Origin: Escherichia phage vB_EcoM_CRJP21
DNA: 64,000 nucleotides
Sequence record: OQ708376.1
Reading direction: 5' to 3' (one strand)
Shown here: positions 1 to 64,000 of the stretch, one piece after another
Layout: each line of letters opens with the position of its first letter
How positions within the stretch are numbered: the stretch's first letter is position 1
Notes under the pieces: generated by a model
The model's database searches: none
What the model was told of the DNA's origin: nothing
The model's input: the letters and a program-made list of their open reading frames with translations, nothing else
Program-made: the position numbers and the translations under genes

Positions 1-3
1 ATA

Positions 4-267
4 ATGGCACTTCGTATCTATGAGTGCCGATCCAATAGATACAATTTTTACCAGTACAGATTTGATAAAGAAGAATTTGATAGCATCAAAATGCTAAAGA
101 ATTTATGTAACAATAAAAAGAATATGCATATATCAGAATTTGTTGCTTTGTATTTTTATTTAAAAAGTTCATTGTATATGAACACGATGCAAAGATTCGA
201 TACTAGAATTAATGTATTCACCGATAAAGAATTTTATATATACGATAAATTCTTAGATAAGGTTTAA
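4..267 (+). CDS. hypothetical protein (87 aa)
   Basis: ATG ORF in track, AT-rich codon usage, same strand as downstream gene run. Confidence 0.4.
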   Translation: MALRIYECRSNRYNFYQYRFDKEEFDSIKMLKNLCNNKKNMHISEFVALYFYLKSSLYMNTMQRFDTRINVFTDKEFYIYDKFLDKV

Positions 268-268
268 T

Positions 269-766
269 ATGACAACTGTTTATATTGATAAACGATTAAA
301 TTTATTGATTACCGATTCTAGAGTTACGTCAACTATACCACGAAACTTATTTGGTTTTTTCCCACTAAGACCAAAATATCAATATGGAGTTGTTAATCAA
401 AAAACTTTATATGTACATGACCGTTTATTCAGTGCTAGTGGGTCAGTAAGTGAAATTGATAAAGTACTGGATTGGTTAATTAATAAAGTACCAGTTATAC
501 CTGACAGAAAGTTAAGTTGCCATTGTGTGCTTCTTTCTAAAGATTATGTTATTCATATGATTTTAACTAAAGGAAAGTTTATTAAAAAACTTGAATATCT
601 ACATGAAGACTACACTTTCTTTATGGGAAGTGGTGGAGAATACATGGTAGATGCTGCTATTCATGAAGAACATACAACTTTATATGATAAAGTGTTTAGT
701 ACTTTCATGGATGTGCATAACCATGATTGCTTCACAGATGATAATATTAATGTATATCGATTTTGA
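269..766 (+). CDS. hypothetical protein (165 aa)
   Basis: ORF starts 1 nt after upstream stop (TAA-T-ATG); same-strand operon-like packing. Confidence 0.5.
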   Translation: MTTVYIDKRLNLLITDSRVTSTIPRNLFGFFPLRPKYQYGVVNQKTLYVHDRLFSASGSVSEIDKVLDWLINKVPVIPDRKLSCHCVLLSKDYVIHMILTKGKFIKKLEYLHEDYTFFMGSGGEYMVDAAIHEEHTTLYDKVFSTFMDVHNHDCFTDDNINVYRF

Positions 767-787
767 TTTCGTCATTAGGAGATGTAA

Positions 788-1753
788 GTGAAAAAGCTTG
801 ATTTAAATACAATTGCCGAAGAAGTTCTGGATGAATGTTTTTCTAATGAAGAAGTCAACACACTAGAAGCCTTAGATTTCGTTGAAGATAAAGATGAAAA
901 TGAAGGTAAAGTACAAAGCAGTTTCAAATATAATATTACACTTAAGCGACCACCAAATGTTTCCAATGAAGATCTAATTCGTGATATTCAAGCTGGTATC
1001 AATGTAAAGAAAAACACTGAACTGTTAGTTCGTTACAATTATGGACTTATTATTGATGTAGCAAGTAAATGTACTTGTTATATCCCATTTGAAGATAAGA
1101 TTTCATATGGTGTTGAGGGGTTCATGAGAGCACTAAAAACCTTTGATCTTAATAAGAATGTGAAGTTCATTACCTATGCTTCTTCTAGTATTTACATGAC
1201 AGTTTATAACGAAAGTTCTGACGCTAACTATATGGTACACTTCCCACGTTATATGAGTGTTCATAAGATCAAAGTAAAAAGATTCTGTCAGGAATATATG
1301 CGTAAACATGGTGTTCGCCCAACTCCTGAAATAATCTCAGAGGGTACTGGGATTGAGATTCAGCATGTTAATAACTGTTTGTTATTTCAAAGCGAATACA
1401 CTTCTCTGGATGCACCATTAGACGGTGTTACCGATGGTACACTAGGTGACATTATTCATTCACCTGCTTCTGATTTTAACCTCAATGTTGATAGTATTCG
1501 TGCACCTTTACGTTATGCTATCAATGAACTGACTAACGAATTGAGTACTAAAGAACGTGAGATTATCCAGCGTGTTCATGGTCTAGGTGAATATGAACCT
1601 GAAACGCTTCGTGAGATTGCTGATAATGGTTTTGTTGATGATAATGGAAAATATGTTAAATCCCGTTCATCAATACACCGAAAGTACAGTGAAGCTATGC
1701 AAAAGCTTAAGAAGTTAGTACTTGCAAAAGGGTACGAATACGAAGATTTCTAA
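788..1753 (+). CDS. sigma-70 family RNA polymerase sigma factor (regions 2, 3 and 4 recognisable)
   Basis: GTG start 7 nt after AGGAG; region 2-like YGVEGFMRALKTFDLNKNVKFITYA, region 3-like KHGVRPTPEIISEGTGIE, region 4-like LSTKEREIIQRVHGLGEYEPETLREIA; motif-level match from memory, no search run. Confidence 0.65.
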   Translation: MKKLDLNTIAEEVLDECFSNEEVNTLEALDFVEDKDENEGKVQSSFKYNITLKRPPNVSNEDLIRDIQAGINVKKNTELLVRYNYGLIIDVASKCTCYIPFEDKISYGVEGFMRALKTFDLNKNVKFITYASSSIYMTVYNESSDANYMVHFPRYMSVHKIKVKRFCQEYMRKHGVRPTPEIISEGTGIEIQHVNNCLLFQSEYTSLDAPLDGVTDGTLGDIIHSPASDFNLNVDSIRAPLRYAINELTNELSTKEREIIQRVHGLGEYEPETLREIADNGFVDDNGKYVKSRSSIHRKYSEAMQKLKKLVLAKGYEYEDF

Positions 1754-1760
1754 AGAACAA

Positions 1761-1788
1761 GGGTTGGCTTATGCCAACCTTTTTTTTA
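1761..1788 (+). terminator. intrinsic terminator (GGGTTGGC-TTAT-GCCAACC + T8)
   Basis: GC stem-loop followed by T-run directly after sigma gene stop. Confidence 0.7.
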
Positions 1789-2404
1789 TGGGATGAAGTA
1801 AAAGTTTGTGATATAATTATCTTGTACAATTCTGTTGGCATGATATTCATGTACCTGATCCACTCGAAAACGTAGAGGGCAGTTGAGCAGTCCGACAGTG
1901 CGAACAGCAAAAGAAACCCGTTAGATGTGGGCATAGTTTGAACCCCTCACGGCAATGCGGCTGTATAAAGAACCACGTTAGGATAGCTGGTGGTTCCTTG
2001 ATAGACATATAAGGATAACACCTTACGAATTATCTAAGGGAGAGTTATCGAATTTTGTACAGGAAAGTTGCGTCCAAAATTTGAGTACTCACATTAAGTA
2101 TTTGATTGCATAGATACTTAATGAAGATACACTATGTTTAAAAGTGTAGACCGTCATATGAAACTGAAGTAGAGAGAAACAGGATGACCCGCTTTCGCAC
2201 TCGTTATGAGTAATCTTCAATGCAATAGCTCTGATACCATCAGCGTCAAATTTCCCTCCTTGTGGGGGGAAGAAAAATCCCTTCCTCAAATCCCGTCAAT
2301 ATTAAAAGTCCTTGACAGTTATTAATCATTCGCGTAGAATACGTAGTATTAGAAGCGAACAGACATCTCGAAGAGATGGATGATTAACCATTAAGGAATA
2401 TCAA

Positions 2405-2614
2405 ATGAATTCAGTAATCTTTTTAGTAGTCGCTTTCTCTGTTAATTCCGGTGTACAAATAACCCCAATGAATTCCATGAATCAATGCATAGCAGTACGT
2501 GATAGTACATACGAACAAGTAAACAAAGATATTTGGATTACAGTTAGTAAAGAACAAATGTGGTGTTACAATAGTAATACTAACACAAAGCTTATTGTAG
2601 GACAAACTCAATGA
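2405..2614 (+). CDS. hypothetical small protein with N-terminal hydrophobic segment
   Basis: ORF after AGGAAT RBS-like; downstream of TTGACA-N17-TAGAAT promoter at about 2322-2350. Confidence 0.45.
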   Translation: MNSVIFLVVAFSVNSGVQITPMNSMNQCIAVRDSTYEQVNKDIWITVSKEQMWCYNSNTNTKLIVGQTQ

Positions 2615-2841
2615 GTTATGGCGTTCGTTTTGAGATTCGTTCTATTGTCATCAATGCAGAGAAACAAGTATCGTTGGATGGTGATATACGTGAAATTTAT
2701 CTATCATGTATCCGTGCGAAATCTGAAGCAGATGCCTTAGTACAAATGTATAGTTTTAACTTTTCAAATGGATTCTATTTGGTACGAGTTATTGAAGTGA
2801 AAAAAGTACTTATTGGTTGTAGCATAGAAGGATTAATGTAA
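2611..2841 (+). CDS. hypothetical protein (76 aa)
   Basis: ATGA start/stop overlap with upstream ORF. Confidence 0.45.
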   Translation: MSYGVRFEIRSIVINAEKQVSLDGDIREIYLSCIRAKSEADALVQMYSFNFSNGFYLVRVIEVKKVLIGCSIEGLM

Positions 2842-2842
2842 A

Positions 2843-3631
2843 ATGAGCACTATAGATGAACTGATTCGACGGAATTCAAAATATTACCAACCATCAGAAA
2901 TTGTAGGTAACATTACCAAATCAGAGTTTGGTCCAAATACTCGAAAACTCATTCATGTAATGTCACGTGATGGCTTTAAATGTGATTGTTGCGGTGAATC
3001 TAATGTAGTATTCACTTTACACAAGCACAGTACTAAAGATCGTTATAAATTCAGACCTTATGTACTTAAAGGGAAACGCCTTGTACGCATGACGTTAGAC
3101 CATAATGTACTGGACTGTCTTCAGGGCGGTAATGATAAAGAGAACATGACTGCACTGTGTGAAGATTGTAACGCATTACGCCAGCATAAGTTTGCTGAAT
3201 ACAGTGAGTTTAAACACTGGTATAATAACGCGGATCGTTCAATCGAGCCTGACGTTAACTACTGCTTCATTGAGTACATTAAGAATGCCAAAGATACATA
3301 CATTCTTAAATCAATGTCACCTATTACCGTGTTTCCTGAGAACCTATTCACTACATTAAAGAATAGTTTTATTGTAGGTGATATTGATGCATTCAAGTAT
3401 TTTGACAAAGGTGCAAAACATTTTGAAATTCAATGTCTTAGTACTGCACTATGTGAACTCATTAAAATTTACATAAAAGAGTATTTGGGTATTGACAATG
3501 TACGTGTACCAGAGTATACTTTTTCTATTGAATTCGATTGTGAATCAATCAAAGAGTTTGGAATTCTTTTCAATAAACAAATAGAACTTGCAATTCAAAA
3601 CGAAATCAAGTACTATACTACTAACATTTAA
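2843..3631 (+). CDS. HNH endonuclease domain protein
   Basis: HNH-like motif TLDHNVLDCLQGGNDKENMTALCEDCN plus upstream CDCCGE cysteine pair; free-standing, not inside another gene. Confidence 0.6.
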   Translation: MSTIDELIRRNSKYYQPSEIVGNITKSEFGPNTRKLIHVMSRDGFKCDCCGESNVVFTLHKHSTKDRYKFRPYVLKGKRLVRMTLDHNVLDCLQGGNDKENMTALCEDCNALRQHKFAEYSEFKHWYNNADRSIEPDVNYCFIEYIKNAKDTYILKSMSPITVFPENLFTTLKNSFIVGDIDAFKYFDKGAKHFEIQCLSTALCELIKIYIKEYLGIDNVRVPEYTFSIEFDCESIKEFGILFNKQIELAIQNEIKYYTTNI

Positions 3632-3646
3632 TCAGAGGAAATTATC

Positions 3647-3829
3647 ATGCAAATTATCATTCTTATCGTTGGCATCATGCTGGGTGTTTACGGTCACTCC
3701 TGGATGAACGAGAAGTTTCCTAATACGCGTCCTGAGTATTGCAGTTCTAATGTATTCCAGAATGGTGAGAAACCAAAGGAAAGCATTGGTAAAAAGCTGG
3801 ATAAAGTACTTGATGTGATCAATGAATAA
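3647..3829 (+). CDS. small membrane protein (60 aa)
   Basis: GAGGA RBS; N-terminal hydrophobic helix IIILIVGIMLGVY. Confidence 0.45.
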   Translation: MQIIILIVGIMLGVYGHSWMNEKFPNTRPEYCSSNVFQNGEKPKESIGKKLDKVLDVINE

Positions 3830-3839
3830 GGGCCATAAA

Positions 3840-4040
3840 ATGTTTAAACCGAATTCCAATGTTGGTAAGAAAGTTCAATTACTTGAAGATGTATCCACCA
3901 TGAGTGGAATTTTCCCAAGAGGTCACATCATGACTATTATTGCCGAAACATCCCGTGGGTGGGATTTGGAAGATGCTGATGGTAATCGCATCCTTGAGGC
4001 TGGATTCTATGGTCATCGTGAATATAAAATCGTTGATTAA
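3840..4040 (+). CDS. hypothetical protein
   Basis: ORF in track 3822-4040; ATG at 3840 has better RBS spacing (AAGGG N7 ATG). Confidence 0.45.
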   Translation: MFKPNSNVGKKVQLLEDVSTMSGIFPRGHIMTIIAETSRGWDLEDADGNRILEAGFYGHREYKIVD

Positions 4041-4136
4041 GGATACAACATGACTTTAGAGATTGTCTTTGGTATTGTTAGCTTAGTCGTCTGTGTGGGT
4101 TGGTTTGGGTATCTGATGATTTTTAGTGATTAATAC

Positions 4137-4165
4137 TTGACATAAGATATCAGTACTGTATAATG
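4137..4165 (+). promoter_or_regulatory. sigma-70-type promoter TTGACA-N17-TGTATAAT
   Basis: consensus -35 and extended -10 with AGTACTG immediately upstream of -10. Confidence 0.6.
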
Positions 4166-4209
4166 TTTATATCAAACGAAATCCACTTTAACAAATGATA
4201 GGAAATATT

Positions 4210-4488
4210 ATGTCTTTTTCTAAAGAAGAACGTGACCTTATTAAAAAAGCAATCTGGTTTTATGCTAATGAAGGGAAGTGCGATGAAGAAAAAGCACGTG
4301 AACTGTGTAATATCTTTGAGAAGAAACAAGATCTAAAAGTGTATCGTATCCGTGATTTGGATGAAGGGGATCGTATTGTCCTAGCTGAAACAAAAGAAGA
4401 AGCAGAACAAATCTTCACTGATAAAAACGAAAATCCACATTGGATGGAAGAAGTCTGTGATGTTAAAAAAGGTACTTATATCGATTGA
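4210..4488 (+). CDS. hypothetical protein (92 aa)
   Basis: ORF downstream of promoter 4137-4165; ATG at 4210 preceded by AGGAAA. Confidence 0.5.
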   Translation: MSFSKEERDLIKKAIWFYANEGKCDEEKARELCNIFEKKQDLKVYRIRDLDEGDRIVLAETKEEAEQIFTDKNENPHWMEEVCDVKKGTYID

Positions 4489-4513
4489 CAGTACTGAATA
4501 ATAGCAGTATTAT
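4485..4513 (+). promoter_or_regulatory. promoter TTGACA-N17-TATTAT
   Basis: sigma-70-like hexamers overlapping 3' end of upstream ORF. Confidence 0.5.
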
Positions 4514-4526
4514 GTTTTATATAAAA

Positions 4527-4586
4527 GGGAATGCAGTGAAAGGAAAGACAGCATAATCGTACTCGTCACTGCGTTCCCGCCCTTTT
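4527..4586 (+). other. long imperfect hairpin (13 bp arms GGGAATGCAGTGA / TCACTGCGTTCCC) followed by T-run, in 5' leader
   Basis: inverted repeat read directly; lies between promoter 4485-4513 and gene 4608. Confidence 0.5.
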
Positions 4587-4607
4587 AAATTAAATGAGGA
4601 ATTAACT

Positions 4608-4916
4608 ATGTTTCAAACTAACACTCAAGGTTTTGTAATCATCGATTTGAATCAAAACAGCGGTCATTGGATGAAACCTACTGACGCATGTATGCAGTTT
4701 GATTTCTTAGGTTACAAAATTAGTGTAAGTACTGGTGCTTCTGTACTGAGAGGTGGTTGTATCGTTGAACATCTGGTAACTGATCCAGAAGGTCGTGAGT
4801 ATGAAATCGCAGGTTCAGTACAAGATGCCATTATGTTTGTATGTCAGCGTGAAATGAATGGTTCGAATTCAAATGCACTGACTCATGCTCTTTCTCAAGA
4901 AGTGGAGGTTCGTTAA
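4608..4916 (+). CDS. hypothetical protein (102 aa)
   Basis: ORF with GAGGA RBS. Confidence 0.55.
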   Translation: MFQTNTQGFVIIDLNQNSGHWMKPTDACMQFDFLGYKISVSTGASVLRGGCIVEHLVTDPEGREYEIAGSVQDAIMFVCQREMNGSNSNALTHALSQEVEVR

Positions 4917-5161
4917 TGAAATACATTGTAGCAGTACTCGTCGCATTTCTACTCACTGCATGTGATGCTTCTACCAAAGAACGTACAAGTGATTTTGTTC
5001 TACCTGCTGAATTAAAAGAAGCAGGGTGTAAGATTTATCGTATGCAACAAGATGGTGCTGGTGCGACTTTATACACTGTGTACTGTCCTAATGCAAATAC
5101 AAGTACTGGATACACTAGCGGTAAAACACGAATCAACACTTCCGTAATTCATGGAGAATAA
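4916..5161 (+). CDS. putative lipoprotein (signal peptide with lipobox LTAC)
   Basis: N-terminus MKYIVAVLVAFLLTAC; ATGA overlap with upstream gene. Confidence 0.55.
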   Translation: MKYIVAVLVAFLLTACDASTKERTSDFVLPAELKEAGCKIYRMQQDGAGATLYTVYCPNANTSTGYTSGKTRINTSVIHGE

Positions 5162-5163
5162 CA

Positions 5164-5532
5164 ATGAGCCTTGATACAACACGTGCAGCAGATTTATTAA
5201 CTCGTCTGAATGATGAAGAATATCTTGCTGAGATAAAGTACAAGCTTGACAAACTTGTTCGAAGTGCTGAAGTAATTGAAGTTGAAGGTCACTTACCGAT
5301 GGATCAATACCATAGGTTCAAGGAAGATATGGTTTATTATCCTAATGAAATTTGGATTGAGTGGCAACATTGGACTAACAAAACTCTTCGCATTGAAGGG
5401 TATTGTGTGAAGTATGAAAGTTCACCTGGTGATGTTACAAAAACTCTATCAATTTGGTGTACAAAAACAAATGAACTCGTTGAGGTGAATTTGAATTATA
5501 TGAATGGATTCCGTTGGGGTGATGTTAAATGA
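5164..5532 (+). CDS. hypothetical protein (122 aa)
   Basis: ORF, tight packing. Confidence 0.5.
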   Translation: MSLDTTRAADLLTRLNDEEYLAEIKYKLDKLVRSAEVIEVEGHLPMDQYHRFKEDMVYYPNEIWIEWQHWTNKTLRIEGYCVKYESSPGDVTKTLSIWCTKTNELVEVNLNYMNGFRWGDVK

Positions 5533-5804
5533 TTAAAAAACTCTTGACTGGAATCATTGTGTGCAGTACAATGTTTCTTACAGCATGTAATGATGACGGC
5601 AGGTTTAGTGCAAAAGACTTAGTTCGTCAGGATTGTACATTCACAGGTAAGTCTTTTATTAACGAGTATGAAATATGTACACAATCAGGTCGTATCTGTG
5701 GTGGTTGGGAAAAACGTCAGGAGCGATTGTATGTATATGAATGCCCTGGACATCACAACAAAGTACTAAGCACACACAAACTTGTTTATGATAAGGTTGA
5801 ATAA
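5529..5804 (+). CDS. putative lipoprotein (lipobox LTAC)
   Basis: N-terminus MIKKLLTGIIVCSTMFLTAC; several Cys downstream. Confidence 0.55.
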   Translation: MIKKLLTGIIVCSTMFLTACNDDGRFSAKDLVRQDCTFTGKSFINEYEICTQSGRICGGWEKRQERLYVYECPGHHNKVLSTHKLVYDKVE

Positions 5805-6019
5805 TGACTACCAATGAAATGATGCAGGTTATTTGGGATAAAGGTTGTGATATTAAAATCACTAGTACTGATGTTCGTGTATTCAAAACTGAATATATGG
5901 AGTACTTGGACCTTGATACTTATAATAATATTGTATCAATTGAACACAAAGGTGCAGTACTGGAAACCATTGACGTAGTACTCAAGAAAGCTACCGACCT
6001 ATTAGGAGTGGCAGTGTGA
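5804..6019 (+). CDS. hypothetical protein (71 aa)
   Basis: ORF, start overlaps upstream stop. Confidence 0.45.
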   Translation: MTTNEMMQVIWDKGCDIKITSTDVRVFKTEYMEYLDLDTYNNIVSIEHKGAVLETIDVVLKKATDLLGVAV

Positions 6020-6162
6020 ATAACAAAGAGTGGGAAGATTACCGCAAGAAGTGCAGGGAGTTTGATAAAGAACTTACTGGTACAGTGAATGCAGTAATGT
6101 GGGTATCTGTAATTATTGCAGTTCTTGCGTTGGGTGCTATTATTATTAATAAATTATTCTAA
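6016..6162 (+). CDS. small protein with C-terminal transmembrane helix (48 aa, GTG start)
   Basis: GTG 7 nt after AGGAG; hydrophobic VMWVSVIIAVLALGAIII; not in ORF track (short). Confidence 0.3.
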   Translation: MNNKEWEDYRKKCREFDKELTGTVNAVMWVSVIIAVLALGAIIINKLF

Positions 6163-6172
6163 GGCGAATATC

Positions 6173-6373
6173 ATGTTTACTTTATATCTCGCAGTAGTTC
6201 TCACCAATGGTGAAATCACTCGTACTATTGGTGAAGGTGTATATAAAACACCAGACCAGTGCTACTCTGCCACTCATTGGCCTCGCGATAGTGGGGATGA
6301 AACTCGCACTGAATTCAAATGCATGAAAGTAAAAGGTGATTTTGTTAACCTTAAGGTTATCGAGGCGAAATAA
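6173..6373 (+). CDS. hypothetical protein (66 aa)
   Basis: ORF track 6116-6373; internal ATG 6173 preceded by AAGGCGAA. Confidence 0.45.
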   Translation: MFTLYLAVVLTNGEITRTIGEGVYKTPDQCYSATHWPRDSGDETRTEFKCMKVKGDFVNLKVIEAK

Positions 6374-6891
6374 TGGATATTAATGAGTTGTTGAAATTAG
6401 TGTTTAATCGTGAACGCCGCGATACAAGACCAATTGAATATCAAGATGTGATACGCATTGAAACTGATTTCTGTTATGGTAAAACAACTCATGACCTTTT
6501 GAATCTCTCTGGAAAACGCTATGCTGATGTTTGTTTTTCAGAGAGAAGTGATGGTTCAGAAATAACGAGTACTGATATTGTTTGTTACGCACGCAGTGCT
6601 GATAAATCTTATGAAATAGAACTTATATATTCCCCTAGTTCTAAAACAAATCATCACCGCCATATTTTATATGATGTTTACACACCACCTGGTATTGCTG
6701 AATATTTTGTTATTGATTATAGTACTGAAGAAAATGTGTTTCAACAAAGTTTGATTCATAACTTTGAGGTGAATGATCCATTAGTACCAAAGTTGTTCAA
6801 ACTACTTGACACCATCGATGTTGATTTTGAATTTGTTATGTGCATTAGAACTTCTTTATTCAATGAATTCATGGAACTTTTTAATATATGA
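6373..6891 (+). CDS. hypothetical protein (172 aa)
   Basis: ORF, ATGA overlap. Confidence 0.55.
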   Translation: MDINELLKLVFNRERRDTRPIEYQDVIRIETDFCYGKTTHDLLNLSGKRYADVCFSERSDGSEITSTDIVCYARSADKSYEIELIYSPSSKTNHHRHILYDVYTPPGIAEYFVIDYSTEENVFQQSLIHNFEVNDPLVPKLFKLLDTIDVDFEFVMCIRTSLFNEFMELFNI

Positions 6892-7109
6892 ATAGATACT
6901 ATGTTGTGTATGAACACGTCTCTGAATTTAATAACATACGCGGGTTTTCCAGAGTAGTCACCAAGATGGATGTATTCATTCGTGCTCTTAGTGAAGTAGA
7001 TGCACTGTTTAAATTGTTTGATGAAATTACAAAGTATAACACACCTAAAACACACCGCTATGTGGAAACTGTACATAGCATTATGCTAACTGAAAGTGAT
7101 GAGGAATGA
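6888..7109 (+). CDS. hypothetical protein (73 aa)
   Basis: ORF, ATGA overlap. Confidence 0.45.
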   Translation: MNRYYVVYEHVSEFNNIRGFSRVVTKMDVFIRALSEVDALFKLFDEITKYNTPKTHRYVETVHSIMLTESDEE

Positions 7110-7112
7110 TAA

Positions 7113-7331
7113 ATGAATTTATATCTAGTTGAAGGTTTAGTACAAGTCTATAAACCAGAAGGTGAAGGTCAACGTTTTTCACACGTAGAAGAATTTAAGT
7201 ACGTTGTACAGGCTGATGGTCAGTACGATGCGGAAATTCAAGTAGATGAATCATTCCGTAAGAAAAATGAAATTGGTAAATTTCAATACCAGAACTTACA
7301 ATATAAAGTATGGCCTAGTATAAATGACTAA
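7113..7331 (+). CDS. hypothetical protein (72 aa)
   Basis: ORF with GAGGAAT RBS. Confidence 0.5.
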   Translation: MNLYLVEGLVQVYKPEGEGQRFSHVEEFKYVVQADGQYDAEIQVDESFRKKNEIGKFQYQNLQYKVWPSIND

Positions 7332-7539
7332 GATGTGGTGGTGTCATGGTGTATATAACGTGTATGTAAATGGTAGATATAAAATGTCTAGTACCTATGC
7401 AAGACGTGTTAATGCGAACAACCAAGTTGATGCTGCTTGTGAGATCATTGAGTGGTATGCTGAGTTCAATGCACCTGACTATATGTACGAAATAGTTACA
7501 ATAAATGTTGTACAAATCGATACATCTTTGATACAATAA
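7324..7539 (+). CDS. hypothetical protein
   Basis: ORF in track; start uncertain. Confidence 0.35.
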   Translation: MTKMWWCHGVYNVYVNGRYKMSSTYARRVNANNQVDAACEIIEWYAEFNAPDYMYEIVTINVVQIDTSLIQ

Positions 7540-7571
7540 CCACATCAAAAAAATTGCATCTGAGGATACTT

Positions 7572-8234
7572 ATGTTAGTTAATCTTAATTTCATCACTTC
7601 ACCTGACTGGGCATTACGTGGAGTTTCTTTAAACTTCAAGGAAACTATGTTTGACTACATTGGTGAGTGTACATTGGTAAATGCAACTTTTGATCCAAAT
7701 CATCCGTTTTGGGCTGAAATTCATGATCCAAATGTAAACAACAATACATCTGTTATGACTATTGTCCAGACTAAACATGCAGGTATCCTTGCAGGTTATC
7801 GACCTGCACATGCAATTGAACACTTCACTGATTACGATGTCGTGGATGAATACCCAATGATCCATGAAGATGGAAGTCTATACACATCTGAAGACTTCCG
7901 TGCTATCTTTAATAGTACTGATGATATTCTACCAAGTGGACGTCCACGTCCTGAGTCTTATCTTATGCATCCATCTTATGGTGTAGCAGATACGCTTGAA
8001 CAGATTATGAATAAGTACAAGAACCTAATTGAAGGTCCAGAAGAAATTGTCCTGTGCTATCACCCAGTACTGAAGTCTGAACAACCAAAGGATGGTGGAT
8101 GGCGTTGGCATAAGAATGGTGAGTATATCGGTACTAAACGAAGTAAAGAACGTTTTGAGTACTTGTATGATGAGCCAGATGTTGATGTGGTTTTGTGTTA
8201 TAATTTTATTAAGGTGAAAAAGAAATGTATCTAG
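7572..8234 (+). CDS. hypothetical protein (220 aa)
   Basis: ORF track 7554-8234; ATG 7572 follows GAGGA. Confidence 0.55.
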   Translation: MLVNLNFITSPDWALRGVSLNFKETMFDYIGECTLVNATFDPNHPFWAEIHDPNVNNNTSVMTIVQTKHAGILAGYRPAHAIEHFTDYDVVDEYPMIHEDGSLYTSEDFRAIFNSTDDILPSGRPRPESYLMHPSYGVADTLEQIMNKYKNLIEGPEEIVLCYHPVLKSEQPKDGGWRWHKNGEYIGTKRSKERFEYLYDEPDVDVVLCYNFIKVKKKCI

Positions 8235-8467
8235 TACTAAGTTTTGTTGTTGCACTATTGTTTATGTTCTATCCTACACTAGTGGCATTAGCCACTAGAC
8301 GAACGATGGTAGATCTCACTACTGTATTCTTGCTAAACGTGGCATTAGTACTGGTGTCTATTATCATTCCAGTGAGCTTTACAGTTATTGATATTATTTC
8401 GGTATTACTCTTCGTGTTAAGTTATCTTATGCTTATTGAAGAAACAAATGTTGACAAACGTTCGTAG
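8225..8467 (+). CDS. small membrane protein (80 aa)
   Basis: two hydrophobic helices; start overlaps upstream gene. Confidence 0.45.
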   Translation: MYLVLSFVVALLFMFYPTLVALATRRTMVDLTTVFLLNVALVLVSIIIPVSFTVIDIISVLLFVLSYLMLIEETNVDKRS

Positions 8468-8479
8468 TACTGTATAATG
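8451..8479 (+). promoter_or_regulatory. promoter TTGACA-N17-TGTATAAT
   Basis: consensus hexamers, AGTACTG before -10. Confidence 0.6.
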
Positions 8480-8524
8480 GTTCCTGTAGTCTGAAACTTA
8501 ACACTTAAACTTGAGGTAAAAAAT

Positions 8525-8851
8525 ATGCTATCAGTACTAATTTCAATTCCGTCTTTAATTCTGATTTGGCTTCTGGTTTACGAATGCTTTATTACTGATG
8601 ATAATGATAAAAAAGAGTTCTCTGAGTTGTTTATGCTTGATTCACCGATTGTGCGTATTTTCTATACAGTAGTTGTGGTTTCAGTAATTGTATGGGTTTT
8701 GAGTTTTATCTTCCCACTCGGTGCAGTAGTTAAAACTTTGGATTTAGTTGAGAACTTTGTTGCAATTATGTGGCTAATCAAAGCACTATTTGCAGGAAAT
8801 GTTAAAATTTGGATTGATATTATCAAATTCAAGTTCACGAATAAGATGTAA
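8525..8851 (+). CDS. membrane protein (108 aa)
   Basis: GAGG RBS; multiple hydrophobic segments. Confidence 0.5.
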   Translation: MLSVLISIPSLILIWLLVYECFITDDNDKKEFSELFMLDSPIVRIFYTVVVVSVIVWVLSFIFPLGAVVKTLDLVENFVAIMWLIKALFAGNVKIWIDIIKFKFTNKM

Positions 8852-8929
8852 CAGTGAAAATATCTCTATAGTATTAAATACTTCTGTACATATATATAGT
8901 ACAGAAGTATTTCTCGTTAGAGGTTTGTT

Positions 8930-9289
8930 ATGAAGAGTTATATAAAATTAATAGCACTTGTGTGTGCATTATTTTCATGTTTTAGTTATGGTGCAGCAGC
9001 AGAAACATATTGTCGTAGTACTAAGGGAACGTGGCATGTATTGACTAACGACCCTAGAAATGGTAAAAATATAGTTGTTGATGGTGTGATTTATCGTTTT
9101 AAAGTAGAAAGTATTATCGGTAATAAAAAAATCTCGACTTATAGAGATGATTCTGGTACATTAGCAAACGTAATATTAATTGTAGACCCAAGAACTGGTA
9201 ATGGTGATATCTATATAGTAATTTACTTGGACTCATCGGTACGCCGTGACCTAGATATAGATAAATTGAACTTACACTGTGAAATATAG
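8930..9289 (+). CDS. secreted protein (signal peptide)
   Basis: N-terminus MKSYIKLIALVCALFSCFSYGAAAE. Confidence 0.5.
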   Translation: MKSYIKLIALVCALFSCFSYGAAAETYCRSTKGTWHVLTNDPRNGKNIVVDGVIYRFKVESIIGNKKISTYRDDSGTLANVILIVDPRTGNGDIYIVIYLDSSVRRDLDIDKLNLHCEI

Positions 9290-9300
9290 GACTTAAAAAA

Positions 9301-9678
9301 ATGGTAAACACTATTTTACTTTTGTTGTTGAATATTCCAATTATTCTGTCTTTTTTAATTTCTATTTTTATGGCAGGATATTGTTTAGTTGCAGTAATTC
9401 ATTTCATTTTAACAAACAAATATGTCCTAATTTCTAAGCTTGATTCTATTTTTGCTTGCGATTCGATTGCTTATAACTTGTGGTTAATTTGTTCTTGCAT
9501 TATGGGAGTAACTTTCCTTCTGTATGTATTTGATGTCCTTGACCAAAAGTTCGTATACATCAGTACTGGATTGGCTCTTTATCCTGCTACGTGGTACTTG
9601 ATTTACGTTGGTGATATATGGTATAGTACTTATAAAGAATATCAGTACAAGAAATCACTTAACGTTGGAGGAAAATAA
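9301..9678 (+). CDS. membrane protein (125 aa)
   Basis: multiple hydrophobic helices. Confidence 0.5.
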   Translation: MVNTILLLLLNIPIILSFLISIFMAGYCLVAVIHFILTNKYVLISKLDSIFACDSIAYNLWLICSCIMGVTFLLYVFDVLDQKFVYISTGLALYPATWYLIYVGDIWYSTYKEYQYKKSLNVGGK

Positions 9679-9680
9679 TC

Positions 9681-10031
9681 ATGAAAATTATTTTATTTTT
9701 TGTATGTATGTTAATGTGTGGATTGTCATATGCTGAACCATTGGAAGGTTTAGTTTGTACAGATGGTAATATTAAACATATCTATCAAGGTGATAGTGAC
9801 GATCGAGATATTGTATATATTGATGGACAATCATATACGTTTGTTAAAGAGCATACAGTAGGCGACATTAGCTTCACTGAGTTTTCTAACGACACAGACC
9901 CTAACTTCTTAGCGTTTATTGAAGTAGATGTATATGAAGATAGTAATGGCACACAATATGCTAAATTAGTTATGATGCGTCGTGGTGCTAAAGAAACTAG
10001 TTTTGGTGGCTTGTGTAAATATAAGGATTGA
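9681..10031 (+). CDS. secreted protein (signal peptide)
   Basis: GGAGG RBS; N-terminus MKIILFFVCMLMCGLSYAEP. Confidence 0.55.
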   Translation: MKIILFFVCMLMCGLSYAEPLEGLVCTDGNIKHIYQGDSDDRDIVYIDGQSYTFVKEHTVGDISFTEFSNDTDPNFLAFIEVDVYEDSNGTQYAKLVMMRRGAKETSFGGLCKYKD

Positions 10032-10035
10032 TATT

Positions 10036-10227
10036 ATGTTGATTTATCAAAGTGATAATATTCGTGTTATGCAGCATCCCTACTTACAAATCTTTGATGT
10101 GCAGCAGTATATGGAAGGTGATGACCCAAGAACCTATGGTCGTAAGTATGATTACTTCACTGTAAAGCAGTGTAAAAATATTAACGAAGTACGACAATTA
10201 GTTCAAGAACTTCAAAACAAAGGTTGA
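10036..10227 (+). CDS. hypothetical protein (63 aa)
   Basis: ORF track 9982-10227; ATG 10036 after AAGGA. Confidence 0.45.
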   Translation: MLIYQSDNIRVMQHPYLQIFDVQQYMEGDDPRTYGRKYDYFTVKQCKNINEVRQLVQELQNKG

Positions 10228-10256
10228 CTTCGGTCAGCCTTTTTTGTTATAATTCT
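10221..10256 (+). terminator. bifunctional terminator/promoter element (GGTTGAC-TTCG-GTCAGCC + T-run; -35 TTGACT in stem, TATAAT downstream)
   Basis: 8 bp stem with UUCG loop and T5; TTGACT-N18-TATAAT. Confidence 0.7.
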
Positions 10257-10281
10257 CTTAATAAATTAGAGGATTTTAATT

Positions 10282-10722
10282 ATGTATGTATATCGTTTTG
10301 AACTTAAATTCAGTTACATTGAACCTAACTTAGAACCTGCACGAACTGTAGGTCCGTTTGCACGGTATTCAACCAGATACAGTACTAAAAATGGATTTGA
10401 CCGTTTGCTTATGACTACACCTTCTCAATTCCAACCTGAACCAACTGAGGATGGGATCTATTCAATCAAAAGTGGATGGGTATTTGGCTGTCAAAGTTTG
10501 AAAGATTTGTTCAGATTCTTCACTATGGACTTGGGTAAATTGCATCGTGCTGGGTTTGCTATATCTGTATATGAAGTTCCAGACCACCATGTAGACATTG
10601 GTCGTAATCAGGTTCAGTACTATTGCGGTAGTGCTAAATTAGTTCGTATCATGTCAGTTAAGGAAGCAAAGGATGAGTTCCGACAAAGTAAAAGAGAAAC
10701 ACATGAGGTAATATATGGATAA
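10282..10722 (+). CDS. hypothetical protein (146 aa)
   Basis: GAGGAT RBS. Confidence 0.55.
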   Translation: MYVYRFELKFSYIEPNLEPARTVGPFARYSTRYSTKNGFDRLLMTTPSQFQPEPTEDGIYSIKSGWVFGCQSLKDLFRFFTMDLGKLHRAGFAISVYEVPDHHVDIGRNQVQYYCGSAKLVRIMSVKEAKDEFRQSKRETHEVIYG

Positions 10723-11059
10723 AACTCAAATAGAATTAAAGAAATTTGTTTCATTCTATCTTCCTGATGACCCACGTAATTCACAAAAAGATATTGAATA
10801 TTATAATATCCTATCTAAACAGTTAATGAGAAAGTTTCAACAGTGTTTAACTATATTCAATACAGATGGAAGACGTAGATACCGAATCGTTTCAATGAAT
10901 GATGAAAACGCAAATTTCTTTGATTACGATGTAGTTTTTAGAGCATATAATGATGATCGTATAAAATTAAATTATGATCAAATTATACTTGACCTGAATG
11001 TTATATGTGTTATAATCACTCACGTAGCCGAACTTAATGGTTTTAAAGAATGGTATTGA
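10715..11059 (+). CDS. hypothetical protein (114 aa)
   Basis: overlapping start. Confidence 0.5.
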   Translation: MDKTQIELKKFVSFYLPDDPRNSQKDIEYYNILSKQLMRKFQQCLTIFNTDGRRRYRIVSMNDENANFFDYDVVFRAYNDDRIKLNYDQIILDLNVICVIITHVAELNGFKEWY

Positions 11060-11073
11060 ATAGAGGATAACAT

Positions 11074-11340
11074 ATGAAGCTTAAATTACAATATAATGGA
11101 TTTACTTTACGTAATGATACTGAATTTATTAATCGTTCTCCTGGTGCTGAACTGTTTTTACGAGAGATGAACATTCCTTTCATCATTACTACAGTGGGCG
11201 ACCGTGAAGTTCTACAATATGCAGAGCATCCGATTATTGATGTTCCTTGGTACTCTGAGCATATGTACATGGATATGGCACGTCGCTACAACTGTAAGTT
11301 CGTAGTTGAAGGTGATAAAATTACAGTCGAATTTAAATAA
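11074..11340 (+). CDS. hypothetical protein (88 aa)
   Basis: GAGGAT RBS. Confidence 0.5.
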   Translation: MKLKLQYNGFTLRNDTEFINRSPGAELFLREMNIPFIITTVGDREVLQYAEHPIIDVPWYSEHMYMDMARRYNCKFVVEGDKITVEFK

Positions 11341-11352
11341 GGTAAATTAAAA

Positions 11353-11646
11353 ATGATCAGTACTTCAGTTAATGAAAGCATCGTCGCTGACGTAGAAATG
11401 GTTAAAGAATGTGCAGATGAAACTCTTCGTGATATGTACATTAATGATTTAATTACTGAATACGGTAGTCGTGGTGTACACGAATTTATTCGTTTAAGTG
11501 GAGAGTTGATGAAAAATCGAATTCGTATGAAGCTTAACGTACATCCAAAAGCATGGGCATTTACATTAAAATACGCAGAAGATATTGTTAATTTGCGTCG
11601 AACTGAAGTATATGAACGTTTGCACAATGGTATGTTAGATAAATGA
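11353..11646 (+). CDS. hypothetical protein (97 aa)
   Basis: ORF in track. Confidence 0.5.
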   Translation: MISTSVNESIVADVEMVKECADETLRDMYINDLITEYGSRGVHEFIRLSGELMKNRIRMKLNVHPKAWAFTLKYAEDIVNLRRTEVYERLHNGMLDK

Positions 11647-11655
11647 TTGTAAAAT

Positions 11656-11685
11656 AGGAATTCTTAAATGAATTCCTTTTTGTTT
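11656..11685 (+). terminator. intrinsic terminator (AGGAATTC-N-GAATTCCT + T-run)
   Basis: perfect inverted repeat followed by TTTTTGTTT. Confidence 0.65.
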
Positions 11686-11698
11686 ATAAGGTATAGTA

Positions 11699-11920
11699 AT
11701 GAAATATATAGTACTTGTACTGATATTATTCAGTACTGTTGTAAGTGCTAAACAAAAAGAATATGTTAAATGTATAAATTATGAAGAGAAATATGTTGAA
11801 ACATATAAAAAAAGTATAATTAAAAACGTTTCGATTACTAACAGAGCAACAATCATTGTACTTAAAAATGGGTTAATTATGCTATATAAACCACACGTTA
11901 AATGTGAAATTATTAATTGA
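11699..11920 (+). CDS. secreted protein (signal peptide)
   Basis: N-terminus MKYIVLVLILFSTVVSA. Confidence 0.5.
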   Translation: MKYIVLVLILFSTVVSAKQKEYVKCINYEEKYVETYKKSIIKNVSITNRATIIVLKNGLIMLYKPHVKCEIIN

Positions 11921-11927
11921 GGAAATT

Positions 11928-12500
11928 ATGAATCGTAAAGGTCGTTTTAAAGTATCAAAAAAGAACAAAAGTTCTAGGTTTAAACCTATTGTTTTAACAG
12001 TTAAATCTAACAAAGATTTAACTGCACTTAGTAAAAAGATAATTTCATCTAAGATTGAAGTATCATACGTAAATTCATTAAAATATATGAATGTCAAACC
12101 ACTGGACCAACTCATTTCACTTATATTTGAACGTAATGATTTTGAGATATCAGTAGATGATTATAGAGCCTATAATGCTGGTTTCATTAATGTTACTTGT
12201 AATAAAAAACTAACTGAGTTGGAAAATTTGTCATGTATAATAAATCTAGATAAAGGTGTTGTGAAGTACCATTTTGTACATTTCACTAATATCAATAATG
12301 GAATGGGTGTACAATCCAGACCTATAGTGCCTACGTGTGATGTTACTAAATTAGCAAAGCTCAATGATGAAGAATATTTTCAAGAAAGCATTGTAACTGA
12401 GCATTTAGATGATATAATAGCTACTTACAAAGAATGCATATGGGTGTTGAATGCTATAAAACCTAAATTGTGTTTAATGAATATTGTTCGTGATTTATGA
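11928..12500 (+). CDS. hypothetical protein (190 aa)
   Basis: ORF track 11904-12500; ATG 11928 after GAGGAAAT. Confidence 0.5.
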   Translation: MNRKGRFKVSKKNKSSRFKPIVLTVKSNKDLTALSKKIISSKIEVSYVNSLKYMNVKPLDQLISLIFERNDFEISVDDYRAYNAGFINVTCNKKLTELENLSCIINLDKGVVKYHFVHFTNINNGMGVQSRPIVPTCDVTKLAKLNDEEYFQESIVTEHLDDIIATYKECIWVLNAIKPKLCLMNIVRDL

Positions 12501-12513
12501 ATGGGGAATCGTA

Positions 12514-12957
12514 ATGAGTTGGGTAAATGTTAATAGTATTGAACTTAACGAACAAGATATTTTTGCATTTGTAAATTTAACTAATAACACAGTACTAAAA
12601 GGGCGTTTGTTCAGTGCTAGTGATGGGTACAAATGGATCTCTTTGATGGATGATAGTGGTGTGATTTATAATGTAATGCAATTACCCCAATGGGTATATA
12701 GTAACACTGCTGACGATGTTCTTACCGCAGTTATGCGTGAGTTTGAAAAACTCCCAGGTGGTGATATCAAAAACAAAGTTTTTAATGCAGAACGTAAAAA
12801 TTATACAGCACAGCAATTGGAATCCCTTGCCATTGCTGCTTATCAAGCTGCTATTAAGAAGCCAGAGTGCGTTATTCTTAAGTATGTACCAGACTTAAAA
12901 CTTACGTTGGAAGACATGGATGCATTCATTTTTACATCTGAACTTGAACAGTACTAA
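12514..12957 (+). CDS. hypothetical protein (147 aa)
   Basis: ORF track 12484-12957; ATG 12514 after GGGGAATCG. Confidence 0.5.
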   Translation: MSWVNVNSIELNEQDIFAFVNLTNNTVLKGRLFSASDGYKWISLMDDSGVIYNVMQLPQWVYSNTADDVLTAVMREFEKLPGGDIKNKVFNAERKNYTAQQLESLAIAAYQAAIKKPECVILKYVPDLKLTLEDMDAFIFTSELEQY

Positions 12958-13072
12958 TTTAACTTTGGGACAACCATTCTTATTATGATATAATGTTTTA
13001 TGTCATTCGATATAAATGACAACGGAACTATAAATATTATAGTAAAATTTATCTCTTATAGGAGTTATAAAA

Positions 13073-13456
13073 ATGGTTGATAAATGGAATAAGAAAGATC
13101 CATCACATGATGTTGATATTTCTGGTCTAGACAATGCACATAAGCACAAGTATCTAGATTCACTAGGTCTTCTAAAACCAGACCAAAGTCTTGCACATGA
13201 TCGTCCATCCCGTGAAAAAGCATTTAGCCTAGAATCACTAGGTCATGAGCTTAATCGTGTGTTTGAGGATCACCCAATCTATGTACGTGATATTATCGAG
13301 AAACTTAAAGTAACTCCTAAAGAGCACTTTAAAGCAACTGTACACTCTGCATTCCGTGCATTGCATGATTCTCTAAAGAAAACTCACAATCTTCGTAAAA
13401 TTCATGATGAAATCGTGAATGCAATCGAAAGTGAAAAACATAAGTTCAAGAAGTAA
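13073..13456 (+). CDS. hypothetical protein (127 aa); shares LDSLGLL motif with 13727-15214
   Basis: AGGAG RBS. Confidence 0.55.
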   Translation: MVDKWNKKDPSHDVDISGLDNAHKHKYLDSLGLLKPDQSLAHDRPSREKAFSLESLGHELNRVFEDHPIYVRDIIEKLKVTPKEHFKATVHSAFRALHDSLKKTHNLRKIHDEIVNAIESEKHKFKK

Positions 13457-13461
13457 TAAAA

Positions 13462-13496
13462 AGGGGTTGACTAAGGTCAGCCCTTTGTTGTATCAT
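13462..13496 (+). terminator. bifunctional terminator/promoter element (variant loop TAAG)
   Basis: GGGGTTGAC-TAAG-GTCAGCCC + T-run; TATCAT downstream. Confidence 0.6.
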
Positions 13497-13525
13497 AACT
13501 TCTCAATATAACTGAGGTATCATAT

Positions 13526-13639
13526 ATGCAAGGTTTGAAATTTGTAGTTGCTGCACTCATCGCCGCAGTTCTGGTTGGTGGTGTATTCTATGTAGTGGAT
13601 CAAAAAGTAAATCCACCTGCACAAGAACAATCTAAGTAA
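13526..13639 (+). CDS. small membrane protein (37 aa)
   Basis: TGAGGT RBS N7 ATG; single hydrophobic helix; flanked by terminator/promoter elements on both sides; below ORF-track size cutoff. Confidence 0.4.
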   Translation: MQGLKFVVAALIAAVLVGGVFYVVDQKVNPPAQEQSK

Positions 13640-13646
13640 CAAAATA

Positions 13647-13680
13647 AGGTTGACTTCGGTCAGCCTTTTCTTTATACTAT
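13647..13680 (+). terminator. bifunctional terminator/promoter element
   Basis: GGTTGAC-TTCG-GTCAGCC + T-run; TATACT downstream. Confidence 0.65.
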
Positions 13681-13726
13681 AAATATAGTCATAGAGAAAA
13701 AAATGAAATCTATGGAGAGAAATCAA

Positions 13727-15214
13727 ATGCCAAGTAATTTTACTGATAAAAATGGTGGTAACATGGCTGGTCACTCTGATAAATGGAGTGAACGCAACCG
13801 CCGTCCAAATAGTTATCAAGCAGGTCAAGGTTCACGTGGGTCACGTAACCAAGGAACTGGTCTAGCTGGTAAAGCAAACGCAGAAGCAGGTGAAGTTAAG
13901 AGTACTGAGAACATGACTGAGCTAGAAAAGCTACGTTATGTTAACTCATTAGGTCTTCTTAACGCAACACAAAAACAACGCCTTGCTGATATGGAACGTG
14001 CTGAGAAAGAACAAGCAGTTCCTAAAGAAGAACCAAAAGCAGAAGTACCTAAAGCTGCTAACCCTGTTAAAGAGTTATCAGATAACTTAGGTAAGATCTT
14101 TGCTAACAAACCACAGTTGATTCAGGGTATTGTCAAAGCACTACAGGCAGTTCCTAAAGAAGAACTCAAAGGTAAAGCACAAGCTGTACTTGATGTAATG
14201 AAAGGTAATAAGAGCACTGAACCAACTGAAGTATTCAGTACTATCATGCGTGCACTTGAAGGTACACACAAAGAAGATTCCAAAGAACCTGAACAGGGTG
14301 AAGCAAGTCTTGATGGTATTCTTAAAACTTTTGATAATATTGGTAAAGCAGACCGTGCTAATGCCCAGCAAGTCAAGAATGTACTGGCTAAACTTGAAAA
14401 CCGTTTAGAAGGTAAAGACAATAAGGTTAAGCTCGTATCAGATGCAGTTAACAGTGCACTTAAATCTTATGTACAAGGTGAGAAAAGTCGCTTCGTAACA
14501 GCTATGGATGCTGCATTCAACACTATGAAAAAGTATGAAGCAGAACATGGTGAGAAGGTAACACCAGATGGTTATCTAAAGCGTGCAGATGAAGAGGGTG
14601 CAGTTGAACAGAAAGATGTTGAGCCTGAGCAAGAAGAAATACCTGATACCGTTGATATGGATGGATACATTCATCGTCCTGAGATGGAAGAGTTTGGGTC
14701 AGATAAAGAAGGTTTTGAACATGCAATGGCAGTATATAAAGCATTAGTTAAAAATCCAGATTATGCTAACCGTTTTGTTGACGAGTTTGATAGTGCATGG
14801 AATAACTACAAAGAGAAAGGTTATGACTTCCCTGCTGAAGCTGCATTCTTTGAACTTGGTAAACTATTAGCTAAACATGGAATTGACGTTGGTTCATCTG
14901 ATTCCGAAGGTATGGAAGAAGAACATCTTGAAATGACCGATAAATCAATTCATGAACTTCAAAAGCTAATGATGTGGATATCCGAGATTGGCAAAAAAGC
15001 AGGTGCTGATCGTAAAAGTATCAACAAAAACATTAGTTGGATTAAAGATAATGTTGGTAACAATGCTCGTAAACTTCAAAAGGCGTGGGCTGATTTAGTA
15101 AATGGTGCAGATGATGTTGACATTGAATCACCAGAAGCATATGAGTATGCACTAACTACACTTGATAACTCATTCAAAGAGTACGACAGTGGTGTTGGAA
15201 AGGATAAAAAATAA
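13727..15214 (+). CDS. large acidic Lys/Glu-rich protein (about 495 aa), unknown function
   Basis: ORF track 13703-15214; ATG 13727 after GGAGAG; low-complexity acidic composition. Confidence 0.55.
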   Translation: MPSNFTDKNGGNMAGHSDKWSERNRRPNSYQAGQGSRGSRNQGTGLAGKANAEAGEVKSTENMTELEKLRYVNSLGLLNATQKQRLADMERAEKEQAVPKEEPKAEVPKAANPVKELSDNLGKIFANKPQLIQGIVKALQAVPKEELKGKAQAVLDVMKGNKSTEPTEVFSTIMRALEGTHKEDSKEPEQGEASLDGILKTFDNIGKADRANAQQVKNVLAKLENRLEGKDNKVKLVSDAVNSALKSYVQGEKSRFVTAMDAAFNTMKKYEAEHGEKVTPDGYLKRADEEGAVEQKDVEPEQEEIPDTVDMDGYIHRPEMEEFGSDKEGFEHAMAVYKALVKNPDYANRFVDEFDSAWNNYKEKGYDFPAEAAFFELGKLLAKHGIDVGSSDSEGMEEEHLEMTDKSIHELQKLMMWISEIGKKAGADRKSINKNISWIKDNVGNNARKLQKAWADLVNGADDVDIESPEAYEYALTTLDNSFKEYDSGVGKDKK

Positions 15215-15223
15215 ACATTTAAA

Positions 15224-15260
15224 AGGTTGACTTCGGTCAACCTTTTTTTGTAAATATAAA
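15224..15260 (+). terminator. bifunctional terminator/promoter element (perfect stem GGTTGAC/GTCAACC)
   Basis: UUCG-loop hairpin + T7. Confidence 0.7.
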
Positions 15261-15285
15261 AGAGGAATTAAGAAGAGGGATTACA

Positions 15286-15537
15286 ATGAAAAAATATATT
15301 ATATTTGGAATTGTATTATTTTCCAGTACTAGTTATGGTGCAGATTATCATTGCTCCGTAGCAAGACAGGATTTCAGAAATGGGGATTTCTATACCACTT
15401 CATACACAAAAGGAATAATACACGACATCGACACAACTATTGGATTTAATGCATTTGATAACAAAGATTCATATACTTCAGGTATACTATCTGAGCGTAA
15501 GACTGATGTAATGGGAATAGAAAAAGAGTTCCGGTGA
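15286..15537 (+). CDS. secreted protein (signal peptide)
   Basis: N-terminus MKKYIIFGIVLFSSTSYGA. Confidence 0.5.
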   Translation: MKKYIIFGIVLFSSTSYGADYHCSVARQDFRNGDFYTTSYTKGIIHDIDTTIGFNAFDNKDSYTSGILSERKTDVMGIEKEFR

Positions 15538-15547
15538 TTCAGTAGCA

Positions 15548-15871
15548 ATGTGCAATGACATTGAAAGTACTAAAACAATTTATTATAATAATGAACGTAA
15601 TTATCGTTTTCATAATTTAACCACAAATAAAAGTTTACTATTTTACAATTGTAAAGAAGTAAAACTCCCACCCGACAATAGCTGTAACCCGACGAACCCA
15701 TCACCAGCACAATGTAATACTCAATCTGAACCTGATAACAATAAAAAAGACAAAGATAAAGATAAAAAAGAAGACAAAAAACCTTTAAAAGATAAAAAGA
15801 AAGATAAAAAACCTAATCCGTTTAAAAATAATAAACCAGCACAACCCGATATGACGTGTAAAATAAAATAA
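15548..15871 (+). CDS. Cys-containing protein with Lys/Asp-rich low-complexity tail
   Basis: ORF in track; weak RBS; KDKDKDKKEDKK repeat. Confidence 0.3.
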   Translation: MCNDIESTKTIYYNNERNYRFHNLTTNKSLLFYNCKEVKLPPDNSCNPTNPSPAQCNTQSEPDNNKKDKDKDKKEDKKPLKDKKKDKKPNPFKNNKPAQPDMTCKIK

Positions 15872-15880
15872 GGATATATA

Positions 15881-16300
15881 ATGAAAAAGATTTTTTTAAG
15901 TATTATTTTAGTACTTTTTAGTTTTAATGTATATGCAGCAGATGCTAAACAGGTTGCAAATACAGTAAAAGATGTTATAGTAGATAATGCTCCTACATTA
16001 GAGGAAATTGGGGTAAAAACTTGTGATATAGTAATATATAATTTAGTTAATGATGAACGAGTTATGTTGAATACGTATGAACAAGTAGTCCCATTGGTTG
16101 AATCTGGTGATGCTTTTAGCTTTACATATAAAGTTAAATTAACAGGAGGGGTTGAAGTTAATCTTGACATTGATACCGCTTCAGTACTAAAAGATAAACT
16201 AGGATATGTGTTCAATCGTATTCGTGAAGAAGGTCATCTTAAGTATGTTTATGAAAGTAAAATACTAAAACGTGCAATAGTTATAGAAAACTGTAAATGA
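15881..16300 (+). CDS. secreted protein (signal peptide)
   Basis: N-terminus MKKIFLSIILVLFSFNVYAADA. Confidence 0.55.
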   Translation: MKKIFLSIILVLFSFNVYAADAKQVANTVKDVIVDNAPTLEEIGVKTCDIVIYNLVNDERVMLNTYEQVVPLVESGDAFSFTYKVKLTGGVEVNLDIDTASVLKDKLGYVFNRIREEGHLKYVYESKILKRAIVIENCK

Positions 16301-16307
16301 TAATAAA

Positions 16308-16340
16308 AGGGTTGACTTCGGTCAGCCTTTTTTGTTATGA
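16308..16340 (+). terminator. bifunctional terminator/promoter element
   Basis: GGGTTGAC-TTCG-GTCAGCC + T6. Confidence 0.7.
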
Positions 16341-16369
16341 TGTTGATATTAACTACAGAGGATAAAGTA

Positions 16370-17011
16370 ATGACTAAGCAAGAAATATTCAAAACTTTAA
16401 TTGACATTTTGCGTCCATCAAAAACTCGTTGTGCGATGGAGTTTGATATTCCTTATGCTGAACGCGTAATCTTTCCACAAGTTAAAGCTGCTGGACTTAC
16501 TTTGCTTGGAATGGGGATGTACTCTGTAGTAGTTGAACATAAAAACTATCCTGGACGAGCATTTAAAGTAACCACTTCACGCTGGGATGGTTTTCGTGCT
16601 TATGCAAAGTACTGCATTGAAAACGCAGGAACCAAGTTTCTTCCAGTGATCTACAGTGCCAACGAACAAGGAAACTTTGGATGGTATGAGATGGACAAGT
16701 ACTATCCTATAATTAAACAAAAAAATAATTATGATGACTTTGTTAGTACTAAAATTGGAGATTTGTATTCGTATGCACATGCTGGTCAGTACGCAACTTC
16801 AGTGAATGATATGCGTGGAAATTCTGAAGAGATTGCTATTGCAACGGTCGCTGCTAACATCATGAAAGAGTTTCACGGGCGTTTTGTACCAGACATTCAT
16901 TCAAGTAATGTGATGATGGATAAAGATGGGAATGTATTCATTACTGATCCTCTTTCGTGTGATGTGCGTAGAGAAATACCAATTACTGAAGAAGATCCAG
17001 TTTTTTATTGA
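16370..17011 (+). CDS. hypothetical protein with possible kinase/phosphotransferase-like motif (DIHSSNVMMDKDGNVFITD)
   Basis: ORF track 16337-17011; ATG 16370 after GAGGA; motif-level resemblance only. Confidence 0.5.
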   Translation: MTKQEIFKTLIDILRPSKTRCAMEFDIPYAERVIFPQVKAAGLTLLGMGMYSVVVEHKNYPGRAFKVTTSRWDGFRAYAKYCIENAGTKFLPVIYSANEQGNFGWYEMDKYYPIIKQKNNYDDFVSTKIGDLYSYAHAGQYATSVNDMRGNSEEIAIATVAANIMKEFHGRFVPDIHSSNVMMDKDGNVFITDPLSCDVRREIPITEEDPVFY

Positions 17012-17072
17012 CAGAACTGATGTTCTGATGTATTCTTAATAAACCATAAAAATTGCGGTAAAGGATAAAATC

Positions 17073-17354
17073 ATGCGTTCATTTGAAAACTTAATAGGTA
17101 AGCATCTTTTATCTGAAATTGATGCAGACGTTAAAGAATTATCCAAATCAAAAAGTTACATTCATTTGGATGAACTGTTTGTTAAGTACGGTGAGATTGG
17201 TTTTAAGTCATTATTTGTTTTTACTATGAAAGTACATAGTTTAAAGTACTTCGATTTGAGTGCTAAAGATGGTGAACCGAATCTATATTACATGTATTAC
17301 CTTAAGAACAAAGATGAAGCTAATACATTACTCTCTGAATATATATTGGGGTAA
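17073..17354 (+). CDS. hypothetical protein (93 aa)
   Basis: AGGA RBS. Confidence 0.5.
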   Translation: MRSFENLIGKHLLSEIDADVKELSKSKSYIHLDELFVKYGEIGFKSLFVFTMKVHSLKYFDLSAKDGEPNLYYMYYLKNKDEANTLLSEYILG

Positions 17355-17356
17355 AA

Positions 17357-17695
17357 ATGGAACAATATTTTGAATTAATAAACAAAGTATCATTTTATGT
17401 AGTATCTTTGGTTTGGGTGTATTATATGTTTTGCTATATTATTGCATTCTTCCGATACACTACTTTATATGAACGTATCTACTATGATGCCCCAATTTCA
17501 TTCTTGATGTTTTGTGCCTGTACGTGGGGAATATTAGAAGTACTGATATGTGGGTATAGTACTGATGAATTAAATCTGGTATCGGTGTTGACTGGGTTTT
17601 CATTTGTTGTTATGATAGCTGCCGTTCCAGTATGGTTGTTCTTTGGACTAGTTCATCGCATTGATATATGGCGTTCTAATATCCCTGAAAAGTAA
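17357..17695 (+). CDS. small membrane protein, paralog family member (array A, 1 of 3)
   Basis: hydrophobic helices; C-terminal R-x-N-[ILM]-P-[EN]-[KRE] tail shared with 10 other ORFs. Confidence 0.55.
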   Translation: MEQYFELINKVSFYVVSLVWVYYMFCYIIAFFRYTTLYERIYYDAPISFLMFCACTWGILEVLICGYSTDELNLVSVLTGFSFVVMIAAVPVWLFFGLVHRIDIWRSNIPEK

Positions 17696-17704
17696 GGATT
17701 GGTA

Positions 17705-18046
17705 ATGATTTATTACACTAACATGTTTGCCTATGCTGTTGCTTGCATTTACATTGTTTACTTCTTATTCGGTGGAGTACTGTGCTTCTTTAAGTACAAA
17801 ACGTTGTTCAACCGAATGTACCCAAATCATCCAATTGTAGTTGTACTTTTGATTCTTTCAGTTTCTCAAATAATCGTTGAAACTACAATGGGTATCAGTA
17901 GTGTACATTATAGTTTTGGTACTATAGTAATTATTACTATGCTTATTGCATACATTTTAGTACTTGGATATGGTATCTTTGGTAATATTGGTATGAAAAT
18001 GTATCATCGAATTAAAACATTACGTGATAATCTACCGGAGCGTTGA
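17705..18046 (+). CDS. small membrane protein, paralog family member (array A, 2 of 3)
   Basis: ATG 17705 after AAGGA; C-terminal tail RDNLPER. Confidence 0.55.
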   Translation: MIYYTNMFAYAVACIYIVYFLFGGVLCFFKYKTLFNRMYPNHPIVVVLLILSVSQIIVETTMGISSVHYSFGTIVIITMLIAYILVLGYGIFGNIGMKMYHRIKTLRDNLPER

Positions 18047-18047
18047 T

Positions 18048-18392
18048 ATGTATAATTTGAACCTAATCTCATATATTATAACAACACTGTTTACATTCTA
18101 TGCCTTTGTTGGTATAATCCTACTGTACTTTAAATTTTATAAAGTGTTTAACCGTTTCTATCCTTCAATGGAGAATGAGTTTTTCTTTGTGTTGTACGTA
18201 GGTTACACATTAATGGCTACATGTTTCACTGTAGCCGATGGTGTCATCGGCATTAAAACTGATTCCCCAAATGGTAGTACGCTGGTTGCATTTATTCTTA
18301 CTGGATTCCTTGCAACTTATATTGCCTTCATTACAACATGGTCAGTGGTTGAATTTCTCTTGCGACTACGAAAGAATATGCCGAATCGATAG
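18048..18392 (+). CDS. small membrane protein, paralog family member (array A, 3 of 3)
   Basis: ATG 18048 after GGAG; C-terminal tail RKNMPNR. Confidence 0.55.
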   Translation: MYNLNLISYIITTLFTFYAFVGIILLYFKFYKVFNRFYPSMENEFFFVLYVGYTLMATCFTVADGVIGIKTDSPNGSTLVAFILTGFLATYIAFITTWSVVEFLLRLRKNMPNR

Positions 18393-18401
18393 GAGACATA
18401 T

Positions 18402-18656
18402 ATGTTTGCGTTGCGTAATAAAAACACTAAAGAATTATTATGTATTGATACCGTATGGGATTGTGCGGGGTCAACTACAGTTCTTGAAGAAGGAACTGGA
18501 TATTGCGTGTTTGTTGTACATGATAGGAATGAACTCGAATTATTACTTGCTGAGTTCAATGCTGGTGGTAATCCTAACAGTACTGAATACCCTGAGATTA
18601 TCAATCCAGCACCACCAGGCTCTTATGAAATTCTACAACTGTGGGAGTTGAAGTAA
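18402..18656 (+). CDS. hypothetical protein (84 aa)
   Basis: GGAGA RBS. Confidence 0.5.
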   Translation: MFALRNKNTKELLCIDTVWDCAGSTTVLEEGTGYCVFVVHDRNELELLLAEFNAGGNPNSTEYPEIINPAPPGSYEILQLWELK

Positions 18657-19036
18657 TGCGTCAAATGCACAAAGTAACCGAGCTAAACAAGCGTCTGGTT
18701 AAACAATCAATGTTCGAGGATAAAGAGTCTTATTATAACTTTAAACGTGCAGTAGAGGCTGCTATCCACATTCAGAAGCTTAAAGAACGTGGTTGTATTA
18801 TTCTGGAAAATGGTTCGGAAGTTGTAACGGATGACTTTAGTGTAGCGTTTGATGTTTCACCTGACGGGACGCTATCAATGCCCCGCTTAGGAACTGGAAA
18901 CATGACTGTTTGGGTTGGCTTCACTATGGGGAATGTACCTGGTACTGTGTACGTAGATGATGCAGAATTGAAAGACAGTTTCAAAAACTTATCTTATCTT
19001 GAACCACAATACGCACATGAAATGAATTTATTTTGA
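18656..19036 (+). CDS. hypothetical protein (126 aa)
   Basis: ORF track 18641-19036; ATG 18656 after GGAG. Confidence 0.5.
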   Translation: MRQMHKVTELNKRLVKQSMFEDKESYYNFKRAVEAAIHIQKLKERGCIILENGSEVVTDDFSVAFDVSPDGTLSMPRLGTGNMTVWVGFTMGNVPGTVYVDDAELKDSFKNLSYLEPQYAHEMNLF

Positions 19037-19037
19037 G

Positions 19038-19094
19038 TTGACAAACACATTCAGTACTGTATAATGCTTATCAAGGGGATGAACTTCTCATCCC
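19038..19094 (+). promoter_or_regulatory. promoter TTGACA-N17-TGTATAAT followed by 5' stem-loop GGGATGA-N-TCATCCC
   Basis: consensus hexamers; hairpin just downstream of predicted start site. Confidence 0.6.
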
Positions 19095-19112
19095 TACAAT
19101 CGAGGAACTACC

Positions 19113-19667
19113 ATGATTACTTTTAAGAAAACTGCTAACCACATCCATGAAATCTACATTAACGGTCACAAAGCTGGCCTTCTTCGTTTACTCGCCCATC
19201 ACCCTGATGCTACCGTATCTGATAATGAACCTAAAGATTGGCGTGTCTTTTTCTTTGGAAAGTACAGTGATTTTCAAGTATCAAACCTGAAGAACATTCG
19301 TTCAGTATGCACGTTAAATGAAATTAAAGAAAAGTTAGCACAAGCATTGAAAACTAATCCAGATGGTGTTCTTCCACCTGATAACTTTGTAGAGAAAGGT
19401 TATGCCTTAGCTCATTTCAAAGATGGTACTATTCAATCTATCAGTACTGAATATGAATATCATTGGACTGAGTACTTCACTTATGGTTCGAGTAATACAT
19501 TGATGGATTCACGTAGTAAATTGGAAGAAGTACTGACTCGTATGAATGAACGCGAGCGTCAGTTATATGACAAACCAGAAATGTGGAGTTCAACTTACAT
19601 TGACCGTATTGACTATGTTATTATGACTCCAATCTTTGACACTGCTTACTATGATTCTTTGAAATAA
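19113..19667 (+). CDS. hypothetical protein (184 aa)
   Basis: GAGGAACT RBS. Confidence 0.55.
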   Translation: MITFKKTANHIHEIYINGHKAGLLRLLAHHPDATVSDNEPKDWRVFFFGKYSDFQVSNLKNIRSVCTLNEIKEKLAQALKTNPDGVLPPDNFVEKGYALAHFKDGTIQSISTEYEYHWTEYFTYGSSNTLMDSRSKLEEVLTRMNERERQLYDKPEMWSSTYIDRIDYVIMTPIFDTAYYDSLK

Positions 19668-19679
19668 GGATAACTTATA

Positions 19680-19856
19680 TGAAACTACGTACTCGTAATC
19701 GACTGATGGATGCACTGTACCATGAACAGCTTTCACTGAATGAAGTGAAGCGTCAGTTAATGTACACATATCAGTTTCCCGCTCGCATTGCAAAACAACG
19801 TGCTAAAGAATTGCTGAAAGAAGCAATCGAGTACTGGGAATCTGATTCGTACTAAT
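19680..19856 (+). CDS. hypothetical basic protein (58 aa)
   Basis: AAGGA N8 ATG; below ORF-track cutoff. Confidence 0.4.
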
Positions 19857-19894
19857 ATTACGTGATATGTCACGTTAATTAAGTGAGGCGATAA

Positions 19895-20146
19895 ATGAAA
19901 ATATTATTAGTTCTAATACTACTAATAGTTTTACCATTTACTTTAGTATCCCCTGGACTTGCATGGAATGTATTTGTGTACTTAGTATGTACTATTGTAG
20001 TAAATGGTATCTTGTTCTTAGTTCTATTCATAAATGGAATAGGACACGGTGGAGGATGGACCAGTACTGCTGATATTGTACATAAAACCACTATGTCTTT
20101 ATTTGTAATGTGGAATTTATTCTGGACTTGGTTTGTGTTCTTCTAA
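19895..20146 (+). CDS. small membrane protein (83 aa)
   Basis: GAGG RBS; hydrophobic helices. Confidence 0.5.
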   Translation: MKILLVLILLIVLPFTLVSPGLAWNVFVYLVCTIVVNGILFLVLFINGIGHGGGWTSTADIVHKTTMSLFVMWNLFWTWFVFF

Positions 20147-20154
20147 TTAAAAAT

Positions 20155-20526
20155 ATGAATATAGATTTGAAAGGTGCAACACGAACTGTTATCCTCGTTG
20201 GGGAATATGCTATCAAGATTCCAACCTTTAAAAGTTGGAAGCTATTCTTAACAGGGATGATAGCTAACCTCAATGAACGTTCGTGGATGCAGTACTCCAA
20301 TCGTAGTGATAGTAGTATCTGTCCTACGTTGTGGTCATCATGTACTGGACTAGTAACTGTACAGAAACGTTGTAAGCCAGTTCAACATAGGGGTTTATTT
20401 TGGGTGGAGTTGTGTGCTTTAGCATTGAATTCAGAGTTAAGTACTGACTTCTTCTATTCAGATGCGAAGCCAGAAAACTTTGGGTATCTGGGTGGTAAGT
20501 TAGTTAAACTTGATTATGGAGATTAA
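20155..20526 (+). CDS. small protein with protein-kinase-like catalytic motifs (AIK, D-x-KPEN, DYG)
   Basis: ORF track 20110-20526; motifs EYAIKIP, SDAKPENFGY, VKLDYGD; motif-level only. Confidence 0.4.
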   Translation: MNIDLKGATRTVILVGEYAIKIPTFKSWKLFLTGMIANLNERSWMQYSNRSDSSICPTLWSSCTGLVTVQKRCKPVQHRGLFWVELCALALNSELSTDFFYSDAKPENFGYLGGKLVKLDYGD

Positions 20527-20527
20527 T

Positions 20528-20797
20528 ATGTACGCACTGTATAATAAAGAAAAGAAACGATTTGCTAAGGTTGAAATTTCGATTGATACATTTGATATGT
20601 TGGAGTACTGTATTGTAACTGACCTATATGCTAACTTGTATTACGTTCTTGATGACGTATCAGTACTGCAACGATTGCTTGAGAATTCCAAAAGTCAATG
20701 CCAGGGCATCCATGATGGTTCATCTTATGAAACACCTGAGTGTTCCTACGGCTATCTGGACGGGTATGAGATTGTGAAGTTGGGGATCATTGAATAA
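20528..20797 (+). CDS. hypothetical protein (89 aa)
   Basis: ATG 20528 after GGAG. Confidence 0.45.
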   Translation: MYALYNKEKKRFAKVEISIDTFDMLEYCIVTDLYANLYYVLDDVSVLQRLLENSKSQCQGIHDGSSYETPECSYGYLDGYEIVKLGIIE

Positions 20798-20802
20798 AGA
20801 AA

Positions 20803-20836
20803 AGGGTTGACTTCGGTCAGCCCTTTTTGCTATAAT
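20803..20836 (+). terminator. bifunctional terminator/promoter element
   Basis: GGGTTGAC-TTCG-GTCAGCCC + T5; TTGACT-N18-TATAAT. Confidence 0.7.
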
Positions 20837-20864
20837 TATTTCATCAAGACGAGAGGATGAATAC

Positions 20865-21380
20865 ATGACACGCATTAACTTAGTACACGTTAAAGAACTT
20901 GCTGACCAACATCTGATGGCTGAATATCGTGAACTCCCACGTGTATTTGGTGCTGTACAAAAACACGTTCAAGCACGTAAGCGTGTACGTGATTTCAAAA
21001 TTAACAGTACTTATCTGTTAGGTTCAGGTCATGTGACATTCTTTTACGACAAGTTGCTGTACTTACAGAAGCGTCATATCGATATTGTTAACGAATGTTT
21101 GCGTCGTGGTATGAAGATTCAAAACACTGAAGTAAACGACATTAGCGGATTCCCTGCTGAGTTTTGTAATGACTACGTACCATCGGAGTCAGAGATTAAA
21201 ATGTCTCGTGACCGTTTGATTGAGAAGCTCCAGATGAAGCCTACGTGGTATAAGTTTACTGATGTTGAATGTCCACAGTACGTTAAAGATATGCAGAACG
21301 TAAGTAGTAAGAACGAATCTAGTACTGATATGTTCGACGAAATTGAAGAACAAATCAAAGATGAAATGAATAATTATTAA
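20865..21380 (+). CDS. denV: pyrimidine dimer DNA glycosylase (T4 endonuclease V homolog) with C-terminal extension
   Basis: N-terminus [34 protein letters not shown]...[10 protein letters not shown]...PTWYK closely matches T4 DenV as I recall it; AGAGGAT RBS. Confidence 0.85.
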
Positions 21381-21385
21381 AGGAA

Positions 21386-21405
21386 AGGGTTGACTTCGGT
21401 TACAC
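21386..21405 (+). terminator. degenerate copy of terminator/promoter element
   Basis: GGGTTGACTTCGGTTAC, stem disrupted. Confidence 0.3.
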
Positions 21406-21418
21406 AAAGGAACATAAC

Positions 21419-21613
21419 ATGTTATTAGTATATTCAAAGCGTTTCTGGATTTCTTTTATTGTACTATCGCTAATCGGCTTCGGTTTGAGTATACTCTTTT
21501 CGTGGGATGAATTGGGCACATGGTATTATGAAGTCCCGTGGTACATGAAGATAGCTCCTTGTTATGCGGCATTGTTCGTGTCATTCCTTATTGTTGTCTT
21601 CAGCGAGGATTAG
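21419..21613 (+). CDS. small membrane protein (64 aa)
   Basis: AAGGAAC RBS; two hydrophobic helices. Confidence 0.5.
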   Translation: MLLVYSKRFWISFIVLSLIGFGLSILFSWDELGTWYYEVPWYMKIAPCYAALFVSFLIVVFSED

Positions 21614-21719
21614 TTGATGTAGTATGTGCTACACCAAAGTATTTGGATATTTTAGATATAAACATTGACACCTGTTCTATCTTTCTGTATTATGTACATC
21701 ACCAAATGAGGAATACAAC

Positions 21720-22079
21720 ATGGCATCTTTAAGTGAAATCGCAGAATACAACCCACTAACAATCTCAACAATTCAACGTACAAAAACTTTTTATTTCCGT
21801 CCTTCTGATGGATGGAAACGTGGAATGAATGGTGACTATCGAGTACTGGAAGATTCACTAATCGAGCGTATCAACTCTGAACTACAGAAGTATGAAGGTG
21901 TTAAAGTTGTGCGTTCAACTTCTCGTTATTTTGAGTACTACATTGAGTCTTCAACTGTAAATGAAAACTCATCATTCTCGGTGGACAACACTGATATTCT
22001 TCGTAATGCAGTTGGTCTGTTATGCAACATTGCAGAAGAAATGGGCTTAACTATTACTACTATGAGTGAATTAGAATAA
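21720..22079 (+). CDS. hypothetical protein (119 aa)
   Basis: GAGGAAT RBS. Confidence 0.55.
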   Translation: MASLSEIAEYNPLTISTIQRTKTFYFRPSDGWKRGMNGDYRVLEDSLIERINSELQKYEGVKVVRSTSRYFEYYIESSTVNENSSFSVDNTDILRNAVGLLCNIAEEMGLTITTMSELE

Positions 22080-22083
22080 CATA

Positions 22084-22118
22084 AAGGGTTGACTTCGGTC
22101 AGCCCTTTTTGCTATAAT
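22084..22118 (+). terminator. bifunctional terminator/promoter element
   Basis: GGGTTGAC-TTCG-GTCAGCCC + T5; TATAAT downstream. Confidence 0.7.
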
Positions 22119-22144
22119 ACTTTCATCAACAGAAGAGGTAACAC

Positions 22145-22375
22145 ATGAAACTATCTTTTATACGATTGGCTGAATTCTTTGGTACTGATGTAATTACTCT
22201 ACAACAAATAGCAGATAATACATCATTAACTACGCAAGAAGTACTTGACTTAGATGTAATTCAGTGCAATAATACTTCAATCGATTACAAAGAAGGTCTT
22301 GTCGAAAAAGATAAGATTCAGGCTAAGATTAATGGTGCTGGACGGGTTCAGTACTGGAAAGCTATATTAAGTTGA
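22145..22375 (+). CDS. hypothetical protein (76 aa)
   Basis: AGAGG RBS. Confidence 0.5.
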   Translation: MKLSFIRLAEFFGTDVITLQQIADNTSLTTQEVLDLDVIQCNNTSIDYKEGLVEKDKIQAKINGAGRVQYWKAILS

Positions 22376-22390
22376 ATTGGAGATTTGTAT

Positions 22391-24034
22391 ATGATTGGAA
22401 GTTTTTGTTTTATTGACAAAAAAAAACGTTCAAAACCTTATATTATTGCTGAAAAGGTAAGAAATATATTTTCTAATATAAAAGAAATAAATTGTGACTT
22501 TATTGGTTTTGATATTAACTCAATACTTGAATGGGAAGGGGAAAAAACATATATTTTATATGAAATAAATGGTATAACAAAAAAGATTAGATATGATATT
22601 CTAAGACAACATTCTAATAATGGTTCTTTTCCGAATAAAAAACATTTTAATTCTGAAGAATTAAAAAAATGTAGTAAAGAAAAAAAAATATTTGATTATG
22701 ATAAGTCAATGAGATTGTCATCTTATTATTCAACACCAAATATAATAACGGTTGGTGATAAAGATATATCATATTTTACTGCTCTTCAGTTAGAAGCTAT
22801 ATCTCCATATATGCATTTTAACTCTATCACACCCACTGAATATTCGAAAAAAATATTGAATAAGATAAAAGAGTTTAAAAATGTTGAAGTTATTTTTTAT
22901 GGATTTTATGTATCATACTATTCAGAATGGAATAACAAAAAAACAAAAATAGTAATATCTTTTAATGAATATGTTACCTATCATATGACAATTGATGATT
23001 TTTTATATAGTTTAGATAGTAATATAACAGATATTCCTCGTTTTAATTATAATAATGAAAATTTTATTTATCGTATGATGTTTTTTGGATATGCTAATAA
23101 TCATACTTTTGATTTATCAAATTTAAACATTAAAAATTCCAAATCAATAATTAGAAAAAAATGTAAAGTATGTAAAAGTACTGATGTAGTGAGTATTGCA
23201 CAACATATTAGGAATCCTAGTTGCTCTGTATGTTTTTATAATACTGAAAAATTTAATTATAATGAATATGAAGCATGTGAAGAAGTTGTTAATGAGTATA
23301 AGGGATTTCATTATATGAATCATGATAATATAAAATTCATTCCAATTGGATGTTCTTACACACCATTTGAATGGTATGAAATAATAAAATATAAGGGTGG
23401 TGATTCTTTTATTGGTTTTTATATTAACAGTTCTTCAGAGTTTGACGGTAATAAGACGAAAATTTTATTAGATATTAATGGGGTAATATTAACTCCAACA
23501 ATTCTCAATTTTCTTGAGAGATACGAAAATATGTATAAAGACCTAATAAATCCAACAATATCTTTGGAAATTATGTCTAATAATAAATACAAACCCTCGG
23601 TTGCACGTCACAAAAGAATCTTTAGTCAACCTATTTTAACATTAGGAGGGATTATTTCATCAAATGATTTATCATCATATGAAATGATAGTCGCATTGTT
23701 CCTAATCAAAAATAATATTGATTTTCATTTTCAATTCAGAACTGAAGAATCAATAGAATTTATGGGAAATAGAAGATATGATTTTTATGTACCAGATTAT
23801 AATCTAATCATTGAAGTTGATGGTGCACAGCATACAAACTATTGCCCAATATTTCATAGAAGTGAAGAGTGCTTACAAAAACAAATGGAAATTGATGAAA
23901 TAAAACTTGAATTTGCAAAAGAATCAGGATATAATTTTGCTCGCATTAACTATGATGAATCTATTGTTGATGAACTTATTAATGTGATTAAAAAAATATC
24001 ATCTGAAAATAATCAGATTATTAGAACTTATTAA
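22391..24034 (+). CDS. Asn/Lys-rich protein with C-terminal PD-(D/E)xK-like nuclease motif
   Basis: ORF track 22385-24034; C-terminal RRYDFYVPDYNLIIEVDGAQH resembles Vsr/DUF559-type fold; motif-level only. Confidence 0.45.
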   Translation: MIGSFCFIDKKKRSKPYIIAEKVRNIFSNIKEINCDFIGFDINSILEWEGEKTYILYEINGITKKIRYDILRQHSNNGSFPNKKHFNSEELKKCSKEKKIFDYDKSMRLSSYYSTPNIITVGDKDISYFTALQLEAISPYMHFNSITPTEYSKKILNKIKEFKNVEVIFYGFYVSYYSEWNNKKTKIVISFNEYVTYHMTIDDFLYSLDSNITDIPRFNYNNENFIYRMMFFGYANNHTFDLSNLNIKNSKSIIRKKCKVCKSTDVVSIAQHIRNPSCSVCFYNTEKFNYNEYEACEEVVNEYKGFHYMNHDNIKFIPIGCSYTPFEWYEIIKYKGGDSFIGFYINSSSEFDGNKTKILLDINGVILTPTILNFLERYENMYKDLINPTISLEIMSNNKYKPSVARHKRIFSQPILTLGGIISSNDLSSYEMIVALFLIKNNIDFHFQFRTEESIEFMGNRRYDFYVPDYNLIIEVDGAQHTNYCPIFHRSEECLQKQMEIDEIKLEFAKESGYNFARINYDESIVDELINVIKKISSENNQIIRTY

Positions 24035-24042
24035 TAATAAAA

Positions 24043-24076
24043 AGGGTTGACTTCGGTCGGCCCTTTTTGCTATAAT
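24043..24076 (+). terminator. bifunctional terminator/promoter element
   Basis: GGGTTGAC-TTCG-GTCGGCCC + T5; TATAAT downstream. Confidence 0.7.
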
Positions 24077-24104
24077 TATTTCATCAACTACAGAGGGTAA
24101 CGAA

Positions 24105-24878
24105 ATGAACCGTACAGAGAAAGCAATCCAAATCGAAAAGAACTTCAACTCCATGATGGCAGCACTGGAATGTCTTCTTGATACACAAACTAACTCTATC
24201 AACTCTCTGATCGTTTCTGGTAAGGGTGGTGTTGGTAAAACTTATAACGTTGACCAACGGTTGCAGAAAGCTGATGATAACTTTGAAATCGACTACAAGA
24301 AAATCAGTGGTAAAGTAACTACTTTGGGTCTGTATGAAGCACTGTATCGTTCACGTCATGCAGCATCTGTACTGTTACTTGATGACGTTGATATCTTCTC
24401 GGACGAGACTAATATTGATTTGCTTAAAGCTGTGTTGGATACGTCAGAGAAGCGTGTAGTTTCTTACGCGACTTCTGCTAAGTACTTGGAACAGCAGGGT
24501 ATCCCTAAGCAGTTTGAATTCCGTGGTAAAGTAATCTTTCTGACTAACAAAAACCTGTCACAGATTGCTAAAGGTAAAAGCAGCTTAGCACCACACATCG
24601 ATGCACTGATCACTCGTAGTATCTTTGTTGACCTGCAACTGTTCACCAACGAAGAAGTGATGATTCACATTGAGAACATCATGAACAAAACTAACATCCT
24701 TGAAAACAATGGTGTTAACAAAAATGGTTGTAAAGCAATCCTGAATTGGATGCTGAGCAATGAAGATCGTCTACGTAGTCCTTCACTGCGTATGCCAGTA
24801 CTGATCGCTGGTCTGTATAATAAATTCCCATACGATTGGGAGTCAATGGCAGAGAATATGTTCCTTGATAAAATTTAA
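24105..24878 (+). CDS. P-loop NTPase (Walker A SGKGGVGKT, Walker B-like LLLDDVD)
   Basis: GGGTAACG RBS; Walker motifs read directly. Confidence 0.55.
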   Translation: MNRTEKAIQIEKNFNSMMAALECLLDTQTNSINSLIVSGKGGVGKTYNVDQRLQKADDNFEIDYKKISGKVTTLGLYEALYRSRHAASVLLLDDVDIFSDETNIDLLKAVLDTSEKRVVSYATSAKYLEQQGIPKQFEFRGKVIFLTNKNLSQIAKGKSSLAPHIDALITRSIFVDLQLFTNEEVMIHIENIMNKTNILENNGVNKNGCKAILNWMLSNEDRLRSPSLRMPVLIAGLYNKFPYDWESMAENMFLDKI

Positions 24879-24887
24879 TTACATGCA

Positions 24888-24916
24888 TTGACAGTACTAA
24901 CAATGTGTAGTACTAT
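24888..24916 (+). promoter_or_regulatory. promoter TTGACA-N17-TACTAT
   Basis: consensus -35, near-consensus -10, ahead of membrane-protein array. Confidence 0.5.
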
Positions 24917-24945
24917 AACAAAAGTTTAATCACTGGAGACACCCA

Positions 24946-25287
24946 ATGCGTGAGTTTTTTGAATCTAATATAATGCTTGGTATTACACTGATATACATGT
25001 TTGTATTCTTGTTTTATCATTCAATTGTAATTAGTCTTTGGTATTTTAAAAGGAAAGTTGTTTTTAAATTGTATTCGTATGATAATGTATTCTTAGTTGT
25101 ATATAGCATTATACAAGGTGGGTTTATTTTATTTGGTGTGATGACATATGTGATTTACATGTTACAAATTGATAATACACCACACATTACACAATATGTT
25201 GTGTTTTCAGGACTAATCGTCTGGTTATTGGTGTGTACTATGTATTTTATTATTAAAGCTCGTGATAACTTTAAATGGGGATTCTAA
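24946..25287 (+). CDS. small membrane protein, paralog family (array B, 1 of 8)
   Basis: GGAGAC RBS; clear paralog of 25275-25625 (shared LIY-F-F-YH and WYFK-K-VFKLY segments). Confidence 0.6.
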   Translation: MREFFESNIMLGITLIYMFVFLFYHSIVISLWYFKRKVVFKLYSYDNVFLVVYSIIQGGFILFGVMTYVIYMLQIDNTPHITQYVVFSGLIVWLLVCTMYFIIKARDNFKWGF

Positions 25288-25625
25288 TGTTAGAATTTTT
25301 TAAATCAGATACAATGATTAGTATTACTTTGATTTATCTGTTTGGTTTTTTCTTTTATCATGCACTAGTTGTAGTACTATGGTATTTTAAAAAGAAAATT
25401 GTTTTTAAACTGTATCCAGTGAGGAATTCATCACTAGTTCTTTACACACTTGTTCAAGGTTTGTTTGCAATTGTTGGTCTTATGGCACACTTAATTTATT
25501 GTGCTAATCCTCACTTGAACTCAATCTCACAATATATTGTATTCTTTGGGTTGTTCATTTGGTTAGTTGCATACTTAATCCATCTCATTATTCATGGTAG
25601 AGATAAAATTCGCGGAGACTTCTAA
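25275..25625 (+). CDS. small membrane protein, paralog family (array B, 2 of 8)
   Basis: paralog of upstream gene; overlapping start. Confidence 0.6.
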   Translation: MGILMLEFFKSDTMISITLIYLFGFFFYHALVVVLWYFKKKIVFKLYPVRNSSLVLYTLVQGLFAIVGLMAHLIYCANPHLNSISQYIVFFGLFIWLVAYLIHLIIHGRDKIRGDF

Positions 25626-25972
25626 TGTTTGAAGCTTATCTTGAGTTTTTAAGGAGTAGTCCAGTTGCACATTCACTTGCAGGGATTATTCTAACAACTT
25701 ATGTATCATTTTGGTTAGTTATGTTTCTAGGATGGTATTTTAAACGACAATTCTATAAACGTAATGGTGAAGATTTTATGAATTCTGCCATTAATCAATC
25801 GTTGTTTGCATCAACATTGATTGCATGTATTGTAGCAACACTCACAGGAAAGGTACTACCAGCTTTTTCCGCAGTTTACGGCACACTTGGGATGATATGT
25901 TTAACTTTTATATTGACCATTAAAATTTGTTGTGTTATGATTGAACTTCGAAATAAGATACCGGAGGAATGA
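25625..25972 (+). CDS. small membrane protein, paralog family (array B, 3 of 8)
   Basis: ATGA overlap; WYFKRQFYKRN motif; tail RNKIPEE. Confidence 0.55.
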   Translation: MFEAYLEFLRSSPVAHSLAGIILTTYVSFWLVMFLGWYFKRQFYKRNGEDFMNSAINQSLFASTLIACIVATLTGKVLPAFSAVYGTLGMICLTFILTIKICCVMIELRNKIPEE

Positions 25973-26307
25973 TGGAGTACTTTATTGATTTACTGCCGTG
26001 GTATATGAAAGTTAGTACTTTGTACTATATTATTAGTGCTGGGTTCTACTTTCTGATGTGGTTCTTCAAACGACCAATTTCAGTATTCATCTCTGATAAC
26101 ATGCTGCAATTAAAATTACACGCATGGTTTGGTATGGCGATGATTATGCCAATTATTCACTACTCAATGATTAGTAGAGGTTTCCGTTCTAATGGTGAAC
26201 CAATTGTATTAGTATTCTATTGGGGTTCAACTATTGCATATGTAAGTTTGTTGTTGTTCCCAGTCGTTCATAAGTTACGTGCTAAAGTTCCTGATGCGAG
26301 GTACTAA
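25969..26307 (+). CDS. small membrane protein, paralog family (array B, 4 of 8)
   Basis: ATGA overlap; hydrophobic helices. Confidence 0.55.
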   Translation: MMEYFIDLLPWYMKVSTLYYIISAGFYFLMWFFKRPISVFISDNMLQLKLHAWFGMAMIMPIIHYSMISRGFRSNGEPIVLVFYWGSTIAYVSLLLFPVVHKLRAKVPDARY

Positions 26308-26621
26308 TGGATATAGTAACATTGATTTACACGTTGTATTCATTCTATTTCATTATGTGTTGGGTTGGATTTTTATTTGTACTCAAGATGTTTGATTATG
26401 TTGAAAAACAGATAAAAGAATTTTGTATTCCTTTTATCGGTTCAACCATTATTAGTGTTTCTTGTGTGTATTTTTTGGTTTTTGATCCACCAGATAACAC
26501 TGCAATGATTGACTTGATGTTACTACCAACAACTGTTACTTTTTTATGTAGTCTGATGCCGCCGATTAGCCGTGGACTAACAGAATTTAGACGCAATCAA
26601 AAGCGTAAACGAGGGATGTAA
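26307..26621 (+). CDS. small membrane protein, paralog family (array B, 5 of 8)
   Basis: overlapping start; basic C-terminal tail. Confidence 0.5.
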   Translation: MDIVTLIYTLYSFYFIMCWVGFLFVLKMFDYVEKQIKEFCIPFIGSTIISVSCVYFLVFDPPDNTAMIDLMLLPTTVTFLCSLMPPISRGLTEFRRNQKRKRGM

Positions 26622-26989
26622 TGGAAATTGCTCTTATTATCTTAACTGCTATGCTGTTTATTAGTACTGTGGTTATAATTGGTAAATTCTTTTGTGTATC
26701 ATTTTTAGAAACGGTATACGATGAAATTGCTGATGATTATGAATTACAAGCCGGATTTTTCATTACGTATTGGCTTAGTTTATTTTGTCTAGTCATTGCT
26801 TGGATTTTACATATCTTTAAATGGGGTATGGTAGACGGTGATCCTATTATGGCAATTATTGTTCTAGTGTTTGGTATCCTTGGTGGTGCAGTGCATAATC
26901 TAATGGTTATCTGGCAAACTGTTCAATATGTTTTGGTTCCCTATTTCGAAAAGATGCACAGTACAATTAAAAAACGTAAACGAGGTTAG
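26621..26989 (+). CDS. small membrane protein, paralog family (array B, 6 of 8)
   Basis: overlapping start; basic tail KKRKRG. Confidence 0.5.
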   Translation: MEIALIILTAMLFISTVVIIGKFFCVSFLETVYDEIADDYELQAGFFITYWLSLFCLVIAWILHIFKWGMVDGDPIMAIIVLVFGILGGAVHNLMVIWQTVQYVLVPYFEKMHSTIKKRKRG

Positions 26990-26990
26990 T

Positions 26991-27353
26991 ATGAACGGGA
27001 TAGAATTATCTTTCGTTGGTCAATTACTAGTAATGGCGTATACATTTATCTTCTCACTGAATGCATTCGTGTGCATTGGGAAGTACTTCCATAAGCGACC
27101 ATTATCAAATATATATGATGTAATCCAAAAGAGATATAGTCCAGCATATACTGTGTTGGGTACAGTATTCAATTTTGGTTTTATTGTATTAATAATTGGA
27201 CTGTTCACATCCTCTTTGAATACAATAACCTTTGGTCTTATGATATGTTCATTGGTATTAGCCGTAATTATATGTTGTTTAGTACTGCACCTTGTGGTAC
27301 TATTGTATATAAAGATCTCTGAAATCCACCAACGTTTGGGTATGAGGAAATAA
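26991..27353 (+). CDS. small membrane protein, paralog family (array B, 7 of 8)
   Basis: ORF track 26928-27353; ATG 26991 directly after upstream stop, CGAGG RBS. Confidence 0.5.
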   Translation: MNGIELSFVGQLLVMAYTFIFSLNAFVCIGKYFHKRPLSNIYDVIQKRYSPAYTVLGTVFNFGFIVLIIGLFTSSLNTITFGLMICSLVLAVIICCLVLHLVVLLYIKISEIHQRLGMRK

Positions 27354-27354
27354 T

Positions 27355-27726
27355 ATGAGTTACCGTGAGATATTTTCCATTATTTCAATTATTATGTTCA
27401 GTACTGGAACACTGGTATGGTTATTATACTTCTTCTGTATTAATCCAGTGTATAATATGTTATGTAATATTAAATCAAGTGCCGGATATATCACTTTTAT
27501 GGTCTTTATGGGATATTATTGTCTAAGCATTTTAGGTGTTGTTTTGGTTGTTATATTTGATGTGGGACCAAATAGTGATGGTATGGAAATACATGAATTA
27601 ATAACCATGTTTGGATGTATGATACCAACAGCACTACTGTTTGTAGCTACTGGTAGTGGATTGATAAAATTATATAATTATTTAAAATCCATTCATAATT
27701 CCATTCATAATAAGCGTATGTCATAA
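27355..27726 (+). CDS. small membrane protein, paralog family (array B, 8 of 8)
   Basis: ORF directly after upstream stop. Confidence 0.5.
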   Translation: MSYREIFSIISIIMFSTGTLVWLLYFFCINPVYNMLCNIKSSAGYITFMVFMGYYCLSILGVVLVVIFDVGPNSDGMEIHELITMFGCMIPTALLFVATGSGLIKLYNYLKSIHNSIHNKRMS

Positions 27727-27767
27727 TAAAAATCCAGTACTATTAAGTACTGGATGTATAAGGAGTT

Positions 27768-28430
27768 ATGATGAAATCAAAATTAGGTTTGTTTTATAAA
27801 AATTATTTTGTTAAACAACGTAAATTTATAAAAAAATATTTCTCTGGAGAGAAGTCTAGTCCTATAATCTTTAAAAGACCAAGTTATAATACTTACTTAG
27901 CTGGTGCTAAACAGTCTAAGAAATTTATTACTCTTTTACATAAAAACAACATTAAAGCTTCTTATGTTGAAACGAGAAGAAACTCATCAATAACTCCGGG
28001 TGATTTTATTGAGTACGGATGTTTCAATATTAAGTACAATGATAATACATACTTTATGGATATTGATTGTAATACATCCAATCTTTTTAACATTGTAGTA
28101 AATCCATTAAAACAATATAATGTTTATGGTGATTCTATTATCAAATTAATCAAAAACAAAGATGGCTTTGATTTTGAAATAAATGTTTTAGATGATAATT
28201 TTGACGAAGTACCCGTAAACCCTGAAATCTGTGATATTTTAAACAGTTTAAAAGGTAGTACCTACAATATATCATCTGATTTAATGTTTCAGTACTCATT
28301 AATCCATAAAGATATTGAAAAGTATATTGAATGCTCCAGAATTTTGAATTTTCTCTATGATGAATTTAAAAAGAGTTCTAAAATAACTGCATACACTTTG
28401 TACAATATTCCTAAAATGGTGAATCTTTGA
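27768..28430 (+). CDS. hypothetical protein (220 aa)
   Basis: AAGGAG RBS; converges with minus-strand array. Confidence 0.55.
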   Translation: MMKSKLGLFYKNYFVKQRKFIKKYFSGEKSSPIIFKRPSYNTYLAGAKQSKKFITLLHKNNIKASYVETRRNSSITPGDFIEYGCFNIKYNDNTYFMDIDCNTSNLFNIVVNPLKQYNVYGDSIIKLIKNKDGFDFEINVLDDNFDEVPVNPEICDILNSLKGSTYNISSDLMFQYSLIHKDIEKYIECSRILNFLYDEFKKSSKITAYTLYNIPKMVNL

Positions 28431-38229: not shown

Positions 38230-39432
38230 CTATTGTTGCCATAACTGCGTTGGCATTAATGTTAGTGTAGTAATACTATAAGTGCCATCTGGCAATCTAC
38301 CACCATTTCCATTCCAGCCACCACATGCATATAATTTATAATCTTTAGTAATTATTATGGTTCTGCTCCAATCTTTAGATGCCATAAGAACATTTTCATA
38401 ACCACCACTTATTGCACTAAGATTAAAAATATTCCAAGTTCTAACTAATGTATTAGTTCCATTACCTTCTTGACCATATGAGTTAGCACCACTACTTCTA
38501 ACATATGGTGCGTATTGTGCCATAGGTGCACCAATTGATGCATTTCCCATATTACTTGGACAAATAAAAGTACTGTACTTACTTACATCAACCGTGACCG
38601 ATGTGTTCCTAATTGGTGTTAGCTGATTTACCGATGTAGTCGTACCATTACCCGCTTGTCCAGTACTGTTAGCCCCGCTATAATATACAGACCCACCAGT
38701 AGTAAACCACCAAGTAACATCGTATGTAGTACTAATATGTTCTACATTACTAATCACGAATTTGTTCAAATATACAACAGAACTACCACCACATCCACTT
38801 TCACCAAAGTTATCCTTACCACAAAACCATGCATCTTTATTTGATTTGATATAGTGCGTTCCTTGTAATGAACATGCCATATGTGTAACTTCACCCATAT
38901 TAGTCATAACTGTGAGTGTAGGGATGGAATTTTTATTACCAGAGCCACATTCACCATTGGTATTTCTTCCACACGCAATTACTCTACCATCGGTTAATAA
39001 TATTCTAGTACTTTCACCTATATATACACTCTTGATCATATTAGCCATAACACCTATTTTATTAAATGCAACAGTAACATCAGTCCATGTTGTCAAATAA
39101 CCATTAACAGGTGTTGCATCTCCATAATCAGAAAATGCAGCCACAGACCCAGTGTAGTATATTTTATTATCCAAATCAATCATCAACGAACCTTGAACAC
39201 CAAGCCAAAAGGCTGCACAGTTCCTTGCAAGTACTGTAAATGACGAAACTGCTGCTGAATTCCCAAGACCAAATTGATACATGTTATTACTACCATAACC
39301 ATATAAAGTATTAGTTGGGTTATGTAGATACATACAGTTTGTATAATGTTGTTGTAAAACATCTGAGAACTCTACAGGTTCTGGACCTGGTGCAATATTT
39401 GCGTACTTAACCATTCTTCCAAAAGGTAACAT
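38230..39432 (-). CDS. RCC1-like beta-propeller repeat protein (paralog 9 of 9, first transcribed)
   Basis: N-terminus MLPFGRMVKYANIAPGP; motifs GSNNMYQFGLGN, GANSYGQEGNG; AAGGAGGGAAAT RBS with TATAAT-like box upstream. Confidence 0.7.
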   Translation of the reverse strand: MLPFGRMVKYANIAPGPEPVEFSDVLQQHYTNCMYLHNPTNTLYGYGSNNMYQFGLGNSAAVSSFTVLARNCAAFWLGVQGSLMIDLDNKIYYTGSVAAFSDYGDATPVNGYLTTWTDVTVAFNKIGVMANMIKSVYIGESTRILLTDGRVIACGRNTNGECGSGNKNSIPTLTVMTNMGEVTHMACSLQGTHYIKSNKDAWFCGKDNFGESGCGGSSVVYLNKFVISNVEHISTTYDVTWWFTTGGSVYYSGANSTGQAGNGTTTSVNQLTPIRNTSVTVDVSKYSTFICPSNMGNASIGAPMAQYAPYVRSSGANSYGQEGNGTNTLVRTWNIFNLSAISGGYENVLMASKDWSRTIIITKDYKLYACGGWNGNGGRLPDGTYSITTLTLMPTQLWQQ

Positions 39433-39480
39433 ATTTCCCTCCTTATTAATTATATCATATTTACCCCATAAAGAAAACCC

Positions 39481-39509
39481 TTGACATCCTTTCAGTACTG
39501 GTGTACTAT
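39481..39509 (+). promoter_or_regulatory. promoter TTGACA-N17-TACTAT ahead of small-protein array
   Basis: consensus -35; divergent from RCC1-array promoter region. Confidence 0.5.
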
Positions 39510-39534
39510 AGAAGGAATATAAGGAGAACTACAC

Positions 39535-39762
39535 ATGACAAATACTCTTAAGTACTACCTCAATACTCTAAATGAACTAGAGTACGGGGAATTTCTCGCG
39601 GATAGTTCGTGGCTAATTGAGCTAAAAAATTATAATAGTCCAGGATGCACCCTTATGATGAACAATGCAATTGATACCCTCATTGTGAGTATTTTACACA
39701 GCAACATCTGCGGGGATAGCAATAAACAATTATCAAAAATCTTAGTACTGCTATCTATATGA
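39535..39762 (+). CDS. small protein, tandem paralog family S (member 1)
   Basis: AGGAGAAC RBS; first of about 17 consecutive ~60 aa ORFs. Confidence 0.5.
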   Translation: MTNTLKYYLNTLNELEYGEFLADSSWLIELKNYNSPGCTLMMNNAIDTLIVSILHSNICGDSNKQLSKILVLLSI

Positions 39763-39962
39763 ACATTGAACAGTACTACATCGATGCACTACCAACAAAA
39801 GGTCTACGAGAAAGCCTACTGTATACACAAAATACTTTTATACACTACAAACGTTGTCCTAAACTCCTGAACTCGTACAGGAGTAATATCATAAGAAATG
39901 CTTTACAAGGGGCAGAAAGTATGCAATACTATTATATCCTTGCCCTTTTAATCGAGTACTAA
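39759..39962 (+). CDS. small protein, tandem paralog family S
   Basis: ATGA overlap; C-terminus YYYILALLIEY. Confidence 0.5.
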   Translation: MNIEQYYIDALPTKGLRESLLYTQNTFIHYKRCPKLLNSYRSNIIRNALQGAESMQYYYILALLIEY

Positions 39963-39963
39963 T

Positions 39964-40173
39964 ATGAATACTGAACATAAAGAATTCTACACCAAATACC
40001 TTAGCAACGAAGAACAATTGTTTCTAAGGAGTGTATCACCTTTAAGTATAGATACACCACACGCCAGAGATTGCTTTAATAATTGTATACGTAGTACTAT
40101 AGAAGCAATCGAATGTAATAACAAAAATATTATGTACTCAGGTTTAATAGGACTAATATATTTCTATGAATAA
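39964..40173 (+). CDS. small protein, tandem paralog family S
   Basis: MNTEHKEFYTKY; near-duplicate of 42804-43013. Confidence 0.55.
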   Translation: MNTEHKEFYTKYLSNEEQLFLRSVSPLSIDTPHARDCFNNCIRSTIEAIECNNKNIMYSGLIGLIYFYE

Positions 40174-40360
40174 TCATAAAGATTTCTATTGTAGTAAACT
40201 ACCCAAACAAGAACAGCTATCATTCTCTTTAGCACCACCTATGAGAAAGGATAATCTGTATTATAATTACGATTTCAGGATGGTGACACGTTATGCAATA
40301 GAACATACGTTCCCTGCAACTAAGTACCGCTCTATCCTGAACCTCATCTTTAAGTTCTAA
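40166..40360 (+). CDS. small protein, tandem paralog family S
   Basis: MNNHKDFY; overlapping start. Confidence 0.5.
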   Translation: MNNHKDFYCSKLPKQEQLSFSLAPPMRKDNLYYNYDFRMVTRYAIEHTFPATKYRSILNLIFKF

Positions 40361-40407
40361 AAGGTACACCAGGGACCGAGTACTTTAACATAGTAAGGCT
40401 AATTACA

Positions 40408-40593
40408 ATGAATCATATAAGCTACTACTACCAACAACTATCCGACAGAGACAAGTACAGTCACAACTCCCATGTGTGGTACTACAAACGCGGCAGTATA
40501 AGAGACAAACAACATTACTTCTGTATTTCTATTAAAGAAGCACTGACAACTAAGTACACGTACCGAGCAGTACTGAAACTTATTGAAATGTAA
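40408..40593 (+). CDS. small protein, tandem paralog family S
   Basis: ORF; C-terminal KYTYRAVLKLIEM resembles next member. Confidence 0.5.
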   Translation: MNHISYYYQQLSDRDKYSHNSHVWYYKRGSIRDKQHYFCISIKEALTTKYTYRAVLKLIEM

Positions 40594-40601
40594 GGAAGAA
40601 A

Positions 40602-40784
40602 ATGAACATAGAATTCTATTTAACTAAACTACAACACGCCGAAAGATTCAACTTCAATAAGTTCAATATTTTCTACAATTGCGGGAACAAAAAAGATAAA
40701 CACACCTTCCTATATGTCGTCACAAGAGATGCACAAAACGAAAAGTACACATACAGAGAAGTAATGAAACTAATCGCTATTTAA
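40602..40784 (+). CDS. small protein, tandem paralog family S
   Basis: C-terminus KYTYREVMKLIAI. Confidence 0.5.
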   Translation: MNIEFYLTKLQHAERFNFNKFNIFYNCGNKKDKHTFLYVVTRDAQNEKYTYREVMKLIAI

Positions 40785-40792
40785 GGAATACT

Positions 40793-40972
40793 ATGCAACA
40801 ATTCTATAGAGAACGTATAACCATAAAAGACCGTTTCATGTACGACACCTTCGTGAAGTACTACAAACTAGGAACAAAAAGTACTAAAAATATTAATCTC
40901 AATAGCTGCATTTATGCTGTACTAACACAAGATAATCCCTACAGGGAAATCCTCGCCCTGGCATCTATATAA
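40793..40972 (+). CDS. small protein, tandem paralog family S (59 aa, below track cutoff)
   Basis: AAGGAAT RBS; MQQFYRER...REILALASI. Confidence 0.45.
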   Translation: MQQFYRERITIKDRFMYDTFVKYYKLGTKSTKNINLNSCIYAVLTQDNPYREILALASI

Positions 40973-40982
40973 AGGAAACCAA

Positions 40983-41654
40983 ATGAAACTTAATGCACAC
41001 AGCAAACAATACCTTAAGCACTTTAAGTACCTCAATAGTATTCAGGCAGAATCAGTTACATCTGCATATACGTATCACCCGAATGTACTAAAGAAACGAA
41101 ATAAAAAGGAAAAATCCAGTACAAATGGAGTTAACGTATCAAAGAACCTTGAATTGTACATGAAGAAAAATAATATAGCTGTTCATTATATGAATATCTA
41201 TAATACTGATTTAAAAGTATTGAGTACTAATACGAGCACAAAGGTACTAAAGAACGCATCCTTCATCATCAATATGCAGTTGGATAATACCCCGTGCACT
41301 TTAATGCTATACTTCGGGAATACATACTTCTTCGGGAATTGTAACACCTCCCACGATGTCAATACAGCACAATTCCAAATGGGTGGCATATACTCTACTG
41401 ATGCAGAAAAAGTACACGAGAATATGCACTTCTGGCAAGCACAACGTACAGAAGAAACTGATACAGTACTACAATTCCTCAAAGAATTACAAGGCAAAGA
41501 ATTATCCGAGGAAGAACTATTCATGTACAGTACTGTAATCGATAATCCAGCACTCTATAAAAATGCGTACAATCTGACAAAACATGTACAGGAAATTATC
41601 AGTACTAATAAGAAAATGCATCACCTCATTACGTATATTACAAACTATGTATAA
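40983..41654 (+). CDS. hypothetical protein (223 aa) embedded in small-protein array
   Basis: AAGGAAAC RBS; much longer than neighbours. Confidence 0.5.
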   Translation: MKLNAHSKQYLKHFKYLNSIQAESVTSAYTYHPNVLKKRNKKEKSSTNGVNVSKNLELYMKKNNIAVHYMNIYNTDLKVLSTNTSTKVLKNASFIINMQLDNTPCTLMLYFGNTYFFGNCNTSHDVNTAQFQMGGIYSTDAEKVHENMHFWQAQRTEETDTVLQFLKELQGKELSEEELFMYSTVIDNPALYKNAYNLTKHVQEIISTNKKMHHLITYITNYV

Positions 41655-41847
41655 AGAATTCTACATAAAAGAACTACCAAAGTTTCTACAAGGAAATCTA
41701 TTAGAAGATGAACCTCGCGGTATTGACTGTATATATGAAGCTGATTACTTCCGTACATGTACTGAACAAGTACTTAATGAAGAAGCTAATGAAAACAATT
41801 ATCAAGTACAACTGTACCACACCCTGTACCTTGCGTTCCAGTACTAA
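41647..41847 (+). CDS. small protein, tandem paralog family S
   Basis: start at MYKEFYIKELP (41647), overlapping upstream stop. Confidence 0.55.
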   Translation: MYKEFYIKELPKFLQGNLLEDEPRGIDCIYEADYFRTCTEQVLNEEANENNYQVQLYHTLYLAFQY

Positions 41848-41856
41848 GGATAATAT

Positions 41857-42042
41857 ATGTATAAAGAATACTACATAGAGAAACTCCCAATGTATCTCCA
41901 ACACCTTGTACCAAACGTTGCATTGGGTATAGAAAAAAACTACGAAAAAGACTACTTCATTCAGTGCACTAAATCCTCGATATATATTGAAGACTATAAT
42001 CGAGTACTGTATCATATCCTTTTACTAATATATAGGTACTAA
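41857..42042 (+). CDS. small protein, tandem paralog family S
   Basis: MYKEYYIEKLP...LLIYRY. Confidence 0.55.
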   Translation: MYKEYYIEKLPMYLQHLVPNVALGIEKNYEKDYFIQCTKSSIYIEDYNRVLYHILLLIYRY

Positions 42043-42043
42043 T

Positions 42044-42226
42044 ATGCACAAAGAATACTACACACAATTTCTCCCCAGCATTTTTGAACACTACGCCAGA
42101 TATAAAGTCCCTATGGATAACGATTTGGCAGTACTGGGATTCAATAACTGCATAGAACGAAGTATAGAAAATAGTAGTAGTTATGACCAGCTATATAACA
42201 CTATCCTACTTATATTCAGGTACTAA
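42044..42226 (+). CDS. small protein, tandem paralog family S
   Basis: MHKEYYTQFLP...LLIFRY. Confidence 0.55.
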   Translation: MHKEYYTQFLPSIFEHYARYKVPMDNDLAVLGFNNCIERSIENSSSYDQLYNTILLIFRY

Positions 42227-42227
42227 C

Positions 42228-42416
42228 ATGCATAAAGAATACTACACAAAACATTTCCCAATGTACCTCAGAACTAATCTATTAGATAAACCTCGCGGTA
42301 TCAATGCACAAAACGATAAAGTGTACTTTACTATGTGCACTAAAGCATGTATACTAGATTTTGACAGCTATCATCGAGTACTGTATCATACCCTGTACCT
42401 AGCTTTCGTATTCTAA
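42228..42416 (+). CDS. small protein, tandem paralog family S
   Basis: start at MHKEYYTKHFP (42228), 1 nt after upstream stop. Confidence 0.55.
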   Translation: MHKEYYTKHFPMYLRTNLLDKPRGINAQNDKVYFTMCTKACILDFDSYHRVLYHTLYLAFVF

Positions 42417-42425
42417 GAGAACAAT

Positions 42426-42611
42426 ATGCATAAAGAATTCTACTTAAGCCATCTCGATCTAAACTCCCAAATGCTTATACCACAAATCCCAATAGATATC
42501 AAGGATAAGAAAAATACCGAACAATTCATTTACCATACACAGTGTGCGATCACCCCAAATTACATTCCATATGAATTGTACTACATTCTCGCCCTAATAT
42601 ATAGGTACTAA
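42426..42611 (+). CDS. small protein, tandem paralog family S
   Basis: MHKEFYLSHL...ALIYRY. Confidence 0.55.
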   Translation: MHKEFYLSHLDLNSQMLIPQIPIDIKDKKNTEQFIYHTQCAITPNYIPYELYYILALIYRY

Positions 42612-42612
42612 T

Positions 42613-42798
42613 ATGCATAGAGAATACTACACACAATTTGTTAAAGGGAACTACAAACATGCCGTACCCAGAACCCCTTTAAATTTTCATGACCCAAGTA
42701 CTATATTCTTGTTCCATGACGCAATACGTACAGTACTCAATACTAAAGATGAAGATGTGCAGTACGTATTCTTACTATTACTTATATACAGACACTAA
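42613..42798 (+). CDS. small protein, tandem paralog family S
   Basis: MHREYYTQFV...LLIYRH. Confidence 0.55.
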   Translation: MHREYYTQFVKGNYKHAVPRTPLNFHDPSTIFLFHDAIRTVLNTKDEDVQYVFLLLLIYRH

Positions 42799-42803
42799 CT
42801 AAT

Positions 42804-43013
42804 ATGAATAAAGAACATAAAGAATTCTACTCCAAATACATAAGCCCCTCAGAACAAATGTTTCTAAGGACTACTCCACCTTTAAGTACTAATACATTTT
42901 TCGGCAGAGTATGCTACAATAATTGTATTCAAATGACTTTAAACGCAAACGAAGATGGTAACAGTACTAACCTGTACTCAGGTATCATAGGTATACTATT
43001 CCTGTATGAATAA
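42804..43013 (+). CDS. small protein, tandem paralog family S
   Basis: MNKEHKEFYSKY...LFLYE. Confidence 0.55.
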   Translation: MNKEHKEFYSKYISPSEQMFLRTTPPLSTNTFFGRVCYNNCIQMTLNANEDGNSTNLYSGIIGILFLYE

Positions 43014-43194
43014 TTACAAAGACTTCTATTTGAATACACTACCTACTGTACTTTCTCTAAGTGCTCAATGTAAAATCCCGCTGGATAATGCTTACGCCAG
43101 ATATAGCTATTCCATAACTGTTAATCGATGTATAGAGAATCATTGCAGTACTAACCAGTACTATAACATAATCCTACTTATATTCAGGTACTAA
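43006..43194 (+). CDS. small protein, tandem paralog family S
   Basis: MNNYKDFY...LLIFRY. Confidence 0.55.
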   Translation: MNNYKDFYLNTLPTVLSLSAQCKIPLDNAYARYSYSITVNRCIENHCSTNQYYNIILLIFRY

Positions 43195-43195
43195 T

Positions 43196-43378
43196 ATGAA
43201 TAAAGAACATAAAGAATTCTATATACGAAAACTAACATTCGTCCCCGTAAGAATATATAAAGAATGCGACCCAAGATTATACCTATGGCACTTCAATGAG
43301 TGCATAAAAGATTCTATATACCCTAAGAACTACAAAGAACAATTGTGCTCAGTACTAACACTAGTACTATCATATTAA
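43196..43378 (+). CDS. small protein, tandem paralog family S
   Basis: MNKEHKEFYIRKL. Confidence 0.55.
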   Translation: MNKEHKEFYIRKLTFVPVRIYKECDPRLYLWHFNECIKDSIYPKNYKEQLCSVLTLVLSY

Positions 43379-43393
43379 TTAATAGAGAATACT

Positions 43394-43585
43394 ATGTATA
43401 AAAACTTCTATATAAGTAAACTAAAAGAAAATGAACAAGTATGGATTAGATCTATAATAGTACTGGCATTTAATAGATATGCATTTAACAGATGTACCGA
43501 GATTGCTATAGACCCTTATAATATTAAAGAGAATGTACAGTATAATCAGTACTACTATATCTTAATGCTTATATATAGGAAGTAA
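43394..43585 (+). CDS. small protein, tandem paralog family S (last member)
   Basis: MYKNFYISKL...LIYRK. Confidence 0.5.
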   Translation: MYKNFYISKLKENEQVWIRSIIVLAFNRYAFNRCTEIAIDPYNIKENVQYNQYYYILMLIYRK

Positions 43586-44570
43586 TTAAACACAAGTAGA
43601 CAGGGGAAGCTCCTAGTGAACAACCTTTATGTACAGGCGAATTGTTAAAATTCAGCCTGGACAAATGCGATCACTAGGATTCTCCCCAGGCTAAACCCCG
43701 TAATCATAGGTAGTCATAAGTAATCATATATAAACATTTATATGAGCACCGTAGAATCACAGAATGATTATATATGATTCAGTACTGATTAGTATAGACA
43801 AGAATTCTCAAGAATGCACGGGAAGGATTCAGTACTGATATGCCACTAAGTAGGCAGAGGAAGTCTGCCGTACTTTGTAGTTTCCAAGCTCCTTTTCCAT
43901 TTTTCAAATTACATCAAATGTAATCAAAAGTAATCACGCAATGATTAGTACTGAATTATTACTTTCACCTTAATTACAATTACCCTTTTACCCTTCGGGG
44001 TAAAATTCAATTACCCCTTGAGGCTCCAGCAAAAAGTTGGTTAGTACTCCATCCTAAATCTCGATCCTAAAAATTTTGGAGTACCTATGAAATAAAAGTT
44101 GGATCTTCGAAAGTTGAAATTTACGTTGGGACGTTTATGATTTGTGGGATATAATGATGTTTGTAGACGGGTAGTTCTCAAGAATATCAGTACTGAAAGA
44201 TGAAAGAAAGTTATTGACTTTATGATTCAGTACTGTATAATGTTCTACATAGGGTGATGAGTTGCTGCGAACAATTCATTTACTCTACCTCCTGTCGTGA
44301 GACAGTACAGAAAAGATAGTTCCTCCTGTGGTGGTACATCTTTTTGAACCTCATATGAAAATCGTAATAACAGTACTGATATTAACAGAATGGTGTCAGT
44401 ACTGATTTTAATCTAAAGCATTATGCCACCAGCACAAGCTGGTGGATTCCCTCTAACAGTATTCAGTACTACATGATGGTCTTCATCCTCCTAGGGTAAC
44501 ATAGTGAGGGCTATGATGGCAGTACTGAATACTCCCTTTCAAAAGATAGATCTATGGTATAGTACTGACG

Positions 44571-44759
44571 GATTTTGGGCGTAGTTACCCTGGATGGATT
44601 TTGGGCGTAGATATGTCTAGCCCTCCAGAAGTCTGGAAGTAAAGATGGCTATCCATCTAGACGGCTAAACGGCTAGATTTCTGGATGGCTGGATGGCTAG
44701 ACGTTTGGACGGCTAAACGGCTAGATGGTTACACGTCTGGAAGTATAGACGGCTAAATC
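44571..44759. repeat. iteron-like short direct repeat cluster (GGATTTTGGGCGTAG x2; ACGGCTAAACGGCTAGAT x2; GGATGGCT x2; GTCTGGAAGTA x2)
   Basis: direct repeats read in ORF-free region. Confidence 0.7.
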
Positions 44760-45384
44760 AAAATTTTATTTTGTTTTTTCCAATAGTTCCCCTACCGCGT
44801 GGGGATAGTTTCCCCGCAGTATCTGGTGTTAGATTTTTCTGAATCTGGAATCATTATCTTATAAACTGGGGGCAATGTCAACGGCCTGGCCGGATATTTT
44901 TAAAAATTTTTTCAGTACTGAATTTTGGGCGTAACTATGCACCCGGTGGGCTTGAGTCTTTCTCGACTTGATGGAACTATTATACAGTACTGGAAAAATA
45001 AAGCAATACCCTGGAAGCAAAAAAGTTTTAATTAATTTGCTTGCTATCCTGGGCCGGACTATGGTACTATATTTCAGTACTGAGAAAGTGCGTTTACCTG
45101 CTAGGGTGCGGGAGTGTATCCTTTTTTTATATCTTGAATTTTGGACGGATCTTCCCACCCCCTGGGGTATCCGCTTTCTCGCGTCTATGTAGTAATTATA
45201 CGCTTTTTCAGGATCAAGTCAATACCTAAAAACAAAATAATTGAAAATAATTTAACGCGTTTAAACGGCCTGTAAAGCCCTGGAATGATTGGAATGGTGC
45301 AAATGTATAGCTTATGTGTATTAATGCGTTAGAATGCGTCTGAGGACGTTTTACGGGGTATAGGGATGATTTAGTGGATTGATT

Positions 45385-45471
45385 CAGTACTGAATAATAG
45401 TACTCCTATATAGAAAGATAGTTCCCCTGGATGATTGCAGTACTGAATAATAGTACTCCTATATAGAAAGA
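45385..45471. repeat. 34 bp direct repeat x2 (CAGTACTGAATAATAGTACTCCTATATAGAAAGA) separated by 19 bp
   Basis: two identical copies at 45385-45418 and 45438-45471. Confidence 0.8.
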
Positions 45472-45502
45472 AAACTATTTTAAAAGTATTTGTAGAAAGT
45501 AC

Positions 45503-45561
45503 TTGCACCGTACTGATAAAAGCGTATAATGTTTTACATCGAGAGCGGGAACACTTCCCGC
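45503..45561 (+). promoter_or_regulatory. promoter (TTGCAC-N16-TATAAT) + 5' stem-loop AGCGGGAAC-N-TTCCCGCT
   Basis: first of about 25 promoter/5'-hairpin cassettes. Confidence 0.6.
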
Positions 45562-45585
45562 TACACATTAAGAGAGATTAAAACG

Positions 45586-45948
45586 ATGGCGACTCAAATC
45601 AATAAAATCATGCTTAACCTGGTAAACTTCCGCGATGAGATGAAAGGTCTTCCGGCTGAAACTGTAAAAATTCACATTGCAGCTTATCGGGAACTTATTG
45701 CAATGTTGCCGCTTAAGCGTGAACAATACGCCGCTACTTTGATGCTGGATTCAATGATCCATATAATGATCTCAAATGATTTGACGATGGTTTATCAGTA
45801 TATGGGCGAAAATTTCGCGGTGTGTAGTAAGCCAGTACCAGGGATGGCAACAACTGAGGAATTGCACGGCTTAAACTTAAAACAAGATGCATGGGATAAT
45901 ATGCCTCGTTTCCTGGTATGGGCTGACAGTGGCAAAATTTACAAATAA
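45586..45948 (+). CDS. hypothetical protein (120 aa)
   Basis: ORF track 45529-45948; ATG 45586 downstream of promoter and hairpin. Confidence 0.55.
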   Translation: MATQINKIMLNLVNFRDEMKGLPAETVKIHIAAYRELIAMLPLKREQYAATLMLDSMIHIMISNDLTMVYQYMGENFAVCSKPVPGMATTEELHGLNLKQDAWDNMPRFLVWADSGKIYK

Positions 45949-45962
45949 GTTTAATAAAGTAC

Positions 45963-46021
45963 TTGCAAACTATGTTTAATGGCGTATAATGTTTTACATC
46001 AGGTGGGGAATAGTTCCCCAC
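45963..46021 (+). promoter_or_regulatory. promoter TTGCAA-N16-TATAAT + 5' stem-loop GTGGGGAA-TAGT-TCCCCAC
   Basis: consensus hexamers; hairpin at predicted +5 to +25. Confidence 0.6.
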
Positions 46022-46041
46022 TATATAAGAGGATTAAAAAA

Positions 46042-46281
46042 ATGGCTAAATCAAAAATGTTCTTAGGTCACAAAAACAAAACTCATTGGAATGTAAGCCT
46101 TTGGATTAATAACGATGAGGGATTGTATCGGTTGGCCCAGGACTTTATTAACGATAGCACTAATCGCAATGATGCGGCCCGTCATATGATGTTATTTTTA
46201 GAACAGACTGGACAAGATAAAACACCGGACGGATTCAAATATAGCACTACTGCGATCCGTGCGGCGATGGTTGGAATGTAA
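46042..46281 (+). CDS. hypothetical protein (79 aa)
   Basis: ATG 46042 after GAGGAT. Confidence 0.55.
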   Translation: MAKSKMFLGHKNKTHWNVSLWINNDEGLYRLAQDFINDSTNRNDAARHMMLFLEQTGQDKTPDGFKYSTTAIRAAMVGM

Positions 46282-46291
46282 TAGAATTTAT

Positions 46292-46330
46292 TTAAAGTAC
46301 TATCATTTTTTTGCGATAGTACTTTATAAT
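46292..46330 (+). promoter_or_regulatory. palindrome-containing promoter-like element (AAAGTACTATC-N10-GATAGTACTTT then TATAAT)
   Basis: inverted repeat + -10 hexamer; no good -35. Confidence 0.4.
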
Positions 46331-46367
46331 AGTGTTTTATTCATACACCAACGATAAGGGCAACAGC

Positions 46368-46634
46368 ATGAAAATTAAGTATTTTGCGACGCGTGAACAA
46401 GCTCGGATCGCCGCACGCCAGGACGGGGCAACGTTTAAAGATATGGGCGTACAATCGGAACGTGGTAAACGTTGGGCCATTGTAAAGCGTAGTACCGCCA
46501 GATCATTACAGTACTGGTTAGCGGCCTTAAAAAGTCCCGATAGTGTATCGCGTCGAGTGGTAGAAATAAAGCTCGACCGAAAGGGCAACCGCGTGACCGT
46601 GTACCGTACTAAAAAGATTGCAGTACTTGAATAA
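46368..46634 (+). CDS. hypothetical protein (88 aa); paralog of 58345-58740
   Basis: MKIKYFATREQARIAARQDGATFKDMG vs MITKFYATREAARIVAREEGAAFKDMG. Confidence 0.6.
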   Translation: MKIKYFATREQARIAARQDGATFKDMGVQSERGKRWAIVKRSTARSLQYWLAALKSPDSVSRRVVEIKLDRKGNRVTVYRTKKIAVLE

Positions 46635-46642
46635 AAAGTACT

Positions 46643-46700
46643 TGCAAACTATGTTTAATGGCGTATAATGTTTTACATCGAGAGCGGGAACTCTTCCCGC
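46643..46700 (+). promoter_or_regulatory. promoter TTGCAA-N15-TATAAT + 5' stem-loop GCGGGAAC-N-TTCCCGC
   Basis: near-identical to cassette at 45963. Confidence 0.6.
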
Positions 46701-46721
46701 CTATAACCTGGAGTAATGAAA

Positions 46722-46952
46722 ATGACTAATATGTATATGACTGAAGTTAAAACCGTAAAAGATACTACCACGAATAAAACTACTTACTTACAGCGGATCT
46801 GTGGTGTATGGCAACGTATCAGCAAATCAAAGTACTTTAAATTAACATCATATGCAAACCGTTCGGATTCATTCAGTACTGAAATAAAAGGTAATAAAGT
46901 ACACCAATACGGCACTTATTATTATTATAGCCTGGACGCGATTGCAGTATAA
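46722..46952 (+). CDS. hypothetical protein (76 aa)
   Basis: ORF track 46716-46952; ATG 46722 has better spacing from GGAG. Confidence 0.5.
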   Translation: MTNMYMTEVKTVKDTTTNKTTYLQRICGVWQRISKSKYFKLTSYANRSDSFSTEIKGNKVHQYGTYYYYSLDAIAV

Positions 46953-47202
46953 GCAGTTTACAAATCTTTACAATTGCCGGTATTGACTTATTTTGTCAGT
47001 ACTGGCATAATGTATTCATTGGCAGATAAGCCGTAGCCCATAGGGTGCGGGAGTGTATCTATAGAAAAATTAGTTTAGTATAGTTACAATTGTGCACCCG
47101 GTGGGTTAGCTGTTGTCATGGGGTATATTATACCAGTACTTGATAATGCTGTCAATACTTTTTTTTTACTATTCAGTACTGAAAACTATTTTTAAAAAGT
47201 AC

Positions 47203-47348
47203 TTGCAAACTATGTTTAAAGGCGTATAATGTTTTACATCAGGACGGGGAACGAAATAAGTAACTTCCCGTTAAGTAGCCCAGGAGTAAGGCACACGAAA
47301 AACTCCCCTGATAAAATAGTTTGACAAATGTTTTTAAAAGCGTATAAT
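47203..47348 (+). promoter_or_regulatory. tandem promoters (TTGCAA..TATAAT and TTGACA..TATAAT) flanking about 80 nt structured leader
   Basis: two consensus promoters about 118 bp apart; leader holds CGGGGAAC...CCCCG-type hairpins; second copy at 57123-57267. Confidence 0.55.
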
Positions 47349-47380
47349 ACTTACATCAACTACTGAATGAGGGTTACAAA

Positions 47381-47992
47381 ATGAAAACTATCACTACTAC
47401 TACTTATGTTATGGCTTTTTCTGAATTGAACGCAGAACAACAAACGTCAGCTATCGAACTGGTTCGGGAACGTGAAAAAAACTCAAACGACAATTATTTT
47501 TCTGAAAGTGAAATTGAATACTATAAAGAAACAGTACTACCGGAATATGGCATTAATGACGCTGAAATACAATTCAGTGGTTTTTGGTCCCAGGGTGACG
47601 GTGCATCAATCAGTACTGACCACGTTGACGCAGTGAAGTTTTTACGCAAGGTAAGAGCATTAACTAAGTATCGCTCAATCCGTCACTTGCTGAATGAAGA
47701 TGATTTGGCGATGAGTGTAAAACGTTCGCACTCCCACTACTCGCATGAGAATACTGTAAGCGGGTACATTGAATCGGCTTACACTGATTTAACCGCAAAA
47801 CAAGAAACGTTAGTTAATGAGCTTGAGGAACTACTCACTGAAACTATTCGTGAATTGTCCCGCAAGTTGTACCGTGATTTAGAGAATGCATATGAGGATC
47901 AATTCACTACTGAAAACATTACGGCACTGATTGAGGGTAACGAATATCAATTCAATGTTATTGATGGCGTAGTAGAATCAATCGAATATTAA
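47381..47992 (+). CDS. hypothetical protein (203 aa)
   Basis: ORF after tandem promoter element; GAGGGT RBS. Confidence 0.6.
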   Translation: MKTITTTTYVMAFSELNAEQQTSAIELVREREKNSNDNYFSESEIEYYKETVLPEYGINDAEIQFSGFWSQGDGASISTDHVDAVKFLRKVRALTKYRSIRHLLNEDDLAMSVKRSHSHYSHENTVSGYIESAYTDLTAKQETLVNELEELLTETIRELSRKLYRDLENAYEDQFTTENITALIEGNEYQFNVIDGVVESIEY

Positions 47993-48005
47993 TTTAAAAA
48001 GTACT

Positions 48006-48075
48006 TGCAAACTAAGTTTAAAAGCGTATAATACTTTATATCGAGAGCGGGAATAGTTCCCGCTACTAATGAGGA
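48006..48075 (+). promoter_or_regulatory. promoter TTGCAA..TATAAT + 5' stem-loop AGCGGGAATAGTTCCCGCT
   Basis: cassette architecture. Confidence 0.6.
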
Positions 48076-48084
48076 ATACTACAA

Positions 48085-48249
48085 ATGAATACTTTTACCT
48101 TCGCTCAATTGAACGCCCTGGATGTATTGTCTGATGCTTTGCGGGATGCAACTGAAAGCGGTTTATTTGACAATGTTGACATTCACCCTGATGTAATTAA
48201 TAATTTTTGTGATGCTATCGCAGAAGTACTGGAAGATCTAAAAAAATAA
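48085..48249 (+). CDS. hypothetical acidic protein (54 aa)
   Basis: GAGGAAT RBS after promoter/hairpin cassette; below track cutoff. Confidence 0.45.
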   Translation: MNTFTFAQLNALDVLSDALRDATESGLFDNVDIHPDVINNFCDAIAEVLEDLKK

Positions 48250-48258
48250 TAGAAAGTA

Positions 48259-48319
48259 CTTGCAATTAGTTTTCAGTACTGTATAATGGTTTACATCAAA
48301 GGGAGAAATGGTTCTCCCT
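48259..48319 (+). promoter_or_regulatory. promoter TTGCAA-N18-TATAAT + 5' stem-loop GGGAGAA-ATGG-TTCTCCC
   Basis: cassette architecture. Confidence 0.6.
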
Positions 48320-48337
48320 GGTAATGAGGAAAATACA

Positions 48338-48559
48338 ATGGCTAATATCACTACTCTTTCCCAACTGGAAGCACTGGTTAAATCTATGCGGGAACATGCT
48401 GACAAAATCGGCGTACAAGATCCAGCCGTTTGCTTCTGCGACGAATTGAATGATGATACCCTGGTAATAGCAGAAGTCCAGGACGTTTCTAACTATTCCT
48501 CGCGTTACACTGGCGGCGTAGCAAATAAAGGTGACTTCTGTTTATACCTTACAAAATAA
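48338..48559 (+). CDS. hypothetical protein (73 aa)
   Basis: ORF track 48308-48559; ATG 48338 after GAGGAAAAT. Confidence 0.55.
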   Translation: MANITTLSQLEALVKSMREHADKIGVQDPAVCFCDELNDDTLVIAEVQDVSNYSSRYTGGVANKGDFCLYLTK

Positions 48560-48563
48560 CAAC

Positions 48564-48593
48564 GCGGGGAGATAATAACTCCCCGTTACTTTT
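48564..48593 (+). terminator. intrinsic terminator (CGGGGAG-N-CTCCCCG + T-run)
   Basis: hairpin + TTACTTTTT. Confidence 0.6.
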
Positions 48594-48727
48594 TCAGTAC
48601 TGAATCATTTAATAGACGGATCTCGGCACCCGGTGGGTTAGTGACTGTTTCGTCTTGATGTAGTAATTATGCCAGTACTGGATGCACTTGTCAACAATTA
48701 TTTTCCAAATACTTTTTATTAAAATAC

Positions 48728-48783
48728 TTGCAATTAGTTTTTAAACGCGTATAATGTTTTGCATAGGGGGAGCGGTTCCCCTG
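48728..48783 (+). promoter_or_regulatory. promoter TTGCAA..TATAAT + 5' G-rich stem-loop
   Basis: cassette architecture. Confidence 0.55.
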
Positions 48784-48802
48784 GTAACTAAGGAATAATA
48801 AA

Positions 48803-49039
48803 ATGCTTGAACAAATCAAATCAACGTCTTCGAATGTAACGGGAACGGTAGCACACTTTACTAGTGATGAATCGCGGGGCGTTCCCTATTGTGCTGTACA
48901 TGTAAACACTGAGGGTAACTACTGGTTTACGGTTTACGGATCATATTCATTTGGACGGCCTGGACATCAAAAAATTCTGGATAAAGTACAACCAACGGGT
49001 AAAAATATCACTGCCGAAATGTTTTATAAAAAATCATAA
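48803..49039 (+). CDS. hypothetical protein (78 aa)
   Basis: AAGGAAT RBS. Confidence 0.55.
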   Translation: MLEQIKSTSSNVTGTVAHFTSDESRGVPYCAVHVNTEGNYWFTVYGSYSFGRPGHQKILDKVQPTGKNITAEMFYKKS

Positions 49040-49044
49040 AGTAC

Positions 49045-49103
49045 TTGCAATTAGTTTTTAGTACTGTATAATATTTTACATCGCAAGGGGAAACGGTTTC
49101 CCC
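49045..49103 (+). promoter_or_regulatory. promoter TTGCAA-N16-TATAAT + 5' stem-loop GGGGAAAC-GG-TTTCCCC
   Basis: cassette architecture. Confidence 0.6.
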
Positions 49104-49123
49104 TGGTAACTAAGGATAATCAA

Positions 49124-49423
49124 ATGAAAATTGCAATCATCGCCCTGGCTTTATCTGTTTCCTCTTTCGCTGTTAATGCGTCATTAGATGTAAGTAGTGA
49201 AAAATTCATTCAGTGCACTGTTGCAATGACCGATGAAAGAACTGGCGAGATTGTATTAAAGGATTTAGAGATCCAGCCGGAAGCATTTAAAAACGGCCCG
49301 TTCCATGAAGAAGACGAAAACGGTAGCACGACAATTTATTATGATGCCAGTACTAAACGCGGTTCGGTCACTGTAATGGATACCGAGAAAGTAACTCATA
49401 CCGGCGTTATTAATTGCCGTTGA
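49124..49423 (+). CDS. secreted protein (signal peptide)
   Basis: N-terminus MKIAIIALALSVSSFAVNAS. Confidence 0.55.
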   Translation: MKIAIIALALSVSSFAVNASLDVSSEKFIQCTVAMTDERTGEIVLKDLEIQPEAFKNGPFHEEDENGSTTIYYDASTKRGSVTVMDTEKVTHTGVINCR

Positions 49424-49444
49424 TAGATACTACGGGGTAACATC

Positions 49445-49675
49445 ATGACTAAGCGAATTGTTTTACTTAACGAAAGCAGTACTACACAACTACTTAACGC
49501 CGTGCATTATGATATTGAAACGAGCGTTAATCTTATCAGTACTGTAGTTCTGTTGGACACTGGAAAGGTAGCCAATGATAAAGCGATTGCAGGTATACTA
49601 ACGGATCTTGTGCCTGGTAGCAGTGCACCAATAACGTTAAATGGTAAAGTGTTTAATATTTTACTCACTGATTAA
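49445..49675 (+). CDS. hypothetical protein (76 aa)
   Basis: ORF in track; GGGG-rich RBS. Confidence 0.45.
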   Translation: MTKRIVLLNESSTTQLLNAVHYDIETSVNLISTVVLLDTGKVANDKAIAGILTDLVPGSSAPITLNGKVFNILLTD

Positions 49676-49681
49676 GTACAT

Positions 49682-49709
49682 AGCCCACCTGGTGGGCTTT
49701 TTTGTTTTT
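49682..49709 (+). terminator. intrinsic terminator (AGCCCACC-TGGT-GGGCT + T-run)
   Basis: hairpin + T6GT5. Confidence 0.7.
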
Positions 49710-49757
49710 GTAGTATCGTAGTACTGAGATACTTTGAAAATAGTTTTAAAAAAGTAG

Positions 49758-49785
49758 TTGACATTACCACAGAAAAGCGTAGAAT
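49758..49785 (+). promoter_or_regulatory. promoter TTGACA-N16-TAGAAT with about 120 nt leader
   Basis: hexamers read; long leader before ATG 49909. Confidence 0.5.
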
Positions 49786-49908
49786 GTATTACATCAAGAC
49801 GGGGAGCACTAAGTAGACCGCCAGTAAGTCGAACGAAAAACTGGACACGTCGAGAAAACTTTGATACACTAATAAACGTAAACTAAACTTTAATTGAGGA
49901 TTTATAAA

Positions 49909-50391
49909 ATGGCTAATGTAAAATCATTCATCAAAGCACTGGTAGCAAATGAAACTAACGTCGCGGCTGAGATCCTGGCTGAACTGGATAACGATACCAT
50001 GAAAGCGGTACGCAACAATTTTAACATTGCGTACAGTGAAGCTAAAGAACTGCAAGCCAAAAAGGTAGCAGAACTGGAAGAACAGAAAAAAGCCCGTGAA
50101 GCAGAACTACAAGCAACAATTGAAAGTATTCAGGCGGCAGTGTCTGGATTGGATCTGGAAGTGGTTGTAGAAATGGCACATAAAGCCCTGGCGGTTAAGT
50201 ACGGTGAAGATAAGCCGGAATCTAAACCTAAAAAATGGATTCAAGAACGTGTTACTGTAGTACTTGATAACGGTGAAGAACATTTGATTCCTGTACGCGG
50301 TAACTGCATTGCGGTAGTACTGGACGCTATCAAAGAAAGCGGTATGACTCGCGAGGAATGGATCGAAGCTCATCGCAAAGTTGAAGCATAA
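49909..50391 (+). CDS. hypothetical protein (160 aa)
   Basis: ORF track 49894-50391; ATG 49909 after GAGGAT. Confidence 0.55.
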   Translation: MANVKSFIKALVANETNVAAEILAELDNDTMKAVRNNFNIAYSEAKELQAKKVAELEEQKKAREAELQATIESIQAAVSGLDLEVVVEMAHKALAVKYGEDKPESKPKKWIQERVTVVLDNGEEHLIPVRGNCIAVVLDAIKESGMTREEWIEAHRKVEA

Positions 50392-50412
50392 CAATTAAAG
50401 TACTGAATCACT

Positions 50413-50439
50413 AGCCCACCTTAAACAGTGGGCTTTTTT
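50413..50439 (+). terminator. intrinsic terminator (AGCCCAC-N-GTGGGCT + T6)
   Basis: hairpin + T-run after gene stop. Confidence 0.7.
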
Positions 50440-50593
50440 GTGTCTGTAGTATTCCAGTCCACCAGCACCGCCTAGAATCGATTCTAACGCATTAAACTGA
50501 TTATCTGATACATCGCCCTAGCTGGTGGCGTTAAGGTCGTTAGAATGCGATTGAGAGCGTTTAAAGTATTTTGCAAAAAGTAATAAAAAGTAC

Positions 50594-50655
50594 TTGCACG
50601 ATTAAGAGATTAGCGTATAATGTTTTACATCGAGAGGGGGAAACGGTTCTCCTTC
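50594..50655 (+). promoter_or_regulatory. promoter TTGCAC..TATAAT + 5' stem-loop
   Basis: cassette architecture. Confidence 0.55.
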
Positions 50656-50676
50656 CAAATCAAAGGAATCAAAACA

Positions 50677-50904
50677 ATGGCTATTATCATTACTCGCGTA
50701 TCTGGTACTACTGGCAACGAACAAGTAGTTGCAGTCATTACTAACAAGGCAGGTGCGGAATTGCAAAATGCAATGAATACCTGGGCCGTTAATGAGTTCG
50801 GTCAGTGGGCAAGTGTAGCATACATTGAAACCTATCAAGTGCCGTCGATTAGTTTAACTGATTTGGGCGTTGAGCGTATCCTTTGCCTGGATGAATTAAA
50901 TTAA
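50677..50904 (+). CDS. hypothetical protein (75 aa)
   Basis: ORF track 50620-50904; ATG 50677 after AAGGAAT. Confidence 0.55.
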   Translation: MAIIITRVSGTTGNEQVVAVITNKAGAELQNAMNTWAVNEFGQWASVAYIETYQVPSISLTDLGVERILCLDELN

Positions 50905-50913
50905 AAAAAGTAC

Positions 50914-50973
50914 TTGCAAAGTAAATCGAATAAAGTATAATACATTACATCAAGGGGAGAAATGATTCTCCCC
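50914..50973 (+). promoter_or_regulatory. promoter TTGCAA-N16-TATAAT + 5' stem-loop GGGGAGAA-ATGA-TTCTCCCC
   Basis: cassette architecture. Confidence 0.6.
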
Positions 50974-50990
50974 ACTACAAGGAAACTAAA

Positions 50991-51203
50991 ATGGCTATCA
51001 TTACTAAAATCAAAGTTAACAAGACTATCGTTAAACTGGCAGAAGTGAAAGAAGGTTATAAAGTATCTTGGTGCGGTATGTATCGGACGTTCGCAGATAT
51101 AGATGATGCGATCAATTATTACAGTGACACGGTTAAAAACTTTGTTCGTGCTGATGTGGTTATGGCAGTGGCAACATATAAAGCAGCGAAAGAAAGTAAG
51201 TAA
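50991..51203 (+). CDS. hypothetical protein (70 aa)
   Basis: AAGGAAAC RBS. Confidence 0.55.
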   Translation: MAIITKIKVNKTIVKLAEVKEGYKVSWCGMYRTFADIDDAINYYSDTVKNFVRADVVMAVATYKAAKESK

Positions 51204-51226
51204 AAATATTATCACAGTACTATTGA

Positions 51227-51261
51227 CATAGTTTGATAGTACTGGCATAATAGATTTTATC
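51227..51261 (+). promoter_or_regulatory. promoter with embedded palindrome AGTACTAT-TGACATAGTTTG-ATAGTACT (operator-like), -10 CATAAT
   Basis: 8 bp inverted arms flank -35 TTGACA and spacer; the same or a closely related palindrome architecture recurs at 46292, 53833, 54093, 58262 and 61888. Confidence 0.55.
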
Positions 51262-51294
51262 AAGACGACACATATTAATTTAAGGAATACTAAA

Positions 51295-51618
51295 ATGGCT
51301 AAAACTATCATCAACACCGTTTCCCTGGCTGCAATCCATGCAATCAATGTTGACGGTAAACGTTGGACTGATTCATATGGCAATACTTATCATTCTTGTC
51401 ATGTAAGCGTTGAACTGGATAACGGCTTGAATGATCTGGCGGTTGAATCATTTACTTATGGCTATGAGGATGCATATCAACAAACGGCGGTATCACTCTT
51501 AAAGGAATCAGTAGACGGGCTTGATACTGTTGAAACCTCCCTCTATCGTTTGTGCAATGATCTTAATATCCCGTTGCATTGTACTGTACAGGATGTAAAA
51601 CGTAAAAAAGATCTTTAA
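51295..51618 (+). CDS. hypothetical protein (107 aa); paralog of 57926-58249
   Basis: shared W/RWTD-x-GNTYHSC, FTYGY, DVKRKKD segments. Confidence 0.6.
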   Translation: MAKTIINTVSLAAIHAINVDGKRWTDSYGNTYHSCHVSVELDNGLNDLAVESFTYGYEDAYQQTAVSLLKESVDGLDTVETSLYRLCNDLNIPLHCTVQDVKRKKDL

Positions 51619-51698
51619 TTAGCTTTACTTTATGCAGATACTTTGATATAGTGTCTGCATAGGGGAAAGAAATTAAATCAACTTAAGAGGAAAGTAAA

Positions 51699-51968
51699 AT
51701 GAAAAATATCAGTACTTTAATCGATGCAGGTACACATGTTCGTCGGTCTATGGTTGCAACCAGTTCTACAAAACAAGTAGCGAGCGGTTATCTTGTATTT
51801 GTGCACGATGGAAAACTCCTGGAACGTTCAATCAATTTTGATGTTAAAAACAATTGCCGTTTTATTATCTTTCGCCGTGAACAATATAAAATTGATTTGC
51901 CAGCGAAGCCCATTAGCGGGGCGTACAACGTGCAATCATTGTTTGAGCGTCAACCTTACACCTATTAA
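51699..51968 (+). CDS. hypothetical protein (89 aa)
   Basis: AGAGGAAAGT RBS. Confidence 0.5.
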   Translation: MKNISTLIDAGTHVRRSMVATSSTKQVASGYLVFVHDGKLLERSINFDVKNNCRFIIFRREQYKIDLPAKPISGAYNVQSLFERQPYTY

Positions 51969-52019
51969 TCAAAACATCGTTAGCGGTCGATTTAGGCCGC
52001 TTATATTGGGGATTATACC

Positions 52020-52292
52020 ATGAACGTTAATCAAGTACTGAATGAGATCGAAAGCATCATTAAACCGATGAAGCGTACTGATGCTATGTTAACACCGGAA
52101 GAATGCCGCCTTTATGAGCGTTACAGCGTCGAACAAGTCCAGGCAATGGCTATGGCTACCCCAGCCGTTTCACCGCCTGAGAATGCGTTACAGGACGTTA
52201 CAGGGGATTATATCATTAATCCAGTACTAGGGAAGATGACTGCAATCACCGAAGATCAAAAAGACTACTTAAGCCAGTACTTAAAAGGTTAA
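52020..52292 (+). CDS. hypothetical protein (90 aa)
   Basis: ORF in track. Confidence 0.5.
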   Translation: MNVNQVLNEIESIIKPMKRTDAMLTPEECRLYERYSVEQVQAMAMATPAVSPPENALQDVTGDYIINPVLGKMTAITEDQKDYLSQYLKG

Positions 52293-52297
52293 TTAAT

Positions 52298-52507
52298 ATG
52301 CTTACTGTACAGGATAAGATCGACATCTTAAAGGTTAATATGTATGTGATTGATGCCGTACCTGGTAAAGTATTTGCATACGATGATAGTACTGTAAGCG
52401 ATTTCTACTATAGCCAGGACGTGGGGGATCTTTCTGTACAGTCGGTTATTGAAAACGTAGTTAATGCAGCGTATGAGCATTTACTTTCAAATAGTACTTG
52501 CAATTAG
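52298..52507 (+). CDS. hypothetical protein (69 aa)
   Basis: ORF in track; 3' end overlaps next promoter. Confidence 0.45.
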   Translation: MLTVQDKIDILKVNMYVIDAVPGKVFAYDDSTVSDFYYSQDVGDLSVQSVIENVVNAAYEHLLSNSTCN

Positions 52508-52557
52508 TTTTTAAACGCGTATAATGTTTTACATGAAGGGGAGAAATGATTCTCCCC
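52498..52557 (+). promoter_or_regulatory. promoter TTGCAA-N16-TATAAT + 5' stem-loop GGGGAGAA-ATGA-TTCTCCCC
   Basis: cassette architecture. Confidence 0.6.
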
Positions 52558-52575
52558 AATAACAGGAGAAACAAA

Positions 52576-52728
52576 ATGAAACAATACAACGCTCGGTTTG
52601 ATGTTACTATCGGTAACGGCAAAGGTCAATTCTCTTTCAGTACTCGCCGCAGTTATACAGAAAACTTCCTGCGTAATTGTGCACTGACCGCCGCTCAAAT
52701 TAAACACTATTTTCAGGCTAAAAAATGA
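52576..52728 (+). CDS. hypothetical basic protein (50 aa)
   Basis: ORF track 52546-52728; ATG 52576 after AGGAGAAAC. Confidence 0.45.
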   Translation: MKQYNARFDVTIGNGKGQFSFSTRRSYTENFLRNCALTAAQIKHYFQAKK

Positions 52729-52814
52729 AATCATTAGCTTATTACAGTTCGGCCCTGGTCGGTGCATTGATCGCGGCATTGTTAGTAACCTATCTATTCT
52801 TTATGGTGATTTAA
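52725..52814 (+). CDS. putative membrane micro-protein (29 aa)
   Basis: ATGA overlap with upstream stop; single hydrophobic helix; speculative. Confidence 0.25.
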   Translation: MKSLAYYSSALVGALIAALLVTYLFFMVI

Positions 52815-52958
52815 ATGAATCCAACAGGTTTAAACTATAAAAGTTGTTCTGCATTTACGAAAGCAAATAAAGCGAATGCACGTAAAGCGAAAGTACAGGA
52901 ATACATCAAGCAAGGCATGACGCGAAAAGCGGCGATTATAAAAGCTAAAAATAAATGA
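52815..52958 (+). CDS. putative basic micro-protein (47 aa)
   Basis: ATG directly after upstream stop; ends at terminator element; speculative. Confidence 0.25.
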   Translation: MNPTGLNYKSCSAFTKANKANARKAKVQEYIKQGMTRKAAIIKAKNK

Positions 52959-52963
52959 AAAAA

Positions 52964-52996
52964 GTGGTTGACTTCGGTCAGCCATTTTGTTATTAT
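52964..52996 (+). terminator. bifunctional terminator/promoter element (variant)
   Basis: GGTTGAC-TTCG-GTCAGCC; TATTAT downstream. Confidence 0.55.
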
Positions 52997-53089
52997 ATAT
53001 TCATTGAGAGATAGCTCACTAGCCCACAGGGTGCAGGAGTGTATCTATTGTATGAGTATTGAGTACTGAAAACTATTTTTAAAAAGTAC

Positions 53090-53148
53090 TTGCAAACTAT
53101 CTCAATAAGCGTATAATGTTTTACATCGAAAGGGGAAACGGTTTCCCC
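53090..53148 (+). promoter_or_regulatory. promoter TTGCAA-N16-TATAAT + 5' stem-loop GGGGAAAC-GG-TTTCCCC
   Basis: cassette architecture. Confidence 0.6.
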
Positions 53149-53168
53149 TGGTAATAAGGAAACAAATC

Positions 53169-53510
53169 ATGACTATCTCAATTGCTCAATCTAACTTTGA
53201 AAATGAAATCATCGCCCAGGCACTGCGTTTAAATGATGGTCGGGCCGAAATTAATTACGGTTTCAATTCAGGCGGTTGCGAAAAATATCAGTACTTTGTA
53301 ACGGCTGATGGCGGTGTCCTGGGTATCAATACAGTTATTGTAAACATCCAAAAAATTAATTTCAATGATCCAGACGATAGCCAGTTTTACATCACTGGCG
53401 TAGACGTGAACTATGAGGATGACTCACTAACTGATGATCACACTGGCGAGCGGTTAGAAAGTGCATACGGTGAAGATGATTATCAGTCCGGTCCAGAAGA
53501 TTTCGAATAA
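53169..53510 (+). CDS. hypothetical acidic protein (113 aa)
   Basis: AAGGAAAC RBS. Confidence 0.55.
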   Translation: MTISIAQSNFENEIIAQALRLNDGRAEINYGFNSGGCEKYQYFVTADGGVLGINTVIVNIQKINFNDPDDSQFYITGVDVNYEDDSLTDDHTGERLESAYGEDDYQSGPEDFE

Positions 53511-53524
53511 TATAAAAAAATAGT

Positions 53525-53584
53525 TTGACAATAGATTATAGTACTGTATAATAGTTTACATCAAGGGGAGAAAAACTTCTCCCC
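53525..53584 (+). promoter_or_regulatory. promoter TTGACA-N16-TGTATAAT + 5' stem-loop
   Basis: cassette architecture. Confidence 0.6.
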
Positions 53585-53606
53585 ACTAACAGAGAGAGAA
53601 AACAAA

Positions 53607-53819
53607 ATGGCTAATATCCGGTCGAAATTAAAAAATGCAAAACAAGTTTTATTTTCAGATCATGAATACTTTAATAAAGATATTACAGGAGTTACAAGTA
53701 TCAAGGAAGTAAAAGAAAAAACCGGCGTTTTGTGTGATGTGCGATTAGTTGGAACATTTGGGAATAACGTGCTATATCGCTGCGGTGATTACAATTTTAC
53801 ACTGACTATCATTAACTAA
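53607..53819 (+). CDS. hypothetical protein (70 aa)
   Basis: AGAGAGAGA RBS-like. Confidence 0.5.
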   Translation: MANIRSKLKNAKQVLFSDHEYFNKDITGVTSIKEVKEKTGVLCDVRLVGTFGNNVLYRCGDYNFTLTIIN

Positions 53820-53832
53820 AAATATTATCACA

Positions 53833-53867
53833 GTACTATTGACATAGTTTGATAGTACTGACATAAT
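53833..53867 (+). promoter_or_regulatory. palindrome-containing promoter (AGTACTATTGACATAGTTTGATAGTACT)
   Basis: same architecture as 51227. Confidence 0.55.
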
Positions 53868-53901
53868 AACTTTTATCAACTACACTATTAAGGAATTAAA
53901 A

Positions 53902-54081
53902 ATGGCTATCATCGCAAAAACTGAAATCGTTGGTCTGGATTCTATCATCATGACGTTTGAAGATCAAAAAGGTATGTATGTAGTTTCATATGGTGATTAT
54001 GTTCGGGAGTATGAAACGGTAGACGAAGCCTTTGAAAGTTACATTCGCCAGGTGAATAAAGCATACGACGATTACCGCTAA
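53902..54081 (+). CDS. hypothetical protein (59 aa)
   Basis: AAGGAAT RBS; below track cutoff. Confidence 0.45.
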   Translation: MAIIAKTEIVGLDSIIMTFEDQKGMYVVSYGDYVREYETVDEAFESYIRQVNKAYDDYR

Positions 54082-54092
54082 AATATATTACC

Positions 54093-54136
54093 AGTACTAT
54101 TAAAGATATTGACAACGTTTGATAGTACTGTATAAT
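54093..54136 (+). promoter_or_regulatory. palindrome-containing promoter (AGTACTAT..TTGACA..ATAGTACTG TATAAT)
   Basis: same architecture as 51227. Confidence 0.55.
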
Positions 54137-54180
54137 AAGTTTTATCAACAGTAGTTAACTTAACCTAAGAGAGAAATAAA

Positions 54181-54324
54181 ATGATCGCACTGGATTCATT
54201 CATCGACGCAGTACTGGCAAAAACTGGCGAGGATCTGACCGCAGAACAATACGCAATGATCGAGCAATGCCAGCAAGACGGTAAATCGGTGAAAGATACT
54301 GTTAAGATTATCCGCAAGATGTAA
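54181..54324 (+). CDS. hypothetical protein (47 aa)
   Basis: AGAGAGAAAT RBS-like; below track cutoff. Confidence 0.4.
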   Translation: MIALDSFIDAVLAKTGEDLTAEQYAMIEQCQQDGKSVKDTVKIIRKM

Positions 54325-54330
54325 GATTAT

Positions 54331-54362
54331 AGCCCACTGGTTAACGCTGGTGGGCTTTAATT
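54331..54362 (+). terminator. terminator-like hairpin AGCCCACTGG-N-CCAGCGGGCT-like with weak T tract
   Basis: inverted repeat read; T-run weak. Confidence 0.4.
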
Positions 54363-54429
54363 CATTACCCTATACAATGCCAGTACTAAACCGTTTATCT
54401 CGTTAGAATGCGTTACAGGACGTTTAACA

Positions 54430-54627
54430 ATGATTAGCATGAAATCAGTACAAAAACAAATAGAAACATTATCAAAAATTAAACGTAAACAGTACTCCTT
54501 AGAATATACAATCAATGGTAACTATCATCTAATGAAAGAGAATAATTTTATAGTCATTGATGAATCATTGCAAATCATTAGTATAGTACTGAAAGCATTA
54601 ATCAATGACAGAAAAAAATTAAAATAA
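54430..54627 (+). CDS. hypothetical protein (65 aa)
   Basis: ORF in track; AT-rich. Confidence 0.4.
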   Translation: MISMKSVQKQIETLSKIKRKQYSLEYTINGNYHLMKENNFIVIDESLQIISIVLKALINDRKKLK

Positions 54628-54631
54628 ACTA

Positions 54632-54660
54632 TTGACAATATCATCAAGTACTGGCATAAT
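54632..54660 (+). promoter_or_regulatory. promoter TTGACA-N17-CATAAT
   Basis: hexamers read; followed by about 300 nt without a + strand ORF. Confidence 0.5.
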
Positions 54661-54958
54661 ACTTACATCAAGACGAGAACGTCACTAACCCATAGGGTGC
54701 ACAAATGTAACTGTATAATATTGATCAAAAAATGATCTGATCAATACTTGATCAATTTGCGTAAAGTAGTATAATTCTATGCAGTTGGTTAGACGAAAGG
54801 TTATGATTAGTAGTGCAAGTGTATAAAAATTTTCATGGTGTATCGTTTCGCACATATGGGGATGAATATGTGGTATCATGTGGATTGGAAAAAGTAAGAA
54901 CAAGTAATATTATTGTCGCATTACAGTACTATAGTATTTTTATAATGAGGTTAAAATA

Positions 54959-55216
54959 ATGGCTGTAGGATTCGCGAAAGATGGGGCCGAACAAGACGAG
55001 ATTAACGCAGTGATTCAGGCCGCCGTTAACCACGCTAGAAAGCAAATTAACGCACAAATAGAATCACTGATACATTGCCTCGACTGCGGCGATATAATCC
55101 CTGAGAATCGACGCCAGGCCGTTAAGGGATGTAAGTACTGCATAACTTGCCAGGAGGATCATGATAGTACTTTTAAACGTCCCCCGCGTAATTGTTGGCA
55201 TAGATCTATGAGATAA
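54959..55216 (+). CDS. DksA/TraR family C4-type zinc-finger protein
   Basis: CLDCGDIIPENRRQAVKGCKYCITCQ matches TraR-type C-x2-C-x17-C-x2-C pattern with conserved IP..RR. Confidence 0.6.
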   Translation: MAVGFAKDGAEQDEINAVIQAAVNHARKQINAQIESLIHCLDCGDIIPENRRQAVKGCKYCITCQEDHDSTFKRPPRNCWHRSMR

Positions 55217-55222
55217 AAAGTA

Positions 55223-55250
55223 TTGACAGTACTGAAAGATAGTGTATAAT
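55223..55250 (+). promoter_or_regulatory. promoter TTGACA-N16-TATAAT
   Basis: consensus hexamers. Confidence 0.55.
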
Positions 55251-55279
55251 GTTTTATATCTTAACTGAGGATAGAAATC

Positions 55280-55636
55280 ATGGGAATACAACATATCACG
55301 CGTACTACTGACAATGGCGAGATCACTGGTTATCAAGTACAGGGCAAAGTAGCACAATTGCAGTACTGGTTTGTTAAACGTGGAATCATTGCACCGGATC
55401 TTGATTATGACCGTGTAGCGTTTATTGATTCTCTTTATGTTGATCCTGATAGTCGGGGCAATGGTGAAGGTAACGAATTAATGAATGCCTTTATTGATGC
55501 CGCCGATGATTCAGATTGTATCATTTTAGAATGCGATACGGGAGAAGATAACGCCTTTAATCTTAAAGAATGGTACGAAGGTTTCGGATTCGAGGTACTG
55601 ATCGATAGTGAATATCCTATCATGATTTTATCATAG
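55280..55636 (+). CDS. GNAT-like N-acetyltransferase (putative)
   Basis: YVDPDSRGNGEGNELM and NAFNLKEWYEGFGFE resemble GNAT motifs A and B; motif-level only. Confidence 0.45.
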   Translation: MGIQHITRTTDNGEITGYQVQGKVAQLQYWFVKRGIIAPDLDYDRVAFIDSLYVDPDSRGNGEGNELMNAFIDAADDSDCIILECDTGEDNAFNLKEWYEGFGFEVLIDSEYPIMILS

Positions 55637-55638
55637 TA

Positions 55639-55696
55639 CTTGCATTTAGTTTTCAGTAGTGTTATAGTACTTACATCAAGGGGAAACATCTTCCCC
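55639..55696 (+). promoter_or_regulatory. promoter-like + 5' stem-loop GGGGAAACATCTTCCCC
   Basis: weaker -10 (TATAGT). Confidence 0.45.
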
Positions 55697-55708
55697 TACT
55701 AAGAGGAA

Positions 55709-55903
55709 ATGAAAATGGAAAACTTATCAAGTATTTTAGTACAAGATGATTTCGGTAATCCTGGAAGTGCTATCATTGTTCGGGGTAATAAAGCAACATT
55801 TGTTATTGCTGGTGGACCTGTACAGCGTAGCATTAAAAACAATGCCGTTACTATTAATAATGTACGCTATCGCTTAGATAAAGAATTGATTCATAAACTG
55901 TAA
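55709..55903 (+). CDS. hypothetical protein (64 aa)
   Basis: GAGGAAAT RBS. Confidence 0.5.
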   Translation: MKMENLSSILVQDDFGNPGSAIIVRGNKATFVIAGGPVQRSIKNNAVTINNVRYRLDKELIHKL

Positions 55904-55930
55904 TATTAATTTAATAGAGGATAACAATAA

Positions 55931-56254
55931 ATGTACATTCATACTACTATCACAAAGGAAGTCCGTTGCCAGTTCGAAAGTATTCCGGGCGTATGTTTCA
56001 TCACTGGTACGTTTTCCCCTGGTGATCGTGATAATCCAGTACTGTTACAATTACGCCATCCATCATGGGATAAAGCATTTGATCTACCGTTGAATGAATT
56101 CGCAACTACTGCTGAAAAGTACATTAAAAATATTCGCGAGAATGATCGACTATTCATTAATGCTTTTAGTGATTCCGCGTTAAGCGAGATCCACGGTGTA
56201 TTGGTTGCAATCATGGAATCAATGGAGAAAACTAAATTCAAACAAGGTGAATAA
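55931..56254 (+). CDS. hypothetical protein (107 aa)
   Basis: AGAGGAT RBS. Confidence 0.55.
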   Translation: MYIHTTITKEVRCQFESIPGVCFITGTFSPGDRDNPVLLQLRHPSWDKAFDLPLNEFATTAEKYIKNIRENDRLFINAFSDSALSEIHGVLVAIMESMEKTKFKQGE

Positions 56255-56260
56255 AAACTA

Positions 56261-56320
56261 TTGACAAGATAATCTAGTACTGTATAATAAGTTACATGAA
56301 GGGGAGAAATGATTCTCCCC
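56261..56320 (+). promoter_or_regulatory. promoter TTGACA-N17-TATAAT + 5' stem-loop GGGGAGAA-ATGA-TTCTCCCC
   Basis: cassette architecture. Confidence 0.6.
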
Positions 56321-56337
56321 ACTGAGAGGAAAGAAAA

Positions 56338-56550
56338 ATGCAAGGTCAACTAATCGTTCGTAAATGGTCTGATACTAACGCTAAACCGTGGGATGTACAA
56401 TACATCGGACCGGATGGGGTATCACGTTATCAGCCTGGCGTAACGCATAGTACTGAGCAATATGCCGCCGCTCACCGCGAACGCCTGTTAGAATCCATGA
56501 AACAGGGATACGGTGAAAAATTCATTCAAGATCATTGGCTGAAAGATTAA
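56338..56550 (+). CDS. hypothetical protein (70 aa)
   Basis: GAGAGGAAAG RBS. Confidence 0.55.
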   Translation: MQGQLIVRKWSDTNAKPWDVQYIGPDGVSRYQPGVTHSTEQYAAAHRERLLESMKQGYGEKFIQDHWLKD

Positions 56551-56567
56551 TATAAGGAGTACAGCTT

Positions 56568-56660
56568 ATGCAAATGAATCCGATGATTATTGTTTTAGCT
56601 GTACTTATGATCATTCATGCAATAGTAGAAGTATTAACGCAATCAGGAGTAATAAAATGA
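56568..56660 (+). CDS. putative membrane micro-protein (30 aa)
   Basis: AAGGAG N8 ATG; hydrophobic; speculative. Confidence 0.3.
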   Translation: MQMNPMIIVLAVLMIIHAIVEVLTQSGVIK

Positions 56661-56830
56661 TTCAAGTAGAATTATCAGTACTGAAAGATCTGTTTTATCG
56701 GTTAGGTACTACTGGCGAGTATCCTAAAAGTGATACCGCAAAACTTTTTGTATCACTCGACTTATGGCAACGCGAACAATTAGTAATGTCCTGGCGTAAA
56801 GGTAAAGCAGATAGCGAGGTGAAAGCATGA
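56657..56830 (+). CDS. hypothetical protein (57 aa)
   Basis: ATGA overlap; AGGAG upstream. Confidence 0.35.
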   Translation: MIQVELSVLKDLFYRLGTTGEYPKSDTAKLFVSLDLWQREQLVMSWRKGKADSEVKA

Positions 56831-56976
56831 AAGAATTCTTATTCGAAGTAGTGTTTCAAGGTGTCGGTAGTAACCAACTGATTCGCTCAAGTGGTTACAA
56901 TGTTAACCAGGCATGGAATAACATTAAACAAATGTACCCGAACGCTATCACCTATCGCAACCCGAAACAAGTTTAA
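56827..56976 (+). CDS. hypothetical protein (49 aa)
   Basis: ATGA overlap; ends just before terminator element. Confidence 0.35.
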   Translation: MKEFLFEVVFQGVGSNQLIRSSGYNVNQAWNNIKQMYPNAITYRNPKQV

Positions 56977-56990
56977 AAATAATTGAAAAA

Positions 56991-57026
56991 GGGATTGACT
57001 CCGGTCAGTCCCTTTGCTATTATATA
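56991..57026 (+). terminator. bifunctional terminator/promoter element (GGGATTGAC-TCCG-GTCAGTCCC)
   Basis: hairpin; TTGACT-N17-TATTAT; identical copies at 60261 and 62519. Confidence 0.6.
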
Positions 57027-57122
57027 CGCATAGAAACAAATCAGCCCACAGGGTGCATAAATGTATCTATTGTTTGCTGGTGGCTAGTACTGAAAACTAT
57101 TTTTAAAAAAGTACTTGCATTG

Positions 57123-57267
57123 TACTTAGAATCAAGTATAATGTTTTACATCAGGACGGGGAACGAAACAAGTAACCCCGTTAAGTAGTCCAGGAGTAAG
57201 ACATAAGAAAACCTCCCCTGATAAAATAGTTTGACAATAGAAAGTAAACGAGTATAATACTTACATC
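57123..57267 (+). promoter_or_regulatory. tandem promoters flanking about 80 nt structured leader (second copy of 47203-47348 element)
   Basis: near-identical to 47203-47348. Confidence 0.55.
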
Positions 57268-57291
57268 AACCACTGATAAGGAAACATTAAA

Positions 57292-57567
57292 ATGCGGATT
57301 CTACTGACAGCTAACGAAATCGAACAAGTACTGACTACTAACCTGGAAGACTGGAAACGTGAAGCAGATATCCAGGCGGTTCAACGGCTTAACGATGAGT
57401 TAACGCCGGATGACTTAAGCAAGATTGTAGATCCTCAATTCTACGAAGATATCCACGACACCGCGTTAAGCGTCGAGGATGTACTAGATAAGCACTACAT
57501 TGATATTGATTTGCAGGTTTACGGTCGTAAAAACTTTATCACTATTCACGACATTTACAATAATTAA
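57292..57567 (+). CDS. hypothetical acidic protein (91 aa)
   Basis: AAGGAAAC RBS. Confidence 0.55.
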   Translation: MRILLTANEIEQVLTTNLEDWKREADIQAVQRLNDELTPDDLSKIVDPQFYEDIHDTALSVEDVLDKHYIDIDLQVYGRKNFITIHDIYNN

Positions 57568-57570
57568 GTA

Positions 57571-57630
57571 TTGACAAAGTATCTTAGTACTGTATAATAG
57601 TTTACATCGAGAGGGGGAATGGTTCCCCTC
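57571..57630 (+). promoter_or_regulatory. promoter TTGACA-N17-TGTATAAT + 5' stem-loop GAGGGGGAA-TGG-TTCCCCTC
   Basis: cassette architecture. Confidence 0.6.
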
Positions 57631-57653
57631 CTAACAAAGAGAGAGAAATAAAA

Positions 57654-57836
57654 ATGGCTAAATGCACTATCTGTAAGAAAGAAATCGTATTAGTTCCAAG
57701 TGCCCGTGAACGTGCCGCTCGGTTCGGTGGCAAAGCGTCAGACTATACAAAAATGTTTACTACCCATGCAGCTTGCCAGGTAGCAAAACGTTCACAAGAA
57801 AGCGTAGAATTAATGCGTAAACTTTCCAAAAAATAA
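57654..57836 (+). CDS. hypothetical basic protein (60 aa) with CTICKK...HAAC cysteines
   Basis: AGAGAGAGA RBS-like. Confidence 0.5.
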   Translation: MAKCTICKKEIVLVPSARERAARFGGKASDYTKMFTTHAACQVAKRSQESVELMRKLSKK

Positions 57837-57839
57837 GTA

Positions 57840-57900
57840 TTGACAAAGTATCTTAGTACTGTATAATAGTTTACATCAAGCGAGGGGAATGGTTCCCCTC
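57840..57900 (+). promoter_or_regulatory. promoter TTGACA-N17-TGTATAAT + 5' stem-loop (duplicate of 57571 cassette)
   Basis: near-identical to preceding cassette. Confidence 0.6.
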
Positions 57901-57925
57901 CTAACTAAAAGAGAGAGAAATAAAA

Positions 57926-58249
57926 ATGGCTATGATCCTTACCCAGAAAGTAGAACTGAAAATTGTAACCTCCTTTGACATTAAAGTTAATCGCTGGACT
58001 GATCGGAACGGTAACACTTACCACTCTTGCTACGTGTCCGCGTTAATTGGCGACCGCTGGGAAGACTTGGGACATGAAACCTTTACTTACGGTTACGGTA
58101 CACAAGGAGAATACACGGGCTTGGAGATCATTAAAGAAACCGTTATAGGTTTCAACCCGAAAGAAAAAGTTATTCACCGCATCGAAAAAGAGATTAACAA
58201 AGAAATAACAGTTCGCTACTACGATGTAAAACGTAAGAAAGACATGTAA
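57926..58249 (+). CDS. hypothetical protein (107 aa); paralog of 51295-51618
   Basis: shared motifs as noted. Confidence 0.6.
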   Translation: MAMILTQKVELKIVTSFDIKVNRWTDRNGNTYHSCYVSALIGDRWEDLGHETFTYGYGTQGEYTGLEIIKETVIGFNPKEKVIHRIEKEINKEITVRYYDVKRKKDM

Positions 58250-58261
58250 TAGAATCCATTT

Positions 58262-58300
58262 AAAGTACTATTTGACATTGCCCAGATAGTACTTTATAAT
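58262..58300 (+). promoter_or_regulatory. palindrome-containing promoter (AAGTACTAT-TTGACA-...-ATAGTACTT TATAAT)
   Basis: TTGACA-N17-TATAAT with flanking inverted arms. Confidence 0.55.
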
Positions 58301-58344
58301 AGACTCTAACTTGTAGTACTAACTCAACTAATAGGATGTATACC

Positions 58345-58740
58345 ATGATTACTAAATTCTACGCTACCCGTGAAGCTGCCCGTATTGTTGCACGCGAGGA
58401 AGGAGCAGCATTTAAAGACATGGGCAAAGATGCACCGAAAGGTCAACGCTGGGCCGTACAGTTCAAAGAAATCTCTGATATCGTGAATTCACCGGAGCCA
58501 GTACTAACAGCAGCAGAACTAAAACGAGCGGATTTACTGGCGGCAGTACTTAACGCACAAGATGAATTTATCGCTGATTCTGATATCAAAGTACAGACAA
58601 ACCATACCGCTTGGACTCACGCGGATCACCTGGCAAACCTTAAGCGTCCAAGTGAACTGGTTCGCAACCAGAAAGAGATCCGACACGACCGTAAGGGTAA
58701 TCGTGTAACAGTATACAGTAAACGCCGCCAGGTTATCTAA
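58345..58740 (+). CDS. hypothetical protein (131 aa); paralog of 46368-46634
   Basis: ORF track 58336-58740; ATG 58345 matches paralog N-terminus. Confidence 0.55.
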   Translation: MITKFYATREAARIVAREEGAAFKDMGKDAPKGQRWAVQFKEISDIVNSPEPVLTAAELKRADLLAAVLNAQDEFIADSDIKVQTNHTAWTHADHLANLKRPSELVRNQKEIRHDRKGNRVTVYSKRRQVI

Positions 58741-58762
58741 TAACTTGCAGTACTAACAACAC

Positions 58763-58788
58763 GGCGGGATCAGTTCCCGCCTTTTTTA
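58763..58788 (+). terminator. intrinsic terminator (GGCGGGA-N-TCCCGCC + T6)
   Basis: hairpin + T-run. Confidence 0.7.
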
Positions 58789-58802
58789 TAGGATAAACTA
58801 AA

Positions 58803-59057
58803 ATGATTAAGGTACAACTATCTAAAGATAATATCTTGCGGGTACACTATAAAGCACCACAGAGAATCATCACAAAGGCCGTACAGCTTGCTAATGAGTT
58901 TATTAATGGTAACCTATTACCAAGGAAGTTAAGCAACGGAAAACTGCGTGTAATCGATGTAGACACTAACAACAGAATAGTAATTGAGAACACAGGAAAG
59001 ATAAACCTATATGAACACCAACAATATAATAAGAAAATAAAACTAATATCACGTTGA
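58803..59057 (+). CDS. hypothetical protein (84 aa)
   Basis: ORF in track. Confidence 0.5.
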   Translation: MIKVQLSKDNILRVHYKAPQRIITKAVQLANEFINGNLLPRKLSNGKLRVIDVDTNNRIVIENTGKINLYEHQQYNKKIKLISR

Positions 59058-59110
59058 CAGTACTCAATTGTTTTAGTACTATGTACATATACCAACACGG
59101 GAGAAACAAA

Positions 59111-59329
59111 ATGAAATTATCTAAAATCGAAAAGAAAACTATTGATGAAGCAGTTAAGCACGGTTATACCTTTCGTAATGATTCACATTTTACCAATTTT
59201 CAACAAGGGTATCGTACTATTAAAAAACTCATTGACAAAGGTTTATTAGTTGAAGTCAATAACGGCAATGGTATTGAGTATCAACCAACACAAGACGCAT
59301 TTTATTTTAAGAAATATAATATTATCTAA
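59111..59329 (+). CDS. hypothetical protein (72 aa)
   Basis: ORF track 59054-59329; ATG 59111 after GGGAGAAAC. Confidence 0.5.
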   Translation: MKLSKIEKKTIDEAVKHGYTFRNDSHFTNFQQGYRTIKKLIDKGLLVEVNNGNGIEYQPTQDAFYFKKYNII

Positions 59330-59387
59330 TTGACAGTACTCAAATGTTTTAGTACTATATGTACATACCAACACGGGGAAAAACAAA

Positions 59388-59630
59388 ATGATTACTTTAG
59401 AAAAACGTATCAAAGAAACTACATCGCTGGTGGAACTGTTAACAGTACTGAAATGCCGTACTACTCGGTTTAGTACACCGGACTTTATTAATATGGTTGA
59501 TGTTAATGGTCGCTATCGTATCACGGTCGAACAAGGAGCGGCGAAAGTATTCAGTACTAAAAACACTAAGGAAGTGATTCACGCTGTAAGTGTTAAAAAA
59601 GTAGTTGCCATTGATAGTAAAGTACTGTAA
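59388..59630 (+). CDS. hypothetical protein (80 aa)
   Basis: preceded by near-duplicate of the 59055-59110 intergenic. Confidence 0.5.
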   Translation: MITLEKRIKETTSLVELLTVLKCRTTRFSTPDFINMVDVNGRYRITVEQGAAKVFSTKNTKEVIHAVSVKKVVAIDSKVL

Positions 59631-59661
59631 GATAGTTTCATTAACTCAAGGAGAACATGCA

Positions 59662-60246
59662 ATGCGTAATTATACTAAATTCATCCGTACCCTGTCAGAA
59701 ATGGAAACCAACAAAGAGATCCTTTCAGCTTGTCGGTTAGCTGGTCTGGAGATCATCGGTGCGGGTTCTTCCCGTATTGTATTCGCTTTAAATGATCGGT
59801 TAGTGATTAAGGTCGCGAATTGTGATGCGGGTGTAGAACAAAATGAAACTGAATGTAAGGTATGGAATTTTTTAGATTATGACCGCCCTCAATTGAAACA
59901 GTACTTTGCAAAGGTGCATATGCATTTATGCGATCCTGATAATATGTTTATCGTTATGGATCGGTTGAGTACTGCAAGTAAAGGCAGTGTAAAGCACGTA
60001 AACGCGTGCAATGAATTAAAGTACAATATTAAACGTAATGCCATTGAACGCCAGCACCGCTTTGCTGATGCACTACAACACGTTGATGATACATTATCAA
60101 CACTAACGATAAGAGATATCAGAAAACAGAATATCGGCCAGGATCGTAATGGCCTTATTAAAGTACTTGATTACGGTTTAACCCGCAATATCTGGAATCA
60201 GTACTATAAAAAGCGTGATGTAGAAGCAAGTAAGGTAACACGATAA
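59662..60246 (+). CDS. small protein-kinase-like protein (G-loop GAGSSRIV, VIKV, RDIRKQN, DYG)
   Basis: ORF track 59605-60246; ATG 59662 after AAGGAG; kinase subdomain motifs in canonical order. Confidence 0.45.
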   Translation: MRNYTKFIRTLSEMETNKEILSACRLAGLEIIGAGSSRIVFALNDRLVIKVANCDAGVEQNETECKVWNFLDYDRPQLKQYFAKVHMHLCDPDNMFIVMDRLSTASKGSVKHVNACNELKYNIKRNAIERQHRFADALQHVDDTLSTLTIRDIRKQNIGQDRNGLIKVLDYGLTRNIWNQYYKKRDVEASKVTR

Positions 60247-60260
60247 AAAAGATTAAAAAA

Positions 60261-60296
60261 GGGATTGACTCCGGTCAGTCCCTTTGCTATTATATA
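60261..60296 (+). terminator. bifunctional terminator/promoter element
   Basis: GGGATTGAC-TCCG-GTCAGTCCC; TATTAT downstream. Confidence 0.6.
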
Positions 60297-60387
60297 TTCA
60301 TTGAGAGATAACTCACTGACCCATAGGGTGCGGAAGTGTATCTATTATATAAGTATTCAGTACTGAAAACTATTTTTAAAAAAGTAC

Positions 60388-60448
60388 TTGCATTGTACTT
60401 AGAATCAAGTATAATGTTTTACATAGAGAGGGGGAAATGGTTCTCCCT
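60388..60448 (+). promoter_or_regulatory. promoter TTGCAT..TATAAT + 5' stem-loop
   Basis: cassette architecture. Confidence 0.6.
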
Positions 60449-60467
60449 GGTAATAAGGAATAAAATC

Positions 60468-60689
60468 ATGACTACAATGACTTGCATTTACGCTTCCAAT
60501 CTTCTGAATGATGCGGCCTTTAATGTTGATTCAGAATATCAATGTTATCGGGATGAAAATAAAAAAGTTTTTGTAGTTGATAATAATGGTTTCCATATTG
60601 AATTACAATCCGGTTTCACTGGTGTTGATGGTAAATCAGTGTGGGGCGTACAGGATGATAAAGGCACATATCATTTTAAACGTAATTAA
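60468..60689 (+). CDS. hypothetical protein (73 aa)
   Basis: ORF track 60336-60689; ATG 60468 after AAGGAAT. Confidence 0.55.
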   Translation: MTTMTCIYASNLLNDAAFNVDSEYQCYRDENKKVFVVDNNGFHIELQSGFTGVDGKSVWGVQDDKGTYHFKRN

Positions 60690-60693
60690 GTAT

Positions 60694-60751
60694 TGACAAA
60701 GTATATCAGTACTGTATAATAGTTTACATCAAGGGGAGAATAGTTCTCCCC
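60694..60751 (+). promoter_or_regulatory. promoter TTGACA-N15-TGTATAAT + 5' stem-loop GGGGAGAA-TAG-TTCTCCCC
   Basis: cassette architecture. Confidence 0.6.
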
Positions 60752-60773
60752 GATACTAAAAGGAAACAAAATT

Positions 60774-61046
60774 ATGTCCAGCTACTCCGCTACTATGATC
60801 ATTAAAGATATGAACGGTAATCCTACTTCTGCTGGTGGATCATTTGGAAACATTAATTTAGATGGTCGGTTATCCATGCAATCAGCCATCGATGCAGCGA
60901 AAGAAGTTTTTAAGAATGAATGTACTGTTAGTAAGATGGATTATATGGGATTCGCTATCGAGAAAACTAATCGTTTTGTGAACTACAAAAATCCACTGAT
61001 GATTGATACTAACCTGAAAGCTAACGAAGTGGGGTACTTATTATGA
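60774..61046 (+). CDS. hypothetical protein (90 aa)
   Basis: AAAGGAAAC RBS. Confidence 0.55.
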   Translation: MSSYSATMIIKDMNGNPTSAGGSFGNINLDGRLSMQSAIDAAKEVFKNECTVSKMDYMGFAIEKTNRFVNYKNPLMIDTNLKANEVGYLL

Positions 61047-61234
61047 CAGTAGAAGAAGTTAAAAAAGTACTGGCAGTACTACGCTATCATAATCATTGCA
61101 AGGTGAAGAATGATCCTGATTATGTTGATTCATCCCTGGAGGAAGACACATTAAACGCAATAAGCCATATGCAAACATTAGCAAAGCGTATGACCGAAAA
61201 GAATAGACCGGACTATATCGGAAATAAAATTTAA
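61043..61234 (+). CDS. hypothetical protein (63 aa)
   Basis: ATGA overlap. Confidence 0.45.
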   Translation: MTVEEVKKVLAVLRYHNHCKVKNDPDYVDSSLEEDTLNAISHMQTLAKRMTEKNRPDYIGNKI

Positions 61235-61242
61235 AAAGTACT

Positions 61243-61302
61243 TGCATTGTAGTTAGATTAACGTATAATGTTTTACATAGAGCGGGGGAATAGTTCTCCC
61301 GC
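61243..61302 (+). promoter_or_regulatory. promoter TTGCAT..TATAAT + 5' stem-loop
   Basis: cassette architecture. Confidence 0.6.
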
Positions 61303-61320
61303 CAGTCCAGGAGATACACC

Positions 61321-61584
61321 ATGAACACTATCGAAATCACTATCAATGCACACGTATACGACAACGTAGTACTGCAAACTACTATGACCGCTAATGATAC
61401 CAGTACTTTGCGGAATACCGTTGTAAGTGCTGTATGTGCTGCAATCGGTGATGTAGCCCTGGAAAATGCAGAACACATCAACAACGGTTTCACTATGTGC
61501 AAACGTGATAACGCAAAACATATCATCTTAGAAGGTTACGGCGGTGTAGAATATAATCTTTATATGAAAAAAGTACTTGCATAA
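61321..61584 (+). CDS. hypothetical protein (87 aa)
   Basis: AGGAGAT RBS. Confidence 0.55.
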   Translation: MNTIEITINAHVYDNVVLQTTMTANDTSTLRNTVVSAVCAAIGDVALENAEHINNGFTMCKRDNAKHIILEGYGGVEYNLYMKKVLA

Positions 61585-61632
61585 TAACTAAAACAAAGTA
61601 TAATGTTTTGCATAGGGGGAGATATCCTCCCC
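61576..61632 (+). promoter_or_regulatory. promoter TTGCAT..TATAAT + 5' stem-loop GGGGGAGA-TAT-CCTCCCCC
   Basis: overlaps 3' end of upstream gene. Confidence 0.55.
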
Positions 61633-61651
61633 CACTAAAAGGAGTAATAAA

Positions 61652-61876
61652 ATGGCTAACTTTGATGAACTGATGCGGGAAGTAGCTAACCTGGCAGAAG
61701 AGAAGAAATCATTCGATTCTATCTATAACACCGCTCACCGTGATTCAGTACTGGCATGTACTCAGGATCAAAAAGATGAACTAATCGCCACCTATCATGA
61801 AGCATGGAAGTACTACCGACAATGGGAGAAAGAAGAAAGTGAGTCTACCATTGACGGCCTCAATAATCTAATCTAA
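61652..61876 (+). CDS. hypothetical protein (74 aa)
   Basis: AAGGAGT RBS. Confidence 0.55.
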   Translation: MANFDELMREVANLAEEKKSFDSIYNTAHRDSVLACTQDQKDELIATYHEAWKYYRQWEKEESESTIDGLNNLI

Positions 61877-61887
61877 AAGTTTTATTT

Positions 61888-61923
61888 CAGTACTATTGAC
61901 ATAGCTTGATAGTACTGATGTAA
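61888..61923 (+). promoter_or_regulatory. palindrome-containing promoter (AGTACTATTGACATAGCTTGATAGTACT)
   Basis: same architecture as 51227. Confidence 0.5.
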
Positions 61924-61952
61924 TAACTTTACTAACTACAAGGGGAAACATA

Positions 61953-62210
61953 ATGGAACAGTTCACACAATATCGGGTAAATCCTCAAGCTATGGCCTAC
62001 GTAGAAGACCATAAAACATTACCAGTACTGCAACCAGTTAAAGGCCATATCTATCGTGCTATGTCGTGGAGTACTGCACAGGATGGATATAAAACCGTTG
62101 CCGTGGGTATGTATTGCGGGAATGGTGAATGGTTTGATCCAAATAATCCGGTAGCCATTGACAGTACTGAAAAAATGAAATGGGCCGACTACATCGAAGA
62201 TATTTCATAA
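61953..62210 (+). CDS. hypothetical protein (85 aa)
   Basis: AAGGGGAAAC RBS. Confidence 0.5.
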   Translation: MEQFTQYRVNPQAMAYVEDHKTLPVLQPVKGHIYRAMSWSTAQDGYKTVAVGMYCGNGEWFDPNNPVAIDSTEKMKWADYIEDIS

Positions 62211-62216
62211 AACTAT

Positions 62217-62280
62217 TTGACAGTACTAACCAGTAATGTATAATGTTTTACATAGAGCGGGGGAATAGTTCTCCCGTCAA
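62217..62280 (+). promoter_or_regulatory. promoter TTGACA-N16-TATAAT + 5' stem-loop
   Basis: cassette architecture. Confidence 0.6.
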
Positions 62281-62299
62281 TAGTTTGGAGTAAAACATT

Positions 62300-62500
62300 A
62301 TGTCTATCGCTATCGCCCTGGTTGAAGTACTGAAAGAAGCTAAAGCCAACCTTATCGATGTACAGATTAAGGAATTACAAAATGGTTTAATCGGCTGTAC
62401 TTGTACCGCTGGTGGAGCGGCAGACTATCGGGAATTCGAATCACTTGAATCGATGGTCCGTTATCTTACCATGATCGTAGAAGATTGGAGAATCATCTAA
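62300..62500 (+). CDS. hypothetical protein (66 aa)
   Basis: GGAGTAAAAC RBS. Confidence 0.5.
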   Translation: MSIAIALVEVLKEAKANLIDVQIKELQNGLIGCTCTAGGAADYREFESLESMVRYLTMIVEDWRII

Positions 62501-62518
62501 CAAAAAAGAATAAAAAAA

Positions 62519-62554
62519 GGGATTGACTCCGGTCAGTCCCTTTGCTATTATATA
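62519..62554 (+). terminator. bifunctional terminator/promoter element
   Basis: GGGATTGAC-TCCG-GTCAGTCCC; TATTAT downstream. Confidence 0.6.
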
Positions 62555-62664
62555 CTCATAGACAAAAACTAGCCCACTGGGTGCAGGAGTGTATCTAAAA
62601 TATATAGTTAATAACGGTGAGTAACTATCTGCTGGTGGGGTGAAAACTATTAATAAAAAAAGTA

Positions 62665-62695
62665 TTGACAAAGTATATCAGTACTGCAATAATGT
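62665..62695 (+). promoter_or_regulatory. promoter TTGACA-N17-GCAATAAT
   Basis: hexamers read; -10 weaker. Confidence 0.45.
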
Positions 62696-62746
62696 ATCTC
62701 GTAGGGCGGCAATGGTGCGACGGCCCACAAAGTTAGGAGATTCAAA

Positions 62747-63079
62747 ATGAGTACTTCAATCGCTATCGTTAAAGCTTTCATCCGTACCAATGTTTCATCT
62801 GTATTCATCGACGGTCTGGATCGGGAAGTAGAATACTCAATCATTATCGCACAGACTGCAAACGGTGCTCGGTATATCCTTAATGATAGTGAAGCAAATC
62901 ACTACTACTTCACTAAAGCTACTGGCTTTAAACGCATCGATGCTGACGTAGTATACACTAAGATGAATAAGCTGGTAGACAAGATTAACGCGAAAGGTAC
63001 TATCGATTTACAGTACTGGACCGAAACCGATCCAGAATATGGATCTCACCGCTACCTGAATCCAGGTATTAAAATGTAA
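62747..63079 (+). CDS. hypothetical protein (110 aa)
   Basis: TTAGGAGAT RBS. Confidence 0.55.
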   Translation: MSTSIAIVKAFIRTNVSSVFIDGLDREVEYSIIIAQTANGARYILNDSEANHYYFTKATGFKRIDADVVYTKMNKLVDKINAKGTIDLQYWTETDPEYGSHRYLNPGIKM

Positions 63080-63085
63080 AAAGTA

Positions 63086-64000: not shown

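Follow-up and report, generated by a model that had tools for sequence, protein, structure and literature searches.

Intergenic stem-loop repeats pairing a predicted terminator with a predicted promoter in an Asteriusvirus jumbo coliphage

Source genome and copies of the repeat

The window (the whole stretch of DNA analysed, 64,000 nucleotides of Escherichia phage vB_EcoM_CRJP21, OQ708376.1) was found to originate from an Asteriusvirus, a Rak2-like jumbo coliphage of the 121Q/PBECO4 type which lies outside the Straboviridae. It covers an early-gene region and, in its second half, the start of a direct terminal repeat of ~21 kb, which is densely packed with small ORFs and has 46 or more strong sigma-70-like promoters. 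The gene at 788..1753 (gene 167 of phage 121Q) encodes a sigma-70-family protein containing regions 2, 3 and 4. The window is collinear with 121Q (window 10221 being equivalent to 121Q 98,696 and window 52965 to 144,923) and likewise with phage fEgEco12, which supports the view of the initial annotation that the two compositional halves, sharing the same repeated element, are part of one genome.

This element is an intergenic repeat of 35–45 bp. A search of the window with GGGTTGACTTCGGTCAGCCC (allowing up to three mismatches) gave 12 matches, all on the plus strand (Table 1), compared with none in 100 dinucleotide-preserving shuffles of the window. All 12 copies are co-oriented with their flanking genes, with the hairpin starting no more than ~20 nt from the upstream stop codon. 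The use of a looser core, TTGACTNNGGTCA, added a 13th site at 21390, which retains neither 3' arm nor T-run nor -10 and does not form a hairpin. The original count of at least 13 copies was consequently revised by pattern search and folding to 12 intact elements and one degraded relic, the latter also being present in G17, 121Q, ELP-22 and UE-S1. The consensus first proposed, AAAGGGTTGAC-TTCG-GTCAGCCC-TTTTTGCTATAAT, was recovered exactly at 20804 and 22086, as was the proposed second-half variant, GGGATTGAC-TCCG-GTCAGTCCC followed by TATTAT, at 56992, 60262 and 62520.

Table 1. Copies of the repeat in the window, with predicted hairpin and promoter features and their surroundings
Feature	Coordinates	Strand	Hairpin	Predicted -10	Spacer (bp)	TGn	Folding energy (kcal/mol)	Surroundings
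Element 1	10221..10253	+	10221-10240; -35 TTGACT at 10224-10229	TATAAT (10248-10253)	18	present	-14.1	TGA stop of ORF 9982..10227 inside -35; next ORF 10282..10722
Element 2	13464..13496	+	UAAG loop	TATCAT			-18.3	after ORF 13073..13456; 37-codon ORF downstream (121Q gene 200), absent from UE-S1
Element 3	13647..13678	+	UUCG loop	TATACT	17		-13.4	before ORF 13703..15214; right boundary of UE-S1 deletion 13493/13634
Element 4	15224..15256	+	perfect palindrome, A in place of wobble G	TAAATA (poor)			-15.6	bounds deletions in UE-S1 and Salmonella phage SD-2_S15
Element 5	16309..16341	+	UUCG loop	TATGAT	18	present	-17.5	before protein kinase gene 16337..17011; right boundary of UE-S1 deletion 15174/16293
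Element 6	20804..20836	+	exact consensus	TATAAT	18	present	-20.4	predicted transcription start A 20843; before pyrimidine-dimer glycosylase gene 20865..21380; insertions directly 5' in ELP-22 and JP4
Degraded copy	21387..21402	+	5' arm and loop retained; 3' arm and T-run lost	lost			-1.7 (no better than shuffles)	
Element 7	22086..22118	+	exact consensus	TATAAT			-18.9	left end of cassette 22145-24034, missing in UE-S1
Element 8	24044..24076	+	3' arm GTCGGCCC	TATAAT			-19.6	homology restarts at 24031-24040 in 7/7 relatives compared
Element 9	52965..52996	+	stem base pair U-A	TATTAT	17	present	-17.2	terminal-repeat region; downstream, a conserved leader with CCCAYNGGGTGC box
Element 10	56992..57023	+	second-half variant; short U-tract UUUGCUAUUAU	TATTAT	17		-19.5	
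Element 11	60262..60293	+	as element 10				-19.5	after ORF 59605..60246
Element 12	62520..62551	+	as element 10				-19.5	after ORF 62300..62500

Hairpin, loop and U-tract

The hairpins of the 12 intact copies were predicted to fold with energies of -13.4 to -20.4 kcal/mol (z-scores of -4.3 to -6.6). Their loops are UUCG in eight copies, UCCG in three and UAAG in one, with the closed form cUNCGg in 11 of the 12, and a T-run follows. The description of the element as a canonical stem-loop and T-run with a UUCG-type tetraloop therefore holds, and the copies of this Asteriusvirus are unusually uniform, with a cUNCGg loop and the -35 always within the 5' arm. Terminator calls made with ARNold exist for these sites both in the record of G17 and in the supplement of the paper describing phage CBB. 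Folding of the other strand gave less stable hairpins (-12.7 and -13.2 kcal/mol) because a G·U pair of the stem becomes a C·A mismatch there. The U-tract is interrupted after three U in the TCCG copies at 56992, 60262 and 62520, and that at 52965 has four U; the copies of the second half are probably weaker terminators.

A search of related genomes, which had been suggested as a check, identified 118 copies in related phages. Loops of these belong mainly to the UNCG (84 copies) and GNRA (7 copies) families. The outer stem pairs covary, with 94.8% of cells paired and 31 cells changed on both sides, values reached in none of 500 shuffles. Opposite the first T of TTGAC the stem has G in 105 copies and A in the other 13, and exact matches in IMG/VR number 62 for this wobble form vs. 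five for the perfect palindrome. These observations bear on the suggestion that the inverted repeat is a site at the DNA level, either a cruciform or an operator bound by a dimeric regulator of the phage, with the RNA hairpin being irrelevant. While GGTTGAC-N4-GTCAGCC does form a near-palindrome over a promoter, a typical position for an operator, the arms of those 105 copies are asymmetric, pairing as G·U in RNA but being mismatched as a DNA palindrome. Moreover, the enriched UNCG and GNRA loops are RNA-specific stable tetraloops, stem covariation persists across changes in stem length, the T-run is always 3' of the hairpin and the stop codon always 5' of it. A purely DNA-level role is considered very improbable.

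Promoter geometry and probable sigma factor

The -35 hexamer TTGACT is located in the 5' arm of the hairpin, and the spacer to the -10 is 18 bp in seven copies (including that at 15224) and 17 bp in five, as had been claimed. The weak spot is element 4, which has only TAAATA in the -10 position and is absent from the promoter-scan list; it probably serves chiefly in termination. In a sigma-70 scan 11 of the 12 copies scored at least 10 of 12, and nine possess the TGn motif of an extended -10. Promoter geometry is retained in 111 of the 118 copies from related phages (-10 score of 4 of 6 or higher), with TG present in 83. The spacer in these copies is confined to 17 or 18 bp, and TATTAT or TATAAT predominate. 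A conserved CAT start motif follows the -10 of the element at a distance of 7 nt.

It could be argued that the sites are terminators only and that their -35/-10 likeness is a by-product of an A/T-rich context and a stem containing TTGAC. For Rak2-like phages they are annotated solely as terminators, with no promoter annotation, in the searchable papers and records, and both public annotations and the CBB paper give them as Rho-independent terminators alone. A generic promoter scan of the first half of the window found 103 hits vs. 102.5 expected from shuffled sequence. In addition, the 18-mer GGTTGACTTCGGTCAGCC is found unchanged, between a 5' A-run and a 3' T-run, in bacterial intrinsic terminators of Acinetobacter, Exiguobacterium, Vibrio, Colwellia and Bacteroidetes; identical hairpins with a T-run and no -10, as in Acinetobacter, Exiguobacterium, Vibrio and Bacteroidetes, are what such a reading would predict. 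The 18-mer hairpin with T-run also provided a control, in which phage (n=46) and bacterial (n=23) copies were compared. A correctly spaced -10 was found in 44 of the 46 phage copies but in only three of the bacterial ones (Fisher's test, p = 3e-12), and TGn in 38 and none, respectively, the bacterial copies appearing to terminate without restart. This contrast indicates that the promoter half is under selection and not incidental. The fixed spacer, the dominant -10 forms and the conserved CAT also speak against a terminator alone, as does the invariance of TTGAC within the stem, although any pairing sequence would terminate equally well. It is unlikely that the sites act only in termination.

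A different possibility is that the composite is correct but that its promoter half is read by a phage-encoded sigma factor, as a middle class of promoter, and not by host sigma-70. The gene at 788..1753 could supply such a factor, and the first-half copies, with 18-bp spacers, are not within the terminal repeat and have neighbouring genes that are not necessarily immediate-early. However, the -35, TGn and -10 deviate little from the E. coli sigma-70 consensus, and elements of this design stand in the terminal repeat amid dozens of consensus sigma-70 promoters. The design is also found in CR3-like phages and Brochothrix phage A9, with no sigma gene at the loci examined. Use of the phage factor is viewed as a minor possibility. 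Host-takeover gene arrays are carried in long terminal repeats by large virulent phages, as in the terminal redundancy of SPO1 and the pre-early region of T5; the likeness to the present phage is one of genomic context only, and a promoter within a terminator hairpin is not their defining feature.

Relation to PeSLs and to cassette boundaries

Promoter-early stem-loops (PeSLs) have been described in T4-like phages, among them an nt-1/KVP40 subtype (Arbiol et al. 2010, PMC2839356; Comeau et al. 2014, PMC4122927), and both promoter and terminator activities were demonstrated for those of RB49 and phi1 (PMC2839356). The published nt-1 consensus is A3-4 G3-loop-C3 T3-4 with TTGYVH-N17-TAWWAT (PMC2839356, PMC4122927), and the intergenic nt-1 PeSL AAAAAGGGTTGACAGATGTCAGCCCTTTTTTGTATCAT has the same stem and the same design as the window element. 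Both are intergenic, have the layout of a sigma-70-like promoter combined with a stem-loop terminator behind an A-rich 5' flank, cluster among small ORFs of unknown function, coincide with indel boundaries between close relatives and include degraded copies. They differ in that the phage here is an Asteriusvirus, outside the Straboviridae. Judged by its sequence, the element is real and belongs to this described class instead of being a new kind, a link that was missed in the initial annotation.

All that would be expected in the sequence of an intrinsic terminator fused to a sigma-70 promoter was found, in fold, placement, promoter geometry and conservation, and the element is quite probably a compact composite of the two, of the nt-1/KVP40 PeSL type. 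From this it is inferred that an incoming transcript would fold at AAAGGGUUGAC-UUCG-GUCAGCCCUUUUU into a cUNCGg-capped hairpin followed by the U-tract, and would end a few nt past the upstream stop codon. In the DNA duplex, the sequence of the 5' hairpin arm would act as the -35 hexamer, with the loop, 3' arm and T-run making up the spacer of 17-18 bp and TGn with TATAAT or TATTAT serving as an extended -10. Transcription, most likely by polymerase with host sigma-70, would then restart ~7 nt past the -10, in many cases from the A of the conserved CAT, and the new transcript would have a leader of 25-35 nt before the ribosome-binding site of the next gene. Each gene or small gene group would in this way become an insulated, self-expressing unit.

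The elements also mark the edges of gene cassettes that differ among related phages, a point missing from the initial annotation. Indel boundaries were taken from comparison with seven relatives and counted at an element if within 35 bp. Eight of 26 unique boundaries fell at elements, which with the 35-bp margin make up 4.2% of the region (binomial probability 8e-6, or 1.8e-4 against a null limited to gene junctions). At three sites the element-cassette-element arrangement of the window is reduced to one element in UE-S1, these being exact cassette losses. The repeats, of ~45-65 bp, may act as substrates for homologous recombination, by which the cassettes between them could be deleted, inserted or swapped.

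Such a coincidence of indel boundaries with elements would also be expected if the repeat were chiefly a recombination or mobility module spreading gene cassettes, with the regulatory signals as passengers. In JP4 a cassette is inserted at element 7 with its junction within the hairpin loop, degraded half-copies exist, and 172 phage records, which span several unrelated lineages, contain a near-identical 37-mer. Against this, most copies occupy conserved positions before conserved genes (the element before the glycosylase gene is present in both Asteriusvirus and CBB), the promoter and terminator features are visibly constrained, and the element comes with no accompanying recombinase or target-site signature. 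That mobility is its main role is decidedly improbable. The remaining 18 of the 26 boundaries lie away from elements, and in the slot at 22385-24034 the left boundary is 290 bp from the nearest one; recombination at elements is therefore not the sole source of variation, and the variable genes of that slot include homing endonucleases.

Genomic setting of the repeated hairpin

The window was assigned by megablast to the genus Asteriusvirus, the jumbo Escherichia coli phages of the 121Q/PBECO4/G17 type, and shares 99% identity with 121Q across positions 101,473–110,841 of that phage. It was found to be collinear with 121Q throughout and is therefore a single genome, as the initial annotation had argued on finding the same hairpin in two halves of differing composition. 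The change in composition at ~44 kb is due to the start of a terminal repeat. From ~43,849 onward, alignment to phage fEgEco12 identifies the window as the ~21-kb direct terminal repeat established in that phage (PMC13070987); its starting point, 353,741 in fEgEco12, maps to window positions 43837–43849, with a break in homology at 43837. The stretch 43.6–44.9 kb is devoid of ORFs of 60 aa or longer.

The first 28 kb carry small genes on the plus strand, including those for a phage sigma factor, a protein kinase and a pyrimidine-dimer glycosylase. The genes flanking the hairpin are mostly hypothetical, the glycosylase and the sigma factor being the only ones recognized by Pfam. No tRNA genes were detected in a tRNA scan, Rfam at gathering threshold returned nothing for the whole window, and a permissive Rfam scan of 43.8–64 kb gave chance-level matches only. 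The relatives compared with the window cover only 35–82% of it. In 121Q, every exact copy of the hairpin lies within 98.7–153.8 kb of the 348.5-kb genome.

Table. Location of the hairpin elements and associated features in the window. Elements are named by their start positions.
Feature	Position	Strand	Basis or content
Sigma-70-family protein, phage-encoded	788..1753	+	Pfam; regions 2, 3 and 4
RCC1-like paralogues, ~9 tandem ORFs of ~300–430 aa	28411–39432	−	121Q annotation, 'DNA condensation' proteins
Tandem array, ~20 ORFs of 60–77 aa	39535–43585	+	ORF listing
Intact elements, first half	10221, 13464, 13647, 15224, 16309, 20804, 22086, 24044	+	
Intact elements, second half	52965, 56992, 60262, 62520	+	
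Box CCCAYNGGGTGC	47037, 53023, 54689, 57045, 60320, 62573	+	
Box CCCAYNGGGTGC	48637, 47105, 44950	−	
Cassette missing in phage UE-S1	13464/13647		One 37-codon ORF
Cassette missing in phage UE-S1	15224/16309		Three ORFs
Cassette missing in phage UE-S1	22086/24044		Two ORFs

Architecture of the element

The element is an intergenic hairpin which carries a −35 hexamer and is followed by a T-run and a −10. It was compared with the promoter-early stem-loops (PeSLs) of T4-like phages, in which the stem-loop may overlap the −35 and for which promoter and terminator activity is supported by reporter fusions, in RB49/phi1 only (Arbiol et al., PMC2839356).

Searching for the 20-nt core with up to three mismatches gave 12 matches in the window, all on the plus strand, and none in 100 shuffled sequences; an origin as chance repeats was rejected. 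At least 13 copies had originally been counted; 12 are intact, and a 13th site, recovered at 21390 with a looser core, is a degraded copy devoid of 3′ arm, T-run and −10. Both consensus forms originally given for the two halves are exact. The minus strand gene block contains no copy. Every intact copy starts within ~20 nt of the stop codon 5′ of it; each copy also has an A-run before it, corresponding to the A/T-rich tract 5′ of the −35 in PeSLs. First-half copies are followed by an AGAGG-type Shine-Dalgarno sequence and an ATG, in keeping with the intergenic placement of PeSLs. At element 10221 the TGA stop (10225–10227) of ORF 9982..10227 is the TGA within the −35 TTGACT, and coding sequence, hairpin and promoter overlap. 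A mobile element of the REP or MITE type was rejected given the lack of terminal repeats and target duplications, and a DNA operator was also rejected.

All 12 copies fold to a single hairpin of 9–14 pairs (−13.4 to −20.4 kcal/mol; z = −4.3 to −6.6), a stable stem-loop overlapping the −35, which is one of five published PeSL positions (PMC2839356). The reverse strand hairpin is ~6–8 kcal/mol less stable because a conserved U·G pair turns into C·A. The loop is UUCG in eight copies, UCCG in three and UAAG in one; in the UNCG loops the closing pair is formed by the C of TTGAC and a G, giving cUNCGg tetraloops. Among 118 unique hairpins of the same design collected from fetched phage loci, loops of the UNCG family number 84 and GNRA loops 7; as the wobble partner, 105 of these hairpins have G and 13 have A. 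Exact matches in IMG/VR number 62 for the wobble 18-mer versus five for the perfect palindrome. The outer stem pairs covary, with G-C, A-U and U-A at one position and one further A-U pair in the variant form; 94.8% of cells in the stem alignment are paired, and none of 500 shuffles reached the observed values.

Directly after the stem, 4–7 U are found in most first-half copies and three in 13464 (CCCUUUGUUG). In the TCCG copies 56992, 60262 and 62520 the stem is followed by only UUU and then GCUAUUAU (at the DNA level, TTT then GCTATTAT), and in 52965 by UUUU and then GUUAUUAU (TTTT then GTTATTAT). A G+C-rich hairpin with a U-tract, placed after a stop codon and oriented with the genes, as in an intrinsic terminator, is thus found at the elements, weakly in the second-half copies. 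ARNold predictions in the G17 record list all eight first-half sites as terminators (seven under the match, at −13.5 to −17 kcal/mol), and in the published description of phage CBB such sites are likewise called terminators by ARNold. Taken together, fold, loops, covariation, T-run and ARNold predictions argue for a hairpin which would work in RNA, on the plus strand.

For the promoter half, TTGACT was found as the −35 in all 12 copies, with a spacer of 18 bp in seven (15224 counted) and 17 bp in five. The −10 is TATAAT in four copies, TATTAT in four, and TATGAT, TATACT or TATCAT in one each, with a poor TAAATA at 15224. Sigma-70-like boxes at 17/18 bp are therefore present in 11 of 12 copies, in line with the spacing of ~17 bp in PeSLs, and the proposal of a TTGACT within the stem 17–18 bp before a −10 was borne out, 15224 having the poor hexamer. 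Spaced −35 and −10 boxes occur in 111 of the 118 related copies; TGn, giving an extended −10, precedes the hexamer in 9/12 window copies and 83/111 related ones. A pyrimidine-CAT motif lies 7 nt past the −10 in seven copies. A generic promoter scan of the A/T-rich first half matched real and shuffled sequence equally often, and so by itself proves nothing.

As a control, the 18-mer was examined in other genomes, bacteria being sampled at one genome per species. Fifty copies were found in bacterial genomes, 23 of them with a T-run; of these 23, a spaced −10 is present in three and TGn in none. Among unique copies in phage contigs a T-run is present in 46/52, accompanied by a spaced −10 in 44 and by TGn in 38 of the 46 (spaced −10, phage versus bacterial: Fisher p = 3e-12). 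These counts indicate that the hairpin serves bacteria as a plain terminator, and that in phages a promoter has been joined to it in fixed register. At the sequence level, this supports the combined terminator/promoter reading made originally. Termination and initiation would both take place at the elements, and the sigma factor employed is likewise a matter of prediction: the boxes are sigma-70-like, and the main alternative is that the promoter half is read by the phage's own sigma factor, itself a member of the sigma-70 family.

Relation to PeSLs and association with cassette boundaries

The PeSL consensus reported for nt-1/KVP40 is A3-4G3-loop-C3T3-4 with TTGYVH-N17-TAWWAT (Comeau et al., PMC4122927). 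Read directly, the intergenic sequence of nt-1 at 44.6 kb is AAAAAGGGTTGACAGATGTCAGCCCTTTTTTGTATCAT, with the same stem as the window element, and at 44.6, 54.9 and 55.5 kb nt-1 has AAAGGG-TTGAC/TTGC..-loop-..CCCTTTT followed by TATCAT, TATTCT or TATTAT. Published PeSLs inspected in this way share the architecture of the window element, which, on the consensus and the nt-1 match, has every sequence-level feature of a PeSL of the nt-1/KVP40 subtype. It would accordingly be named as such: an element of a kind already known, in a new host lineage. The published taxonomic range of PeSLs is the T4-like myoviruses, a range that describes where they were found and is not a defining criterion. NCBI taxonomy places Asteriusvirus outside Straboviridae; in portal and capsid trees published with phage CBB, Rak2-like phages fall among T4-like phages. 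The PeSL concept would extend from T4-like to jumbo phages.

No description of these sites as promoters was found in the Rak2, 121Q and Asteriusvirus literature searched, and the Rak2-like papers and records searched have them only in terminator lists, or not at all. PeSLs in jumbo phages were not discussed in the literature searched, and a full-text search for the core sequence returned one unrelated paper. Rak2-like genomes each have ~12 such sites with a terminator annotation, and these are probably promoters too. For a poorly annotated 350-kb phage, the elements would provide a partial transcription-unit map comprising eight insulated units at 10–28 kb, to which the terminal repeat adds another four elements.

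A ~37-bp module, AAAGGGTTGACTTCGGTCAGCCCTTTT(T)G-TATWAT, is near-identical in 172 phage records, at 570 places. Its carriers include Rak2-like genera, KVP40-like Vibrio phages, Aeromonas T4-likes, CR3-like phages (~150 kb), Xanthomonas and Stenotrophomonas jumbo phages, and the Gram-positive Brochothrix phage A9. Such uniformity may be explained by constraints of design. TTGAC has C as its last base, which allows the −35 to close the very stable cUUCGg tetraloop; the sixth base of the hexamer, T, would then be the first loop base, the 3′ arm sequence would be fixed through pairing, and the 17–18 bp spacer would be filled exactly by the rest of the loop (3 nt), the 3′ arm (8–9 nt), the T-run and TGn. 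As few positions are left free, an independent origin of the element is plausible. It has also been considered that the sharing is not convergence, and that the module is a horizontally shared "universal docking site" at which homologous recombination moves self-expressing cassettes between unrelated phage families; we regard this as unlikely. It would in effect amount to integron-like exchange needing no integrase, in which the conserved G·U asymmetry would hold the module to a single direction. A shared ATCGAAAC leader, carried by several lineages, was rejected as proof of horizontal transfer, as it does not separate descent from function.

The wobble pair breaks the palindrome, a conserved G standing opposite the first T. 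A perfect palindrome would put TTGAC on the other strand as well, and a reverse-strand −10-like hexamer at the right distance occurs in only ~36% of copies. Avoidance of an antisense promoter as the reason for the G·U pair is a guess, plausible but not compelling. As a ~37-bp terminator-promoter part, the design could serve synthetic biology.

PeSLs are found in variable regions, where they mediate cassette shuffling (Arbiol et al., PMC2839356), and mini-circles arising from recombination between PeSL copies are reported for RB49/phi1 (PMC2839356). The elements described here are likewise concentrated where the genome is variable and small ORFs of unknown function abound, and they are associated with sites at which close relatives differ by insertion, deletion or replacement. 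When window positions 8–29 kb were aligned with G17, 121Q, PBECO4, ELP-22, UE-S1, JP4 and Salmonella phage SD-2_S15, 8 of 26 unique indel boundaries lay within 35 bp of an element, versus 4.2% expected (binomial p = 8e-6, or 1.8e-4 with only gene junctions as possible sites). UE-S1 has one element in place of element-cassette-element at three sites, the cassettes being lost exactly between the pairs (Table). In all seven relatives homology resumes at 24031–24040, where element 24044 begins. Before this element, the slot 22385–24034 holds a different gene in each phage, with homing or HNH endonucleases in several relatives; that of the window is a 549-aa ORF, where G+C drops to 26% (2-kb window 22,001–24,000), which belongs to no Pfam family and for which phage records gave no near match over the full length. 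Insertions lie directly 5′ of element 20804 in ELP-22 and JP4, and at element 22086 JP4 carries an additional gene, the junction of which falls within the hairpin loop, with a degraded half-copy remaining. A deletion in SD-2_S15 ends exactly at element 15224, and the relic at 21387 is common to four relatives. The remaining boundaries are unrelated to the elements, and indels in the terminal repeat relative to fEgEco12 lie at other repeated promoters. The elements help to explain the strong divergence of these regions among close relatives.

Other repeats and promoters

The palindrome CAGTACTG occurs 59 times across the window (0.9 expected), for example at 4151, 19052, 44228, 48274 and 60707. 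It is present in all three reading frames, is enriched between genes, and adjoins a −10 hexamer at no fewer than 11 sites (e.g., CAGTACTG-TATAAT). Its core, AGTACT, is by far the commonest 6-bp palindrome (280 copies versus ~22 expected). The AGTACT excess is common to all fetched Rak2-like loci, at 24–43 per 10 kb in most and 12 in one 8-kb sample; it is absent in the other phages carrying the hairpin element.

At least 46 sigma-70-like promoters scoring 10/12 or more, 12 of them perfect, were identified at 44001–64000, nearly all on the plus strand. The largest class, AAAAAGTACTTGCA-N16-TATAAT-GTTTTACAT, has at least 17 copies, with a leader hairpin (GGGGAGAA..TTCTCCCC type) 3′ of the promoter; it is at these repeats that the indels relative to fEgEco12 lie. 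Another class has the invariant box CCCAYNGGGTGC ~22–35 nt past the predicted start, always in promoter orientation. It includes all four second-half elements and none of the first half, and in other Rak2-like contigs the box likewise lies 3′ of the hairpin element. RNAalifold on these leaders gave weak structure only, with no covariation; a small 5′ hairpin with varied stem and purine-rich loop was seen in 16 of 24. The box may act as an operator, or as a signal in the leader RNA, e.g., for antitermination.

Two box-class promoters, at 46983 (+) and 47155 (−), converge with predicted starts ~100 bp apart, and a minus strand box promoter at 48694–48666 runs into a terminator hairpin at 48585–48565, for a predicted RNA of ~95 nt. 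Both regions (46983–47155 and 48565–48694) are candidates for small or antisense RNAs. Just inside the terminal repeat, at 44627–44754, are the 8-bp periodic repeats GGATGGCT, AGACGGCT and AAACGGCT.

Follow-up and report, generated by a model that had tools for sequence, protein, structure and literature searches.

Two short open reading frames of Escherichia phage vB_EcoM_CRJP21 (OQ708376.1) carry motifs of protein kinase catalytic sites, which raises the question of whether proteins of this size adopt a kinase fold and what they could do for the phage. Here, we analyze a 64,000-nucleotide stretch of this genome (the window) and observe three kinases in one phage, all of which lack the usual half that follows the DFG motif, i.e., Hanks subdomains VIII to XI (activation segment, APE motif, and αF to αI). 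ORF2 and ORF3 belong to phrog_4301, a phage family of eukaryotic-like (STE-like) character that is distinct from the T7K-type ORF1, and ORF2 is the extreme case of kinase reduction among the three. The genes are as follows:

16370..17011, + strand: ORF1, 213 aa, protein kinase domain of the T7 gp0.7 (T7K) type (PHROG, BLASTP, AlphaFold2, Foldseek)
20155..20526, + strand: ORF2, 123 aa, mini-kinase of phrog_4301 with Hanks subdomains I to VII only (PHROG, AlphaFold2, Foldseek)
59662..60246, + strand: ORF3, 194 aa, longer form of phrog_4301 (ORF2-family profile search)

Genomic setting of the kinase genes

The source of the window is an Asteriusvirus jumbo phage that shares 99.5% identity with G17, a phage of E. 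coli, and 99.2% with 121Q. A sequence-only reading had placed ORF1 and ORF2 in an AT-rich half; GC content is indeed lower up to 44 kb, but the contrast is only modest (about 0.26 to 0.375, against 0.36 to 0.41 beyond). Both genes lie in a transcription unit whose boundaries are marked by two copies of a combined hairpin and promoter element:

16310..16341, + strand: hairpin GGTTGAC-TTCG-GTCAGCC with a T-run and an overlapping sigma-70-like promoter (TTGACT, 18 nt, TATGAT with TG), marking the upstream boundary (sequence, promoter scan)
20528..20797, + strand: gene after ORF2 (121Q gp216), 89 aa, phrog_8563 (PHROG match)
20805..20836, + strand: second hairpin and promoter copy (TTGACT, 18 nt, TATAAT), marking the downstream boundary (sequence, promoter scan)
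20865-21380, 3' of the second element: pyrimidine-dimer glycosylase gene (Pyr_excise Pfam match, E 5.9e-15)

Terminators are annotated at both of these elements in the G17 record, and an 18-mer of the hairpin element, for which 0 copies are expected, is present nine times on the window's + strand. Promoter-like sites are not enriched in the region (25, versus a mean of 33 in shuffled controls), and we infer expression timing solely from matches to the promoter consensus.

ORF1 as a T7K-type kinase domain

T7K, a hyperactive phage kinase, has many host proteins as substrates and disarms defense systems; its kinase-only construct comprises residues 1 to 242, and its DFG equivalent, D-P-V, lies near residue 213 (PMC13645617). 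ORF1 extends from the ATG at 16370 to a stop codon at 17009-17011. This start is preceded by a GAGGA Shine-Dalgarno sequence, and all homologs begin with MTK; the alternative ATG at 16337, annotated in 121Q, falls within the −10 box of the promoter-like element that precedes ORF1. The D-I-H-x-x-N...D motif, earlier likened to the catalytic loops of kinases or phosphotransferases, is present in the series LGMGMYSVVV, AFKV (K66), DIHSSNVM (D175, H177, N180), and ITDP (D193), in which G47, G49, K66, D175, H177, N180, and D193 are invariant among 20 homologs.

ORF1 matches phrog_15752 (E 1.2e-98) and phrog_2828 (E 9.3e-17), the latter being the PHROG of the T7 gp0.7 family, with JSS1_004 as a homolog. 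In BLASTP, it aligns with T7 gp0.7 at 27% identity over 164 aa (E 6e-9), covering T7 residues 68 to 216 only, and every motif is in register, namely, the Gly-loop, R-x-F/I-K-V, D-x-H-S-x-N-x-M, and I-T-D-P. The DFG equivalent of ORF1 is D193-P-L, and D-P is invariant in its family. The chain ends 20 residues past D193, and the C-terminal shut-off (SO)/DNA-binding domain of T7K is absent; as in T7K, the chains of ORF1, ORF2, and ORF3 end 1 to 26 residues past the DFG-equivalent Asp. For the AlphaFold2 model (pLDDT 93.9), 50/50 of the best PDB matches in Foldseek are protein kinases or aminoglycoside phosphotransferases. The counterparts in 121Q and G17 are annotated as protein kinases, and the G17 homolog is listed in Fig. 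5b of a 2026 Nature paper (PMC13645617). By sequence, ORF1 is a true homolog of the T7K kinase domain, already annotated and published, and hence known.

A protein kinase fold in ORF2

ORF2 runs from the ATG at 20155 to the TAA at 20524-20526 and is annotated as hypothetical. Its translation contains GATRTV, YAIK (K21), ANLNE (E41), SDAKPENFG (D103, N108), and KLDYGD (D120) ahead of the stop codon, which gives the motif set G7-x-T9-R10-x-V12, K21, N38-x-x-E41, D103-x-K105-P-E-N108-F-G110, and D120-Y-G122. AIK, D-x-KPEN, and DYG stand in canonical order, as had been read from the letters, and both ORF1 and ORF2 lie where that reading had put them. D-x-K-P-E-N is the Ser/Thr kinase form of subdomain VIb in the Hanks and Hunter classification. 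The chain stops one residue past D-Y-G, and the αF Asp and the αH-I Arg are missing along with the activation segment and its APE motif.

Across 127 diverse members of the ORF2 family, the β3 Lys K21, the αC Glu E41, and the DFG Asp D120 are each found in 127/127, and G7, R10, N38, and G110 are each found in 125/127. Position 103 is D in 86 members and E in 40 (a carboxylate in 126/127), position 105 is K in 111/127, and 126/127 have either N (89 members) or S (37) at position 108, while Y121 and G122 are kept in 115/127 and 114/127, respectively. Because they are conserved across these homologs, the motifs of ORF2 are not due to chance. Of the canonical G-x-G-x-x-G-x-V loop, ORF2 retains only G7 and V12; it lacks the first Gly, and the position of the third Gly is taken by R10 throughout nearly all of the family. 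Outside the catalytic set, R10, P23, F31, G34, N38, and G65 are near-invariant.

In the AlphaFold2 model of ORF2 (pLDDT 90.2, pTM 0.78), the secondary structure elements follow the canonical kinase order: β1-3 with the ATP-anchoring Lys21 in the predicted β3 strand, the predicted αC helix with Glu41, β4-5, one αE-like helix, the Ser/Thr-type catalytic loop D103-A-K-P-E-N108, β7-8, and the Mg-binding D120-Y-G, followed by the chain end. The best 50 PDB matches of this model are all protein kinases (50/50; Foldseek probability 0.95 to 1.00, query TM-score ≤0.64) and include TTK/Mps1, Lpg2603, BRAF, WbdD, and ROCK2, and matches in BFVD comprise phage proteins and annotated viral Ser/Thr kinases. 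A fold-level match to the kinase superfamily, the check set beforehand, was found for the models of both ORF1 and ORF2 among the best 50 PDB matches of each. The ORF2-family profile (vdakpenfGylngrlvkiDyg) aligns with the catalytic loop and DFG of TTK; significance against solved kinases from sequence alone is weak (E about 0.5, profile versus PDB). Model and alignments together show that ORF2 has a protein kinase fold and that its catalytic residues are conserved.

The Lys-Glu-Asp triad would equally be needed for nucleotide binding alone, and ORF2 could be a nucleotide binder and not a protein kinase. It could hydrolyze ATP, phosphorylate small molecules or nucleotides, or, in the manner of a pseudokinase, bind or soak up ATP or a nucleotide signal of host defense systems. 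Signal-sequestering small phage proteins are common anti-defense tools, ORF2 lacks a substrate-binding lobe, E/S replaces D/N in the catalytic loop of about 30% of the family, and an Acb1 gene lies about 4 kb downstream at one homolog locus (L004). We nevertheless regard such a function as improbable, since the carboxylate of the catalytic base and the γ-phosphate Lys105, which are usually lost in pure binders, are retained at the frequencies given above, D-x-K-P-E-N is a protein Ser/Thr kinase signature as opposed to the H-x-D-x4-N of APH/choline kinases, and the closest solved structures and sequences are those of protein kinases. The E/S-type members of this putative kinase family, in which Glu replaces the catalytic Asp and Ser replaces the Asn that binds Mg, could have a different or weaker chemistry.

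Conserved length of the ORF2 family

ORF2 matches phrog_4301 with an E value of 4.2e-44. Its family comprises 1,213 clusters at 50% identity (E ≤1e-3), or 637 at E ≤1e-10, and among the best 150 of the 1,213, nearly all members are 105 to 135 aa long and most stop at, or a few residues past, (I/L/V)-D-Y-G. These alignments indicate that the length of ORF2 is normal and conserved for its very large phage family and does not reflect truncation. The earlier description of both proteins as unusually short is apt in comparison with canonical kinase domains (~250 aa); within their own families, ORF1 and ORF2 are both of normal length.

It is highly improbable that ORF2 arose by decay or truncation of a kinase gene, whether ORF3-like or canonical, or that it is the first portion of a longer frameshift or read-through product with the downstream gene. 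Such an origin would fit the stop one residue past DFG, with the next gene starting only 2 nt on (at 20528, its GGAG Shine-Dalgarno sequence within the final ORF2 codons), and the phrog_4301 profile length of 225 positions, against the 123 aa of ORF2. However, length and stop position are kept in the best-scoring members down to 27 to 35% identity, the strictly invariant catalytic residues argue for purifying selection, and the extra profile length is accounted for by long members of the ORF3 type. In addition, the downstream gene belongs to the unrelated phrog_8563 and has a paralog at 18402-18656 (same PHROG, weak pairwise similarity), and other phages have another gene in its place. On conserved length, invariant catalytic residues, and the unrelated downstream gene, we judge this explanation refuted. 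The same gene was rejected as a missing kinase C-lobe: kinase profiles give no match to it, its family is unrelated, and no phrog_8563 gene was found beside the mini-kinase in other phage lineages.

ORF3, a longer paralog

A search of all six-frame ORFs of the window with the ORF2-family profile (hmmsearch) recovered ORF3 with an E value of 2.7e-6, at a position (59662-60246) outside the interval of the sequence-only reading (16370-20526). It matches phrog_4301 (E 1e-41), and its family is related to the ORF2 family with 95.5% probability (hhalign, E 1.4e-8). An N-terminal helical extension precedes G33-x-G35-S-S-R38-x-V40, i.e., a glycine-rich loop of the form G-x-G-S-S-R-x-V, followed by K50, N61-x-x-E64, D152-x-R-K-x-N157-x-G159, D170-Y-G172, and a 22-residue tail. 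The ORF3-family profile matches MAP2K4 and MAP2K7 in the PDB over the whole domain (E 1.8e-4 to 8e-4).

Comparison with known kinases

No sequence relation of ORF2 and ORF3 to T7K-type kinases was detectable with hhalign (probabilities of 0.9%, 0.6%, and 3.7%). ORF2 and ORF3 carry D-x-K-x-x-N and D-Y-G, whereas T7K carries D-x-H-x-x-N and D-P-x, and ORF2, unlike T7K, has no N-terminal helical extension. With canonical Ser/Thr kinases, both share the subdomain I-VII fold, the catalytic residues, and the D-L-K-P-x-N...D-F/Y-G spacing, the best canonical matches being TTK/Mps1 for ORF2 and MAP2K4/7 (STE group) for ORF3. ORF2 differs from canonical kinases in lacking αD in addition to the activation segment, the APE motif, and αF-αI, in having Arg for the third Gly, and in being about half the size.

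The type III effectors OspG and NleH1-2, with which an invader manipulates host signaling, have kinase domains without subdomains VIII-XI that are still active; OspG autophosphorylates and also phosphorylates CAND1 (PMC12756638). The loss of these subdomains is common to OspG/NleH and ORF2 in architecture only, and OspG/NleH are absent from the relatives of ORF2 both in profile-versus-PDB matches at E ≤10 and in the best 50 Foldseek PDB matches. Their site of action is the eukaryotic cell, and OspG requires E2~Ub. At 123 aa, ORF2 would be roughly 40% shorter than OspG (about 196 aa).

Possible functions of ORF2

T7K, OspG, and NleH are precedents for active kinases that lack subdomains VIII-XI. 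We infer catalytic activity, protein substrates, expression timing, and a biological role for ORF2 as follows. It would bind Mg-ATP and use the γ-phosphate to phosphorylate host or phage proteins on Ser/Thr. Lacking an activation loop for regulation, it would be constitutively active, and lacking a P+1 or αG platform, it would have low intrinsic substrate selectivity. Transcribed together with ORF1 from sigma-70-like promoters, it could serve as an accessory factor in host takeover or anti-defense. Host takeover or defense evasion, named earlier as uses of phage-encoded kinases, would be a conceivable role for ORF1, ORF2, and ORF3 alike. Taken as a whole, we lean slightly toward this explanation of ORF2 as a stripped-down, constitutively active Ser/Thr kinase with an accessory role in takeover or anti-defense.

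Since the αF helix, the normal anchor of both hydrophobic spines, is absent, the stability or activity of ORF2 may require a dimer or partner. In the corresponding alternative, ORF2 would be a half-kinase active only in complex, where a host protein, a different phage protein, or a second copy of ORF2 would complete the surface that αF to αI normally cover, and its specificity would stem from the docking partner, by analogy with the activation of OspG by E2~ubiquitin. OspG is a minimal kinase switched on by a bound host protein (PMC12756638), the entire post-DFG lobe is missing from ORF2, and the near-invariant residues listed above lie outside its catalytic set, all of which would suit such a dependence. 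We consider it unlikely, given that T7K-type domains function without such a lobe (PMC13645617) and that the ORF2 monomer is modeled confidently as a compact unit. In addition, comparison of 36 ORF2-family loci from different lineages reveals no conserved neighboring phage gene, which would leave a host protein or ORF2 itself as the partner.

The stripped-down kinase reading of ORF2 can be extended to its relatives, and it is a tentative proposal, on balance doubtful, that proteins of the ORF2 type, with ~120 residues, act autonomously as constitutively active Ser/Thr kinases and phosphorylate host proteins for takeover or anti-defense. If true, the eukaryotic-like kinase fold would have Hanks subdomains I-VII as its minimal catalytic unit, a very large phage kinase family (at least 1,200 clusters at 50% identity) would exist beside the unrelated T7K family, and one jumbo phage would hold three such stripped-down kinases. 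Proteins of the ORF2 type, if active, would to our knowledge be the smallest protein kinases.

Distribution of the ORF2 family

phrog_4301 carries no functional label, no Pfam or NCBIfam model matches the ORF2/ORF3 family, and we found no paper on the ORF2 family. A few GenBank members of phrog_4301 are called [quoted passage not shown] “serine/threonine kinase,” “protein kinase domain-containing protein,” or “PRP4,” and most are hypothetical. All genomic contexts examined for the ORF2 family are phage. In keeping with an accessory gene, the family is spread patchily over unrelated phages, namely, Asteriusvirus, Vequintavirus, a few Tequatrovirus, an N4-like phage, Pseudomonas siphophages, and jumbo phages of Aeromonas and Erwinia. 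The Tequatrovirus Bas45 copy is located between the ipI locus and the tRNA cluster. Some close relatives have disrupted copies, with matches to query residues 44 to 123 only in TH47 and 61 to 123 only in SD-1_S14, which indicates that the ORF2 gene is dispensable.

Source phage and gene calls

The 5 kb from 16000 to 21000 share 99.5% identity with Escherichia phage vB_EcoM_G17 and Sharanji and 99.2% with 121Q. These phages are all Asteriusvirus jumbo myophages with genomes of 348-371 kb. Three short kinase-like proteins are encoded in the window:

16370-17011 (+), ORF1, 213 aa, kinase domain of the phage T7 gp0.7 protein kinase (T7K) type
20155-20526 (+), ORF2, 123 aa, predicted mini-kinase
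59662-60246 (+), ORF3, 194 aa from ATG 59662, longer paralog of ORF2 and member of phrog_4301 (E 1e-41)

The counterparts of ORF1 are 121Q gp205 and G17_00108, and those of ORF2 are 121Q gp215 and G17_00098. Judging by sequence, the start of ORF1 is most likely ATG 16370, since GAGGA precedes that codon and M-T-K opens 20 of 20 aligned homologs; an alternative ATG at 16337 falls within the -10 hexamer of a promoter-like element. ORF2 uses the same initiator methionine as its homologs.

ORF1 is a known T7K homolog

Two PHROG families match ORF1: phrog_15752 ("protein kinase; inhibitor of host transcription..."; E 1.2e-98) and the T7 kinase family phrog_2828 (E 9.3e-17). BLASTP aligns it with T7 gp0.7 over 164 residues (E 6e-9) and pairs four motifs, ORF1 given first: LGMGMYS with LGNGHFS in the Gly-loop, RAFKV with RVIKV in the Lys strand, DIHSSNVM with DMHSGNIM in the catalytic loop, and ITDP with ITDP at the DFG equivalent. 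Seven residues (G47, G49, K66, D175, H177, N180, and D193) are invariant in 20 homologs. Pfam-A and NCBIfam scans of ORF1 gave nothing above noise and a single-sequence phmmer search against PDB sequences gave noise only, while its homologs in protein-search matches carry the precomputed Pfam accession PF27024. The sequence-only reading had likened its catalytic loop to those of kinases or phosphotransferases, and the likeness extends to the fold: the 50 best PDB matches of the AlphaFold2 model (pLDDT 93.9) are without exception protein kinases or aminoglycoside phosphotransferases. Unlike T7K, ORF1 has no counterpart of the shut-off domain, its chain stopping 20 residues past D193. The counterpart is annotated as a kinase in both 121Q and G17, and the Sharanji genome paper draws attention to this protein (PMC11895373). 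ORF1 is an already known jumbophage T7K homolog, flagged in the literature as awaiting characterization, and contributes nothing new.

ORF2 is a kinase core that ends at DFG

No match above noise was obtained for ORF2 in Pfam, NCBIfam, or single-sequence PDB (phmmer) searches, and PHROGs assigns it to phrog_4301, annotated as function unknown. An AlphaFold2 model with a 14-sequence alignment as input (pLDDT 90.2, pTM 0.78) has its secondary-structure elements in canonical kinase order: beta1 to beta3 (residues 2-23), alphaC (28-43), beta4 and beta5 (58-71), a single long helix, alphaE (79-92), a short helix (97-101), and beta7 and beta8 (109-118). Kinase-like motifs had been noted in this unusually short ORF from sequence, and comparison of folds bears them out, as the top 50 Foldseek matches in the PDB are protein kinases only. 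The best is TTK/Mps1 (E 3.9e-4); others include Lpg2603, BRAF, WbdD, and ROCK2, with TM-scores on the query of ≤0.64. Against BFVD, uncharacterized phage proteins of 117-273 aa rank best, followed by annotated viral Ser/Thr kinases. ORF2 is a kinase core of Hanks subdomains I-VII and nothing more.

A profile of the ORF2 family, run against 1.84 billion cluster representatives, found 637 proteins at E<=1e-10, rising to 1,213 at E<=1e-3. For 146 of the best-scoring representatives the lengths have a median of ~123 aa, and most of the chains end at (I/L/V)-D-Y-G or no more than a few residues from it; a minority have tails of up to ~40 residues, and a single representative is longer than 185 aa. 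The idea that so short a chain is a gene fragment is effectively excluded, conserved length and stop position ruling out a truncation or pseudogene, and the state comprising only subdomains I-VII is native to the family. In an alignment of 127 family sequences (mean column identity, 27%), exactly three residues are invariant: K21 (beta3 Lys), E41 (alphaC Glu), and D120 (DFG Asp). G7, R10, N38, and G110 are each retained in 125 of the 127. The catalytic base at position 103 is D in 86 and E in 40, position 105 is K in 111, and position 108 is N in 89 and S in 37; in one sub-clade the loop reads E-x-K-x-D-S. Pfam-A and NCBIfam scans of ten diverse members returned nothing above noise. Among PDB sequences the family profile matches TTK best (E ~0.5), and the catalytic loops and DFG motifs line up; the match alone is not significant but agrees with the structural result. 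ORF1 and ORF2 are not paralogs, as hhalign gives a probability of <1%.

ORF3 connects ORF2 to eukaryotic-like kinases

In a scan of every six-frame ORF in the window with the ORF2-family profile, 59605-60243 matched at E 2.7e-6; it corresponds to ORF3, which lies outside the region flagged from sequence. Conserved in the 12-member ORF3 family are G33, G35, S36, R38, V40, K50, N61, E64, D152, N157, G159, D170, and G172. Profile-profile comparison with the ORF2 family (hhalign) gives a probability of 95.5% and E 1.4e-8 over 116 columns, and the ORF3-family profile matches solved MAP2K4 and MAP2K7 at E 1.8e-4 to 8e-4, spanning nearly the whole domain; the two results together therefore provide a transitive sequence link from ORF2 to eukaryotic-like kinases. 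This link also accounts for the kinase names that a few GenBank entries carry, among them [quoted passage not shown] In G17 and Sharanji the ORF3 counterparts bear the label "hypothetical," whereas those of two relatives are named "protein kinase domain-containing protein" or "PRP4." No precomputed Pfam accession is attached to ORF2 or ORF3 homologs among the protein-search matches. ORF2 and ORF3 have in common a family-specific signature, an Arg at the third G-loop glycine position plus N-x-x-E in alphaC. The ORF3 chain stops 22 residues past D-Y-G, and thus all three kinases of the window, like T7K, have no post-DFG lobe. With PADLOC, ORF3 weakly matches PD-T4-6 defense kinase models (E 2.4e-4), which we read as generic kinase similarity, and neither ORF1 nor ORF2 matched.

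Predicted activity and novelty

ORF2 combines a kinase fold with strict conservation of ATP/Mg-binding and catalytic residues. We infer that it would transfer phosphate to Ser/Thr residues in a Mg-ATP-dependent manner, since in subdomain VIb the sequence D-x-K-P-E-N marks the Ser/Thr type. Having no activation loop, it may be constitutively active, and its substrate specificity, given that a substrate-binding platform is missing, would be broad or defined by a partner. T7K is a precedent for activity without subdomains VIII-XI (PMC13645617), and the type III effector kinases OspG and NleH are a second (PMC12756638). ATP- and Mg-binding residues could also belong to a nucleotide binder, ATPase, or small-molecule kinase, which we consider quite improbable for a protein with the structural matches of ORF2.

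Full-text literature searches on minimal, mini-, phage, and C-lobe-less kinases turned up T7K, JSS1_004, OspG, and NleH and no publication on the ORF2/ORF3 family, and the words "phage," "minimal," and "truncated" are absent from the oral-microbiome PKL preprint. The protein-kinase search of the BASEL collection in the T7K study reported only Autographiviridae homologs and P1's Doc (PMC13645617). The ORF2 and ORF3 family is uncharacterized, though called kinase-like by a few annotators. What is new in ORF2 is a full catalytic set within ~120 residues, stopping at DFG, with kinase activity predicted from sequence and model. For kinase structural biologists and for those who study phages and their hosts, this architecture is of real interest. 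If ORF2 is active, ~120 residues up to the DFG motif suffice for protein phosphorylation, and the alphaF-anchored C-lobe would serve regulation and the choice of substrates, not the chemistry; a very small kinase scaffold would be on offer for engineering, and phosphorylation of the host by phages would extend far beyond the T7K family. The ORF2 family is open to experiment, being a small protein of ~14 kDa with homologs in cultured phages and obvious point mutants.

Distribution of the mini-kinase

A related-locus search based on a 14-sequence alignment accompanied the profile searches. ORF2 has homologs in 117 records of cultured phages from very different lineages, including T-even-like, Vequintavirus, N4-like, Aeromonas, Erwinia, Ralstonia, and Pseudomonas phages as well as the BASEL phage Bas45, a Tequatrovirus in which the gene lies between ipI and the tRNA cluster. 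All metagenomic contigs examined that have ORF2 homologs carry phage genes. This distribution is the pattern of a horizontally mobile accessory gene. Some Asteriusvirus relatives have only a partial copy, and disruption of the gene apparently leaves the phage viable. In the Asteriusvirus-like TH47 (MT446416.1) and SD-1_S14 (OR699183.1), the match covers only query residues 44-123 and 61-123, respectively. On one metagenomic phage contig (L004), an Acb1 (anti-CBASS) gene at 10189-10674 lies ~4 kb downstream of the ORF2 homolog among a run of small accessory genes.

Genomic context

An 18-nt hairpin, GGTTGACTTCGGTCAGCC, is present in nine copies by sequence count, all on the + strand (10222, 13465, 13648, 15225, 16310, 20805, 22087, 24045, and 52966), versus none expected by chance. 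A T-run comes next, and the hairpin overlaps a promoter-like site (TTGACT, 18 nt, TATAAT); the -35-like TTGACT lies inside the stem, so that terminator and promoter are fused. Twelve genes, ORF1 through gp216, lie between the copies at 16310 and 20805, and ORF1 and ORF2 therefore belong to one block delimited by these promoter/terminator elements. Other genes in and beside the block are as follows:

17357-18392 (+), three tandem paralogs (121Q gp207-209), small hydrophobic proteins of 112-115 aa
18402-18656 (+), phrog_8563 member, 84 aa
20528-20797 (+), gp216, phrog_8563 member, 89 aa, paralog of the preceding
20865-21380 (+), pyrimidine-dimer DNA glycosylase (T4 endonuclease V type, Pfam Pyr_excise)
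22385-24034 (+), 549-aa ORF

gp216 begins 2 nt past the ORF2 stop, with its Shine-Dalgarno in the last codons of ORF2. As the C-lobe of a split kinase it is out, being a phrog_8563 member with a paralog at 18402-18656, unmatched by kinase profiles and not conserved beside the kinase in other phages. Clustering of neighbors over 36 loci found no partner gene common across lineages, and it is unlikely that ORF2 is a half-kinase completed by a partner.

The only recurrent neighbor of the mini-kinase in the 36 loci, seen in two phage groups, is the pyrimidine-dimer glycosylase. In the window this gene lies ~0.3 kb downstream of ORF2; in NP1-like siphophages of Pseudomonas the glycosylase gene adjoins the mini-kinase homolog without a gap and overlaps its stop codon. 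It is found at 3336-3839 in locus L036 and also at L031, L034, L035, and L038. The adjacency in two unrelated phage groups possibly reflects a functional or cassette link, and possibly coincidence.

The gp207-209 paralogs, between ORF1 and ORF2 in the same transcription block, look like membrane proteins by sequence and have in common F-x-Y-x-T-L-F/Y-x-R-x-Y and a C-terminal R-x-N-x-P-E-K/R. The 549-aa ORF may be an insertion of a mobile or homing element; the segment 22001-24000 is markedly AT-rich (GC 0.263 versus ~0.33-0.37 around it), an endonuclease is annotated at the corresponding position of 121Q, and the G17 match is labeled hypothetical.

Follow-up and report, generated by a model that had tools for sequence, protein, structure and literature searches.

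Two arrays of small genes in a jumbo coliphage

The DNA analysed is a stretch of 64,000 nt (the window) from Escherichia phage vB_EcoM_CRJP21 (OQ708376.1), an Asteriusvirus jumbo coliphage showing 98% identity to G17/Sharanji. Eleven ORFs (m1 to m11), all on the plus strand, are arranged in two tandem arrays (Table 1), and carry a CDS annotation in the closest public genomes. The products are small, as anticipated by an earlier reading of the sequence only, and range from 104 to 123 aa rather than from ~110 to 125 aa.

Table 1. Genes and signals of the two arrays
Feature	Coordinates	Strand	Remarks
Sigma70-like promoter TTGACA-17-TATTCT, operon g17073-m1-m2-m3	17008..17036	+	TTGACA and -10 at 17-nt spacing kept in G17, ph0011, UE-S1
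93-aa non-member gene, first of array-1 operon, phrog_37917, function unknown	17073..17354	+	2-nt gap before m1
m1, 112 aa, subfamily m1-3, phrog_19285	17357..17695	+	
m2, 113 aa, subfamily m1-3	17705..18046	+	
m3, 114 aa, subfamily m1-3	18048..18392	+	
257-aa AAA+ ATPase, T4 NrdC.10 homologue, phrog_1250	24105..24878	+	Conserved upstream neighbour of large array
Sigma70-like promoter TTGACA-17-TACTAT, eight-gene operon	24888..24916	+	Kept in G17, ph0011, WPEC3
m4, 113 aa, subfamily m4/5, phrog_19454	24946..25287	+	
m5, 112 aa, subfamily m4/5	25287..25625	+	47% identity to m4
m6, 115 aa, phrog_19046	25625..25972	+	Hub connecting subfamilies
m7, 111-112 aa, phrog_27396	25969..26307	+	Start probably 25972
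m8, 104 aa, phrog_33258	26307..26621	+	Most divergent member; 19.1 bits vs decoys 10.3 or less
m9, 122 aa, phrog_26405	26621..26989	+	
m10, 120 aa	26991..27353	+	Start 26991, not longest-ORF start 26928
m11, 123 aa, phrog_27618	27355..27726	+	
Hairpin CCAGTACT-ATTA-AGTACTGG, end of eight-gene operon	27732..27755	.	G17 annotates terminator at same place

Genes are packed end to end in the operons, and ribosome-binding sites sit within the preceding gene. The starts of m2, m3, m5 (not 25275), m10 and, probably, m7 were refined on the basis of Shine-Dalgarno positions, the G17 annotation and N-terminal alignment. Adjoining genes overlap by TAATG in four cases and by ATGA in one. One junction has a 9-nt gap, and gaps of 1-2 nt are found at the remaining ones, three between members and one before m1. 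The tight coupling proposed by the earlier reading is supported. Intergenic DNA makes up 6% of the region and holds six of the seven top sigma70 matches; the array promoter sequences are conserved between phages. Homologues of the early T7 gp0.7 kinase, T4 DenV and T4 NrdC.10 are encoded nearby. Tight junctions and conserved sigma70-type promoters indicate that the arrays are translationally coupled, probably early operons. Given such promoters and the end-to-end packing, the copies would probably be made together, early, by the host RNA polymerase; we infer the timing from promoter sequence and neighbouring genes alone.

Homology and predicted topology of the encoded proteins

Pairwise BLAST connects only m1-m2-m3, m4-m5 and m1-m11. 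The adjacent m4 and m5, already recognised as duplicated in the sequence-only reading, are 47% identical (E = 1e-34). Eight subfamilies were distinguished among m1-m11, and each member was scored by an HMM profile lacking its own subfamily, with reversed and shuffled sequences as decoys. Members m1 to m6 scored 22.2, 22.3, 34.1, 17.3, 21.3 and 28.8 bits, and m7 to m11 scored 15.2, 19.1, 34.7, 31.7 and 35.8 bits, against decoy maxima of 5.7-10.3 bits. In hhalign comparisons of ortholog alignments, 13 pairs exceed the reversed-control maximum of 18.9, joining 10 of the 11 genes. Iterative hmmsearch converged from 10 of 11 seeds on the same ~100 sequences, including no decoys, and the matches are confined to the two array positions. 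Scores within the window are 63-83 bits for the 11 members and drop to 7.5 bits for the ORF ranking next; no other ORF of the window or of related loci, unrelated small membrane ORFs included, is recruited by the family profiles. Array genes of L013, L015, L011 and CBB, which were outside the training set, score 11-52 bits, decoys 9.8 bits or less. All 11 genes are thus homologous beyond chance, and the earlier suggestion of eleven paralogues in two tandem arrays is borne out.

It is very improbable that there is no single family, and that the likeness stems from transmembrane composition and from ribosome-binding sites in C-terminal codons, some ORFs perhaps not being genes at all. BLAST is mostly non-significant, PHROGs places the set in seven or more families, the final codons of the common C-terminal motif overlap Shine-Dalgarno sequences, and the scores of m7 (15.2 bits) and m4 (17.3 bits) just modestly exceed the controls. 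However, decoys of identical composition stay at 10.3 bits or less, unrelated small membrane ORFs of the same loci are never recruited, alignments are mostly collinear and near full length, and the invariant Phe and the tail R/H fall outside the Shine-Dalgarno overlap. Moreover, purifying selection is seen on all 11 genes, which are conserved in 35-44 genomes. On these grounds, m1-m11 are very divergent copies of one undescribed family of predicted three-pass inner-membrane proteins.

Three hydrophobic segments are found in each protein, in agreement with the 2-3 transmembrane helices previously noted. K and R residues number 79 in loop 1 plus C-tail versus 10 in N-terminus plus loop 2, and the TMHMM notes of the Muenster record read '3 TMDs N-out C-in'. 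Three long helices also appear in the AF2 model, with moderate confidence only (pLDDT 69). The predicted topology is accordingly one of three transmembrane helices, the N-terminus being periplasmic and both loop 1 and the basic C-tail cytoplasmic; the proteins would be inserted in the inner membrane.

The best-conserved position of the family is the Phe ending helix 1, found in 96% of 50 aligned sequences. Of the F-[KR]-[RKY] segment described by the sequence-only reading, the F-[KR] part is found in m1-m7; m10 has F-H-K, and m8, m9 and m11 deviate. The C-terminal motifs given there are similarly confined to some members: m1-m3 carry R-x-N-[ILM]-P unaltered, m6 (RNKIPEE) and m7 (RAKVPDA) have it in variant form, KRKRG is found in m8 and m9, and m4, m5, m10 and m11 carry other basic tails. 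In their last 2-3 codons the tails overlap with the Shine-Dalgarno sequence of the gene that follows, and that part of the motif is therefore dual-coded, a coincidence the same reading had missed. Identity is 0.37-0.40 in helix 1, loop 1 and tail, and drops to 0.22-0.25 in the least conserved part, the helix 2/loop 2/helix 3 half. The residues most conserved family-wide lie on the predicted cytoplasmic face.

Distribution of the arrays and the neighbouring ATPase

When 1.84 billion proteins were searched exhaustively, 50 clusters were recovered. Sampled clusters were all on jumbo-phage contigs, and the family is restricted to RaK2-like jumbo phages. Searches with family members against Pfam, NCBIfam, PADLOC and PDB gave no match. 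Pfam holin families were not hit at E <= 1 (<= 0.01 for m11), nor PHROG holin families at E <= 0.1 (<= 0.001 for m11), and m1, m6, m7 and m9 matched no PADLOC defence-system protein model. No similarity, either in sequence or in fold, to known exclusion, takeover or anti-defence proteins was found, and a literature search retrieved no report on expression, localisation or phenotype of any member. In databases the genes exist as PHROG families 19285, 19454, 19046, 27396, 33258, 26405 and 27618, all of 'unknown function'; phrog_16874 ('membrane protein') is also among the families matching window proteins. These families are matched by ten of the 11 proteins at E = 1e-51 to 1e-70, by m3 only at 3e-4 and by m10 at 0.046. 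PHROGs keeps these families separate and unrelated, whereas they are joined here as one superfamily; this union, with its topology, synteny and distribution, is what the present analysis adds.

Arrays were found in 35-44 independently sequenced phage records, and therefore are not the product of assembly duplication, which the earlier reading had named as a possible refutation. Klebsiella phage Muenster carries subfamilies m4/5, m7, m8, m9 and m11 collinearly. Since these five recur in the same order, the duplications are old and no assembly artefact. A4 and JNE01 have the full set of seven array-2 subfamilies, at ~30-50% identity, and subfamily order is kept across Asteriusvirus clades and Alcyoneusvirus. 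Neither this ancient, collinear character of the duplications across genera nor the scarcity of pairs similar by simple comparison had been noticed in the sequence-only reading. We trace the family to ancient tandem duplication in an ancestor shared by the RaK2-like jumbo phages that infect Enterobacterales; its eight subfamilies are now retained as a non-redundant set across two operons. Copy number, whose comparison across related phages had been advised, is 3-9 in the large array (only 3 in CBB and L011) and 1-3 in array 1. For m4/m5, close relatives have one copy or two, WPEC3 lacks m4, and m8 is duplicated in JNE01. The dN/dS values of m1-m11 (0.09-0.42) denote purifying selection; the rate exceeds that of most neighbouring genes, with values of 0.02-0.05 for the ATPase.

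The link of the large array to this ATPase had also been overlooked in the sequence-only reading. The protein matches phrog_1250 at E = 6.5e-100, shows 41% identity to T4 NrdC.10 over 96% of its length, and is likewise 41% identical to the products of genes annotated nrdC.10 in RB7 and PEi26. It has Walker A and B motifs, invariant G42, G44, K45, D93 and D94, and a predicted AAA+ fold (pLDDT 93). The fold is generic, and a signal of membrane-related clades was not found. Some 65-75 N-terminal residues of T4-type NrdC.10 are absent from the jumbo-phage ATPase. The large array follows the ATPase gene directly, or is found within ~2 kb of it, in at least seven lineages, with a zero intergenic gap in A4, Muenster, L013 and L015, and in the window no terminator was detected between ATPase and m4. 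Array 1 does not adjoin the ATPase. NrdC.10 homologues are found in ~1,300 T4-like phage records; in the two T4-like phages examined the array is absent, and no family member lies near NrdC.10. The ATPase therefore has a function independent of the array.

Possible roles and comparison with known systems

In our preferred, still tentative reading, m1-m11 might constitute a battery of co-produced, putative early membrane effectors, a function that we infer. A shared anchoring or interaction surface facing the cytoplasm would be formed by the helix 1 end ([WY]-F-[FK]-[KR]) together with the tail ([RH]-x-[NK]-[ILM]). Paralogues would differ in the helix 2-periplasmic loop-helix 3 half, and each may target its own function of the host inner membrane, in the takeover of the host, the exclusion of competing phages or the blocking of membrane-bound defence. 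Varying copy number, lineage-specific duplications, fast evolution and the variable half speak for effectors. Conversely, strict retention of one set of subfamilies in one order between genera, purifying selection and coupled translation are at least as typical of the subunits of one complex, and the conserved residues are cytoplasmic, whereas incoming phage components would be met in the periplasm. Superinfection exclusion or membrane remodelling, both put forward by the earlier reading, is consistent with the predicted inner-membrane location and the early-looking sigma70-type promoters.

The main rival, in our view rather unlikely, takes the paralogues as parts of a single hetero-oligomeric assembly in the inner membrane, such as a channel, a pore or a platform for anchoring, with which the adjacent NrdC.10-like ATPase may cooperate by docking on the conserved cytoplasmic motifs. 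Identical subfamilies in identical order in Asteriusvirus clades and Alcyoneusvirus, translationally coupled genes in one operon, the concentration of conserved positions on the cytoplasmic face, the proximity to the ATPase in at least seven lineages and the lack of a detected terminator before m4 in the window all fit an assembly. Copy numbers of 3 to 9 with lineage-specific gains and losses fit it poorly, as do the distance of array 1 from the ATPase, the ~1,300 T4-like records with ATPase homologues, no family member being nearby in the two examined, and the generic AAA+ fold; kept gene order may be explained by shared ancestry alone. The more specific proposal of a putative phage-built membrane machine, in which the F-K/R and R-x-N-I motifs recruit the ATPase, is more doubtful still. 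If true, RaK2-like jumbo phages would possess a new ATP-driven membrane complex of their own, serving for example in membrane anchoring of replication or packaging, in transport or in resisting membrane-based defences, and the widespread T4 orphan nrdC.10 would gain a first clue to its function.

Holin/antiholin-like proteins timing lysis are improbable. Size, predicted topology and basic C-tail fit the description of class I holins, an m2 orthologue is named 'Holin' in one UniRef entry, and these phages have no identified holin: neither a T holin nor an RI antiholin is reported in the RaK2 paper, and the endolysin has an N-terminal membrane domain, the CBB paper describing a signal-anchor-type endolysin in this group. 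Yet Pfam and PHROG holin families gave zero matches, and eleven copies occur in sigma70-promoter operons amid early-gene homologues. The endolysin is gp532 in 121Q, where the arrays include genes 224-232; it is therefore far from the arrays, and these do not lie in a lysis cassette. Toxin/antitoxin-like or abortive modules, made of small membrane toxins and neutralising partners and also suggested by the earlier reading, are very improbable. Small size and hydrophobicity are all that recommends them. Known type I toxins are under ~60 aa and have one helix, unlike proteins of 104-123 aa with three; a partner-gene pattern and, for m1, m6, m7 and m9, PADLOC matches are missing; and ordinary purifying selection acts on the array genes of a phage that is strictly lytic.

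RaK2-like jumbo phages (121Q, PBECO4, G17, RaK2) are under development for therapy, and more than 80% of their genes are without known function. At least seven 'unknown' PHROG families merge here into one superfamily of predicted three-pass inner-membrane proteins, to which 11 genes belong out of some 600-770 annotated in such a genome and which forms a conserved module next to the orphan AAA+ ATPase NrdC.10. The arrays offer a testable target for how jumbo phages that do not form a nucleus manipulate the membrane of the host during early infection. Should the link to the ATPase be functional, they would also open a route to the role of a gene conserved in ~1,300 T4-like genomes.

Among known systems, class I holins of the lambda S105 type resemble the family in being phage-encoded inner-membrane proteins of ~100 aa with three transmembrane helices, N-out/C-in orientation and a charged cytoplasmic C-tail. 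The family differs in having no holin-family match, 11 copies instead of one and early-looking sigma70-type promoters, in not lying beside endolysin or spanin genes, and in showing no consistent dual-start motif. T4 Imm and Sp, with two helices and one, respectively, parallel the role proposed for the family, being small proteins of the inner membrane that a virulent phage encodes in its early regions under sigma70 promoters. Homology to either was undetectable in Pfam, PHROG and NCBIfam searches. Imm and Sp are single genes, whereas the family is a conserved array of paralogues, the conserved residues of which are predicted to face the cytoplasm.

Gene content and family membership

The eleven plus-strand ORFs described by the sequence-only reading were all found where it had placed them, in two tandem arrays, array 1 (m1 to m3) and array 2 (m4 to m11). 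Escherichia phages vB_EcoM_G17 (G17) and Sharanji match the 17-28 kb region of the window at 98% identity. Relatives of this region also include 121Q, PBECO4 and further members of the genus Asteriusvirus, whose genomes measure ~350-385 kb. In G17, ph0011, WPEC3 and UE-S1 all eleven genes are labelled 'hypothetical protein'. Starts were refined on the basis of the G17 annotation, the alignment of paralogue N-termini and Shine-Dalgarno positions; a Shine-Dalgarno match lies 3-7 nt 5' of the start in nine of the eleven members. Members are joined by TAATG overlaps (four), an ATGA overlap (one), gaps of 1-2 nt and a single 9-nt gap.

Coordinates of the eleven genes (m1 to m11) and of neighbouring features; the held-out score is that obtained when a member and all its orthologues were removed before profile building
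Feature	Window coordinates	Strand	Held-out score (bits)	Remarks
T7 gp0.7-type protein kinase	16337-17011			phrog_15752, E = 1e-98; directly upstream of array 1
Array 1 promoter	17008-17036	+		sigma70-like, TTGACA-17-TATTCT; conserved
m1	17357-17695	+	22.2	
m2	17705-18046	+	22.3	refined coordinates
m3	18048-18392	+	34.1	refined coordinates
AAA+ ATPase, 257 aa	24105-24878			Walker A GKGGVGKT, Walker B LLLDDVD; phrog_1250, E = 6.5e-100
Array 2 promoter	24888-24916	+		sigma70-like, TTGACA-17-TACTAT; conserved in G17, ph0011, WPEC3
m4	24946-25287	+	17.3	
m5	25287-25625	+	21.3	refined coordinates
m6	25625-25972	+	28.8	
m7	25969 (or 25972)-26307	+	15.2	alternative start
m8	26307-26621	+	19.1	
m9	26621-26989	+	34.7	
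m10	26991-27353	+	31.7	refined coordinates
m11	27355-27726	+	35.8	
Array 2 hairpin terminator	27732-27755			3' of m11
Shine-Dalgarno within the end of the upstream gene	25960-25972, 26295-26307, 26608-26621, 26975-26991, 27340-27355			PEE, ARY, KRG, MRK codons
Repeated intergenic cassette AAAGGGTTGACTTCGGTCAGCCCTTTTTGCTATAAT	16301-16369, 20798-20864, 22080-22144, 24035-24104			partial copy at 21381-21418

Three hydrophobic helices are predicted in each of the 11 proteins, which supports their description as small membrane proteins. Over the whole set, Lys and Arg residues number 79 in loop 1 and the C-terminal tail, versus 10 in the N-terminus and loop 2; an N-out/C-in topology is thus predicted, and matches the TMHMM notes in the record of Klebsiella phage Muenster. 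The AlphaFold model of m6, of moderate confidence (pLDDT 69), features a short N-terminal helix followed by three long ones. The best-conserved position is the Phe with which helix 1 ends on the cytoplasmic side (96% of 50 sequences); the aromatic and basic residues flanking it and the tail residues R/H-x-[NK]-[ILM] are also among the best conserved. Between orthologues of different clades, identity is 37-40% in helix 1, loop 1 and the tail, and 22-25% in helix 2, the periplasmic loop and helix 3. The C-terminal motif previously proposed holds in part: a looser form, R/H-x-[NK]-[ILM], is well conserved, and the last codons of several members double as ribosome-binding sites. The GGAG or GAGG of the next gene lies inside the final 2-3 codons of several tails (PEE, KRG, MRK, ARY, GDF), and part of the conserved motif is therefore dual-coded.

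When all 11 proteins were compared pairwise by BLASTP, significant matches were restricted to m4-m5 (1e-34, 47% identity), m1-m2 (2e-9), m2-m3 (1e-5), m1-m11 (0.001) and m1-m3 (0.005), all other pairs being non-significant, so that pairwise BLAST is insufficient alone. PHROGs split the genes into seven separate families of unknown function, with faint cross-matches. Profile tests were run with controls for transmembrane composition. By hhalign of ortholog alignments, 13 real pairs, mostly collinear, exceeded the maximum of the reversed-sequence control (18.9), and join all genes except m8. Iterative hmmsearch was run on all 60-200 aa ORFs of the window and of seven related loci, with reversed decoys added. 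From ten of the eleven seeds it led to the same set of ~100 sequences, in which all members and no decoy are found. In every genome the recruited ORFs occupy only the two array positions; small membrane ORFs at window 19895, 21419, 8225 and 8525 were never recruited.

The paralogy of all eleven genes, already claimed from the sequence, also stands in the leave-one-subfamily-out scores, which range from 15.2 to 35.8 bits, reversed or shuffled copies reaching at most 10.3. Arrays unseen by the profile scored 28-46 bits (seven genes, metagenomic lineage L013), 19-46 bits (nine genes, lineage L015), 29, 19 and 18 bits (Pectobacterium phage CBB), and 52, 16 and 11-13.5 bits (lineage L011, the third value being start-dependent), versus decoys at or below 9.8. 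The profile tests therefore support the assignment of m1-m11 to a single family, support being weakest for m7 and m4. Two JNE01 ORFs (815-1168 and 11815-12168), considered as further members, scored ~0 bits against a profile built without them, and are non-member neighbours.

Copy number, selection and distribution

Eight subfamilies were distinguished: {m1, m2, m3}, {m4, m5}, and m6, m7, m8, m9, m10 and m11 singly. The divergent Asteriusvirus clade A4/JNE01 has all seven array 2 subfamilies, in the same order, at ~30-50% identity, and Muenster (genus Alcyoneusvirus) hosts m4/5, m7, m8, m9 and m11 homologues, collinear and 28-38% identical. The duplications accordingly predate Asteriusvirus and Alcyoneusvirus. 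The large array includes eight copies in the window, G17, ph0011, UE-S1, JNE01 and Muenster, seven in WPEC3, A4 and L013, nine in L015, and three in L011 and CBB; close relatives carry either one or two copies of the m4/m5 pair. Relative to ph0011 and WPEC3, dN/dS is 0.09-0.42 for the members and 0.02-0.05 for the adjacent ATPase. The members are under purifying selection, looser than on the ATPase and most neighbours.

By tblastn, members were detected in 35-44 phage records, all from Escherichia, Salmonella or Klebsiella jumbo phages. Exhaustive HMMER searches of 1.84 billion representative proteins returned only 50 clusters at E <= 1e-3, of 89-127 aa and matched near full length, except for one 56-aa fragment. 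Where a sampled cluster had a long contig, this always measured 100-390 kb, the size of jumbo phages, and none of those sampled pointed to a second type of locus. When 5.8 billion proteins were searched by word index with the family alignments, close orthologues alone were retrieved; the m6 model, compared by fold with PDB and BFVD, matched its own orthologue only. Pfam, NCBIfam and PADLOC scans of the members gave nothing significant (sub-threshold noise included DUF350, DUF443 and SUR7). A relation to T4 nrdC.7/nrdC.9, located near nrdC.10, was discarded (no match, best 8.2 bits).

Genomic setting of the arrays

The family genes are packed in two tight operons with early-type promoters. Intergenic DNA makes up 751 nt (6%) of the 15.5-29 kb region and contains six of its seven best sigma70 matches. 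Nearby genes have early-gene homologues in model phages (T7 gp0.7-type kinase, DenV, NrdC.10); promoter type and neighbours together suggest that the arrays are transcribed early by the host RNA polymerase. In L011 and L015, too, small membrane genes come after a kinase gene. AGTACT-centred palindromes occur in the spacer of the array 2 promoter and in the terminator (AGTACTA...TAGTACT; CCAGTACT...AGTACTGG).

The repeated cassette is a terminator, made of a GC hairpin and a T-run, whose stem includes a sigma70 -35 box; a perfect -10 box follows 18 nt downstream. It is similar to the promoter-early stem-loop cassettes by which T4-type phages shuffle modules. A 549-aa ORF at 22385-24034 lies in DNA of 26% GC and has matches among HNH and homing-endonuclease PHROGs; its place is taken in G17 by a different gene of 1.1 kb, and the ORF therefore looks like a mobile insertion. 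Non-member small hydrophobic ORFs are located at 8225-8900, 9301-9678, 19895-20146 and 21419-21613 (80, 108, 125, 83 and 64 aa); the 83-aa and 64-aa ones are kept in related phages.

The gene following the array in the window (27768-28430, 220 aa) is unrelated to the DUF1190/lipoprotein-type gene found at this place in Muenster (locus L006, 11104-11691), CBB (locus L010, 31548-32171) and L013 (7728-8294). From 28411 onward, directly after the array, RCC1/WD40_RLD and Kelch-repeat paralogues, annotated as 'DNA condensation protein', lie on the minus strand, a second expanded gene family also seen in L005, L007, L011, L013 and L015. The GC skew changes sign at ~28411, where this series starts, and again near 44 kb.

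The ATPase 5' of m4 is 41% identical to NrdC.10 of T4-type phages, and homologues (50-71% identity) precede the array, directly or at a short distance, in all lineages examined, in several of them without an intergenic gap. In CBB the homologue is CBB_538, CBB_542 having been rejected (E = 0.31). NrdC.10 is carried by about 1,300 T4-like phage records; no family members were found near it in the two examined, RB7 and PEi26. The AlphaFold model (pLDDT 93) matches many AAA+ clades about equally (CbbQ, DnaA, RuvB, ORC, NSF, RFC, TM about 0.5), and hence gives no role. Assignment to one clade was abandoned, as no sequence match to Orc1/Cdc6, Hda, DnaI or TnsC is significant and fold matches are spread. 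The ATPase shares 96-99% identity with its counterparts in JNE01, UE-S1 and ph0011 and only 59% with that of G17, while the flanking arrays are 98-100% identical to G17; ATPase and arrays form a recombination mosaic.

Possible roles and relation to known systems

The family is established as real, constrained, lineage-restricted and three-pass, with a predicted inner-membrane topology. We tentatively favour the view that its members may be a set of parallel early membrane effectors, because copy number is plastic, members evolve faster than their neighbours, divergence is concentrated in the membrane and periplasmic half, and the arrays lie in a region of early, host-takeover type. The main competing explanation, which seems to us somewhat unlikely, is a hetero-oligomeric complex, perhaps coupled to the ATPase; it is favoured by the fixed order of the genes, their coupled translation and the conservation of motifs on the cytoplasmic side.

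A holin or antiholin function is far less probable. The predicted topology fits, this phage group lacks an identified holin, and an m2 orthologue (UniRef A0AAU7PHD9, P0040 cluster) is named 'Holin', but every other source calls it hypothetical and no support for the label was found. Copy number, promoters and genomic position conflict with such a function, and a holin-family match is absent. Parallel effectors remain the favoured reading.

A literature search found no paper specific to the family, to Asteriusvirus/RaK2 transcriptomics or to a holin assignment. The RaK2 paper mentions only that paralogues make up about 10% of RaK2 proteins; in the CBB paper, 43 proteins are given as 'conserved putative membrane proteins'. 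The family itself is undescribed, and its kind is familiar, from small early phage membrane proteins and from the paralogue expansions of jumbo phages.

Follow-up and report, generated by a model that had tools for sequence, protein, structure and literature searches.

A probable free-standing homing endonuclease gene of the Vsr-like class at a nuclease-gene hotspot of an Asteriusvirus jumbo phage

Free-standing homing endonucleases of the Hef type were reportedly described in T4-related phages by Sandegren et al. in 2005. These enzymes have been assigned to the Vsr-like family (PMC3239194). The prototype of the EDxHD/Vsr-like homing endonucleases is I-Bth0305I (PDB 3R3P; Taylor et al. 2011, PMC3239194), a protein of 266 aa whose gene lies within a group I intron of recA and which carries two NUMOD/HTH motifs (PMC3239194). 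Its composite catalytic motif E-D-x-H-D is formed by the residues E170, D196, N208, H213 and D222 (PMC3239194). Vsr-like homing endonuclease genes (HEGs) are already established both as intron-encoded (I-Bth0305I) and as free-standing elements (Hef type), and the PHROGs already label the family. Many free-standing HEGs of T4 are promoterless cassettes, and co-conversion of the flanks of HEGs has been described for this phage (PMC2988022). HEGs are located at boundaries of genetic exchange, and repeated DNA-binding modules arranged like "beads-on-a-string" were reported for other phage HEGs (PMC10448857).

A stretch of 64,000 nucleotides from Escherichia phage vB_EcoM_CRJP21 (sequence record OQ708376.1), from now on called the window, was analyzed. 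It contains an ORF which most probably represents a free-standing HEG of the Vsr-like/EDxHD class in an Asteriusvirus jumbo phage. The ORF and its surroundings comprise the following features:

22084..22118, + strand: upstream terminator/promoter cassette (hairpin -18.3 kcal/mol, z -5.5)
22145..22375, + strand: conserved 76-aa gene, PHROG 34150 (92-93% amino acid identity to the homologues of G17 and UB)
22373..24038, + strand: inserted segment of ~1.67 kb, as compared with the empty allele of Salmonella phage SD-2_S15
22391..24034, + strand: nuclease ORF, 547 aa from the ATG
24042..24076, + strand: downstream terminator/promoter cassette (hairpin -18.7 kcal/mol, z -5.2)
24105..24878, + strand: P-loop ATPase gene with the Walker A motif GKGGVGKT (PHROG 1250, 6.5e-100; Pfam AAA_16, 4.5e-4)

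The nuclease ORF ends with the stop codon TAA at 24032-24034. An alternative TTG start upstream at 22385 would extend the protein to 549 aa. The ATG is preferred, since the Shine-Dalgarno sequence GGAG (22380-22383) is located 7 nt 5' of it. The first-pass annotation described the ORF as compositionally extreme, and this description was borne out. The protein contains 12.6% I, 9.5% N, 9.0% K, 7.3% Y and 7.1% F, compared to 7.1%, 7.5%, 6.2%, 5.6% and 4.4%, respectively, for the other long ORFs of the window. The GC content of the ORF is 24.2% (GC3 14%), which is the lowest value among the 27 window ORFs of at least 150 aa (median 36%). The 2-kb bin 22001-24000 likewise shows the minimum GC of the window with 0.263, while the values elsewhere range from 0.32 to 0.41. 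Thus, the richness in N, K, I and Y results from the base composition of 24% GC; the product is not a low-complexity protein. This foreign composition (24% versus 36% GC) was counted as support for a HEG. The probability of encountering no stop in 547 codons at the composition of the ORF is ~5e-25, and the other five frames contain 32-102 stops. Consequently, a chance open frame is excluded.

No match to the DNA of the ORF was obtained from 50,697 phage records searched in distant mode, and no paralogues were found in the 64-kb window. The identical, intact 547-aa protein is encoded on 9 public contigs from independent samples, each time with the same two flanking genes. Among these carrier contigs this exact gene occurs at one locus only. 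A 348-kb contig of the E. coli assembly GCA_029580395.1 was 100% identical in 7/7 compared segments covering ~6.8 kb around the ORF. The NCBI entry for the protein reads only "hypothetical protein [Escherichia coli]". Around the ORF, the DNA shares 90-98% identity with Asteriusvirus jumbo coliphages, among them 121Q, PBECO4, G17 and UE-S1. Asteriusvirus, the host phage group, consists of the 121Q/PBECO4-like jumbo coliphages.

The 547-aa protein can be divided into the following parts:

22433..22630, + strand: repeat M1, aa 15-80 (Smith-Waterman z 7.2 versus M2 and 9.8 versus M4; module alignment A4)
22826..23035, + strand: repeat M2, aa 146-215 (Smith-Waterman z 7.2-8.8)
23045..23275, + strand: zinc module, aa 219-295 (C258-x2-C261 ... 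C278-x2-C281)
23336..23554, + strand: repeat M4, aa 316-388 (z 13.5 versus the P0048 module)
23663..24010, + strand: predicted Vsr-like PD-(D/E)xK nuclease domain of the EDxHD type, aa 425-540 (fold and motif)

The C-terminal nuclease-like motif noticed in the first-pass annotation was confirmed. The motif RRYDFYVPDYNLIIEVDGAQH is located at aa 461-481, and the residues E431, D464, E475, D477, H481, D502 and K505 are the catalytic candidates. D464, E475, G478, H481, D502 and K505 are invariant in a 38-sequence alignment of the C-terminal domain. D464, E475, H481 and D502 are also invariant in an alignment of 22 sequences, in which E431 is at least 90% conserved. The conserved residues correspond to the composite motif E-D-x-H-D of I-Bth0305I and Vsr (PMC3239194), and the spacing between the Asp and the His amounts to 17 residues in both the 547-aa protein and I-Bth0305I (PMC3239194 for the latter).

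An AlphaFold2 model of aa 418-547, calculated with the family alignment, reached a pLDDT of 92.2 and a pTM of 0.83. The absence of any fold match to PD-(D/E)xK nucleases had been named beforehand as the observation that would speak against the nuclease proposal. Such a match was found: Foldseek comparison of the model with the PDB identified 1vsr with an E-value of 1e-4. A viral structure library yielded 178 matches at E<=1e-3, many of which are named homing endonuclease, group I intron protein, VSR or DUF559. The modelled C-terminal domain shows the Vsr-like PD-(D/E)xK fold of a catalytic domain.

The sequence searches revealed matches to PHROG 9084, labelled "homing endonuclease" (3e-18), and to PHROG 559 (8e-20), the latter covering aa 219-541. 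In a tblastn search against phages the match was confined to aa ~357-545 with ~31% identity; the matched proteins belong to Staphylococcus, Bacillus and Lactobacillus phages and are annotated as group I intron-associated VSR homing endonucleases. A phmmer scan of 1.84 billion representatives detected 3319 proteins at E<=1e-3. The best 150 of these all fall within aa ~371-547, centred on aa ~420-545, except for P0006, which is a 100%-identical fragment of the 547-aa protein (aa 363-547). The C-terminal domain shares 36-46% identity with its relatives over ~110 aa. A word-indexed protein search with the full 547-aa query gave 5 weak matches, which were limited to the C-terminal part. The Pfam family DUF559 (PF04480) scored 15.6 bits, which is under the gathering cut-off of 20.6. 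Profile-to-PDB matches of the C-terminal domain were weak but consistent (3hrl 0.019, 3r3p 0.52), and a single-sequence PDB search with the C-terminus gave no informative match. Since DUF559 remained below threshold and the profile-to-PDB matches were weak, the family assignment rests on fold and motif.

The N-terminal 415 aa are composed of three cysteine-free repeats of ~65 aa and one CxxC…CxxC zinc module, and have hardly any known relatives in sequence. The cysteine-free modules follow the pattern helix - FIGFxIxS..EW...KT..h.hNG. The mutual similarity of M1, M2 and M4 corresponds to z 7-10, and 0/500 shuffles attained their Smith-Waterman scores. M2 matches aa 190-273 of the 628-aa nuclease of slurp01 (blastp E 1.5e-4). 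M4 is the copy most conserved in relatives: a domain of P0048 matches aa 305-382 with an E-value of 1.8e-9, and tblastn matches to the M4 region were found in Escherichia phage A4 and Klebsiella phage KP13-7. Overall, the cysteine-free module is present in the nucleases of G17, ELP-22 and P0048, in the 628-aa protein of slurp01, whose catalytic domain is a different one, and in a few ORFs of Escherichia and Klebsiella jumbo phages. A search of 5.8 billion proteins with the repeat-family profile (A4) yielded no further members at E<=1.

The zinc module is positioned between M2 and M4 and has the spacing CxxC-16-CxxC. Many relatives gave weak secondary phmmer matches at aa 236-313, the region of the zinc module. 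Relatives place DUF4379 (treble-clef), DUF723 or CapR repeats N-terminal to the same nuclease domain, and the zinc module shows a weak sequence resemblance to such treble-clef repeats (DUF4379/DUF723). The cysteine-free repeat was also considered as a degenerate zinc module of the DUF4379/DUF723 type. This idea was not supported: hhalign gave a probability of 3% despite a visual "N..TKV/I" resemblance. Pfam recognized no known DNA-binding family in the N-terminal 415 aa and no NUMOD or HTH at E<=1. In a full-length AF2 model the pLDDT was <50 across these 415 aa, and only coarse secondary structure was noted from it. By analogy with the modules of other phage HEGs, the N-terminal modules most likely constitute a DNA-targeting array.

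The unusual repeats bear on the question of whether the gene still encodes a functional enzyme. HEGs commonly degenerate after fixation. The ORF could accordingly be the remnant of a decaying or inactive HEG with an open frame but a non-functional nuclease or targeting array, which persists by hitch-hiking. The absence of cysteines from the three N-terminal repeats, where most relatives have zinc-finger repeats, and the restriction of the gene to a single locus fit this idea. Nevertheless, we consider it quite unlikely. Every catalytic residue is kept, 547 codons have stayed open in DNA of 24% GC against the chance probability given above, and the carriers differ by a single nucleotide. Moreover, cysteine-free repeats also occur in other intact nucleases (slurp01, P0048, G17 and ELP-22). 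For this last reason they are regarded as a module family and not as debris.

The transcriptional context of the ORF is determined by the terminator/promoter cassettes. An exact 35-nt repeat is found at 20802, 22084 and 24042, where 0 are expected by chance, and diverged copies are located at 10219 and 16307. Each cassette contains a hairpin with a UUCG loop and a U-run; the promoter that overlaps it, TTGACT-18-TGcTATAAT, scores 11/12 and has an extended -10 element. Within the unit the promoter is followed by the 76-aa gene, the nuclease gene and the terminator. The promoter at 22089-22118 in the upstream cassette likely drives the 76-aa gene together with the nuclease gene. The downstream cassette forms the right insertion junction and is the predicted terminator of the nuclease transcript as well as the predicted promoter of the ATPase gene. 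Because it shares a transcription unit with the 76-aa gene, the nuclease gene looks like a promoterless cassette. No significant RNA structure was detected at the ribosome-binding site of the ORF and, consequently, there is no evidence for translational repression in the style of T4. Neither a group I intron nor any other Rfam family was found around the ORF.

The insertion was delimited by comparison with Salmonella Asteriusviruses, namely SD-2_S15 and three others, whose 76-aa gene is directly followed by the cassette. The empty allele reads ...TTAAGT^AAAAAAAGGGTTGAC..., and a synthetic empty-site query gave one contiguous match over the junction in SD-2_S15 and three sister phages. This empty site defines the insertion bounds as ~22373-24038. 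The left junction is the last sense codon of the 76-aa gene, the C-terminal tail of which varies with the insert. DNA similarity to relatives stops at ~22361-22372, in the last codons of this gene, and begins again precisely with the downstream cassette. In UE-S1 the 76-aa gene and the nuclease gene are both missing, and a single cassette is present. In further relatives the site is occupied by different genes:

G17: 372 aa, Vsr-like
ELP-22: 474 aa, Vsr-like
121Q and UB: 487 aa, CapR x3 and PHROG 681 endonuclease
slurp01: 628 aa, PHROG 681 endonuclease
WPEC3: 516 aa, PHROG 681 endonuclease, rearranged upstream genes

Thus, the site is a nuclease-gene hotspot with an empty state and six occupants which belong to two nuclease classes. 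The gene resides in a mobile context: the site is empty in SD-2_S15, the unit is absent from UE-S1, alternative occupants exist and no intron is involved. Since the exact gene was seen at one locus only, we infer its mobility from the alternative occupants of the relatives.

The first-pass annotation had placed the ORF between a DenV homologue and a P-loop NTPase and proposed a small DNA-processing or defence-related neighbourhood. The P-loop gene is indeed adjacent. The DenV homologue (20865..21380; Pfam Pyr_excise, 5.9e-15), however, lies ~1 kb upstream of the nuclease ORF, with ORFs of 64, 119 and 76 aa and two terminator/promoter cassettes in between. A repair or defence module, in which a Vsr-like repair or restriction-like nuclease acts with DenV and/or the P-loop NTPase, is highly improbable. 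The nuclease gene is dispensable and replaceable, whereas DenV and the ATPase are conserved, and terminator/promoter cassettes separate it from both. In PvuRts1I and AbaSI a Vsr-like nuclease at the N-terminus precedes an SRA-like reader of modified bases at the C-terminus; the domain order of the 547-aa protein is the opposite. E. coli Vsr (PDB 1VSR/1CW0) is a single-domain repair enzyme of ~155 aa which possesses a zinc site and the intercalating tryptophans W68 and W86 and acts on T:G mismatches (PMC3239194). In contrast, the protein described here is a multi-domain protein of 547 aa with a modular N-terminus, encoded in a mobile insertion. No tryptophan occurs in aa 418-547, and the family alignment, in which conservation does not extend to C485, H489 and C494, shows no conserved Vsr zinc site. 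PADLOC gave no significant match for the nuclease ORF and its neighbours (best E 0.0066-0.0097 over ~30-residue stretches) and no match for the 76-aa and 119-aa genes; NCBIfam gave no significant match either. With an optional insertion forming its own terminator-bounded unit, a DenV gene that is not adjacent and nothing significant from PADLOC, the proposed neighbourhood is not supported.

The DNA on both sides of the insertion is divergent. DNA identity in the 76-aa gene is 85-95%, which is below that of the DNA further upstream. The ATPase gene exists as two alleles which are only 60-73% identical; over the gene, the window shows 60-75% identity to G17, UB, ELP-22 and slurp01. Allele 1 is found in the window, UE-S1 and WPEC3, allele 2 in G17, UB, ELP-22 and slurp01, and the start of the SD-2_S15 ATPase gene matches the second. 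Identity to G17 and UB is back at 99-100% from ~24900, directly after the ATPase gene. In those of the nine carrier contigs that diverge further downstream (L009-L011), the nuclease gene and both flanking genes show 0-1 mismatches in ~2.65 kb, while 13-24 mismatches were counted in the next 2.1 kb downstream; among the carriers, the nuclease gene and its flanks contain the one nucleotide difference mentioned above. Intergenic insertion between conserved genes and divergent flanks or co-conversion characterize free-standing phage HEGs, and an insertion of this kind with divergent flanks was found at the locus. The sequence patterns of the flanks fit HEG-driven co-conversion and the prediction that HEGs lie at exchange boundaries, without proving either.

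The ATPase gene is a candidate for the location of the cleavage target or of a co-conversion tract. Its allele type does not follow the type of the occupant. The window allele also occurs in the empty UE-S1 and in WPEC3, which has an occupant; therefore, the dimorphism may predate the HEG of the window. The use of the ATPase allele type as a marker of HEG immunity was rejected, as the empty UE-S1 has the window allele and the empty SD-2_S15 the other.

On the basis of these observations the following mechanism is proposed for a free-standing HEG. Transcription of the nuclease gene would start at the cassette promoter at 22089-22118, include the 76-aa gene upstream and end at the hairpin at 24042. 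Together, the three cysteine-free repeats and the zinc module in the N-terminal 415 aa may bind a long DNA target as a "beads-on-a-string" array. In the C-terminal Vsr-like domain Mg2+ would be bound by D464 and D502, with H481 as the putative general base. The nuclease is probably a dimer, by analogy with I-Bth0305I. It would cut the homologous region of a co-infecting relative that does not carry the gene. The cut could fall where the 76-aa gene and the terminator meet without interruption, or within an adjacent gene, for instance that of the ATPase. Recombinational repair from genomes carrying the HEG would then introduce copies of the gene and of its flanking DNA into the cleaved genome.

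A more specific variant concerns the recognized DNA. Copies of the terminator/promoter cassette are present at many boundaries between genes of the genome. It is conceivable, though distinctly unlikely, that the nuclease recognizes the junction including the palindromic cassette (AAGGGTTGACTTCGGTCAGCCCTTTTTGCTATAAT) and that the cysteine-free repeats, which at the hotspot occur in nucleases with two unrelated catalytic domains, represent an undescribed DNA-reading module which targets cassettes. If this were true, HEGs would, beyond lying at the boundaries, actively drive the shuffling of cassette-bounded modules that is seen in these jumbo phages.

Alternatively, the protein could be a domesticated nuclease derived from a HEG, which serves the phage instead of simply propagating itself, for example by keeping out competing Asteriusviruses or satellites through marker exclusion or as an anti-parasite nuclease. 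The identical and intact protein in 9 independent contigs agrees with such a role. HEG-type nucleases and repeat DNA-binding domains act in phage-satellite conflicts (PMC10448857), T4 HEGs cause marker exclusion (PMC2988022), and six different nucleases at one site could reflect competition between phages. On the other hand, the pattern of presence, absence and replacement, the very low GC content and the promoterless insertion are predictions of a purely selfish element. A domesticated nuclease overlaps mechanistically with a selfish HEG, and the two are inseparable by sequence alone; we regard domestication as unlikely. The preferred reading is a free-standing HEG.

Accordingly, the NCBI entry named above can be annotated as a probable phage homing endonuclease of the Vsr-like class. 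The analysis also documents a well-defined Asteriusvirus nuclease-gene hotspot. It offers a convenient natural system for studying the replacement of one HEG by another at a single site, the exchange of repeat DNA-binding modules among catalytic domains and the way in which HEGs may create sharp divergence boundaries such as that of the dimorphic ATPase gene. Mobile genes of this kind are common in phages, and nothing in the picture of a hotspot occupied by HEGs is unexpected for large lytic phages. Less ordinary are the orphan family of cysteine-free repeats, which could be a new small DNA-binding module, and a hotspot with six occupants in which DNA-binding modules are common to two catalytic classes.

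Compared with the known systems, the 547-aa protein shares with I-Bth0305I the layout of an N-terminal targeting region and a C-terminal nuclease. In contrast to I-Bth0305I it is free-standing, with no intron, no split host gene and no NUMOD match. The NUMOD/HTH N-terminus of the I-Bth0305I family is replaced by the repeats and the CxxC..CxxC module, and the interval from H481 to D502 comprises ~21 residues versus 9 in I-Bth0305I. Like the Hef enzymes, which are known here by description (PMC3239194), the nuclease is free-standing between conserved phage genes, replaces other HEGs at the same position and carries the Vsr-like catalytic residues. Hef, however, belongs to the Tevenvirinae lineage and to a locus in the nrd region. 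The seg/mob HEGs of T4 and the T5orf172 HEGs of ICP1 have unrelated catalytic domains (GIY-YIG, HNH and T5orf172). They resemble the gene described here as intergenic promoterless cassettes with patchy distribution, divergent flanks and co-conversion (PMC2988022; PMC10448857), and also share the repeated "beads-on-a-string" modules and the shuffling of domains between HEGs (PMC2988022; PMC10448857). The same C-terminal domain, preceded by tandem modules, is found in the zinc-finger-repeat and Vsr-like proteins of PHROG 559/9084 from phages and giant viruses, and members of this type occupy the same site in G17 (372 aa) and ELP-22 (474 aa). Unlike in these relatives, three of the four modules of the 547-aa protein are devoid of Cys ligands. 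Judged by their sequences, the cysteine-free repeats form a separate family, which is detectable only in a few nucleases of Asteriusvirus and Rak2-like phages.

The nuclease gene was found not only in the phage record. In the Escherichia coli assembly GCA_029580395.1 a 348-kb contig (L008) was 100% identical to the window in all seven segments compared, which cover about 6.8 kb around the nuclease ORF. Two further E. coli assemblies carry the gene on contigs of approximately 350 kb. Thus, these contigs represent complete jumbo-phage genomes deposited within bacterial assemblies, and their proteins carry E. coli protein labels. The following features of the window were considered.

10219-10253 and 16307-16341, diverged cassette copies
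11928-12497, low-GC ORF (GC 28.4%; PHROG 33518, function unknown)
20797-20865 (approximate), second variable slot, between a 95-aa ORF and denV; also in the comparison sequences L003 (327-521) and L005 (1112-1525)
20802-20836, 22084-22118 and 24042-24076, recurring 35-nt terminator/promoter cassette
22145-22375, plus strand, 76-aa gene; counterpart of 88 aa at 1501-1767 of L014, the empty Salmonella-phage allele
24105-24878, plus strand, P-loop ATPase gene (PHROG 1250)
24946-27726, eight short ORFs arranged in tandem, each encoding 104-141 aa
27768-28430, low-GC ORF (GC 25.5%; PHROG 34359, function unknown)
28411-30030 (approximate), minus strand, several neighbouring genes with weak RCC1/WD40-like repeat Pfam matches; L008 12021-13644

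The 76-aa gene looks like it encodes a small, putative helix-turn-helix protein, as judged from its sequence. Each insertion rewrites the C-terminal tail of this product, which reads ...KAILS in the window, ...KGVLSNV in G17 and ...KGILSNSI in UB. In the empty allele the annotated 88-aa CDS runs beyond the cassette hairpin and, by our own reading, would end at a TAA within the TATAAT box of the cassette.

The second variable slot lies directly upstream of denV. It is occupied by an annotated HNH endonuclease in UB and WPEC3, by a remnant ORF of 29 aa in ELP-22 and by the cassette only in the window. For JP4 an HNH endonuclease is annotated inside the match and is a candidate occupant of this slot.

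Downstream of the nuclease gene, the P-loop ATPase gene exists among Asteriusviruses as two alleles with a mutual identity of 60-73%. The divergence has a sharp downstream limit, after which the DNA of G17 and UB is 99-100% identical. Among the Asteriusviruses compared, no correspondence was observed between the ATPase allele type and the type of the adjoining nuclease gene. The predicted products of the following eight-ORF array are hydrophobic, of membrane type and alike in layout, and the ORFs look like a paralogous family. The first belongs to PHROG 19454 (function unknown), and copy content varies among relatives. The two low-GC ORFs may be further recently acquired genes. Near 28 kb, at the RCC1/WD40-like minus-strand genes, the GC skew changes its sign, which marks a switch in transcription direction.

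The cassette consists of a terminator hairpin overlapped by a near-consensus promoter and is repeated at gene-unit boundaries, with 0 copies expected by chance. UE-S1 lacks precisely the unit flanked by two cassette copies, as if such copies mediated the deletion or insertion of gene modules. The cassette segment of a synthetic empty-site query was also matched by Klebsiella, Yersinia and Vibrio jumbo phages. Promoter-stem-loop cassettes are known from T4-type phages, and the 35-nt cassette of the window resembles them.
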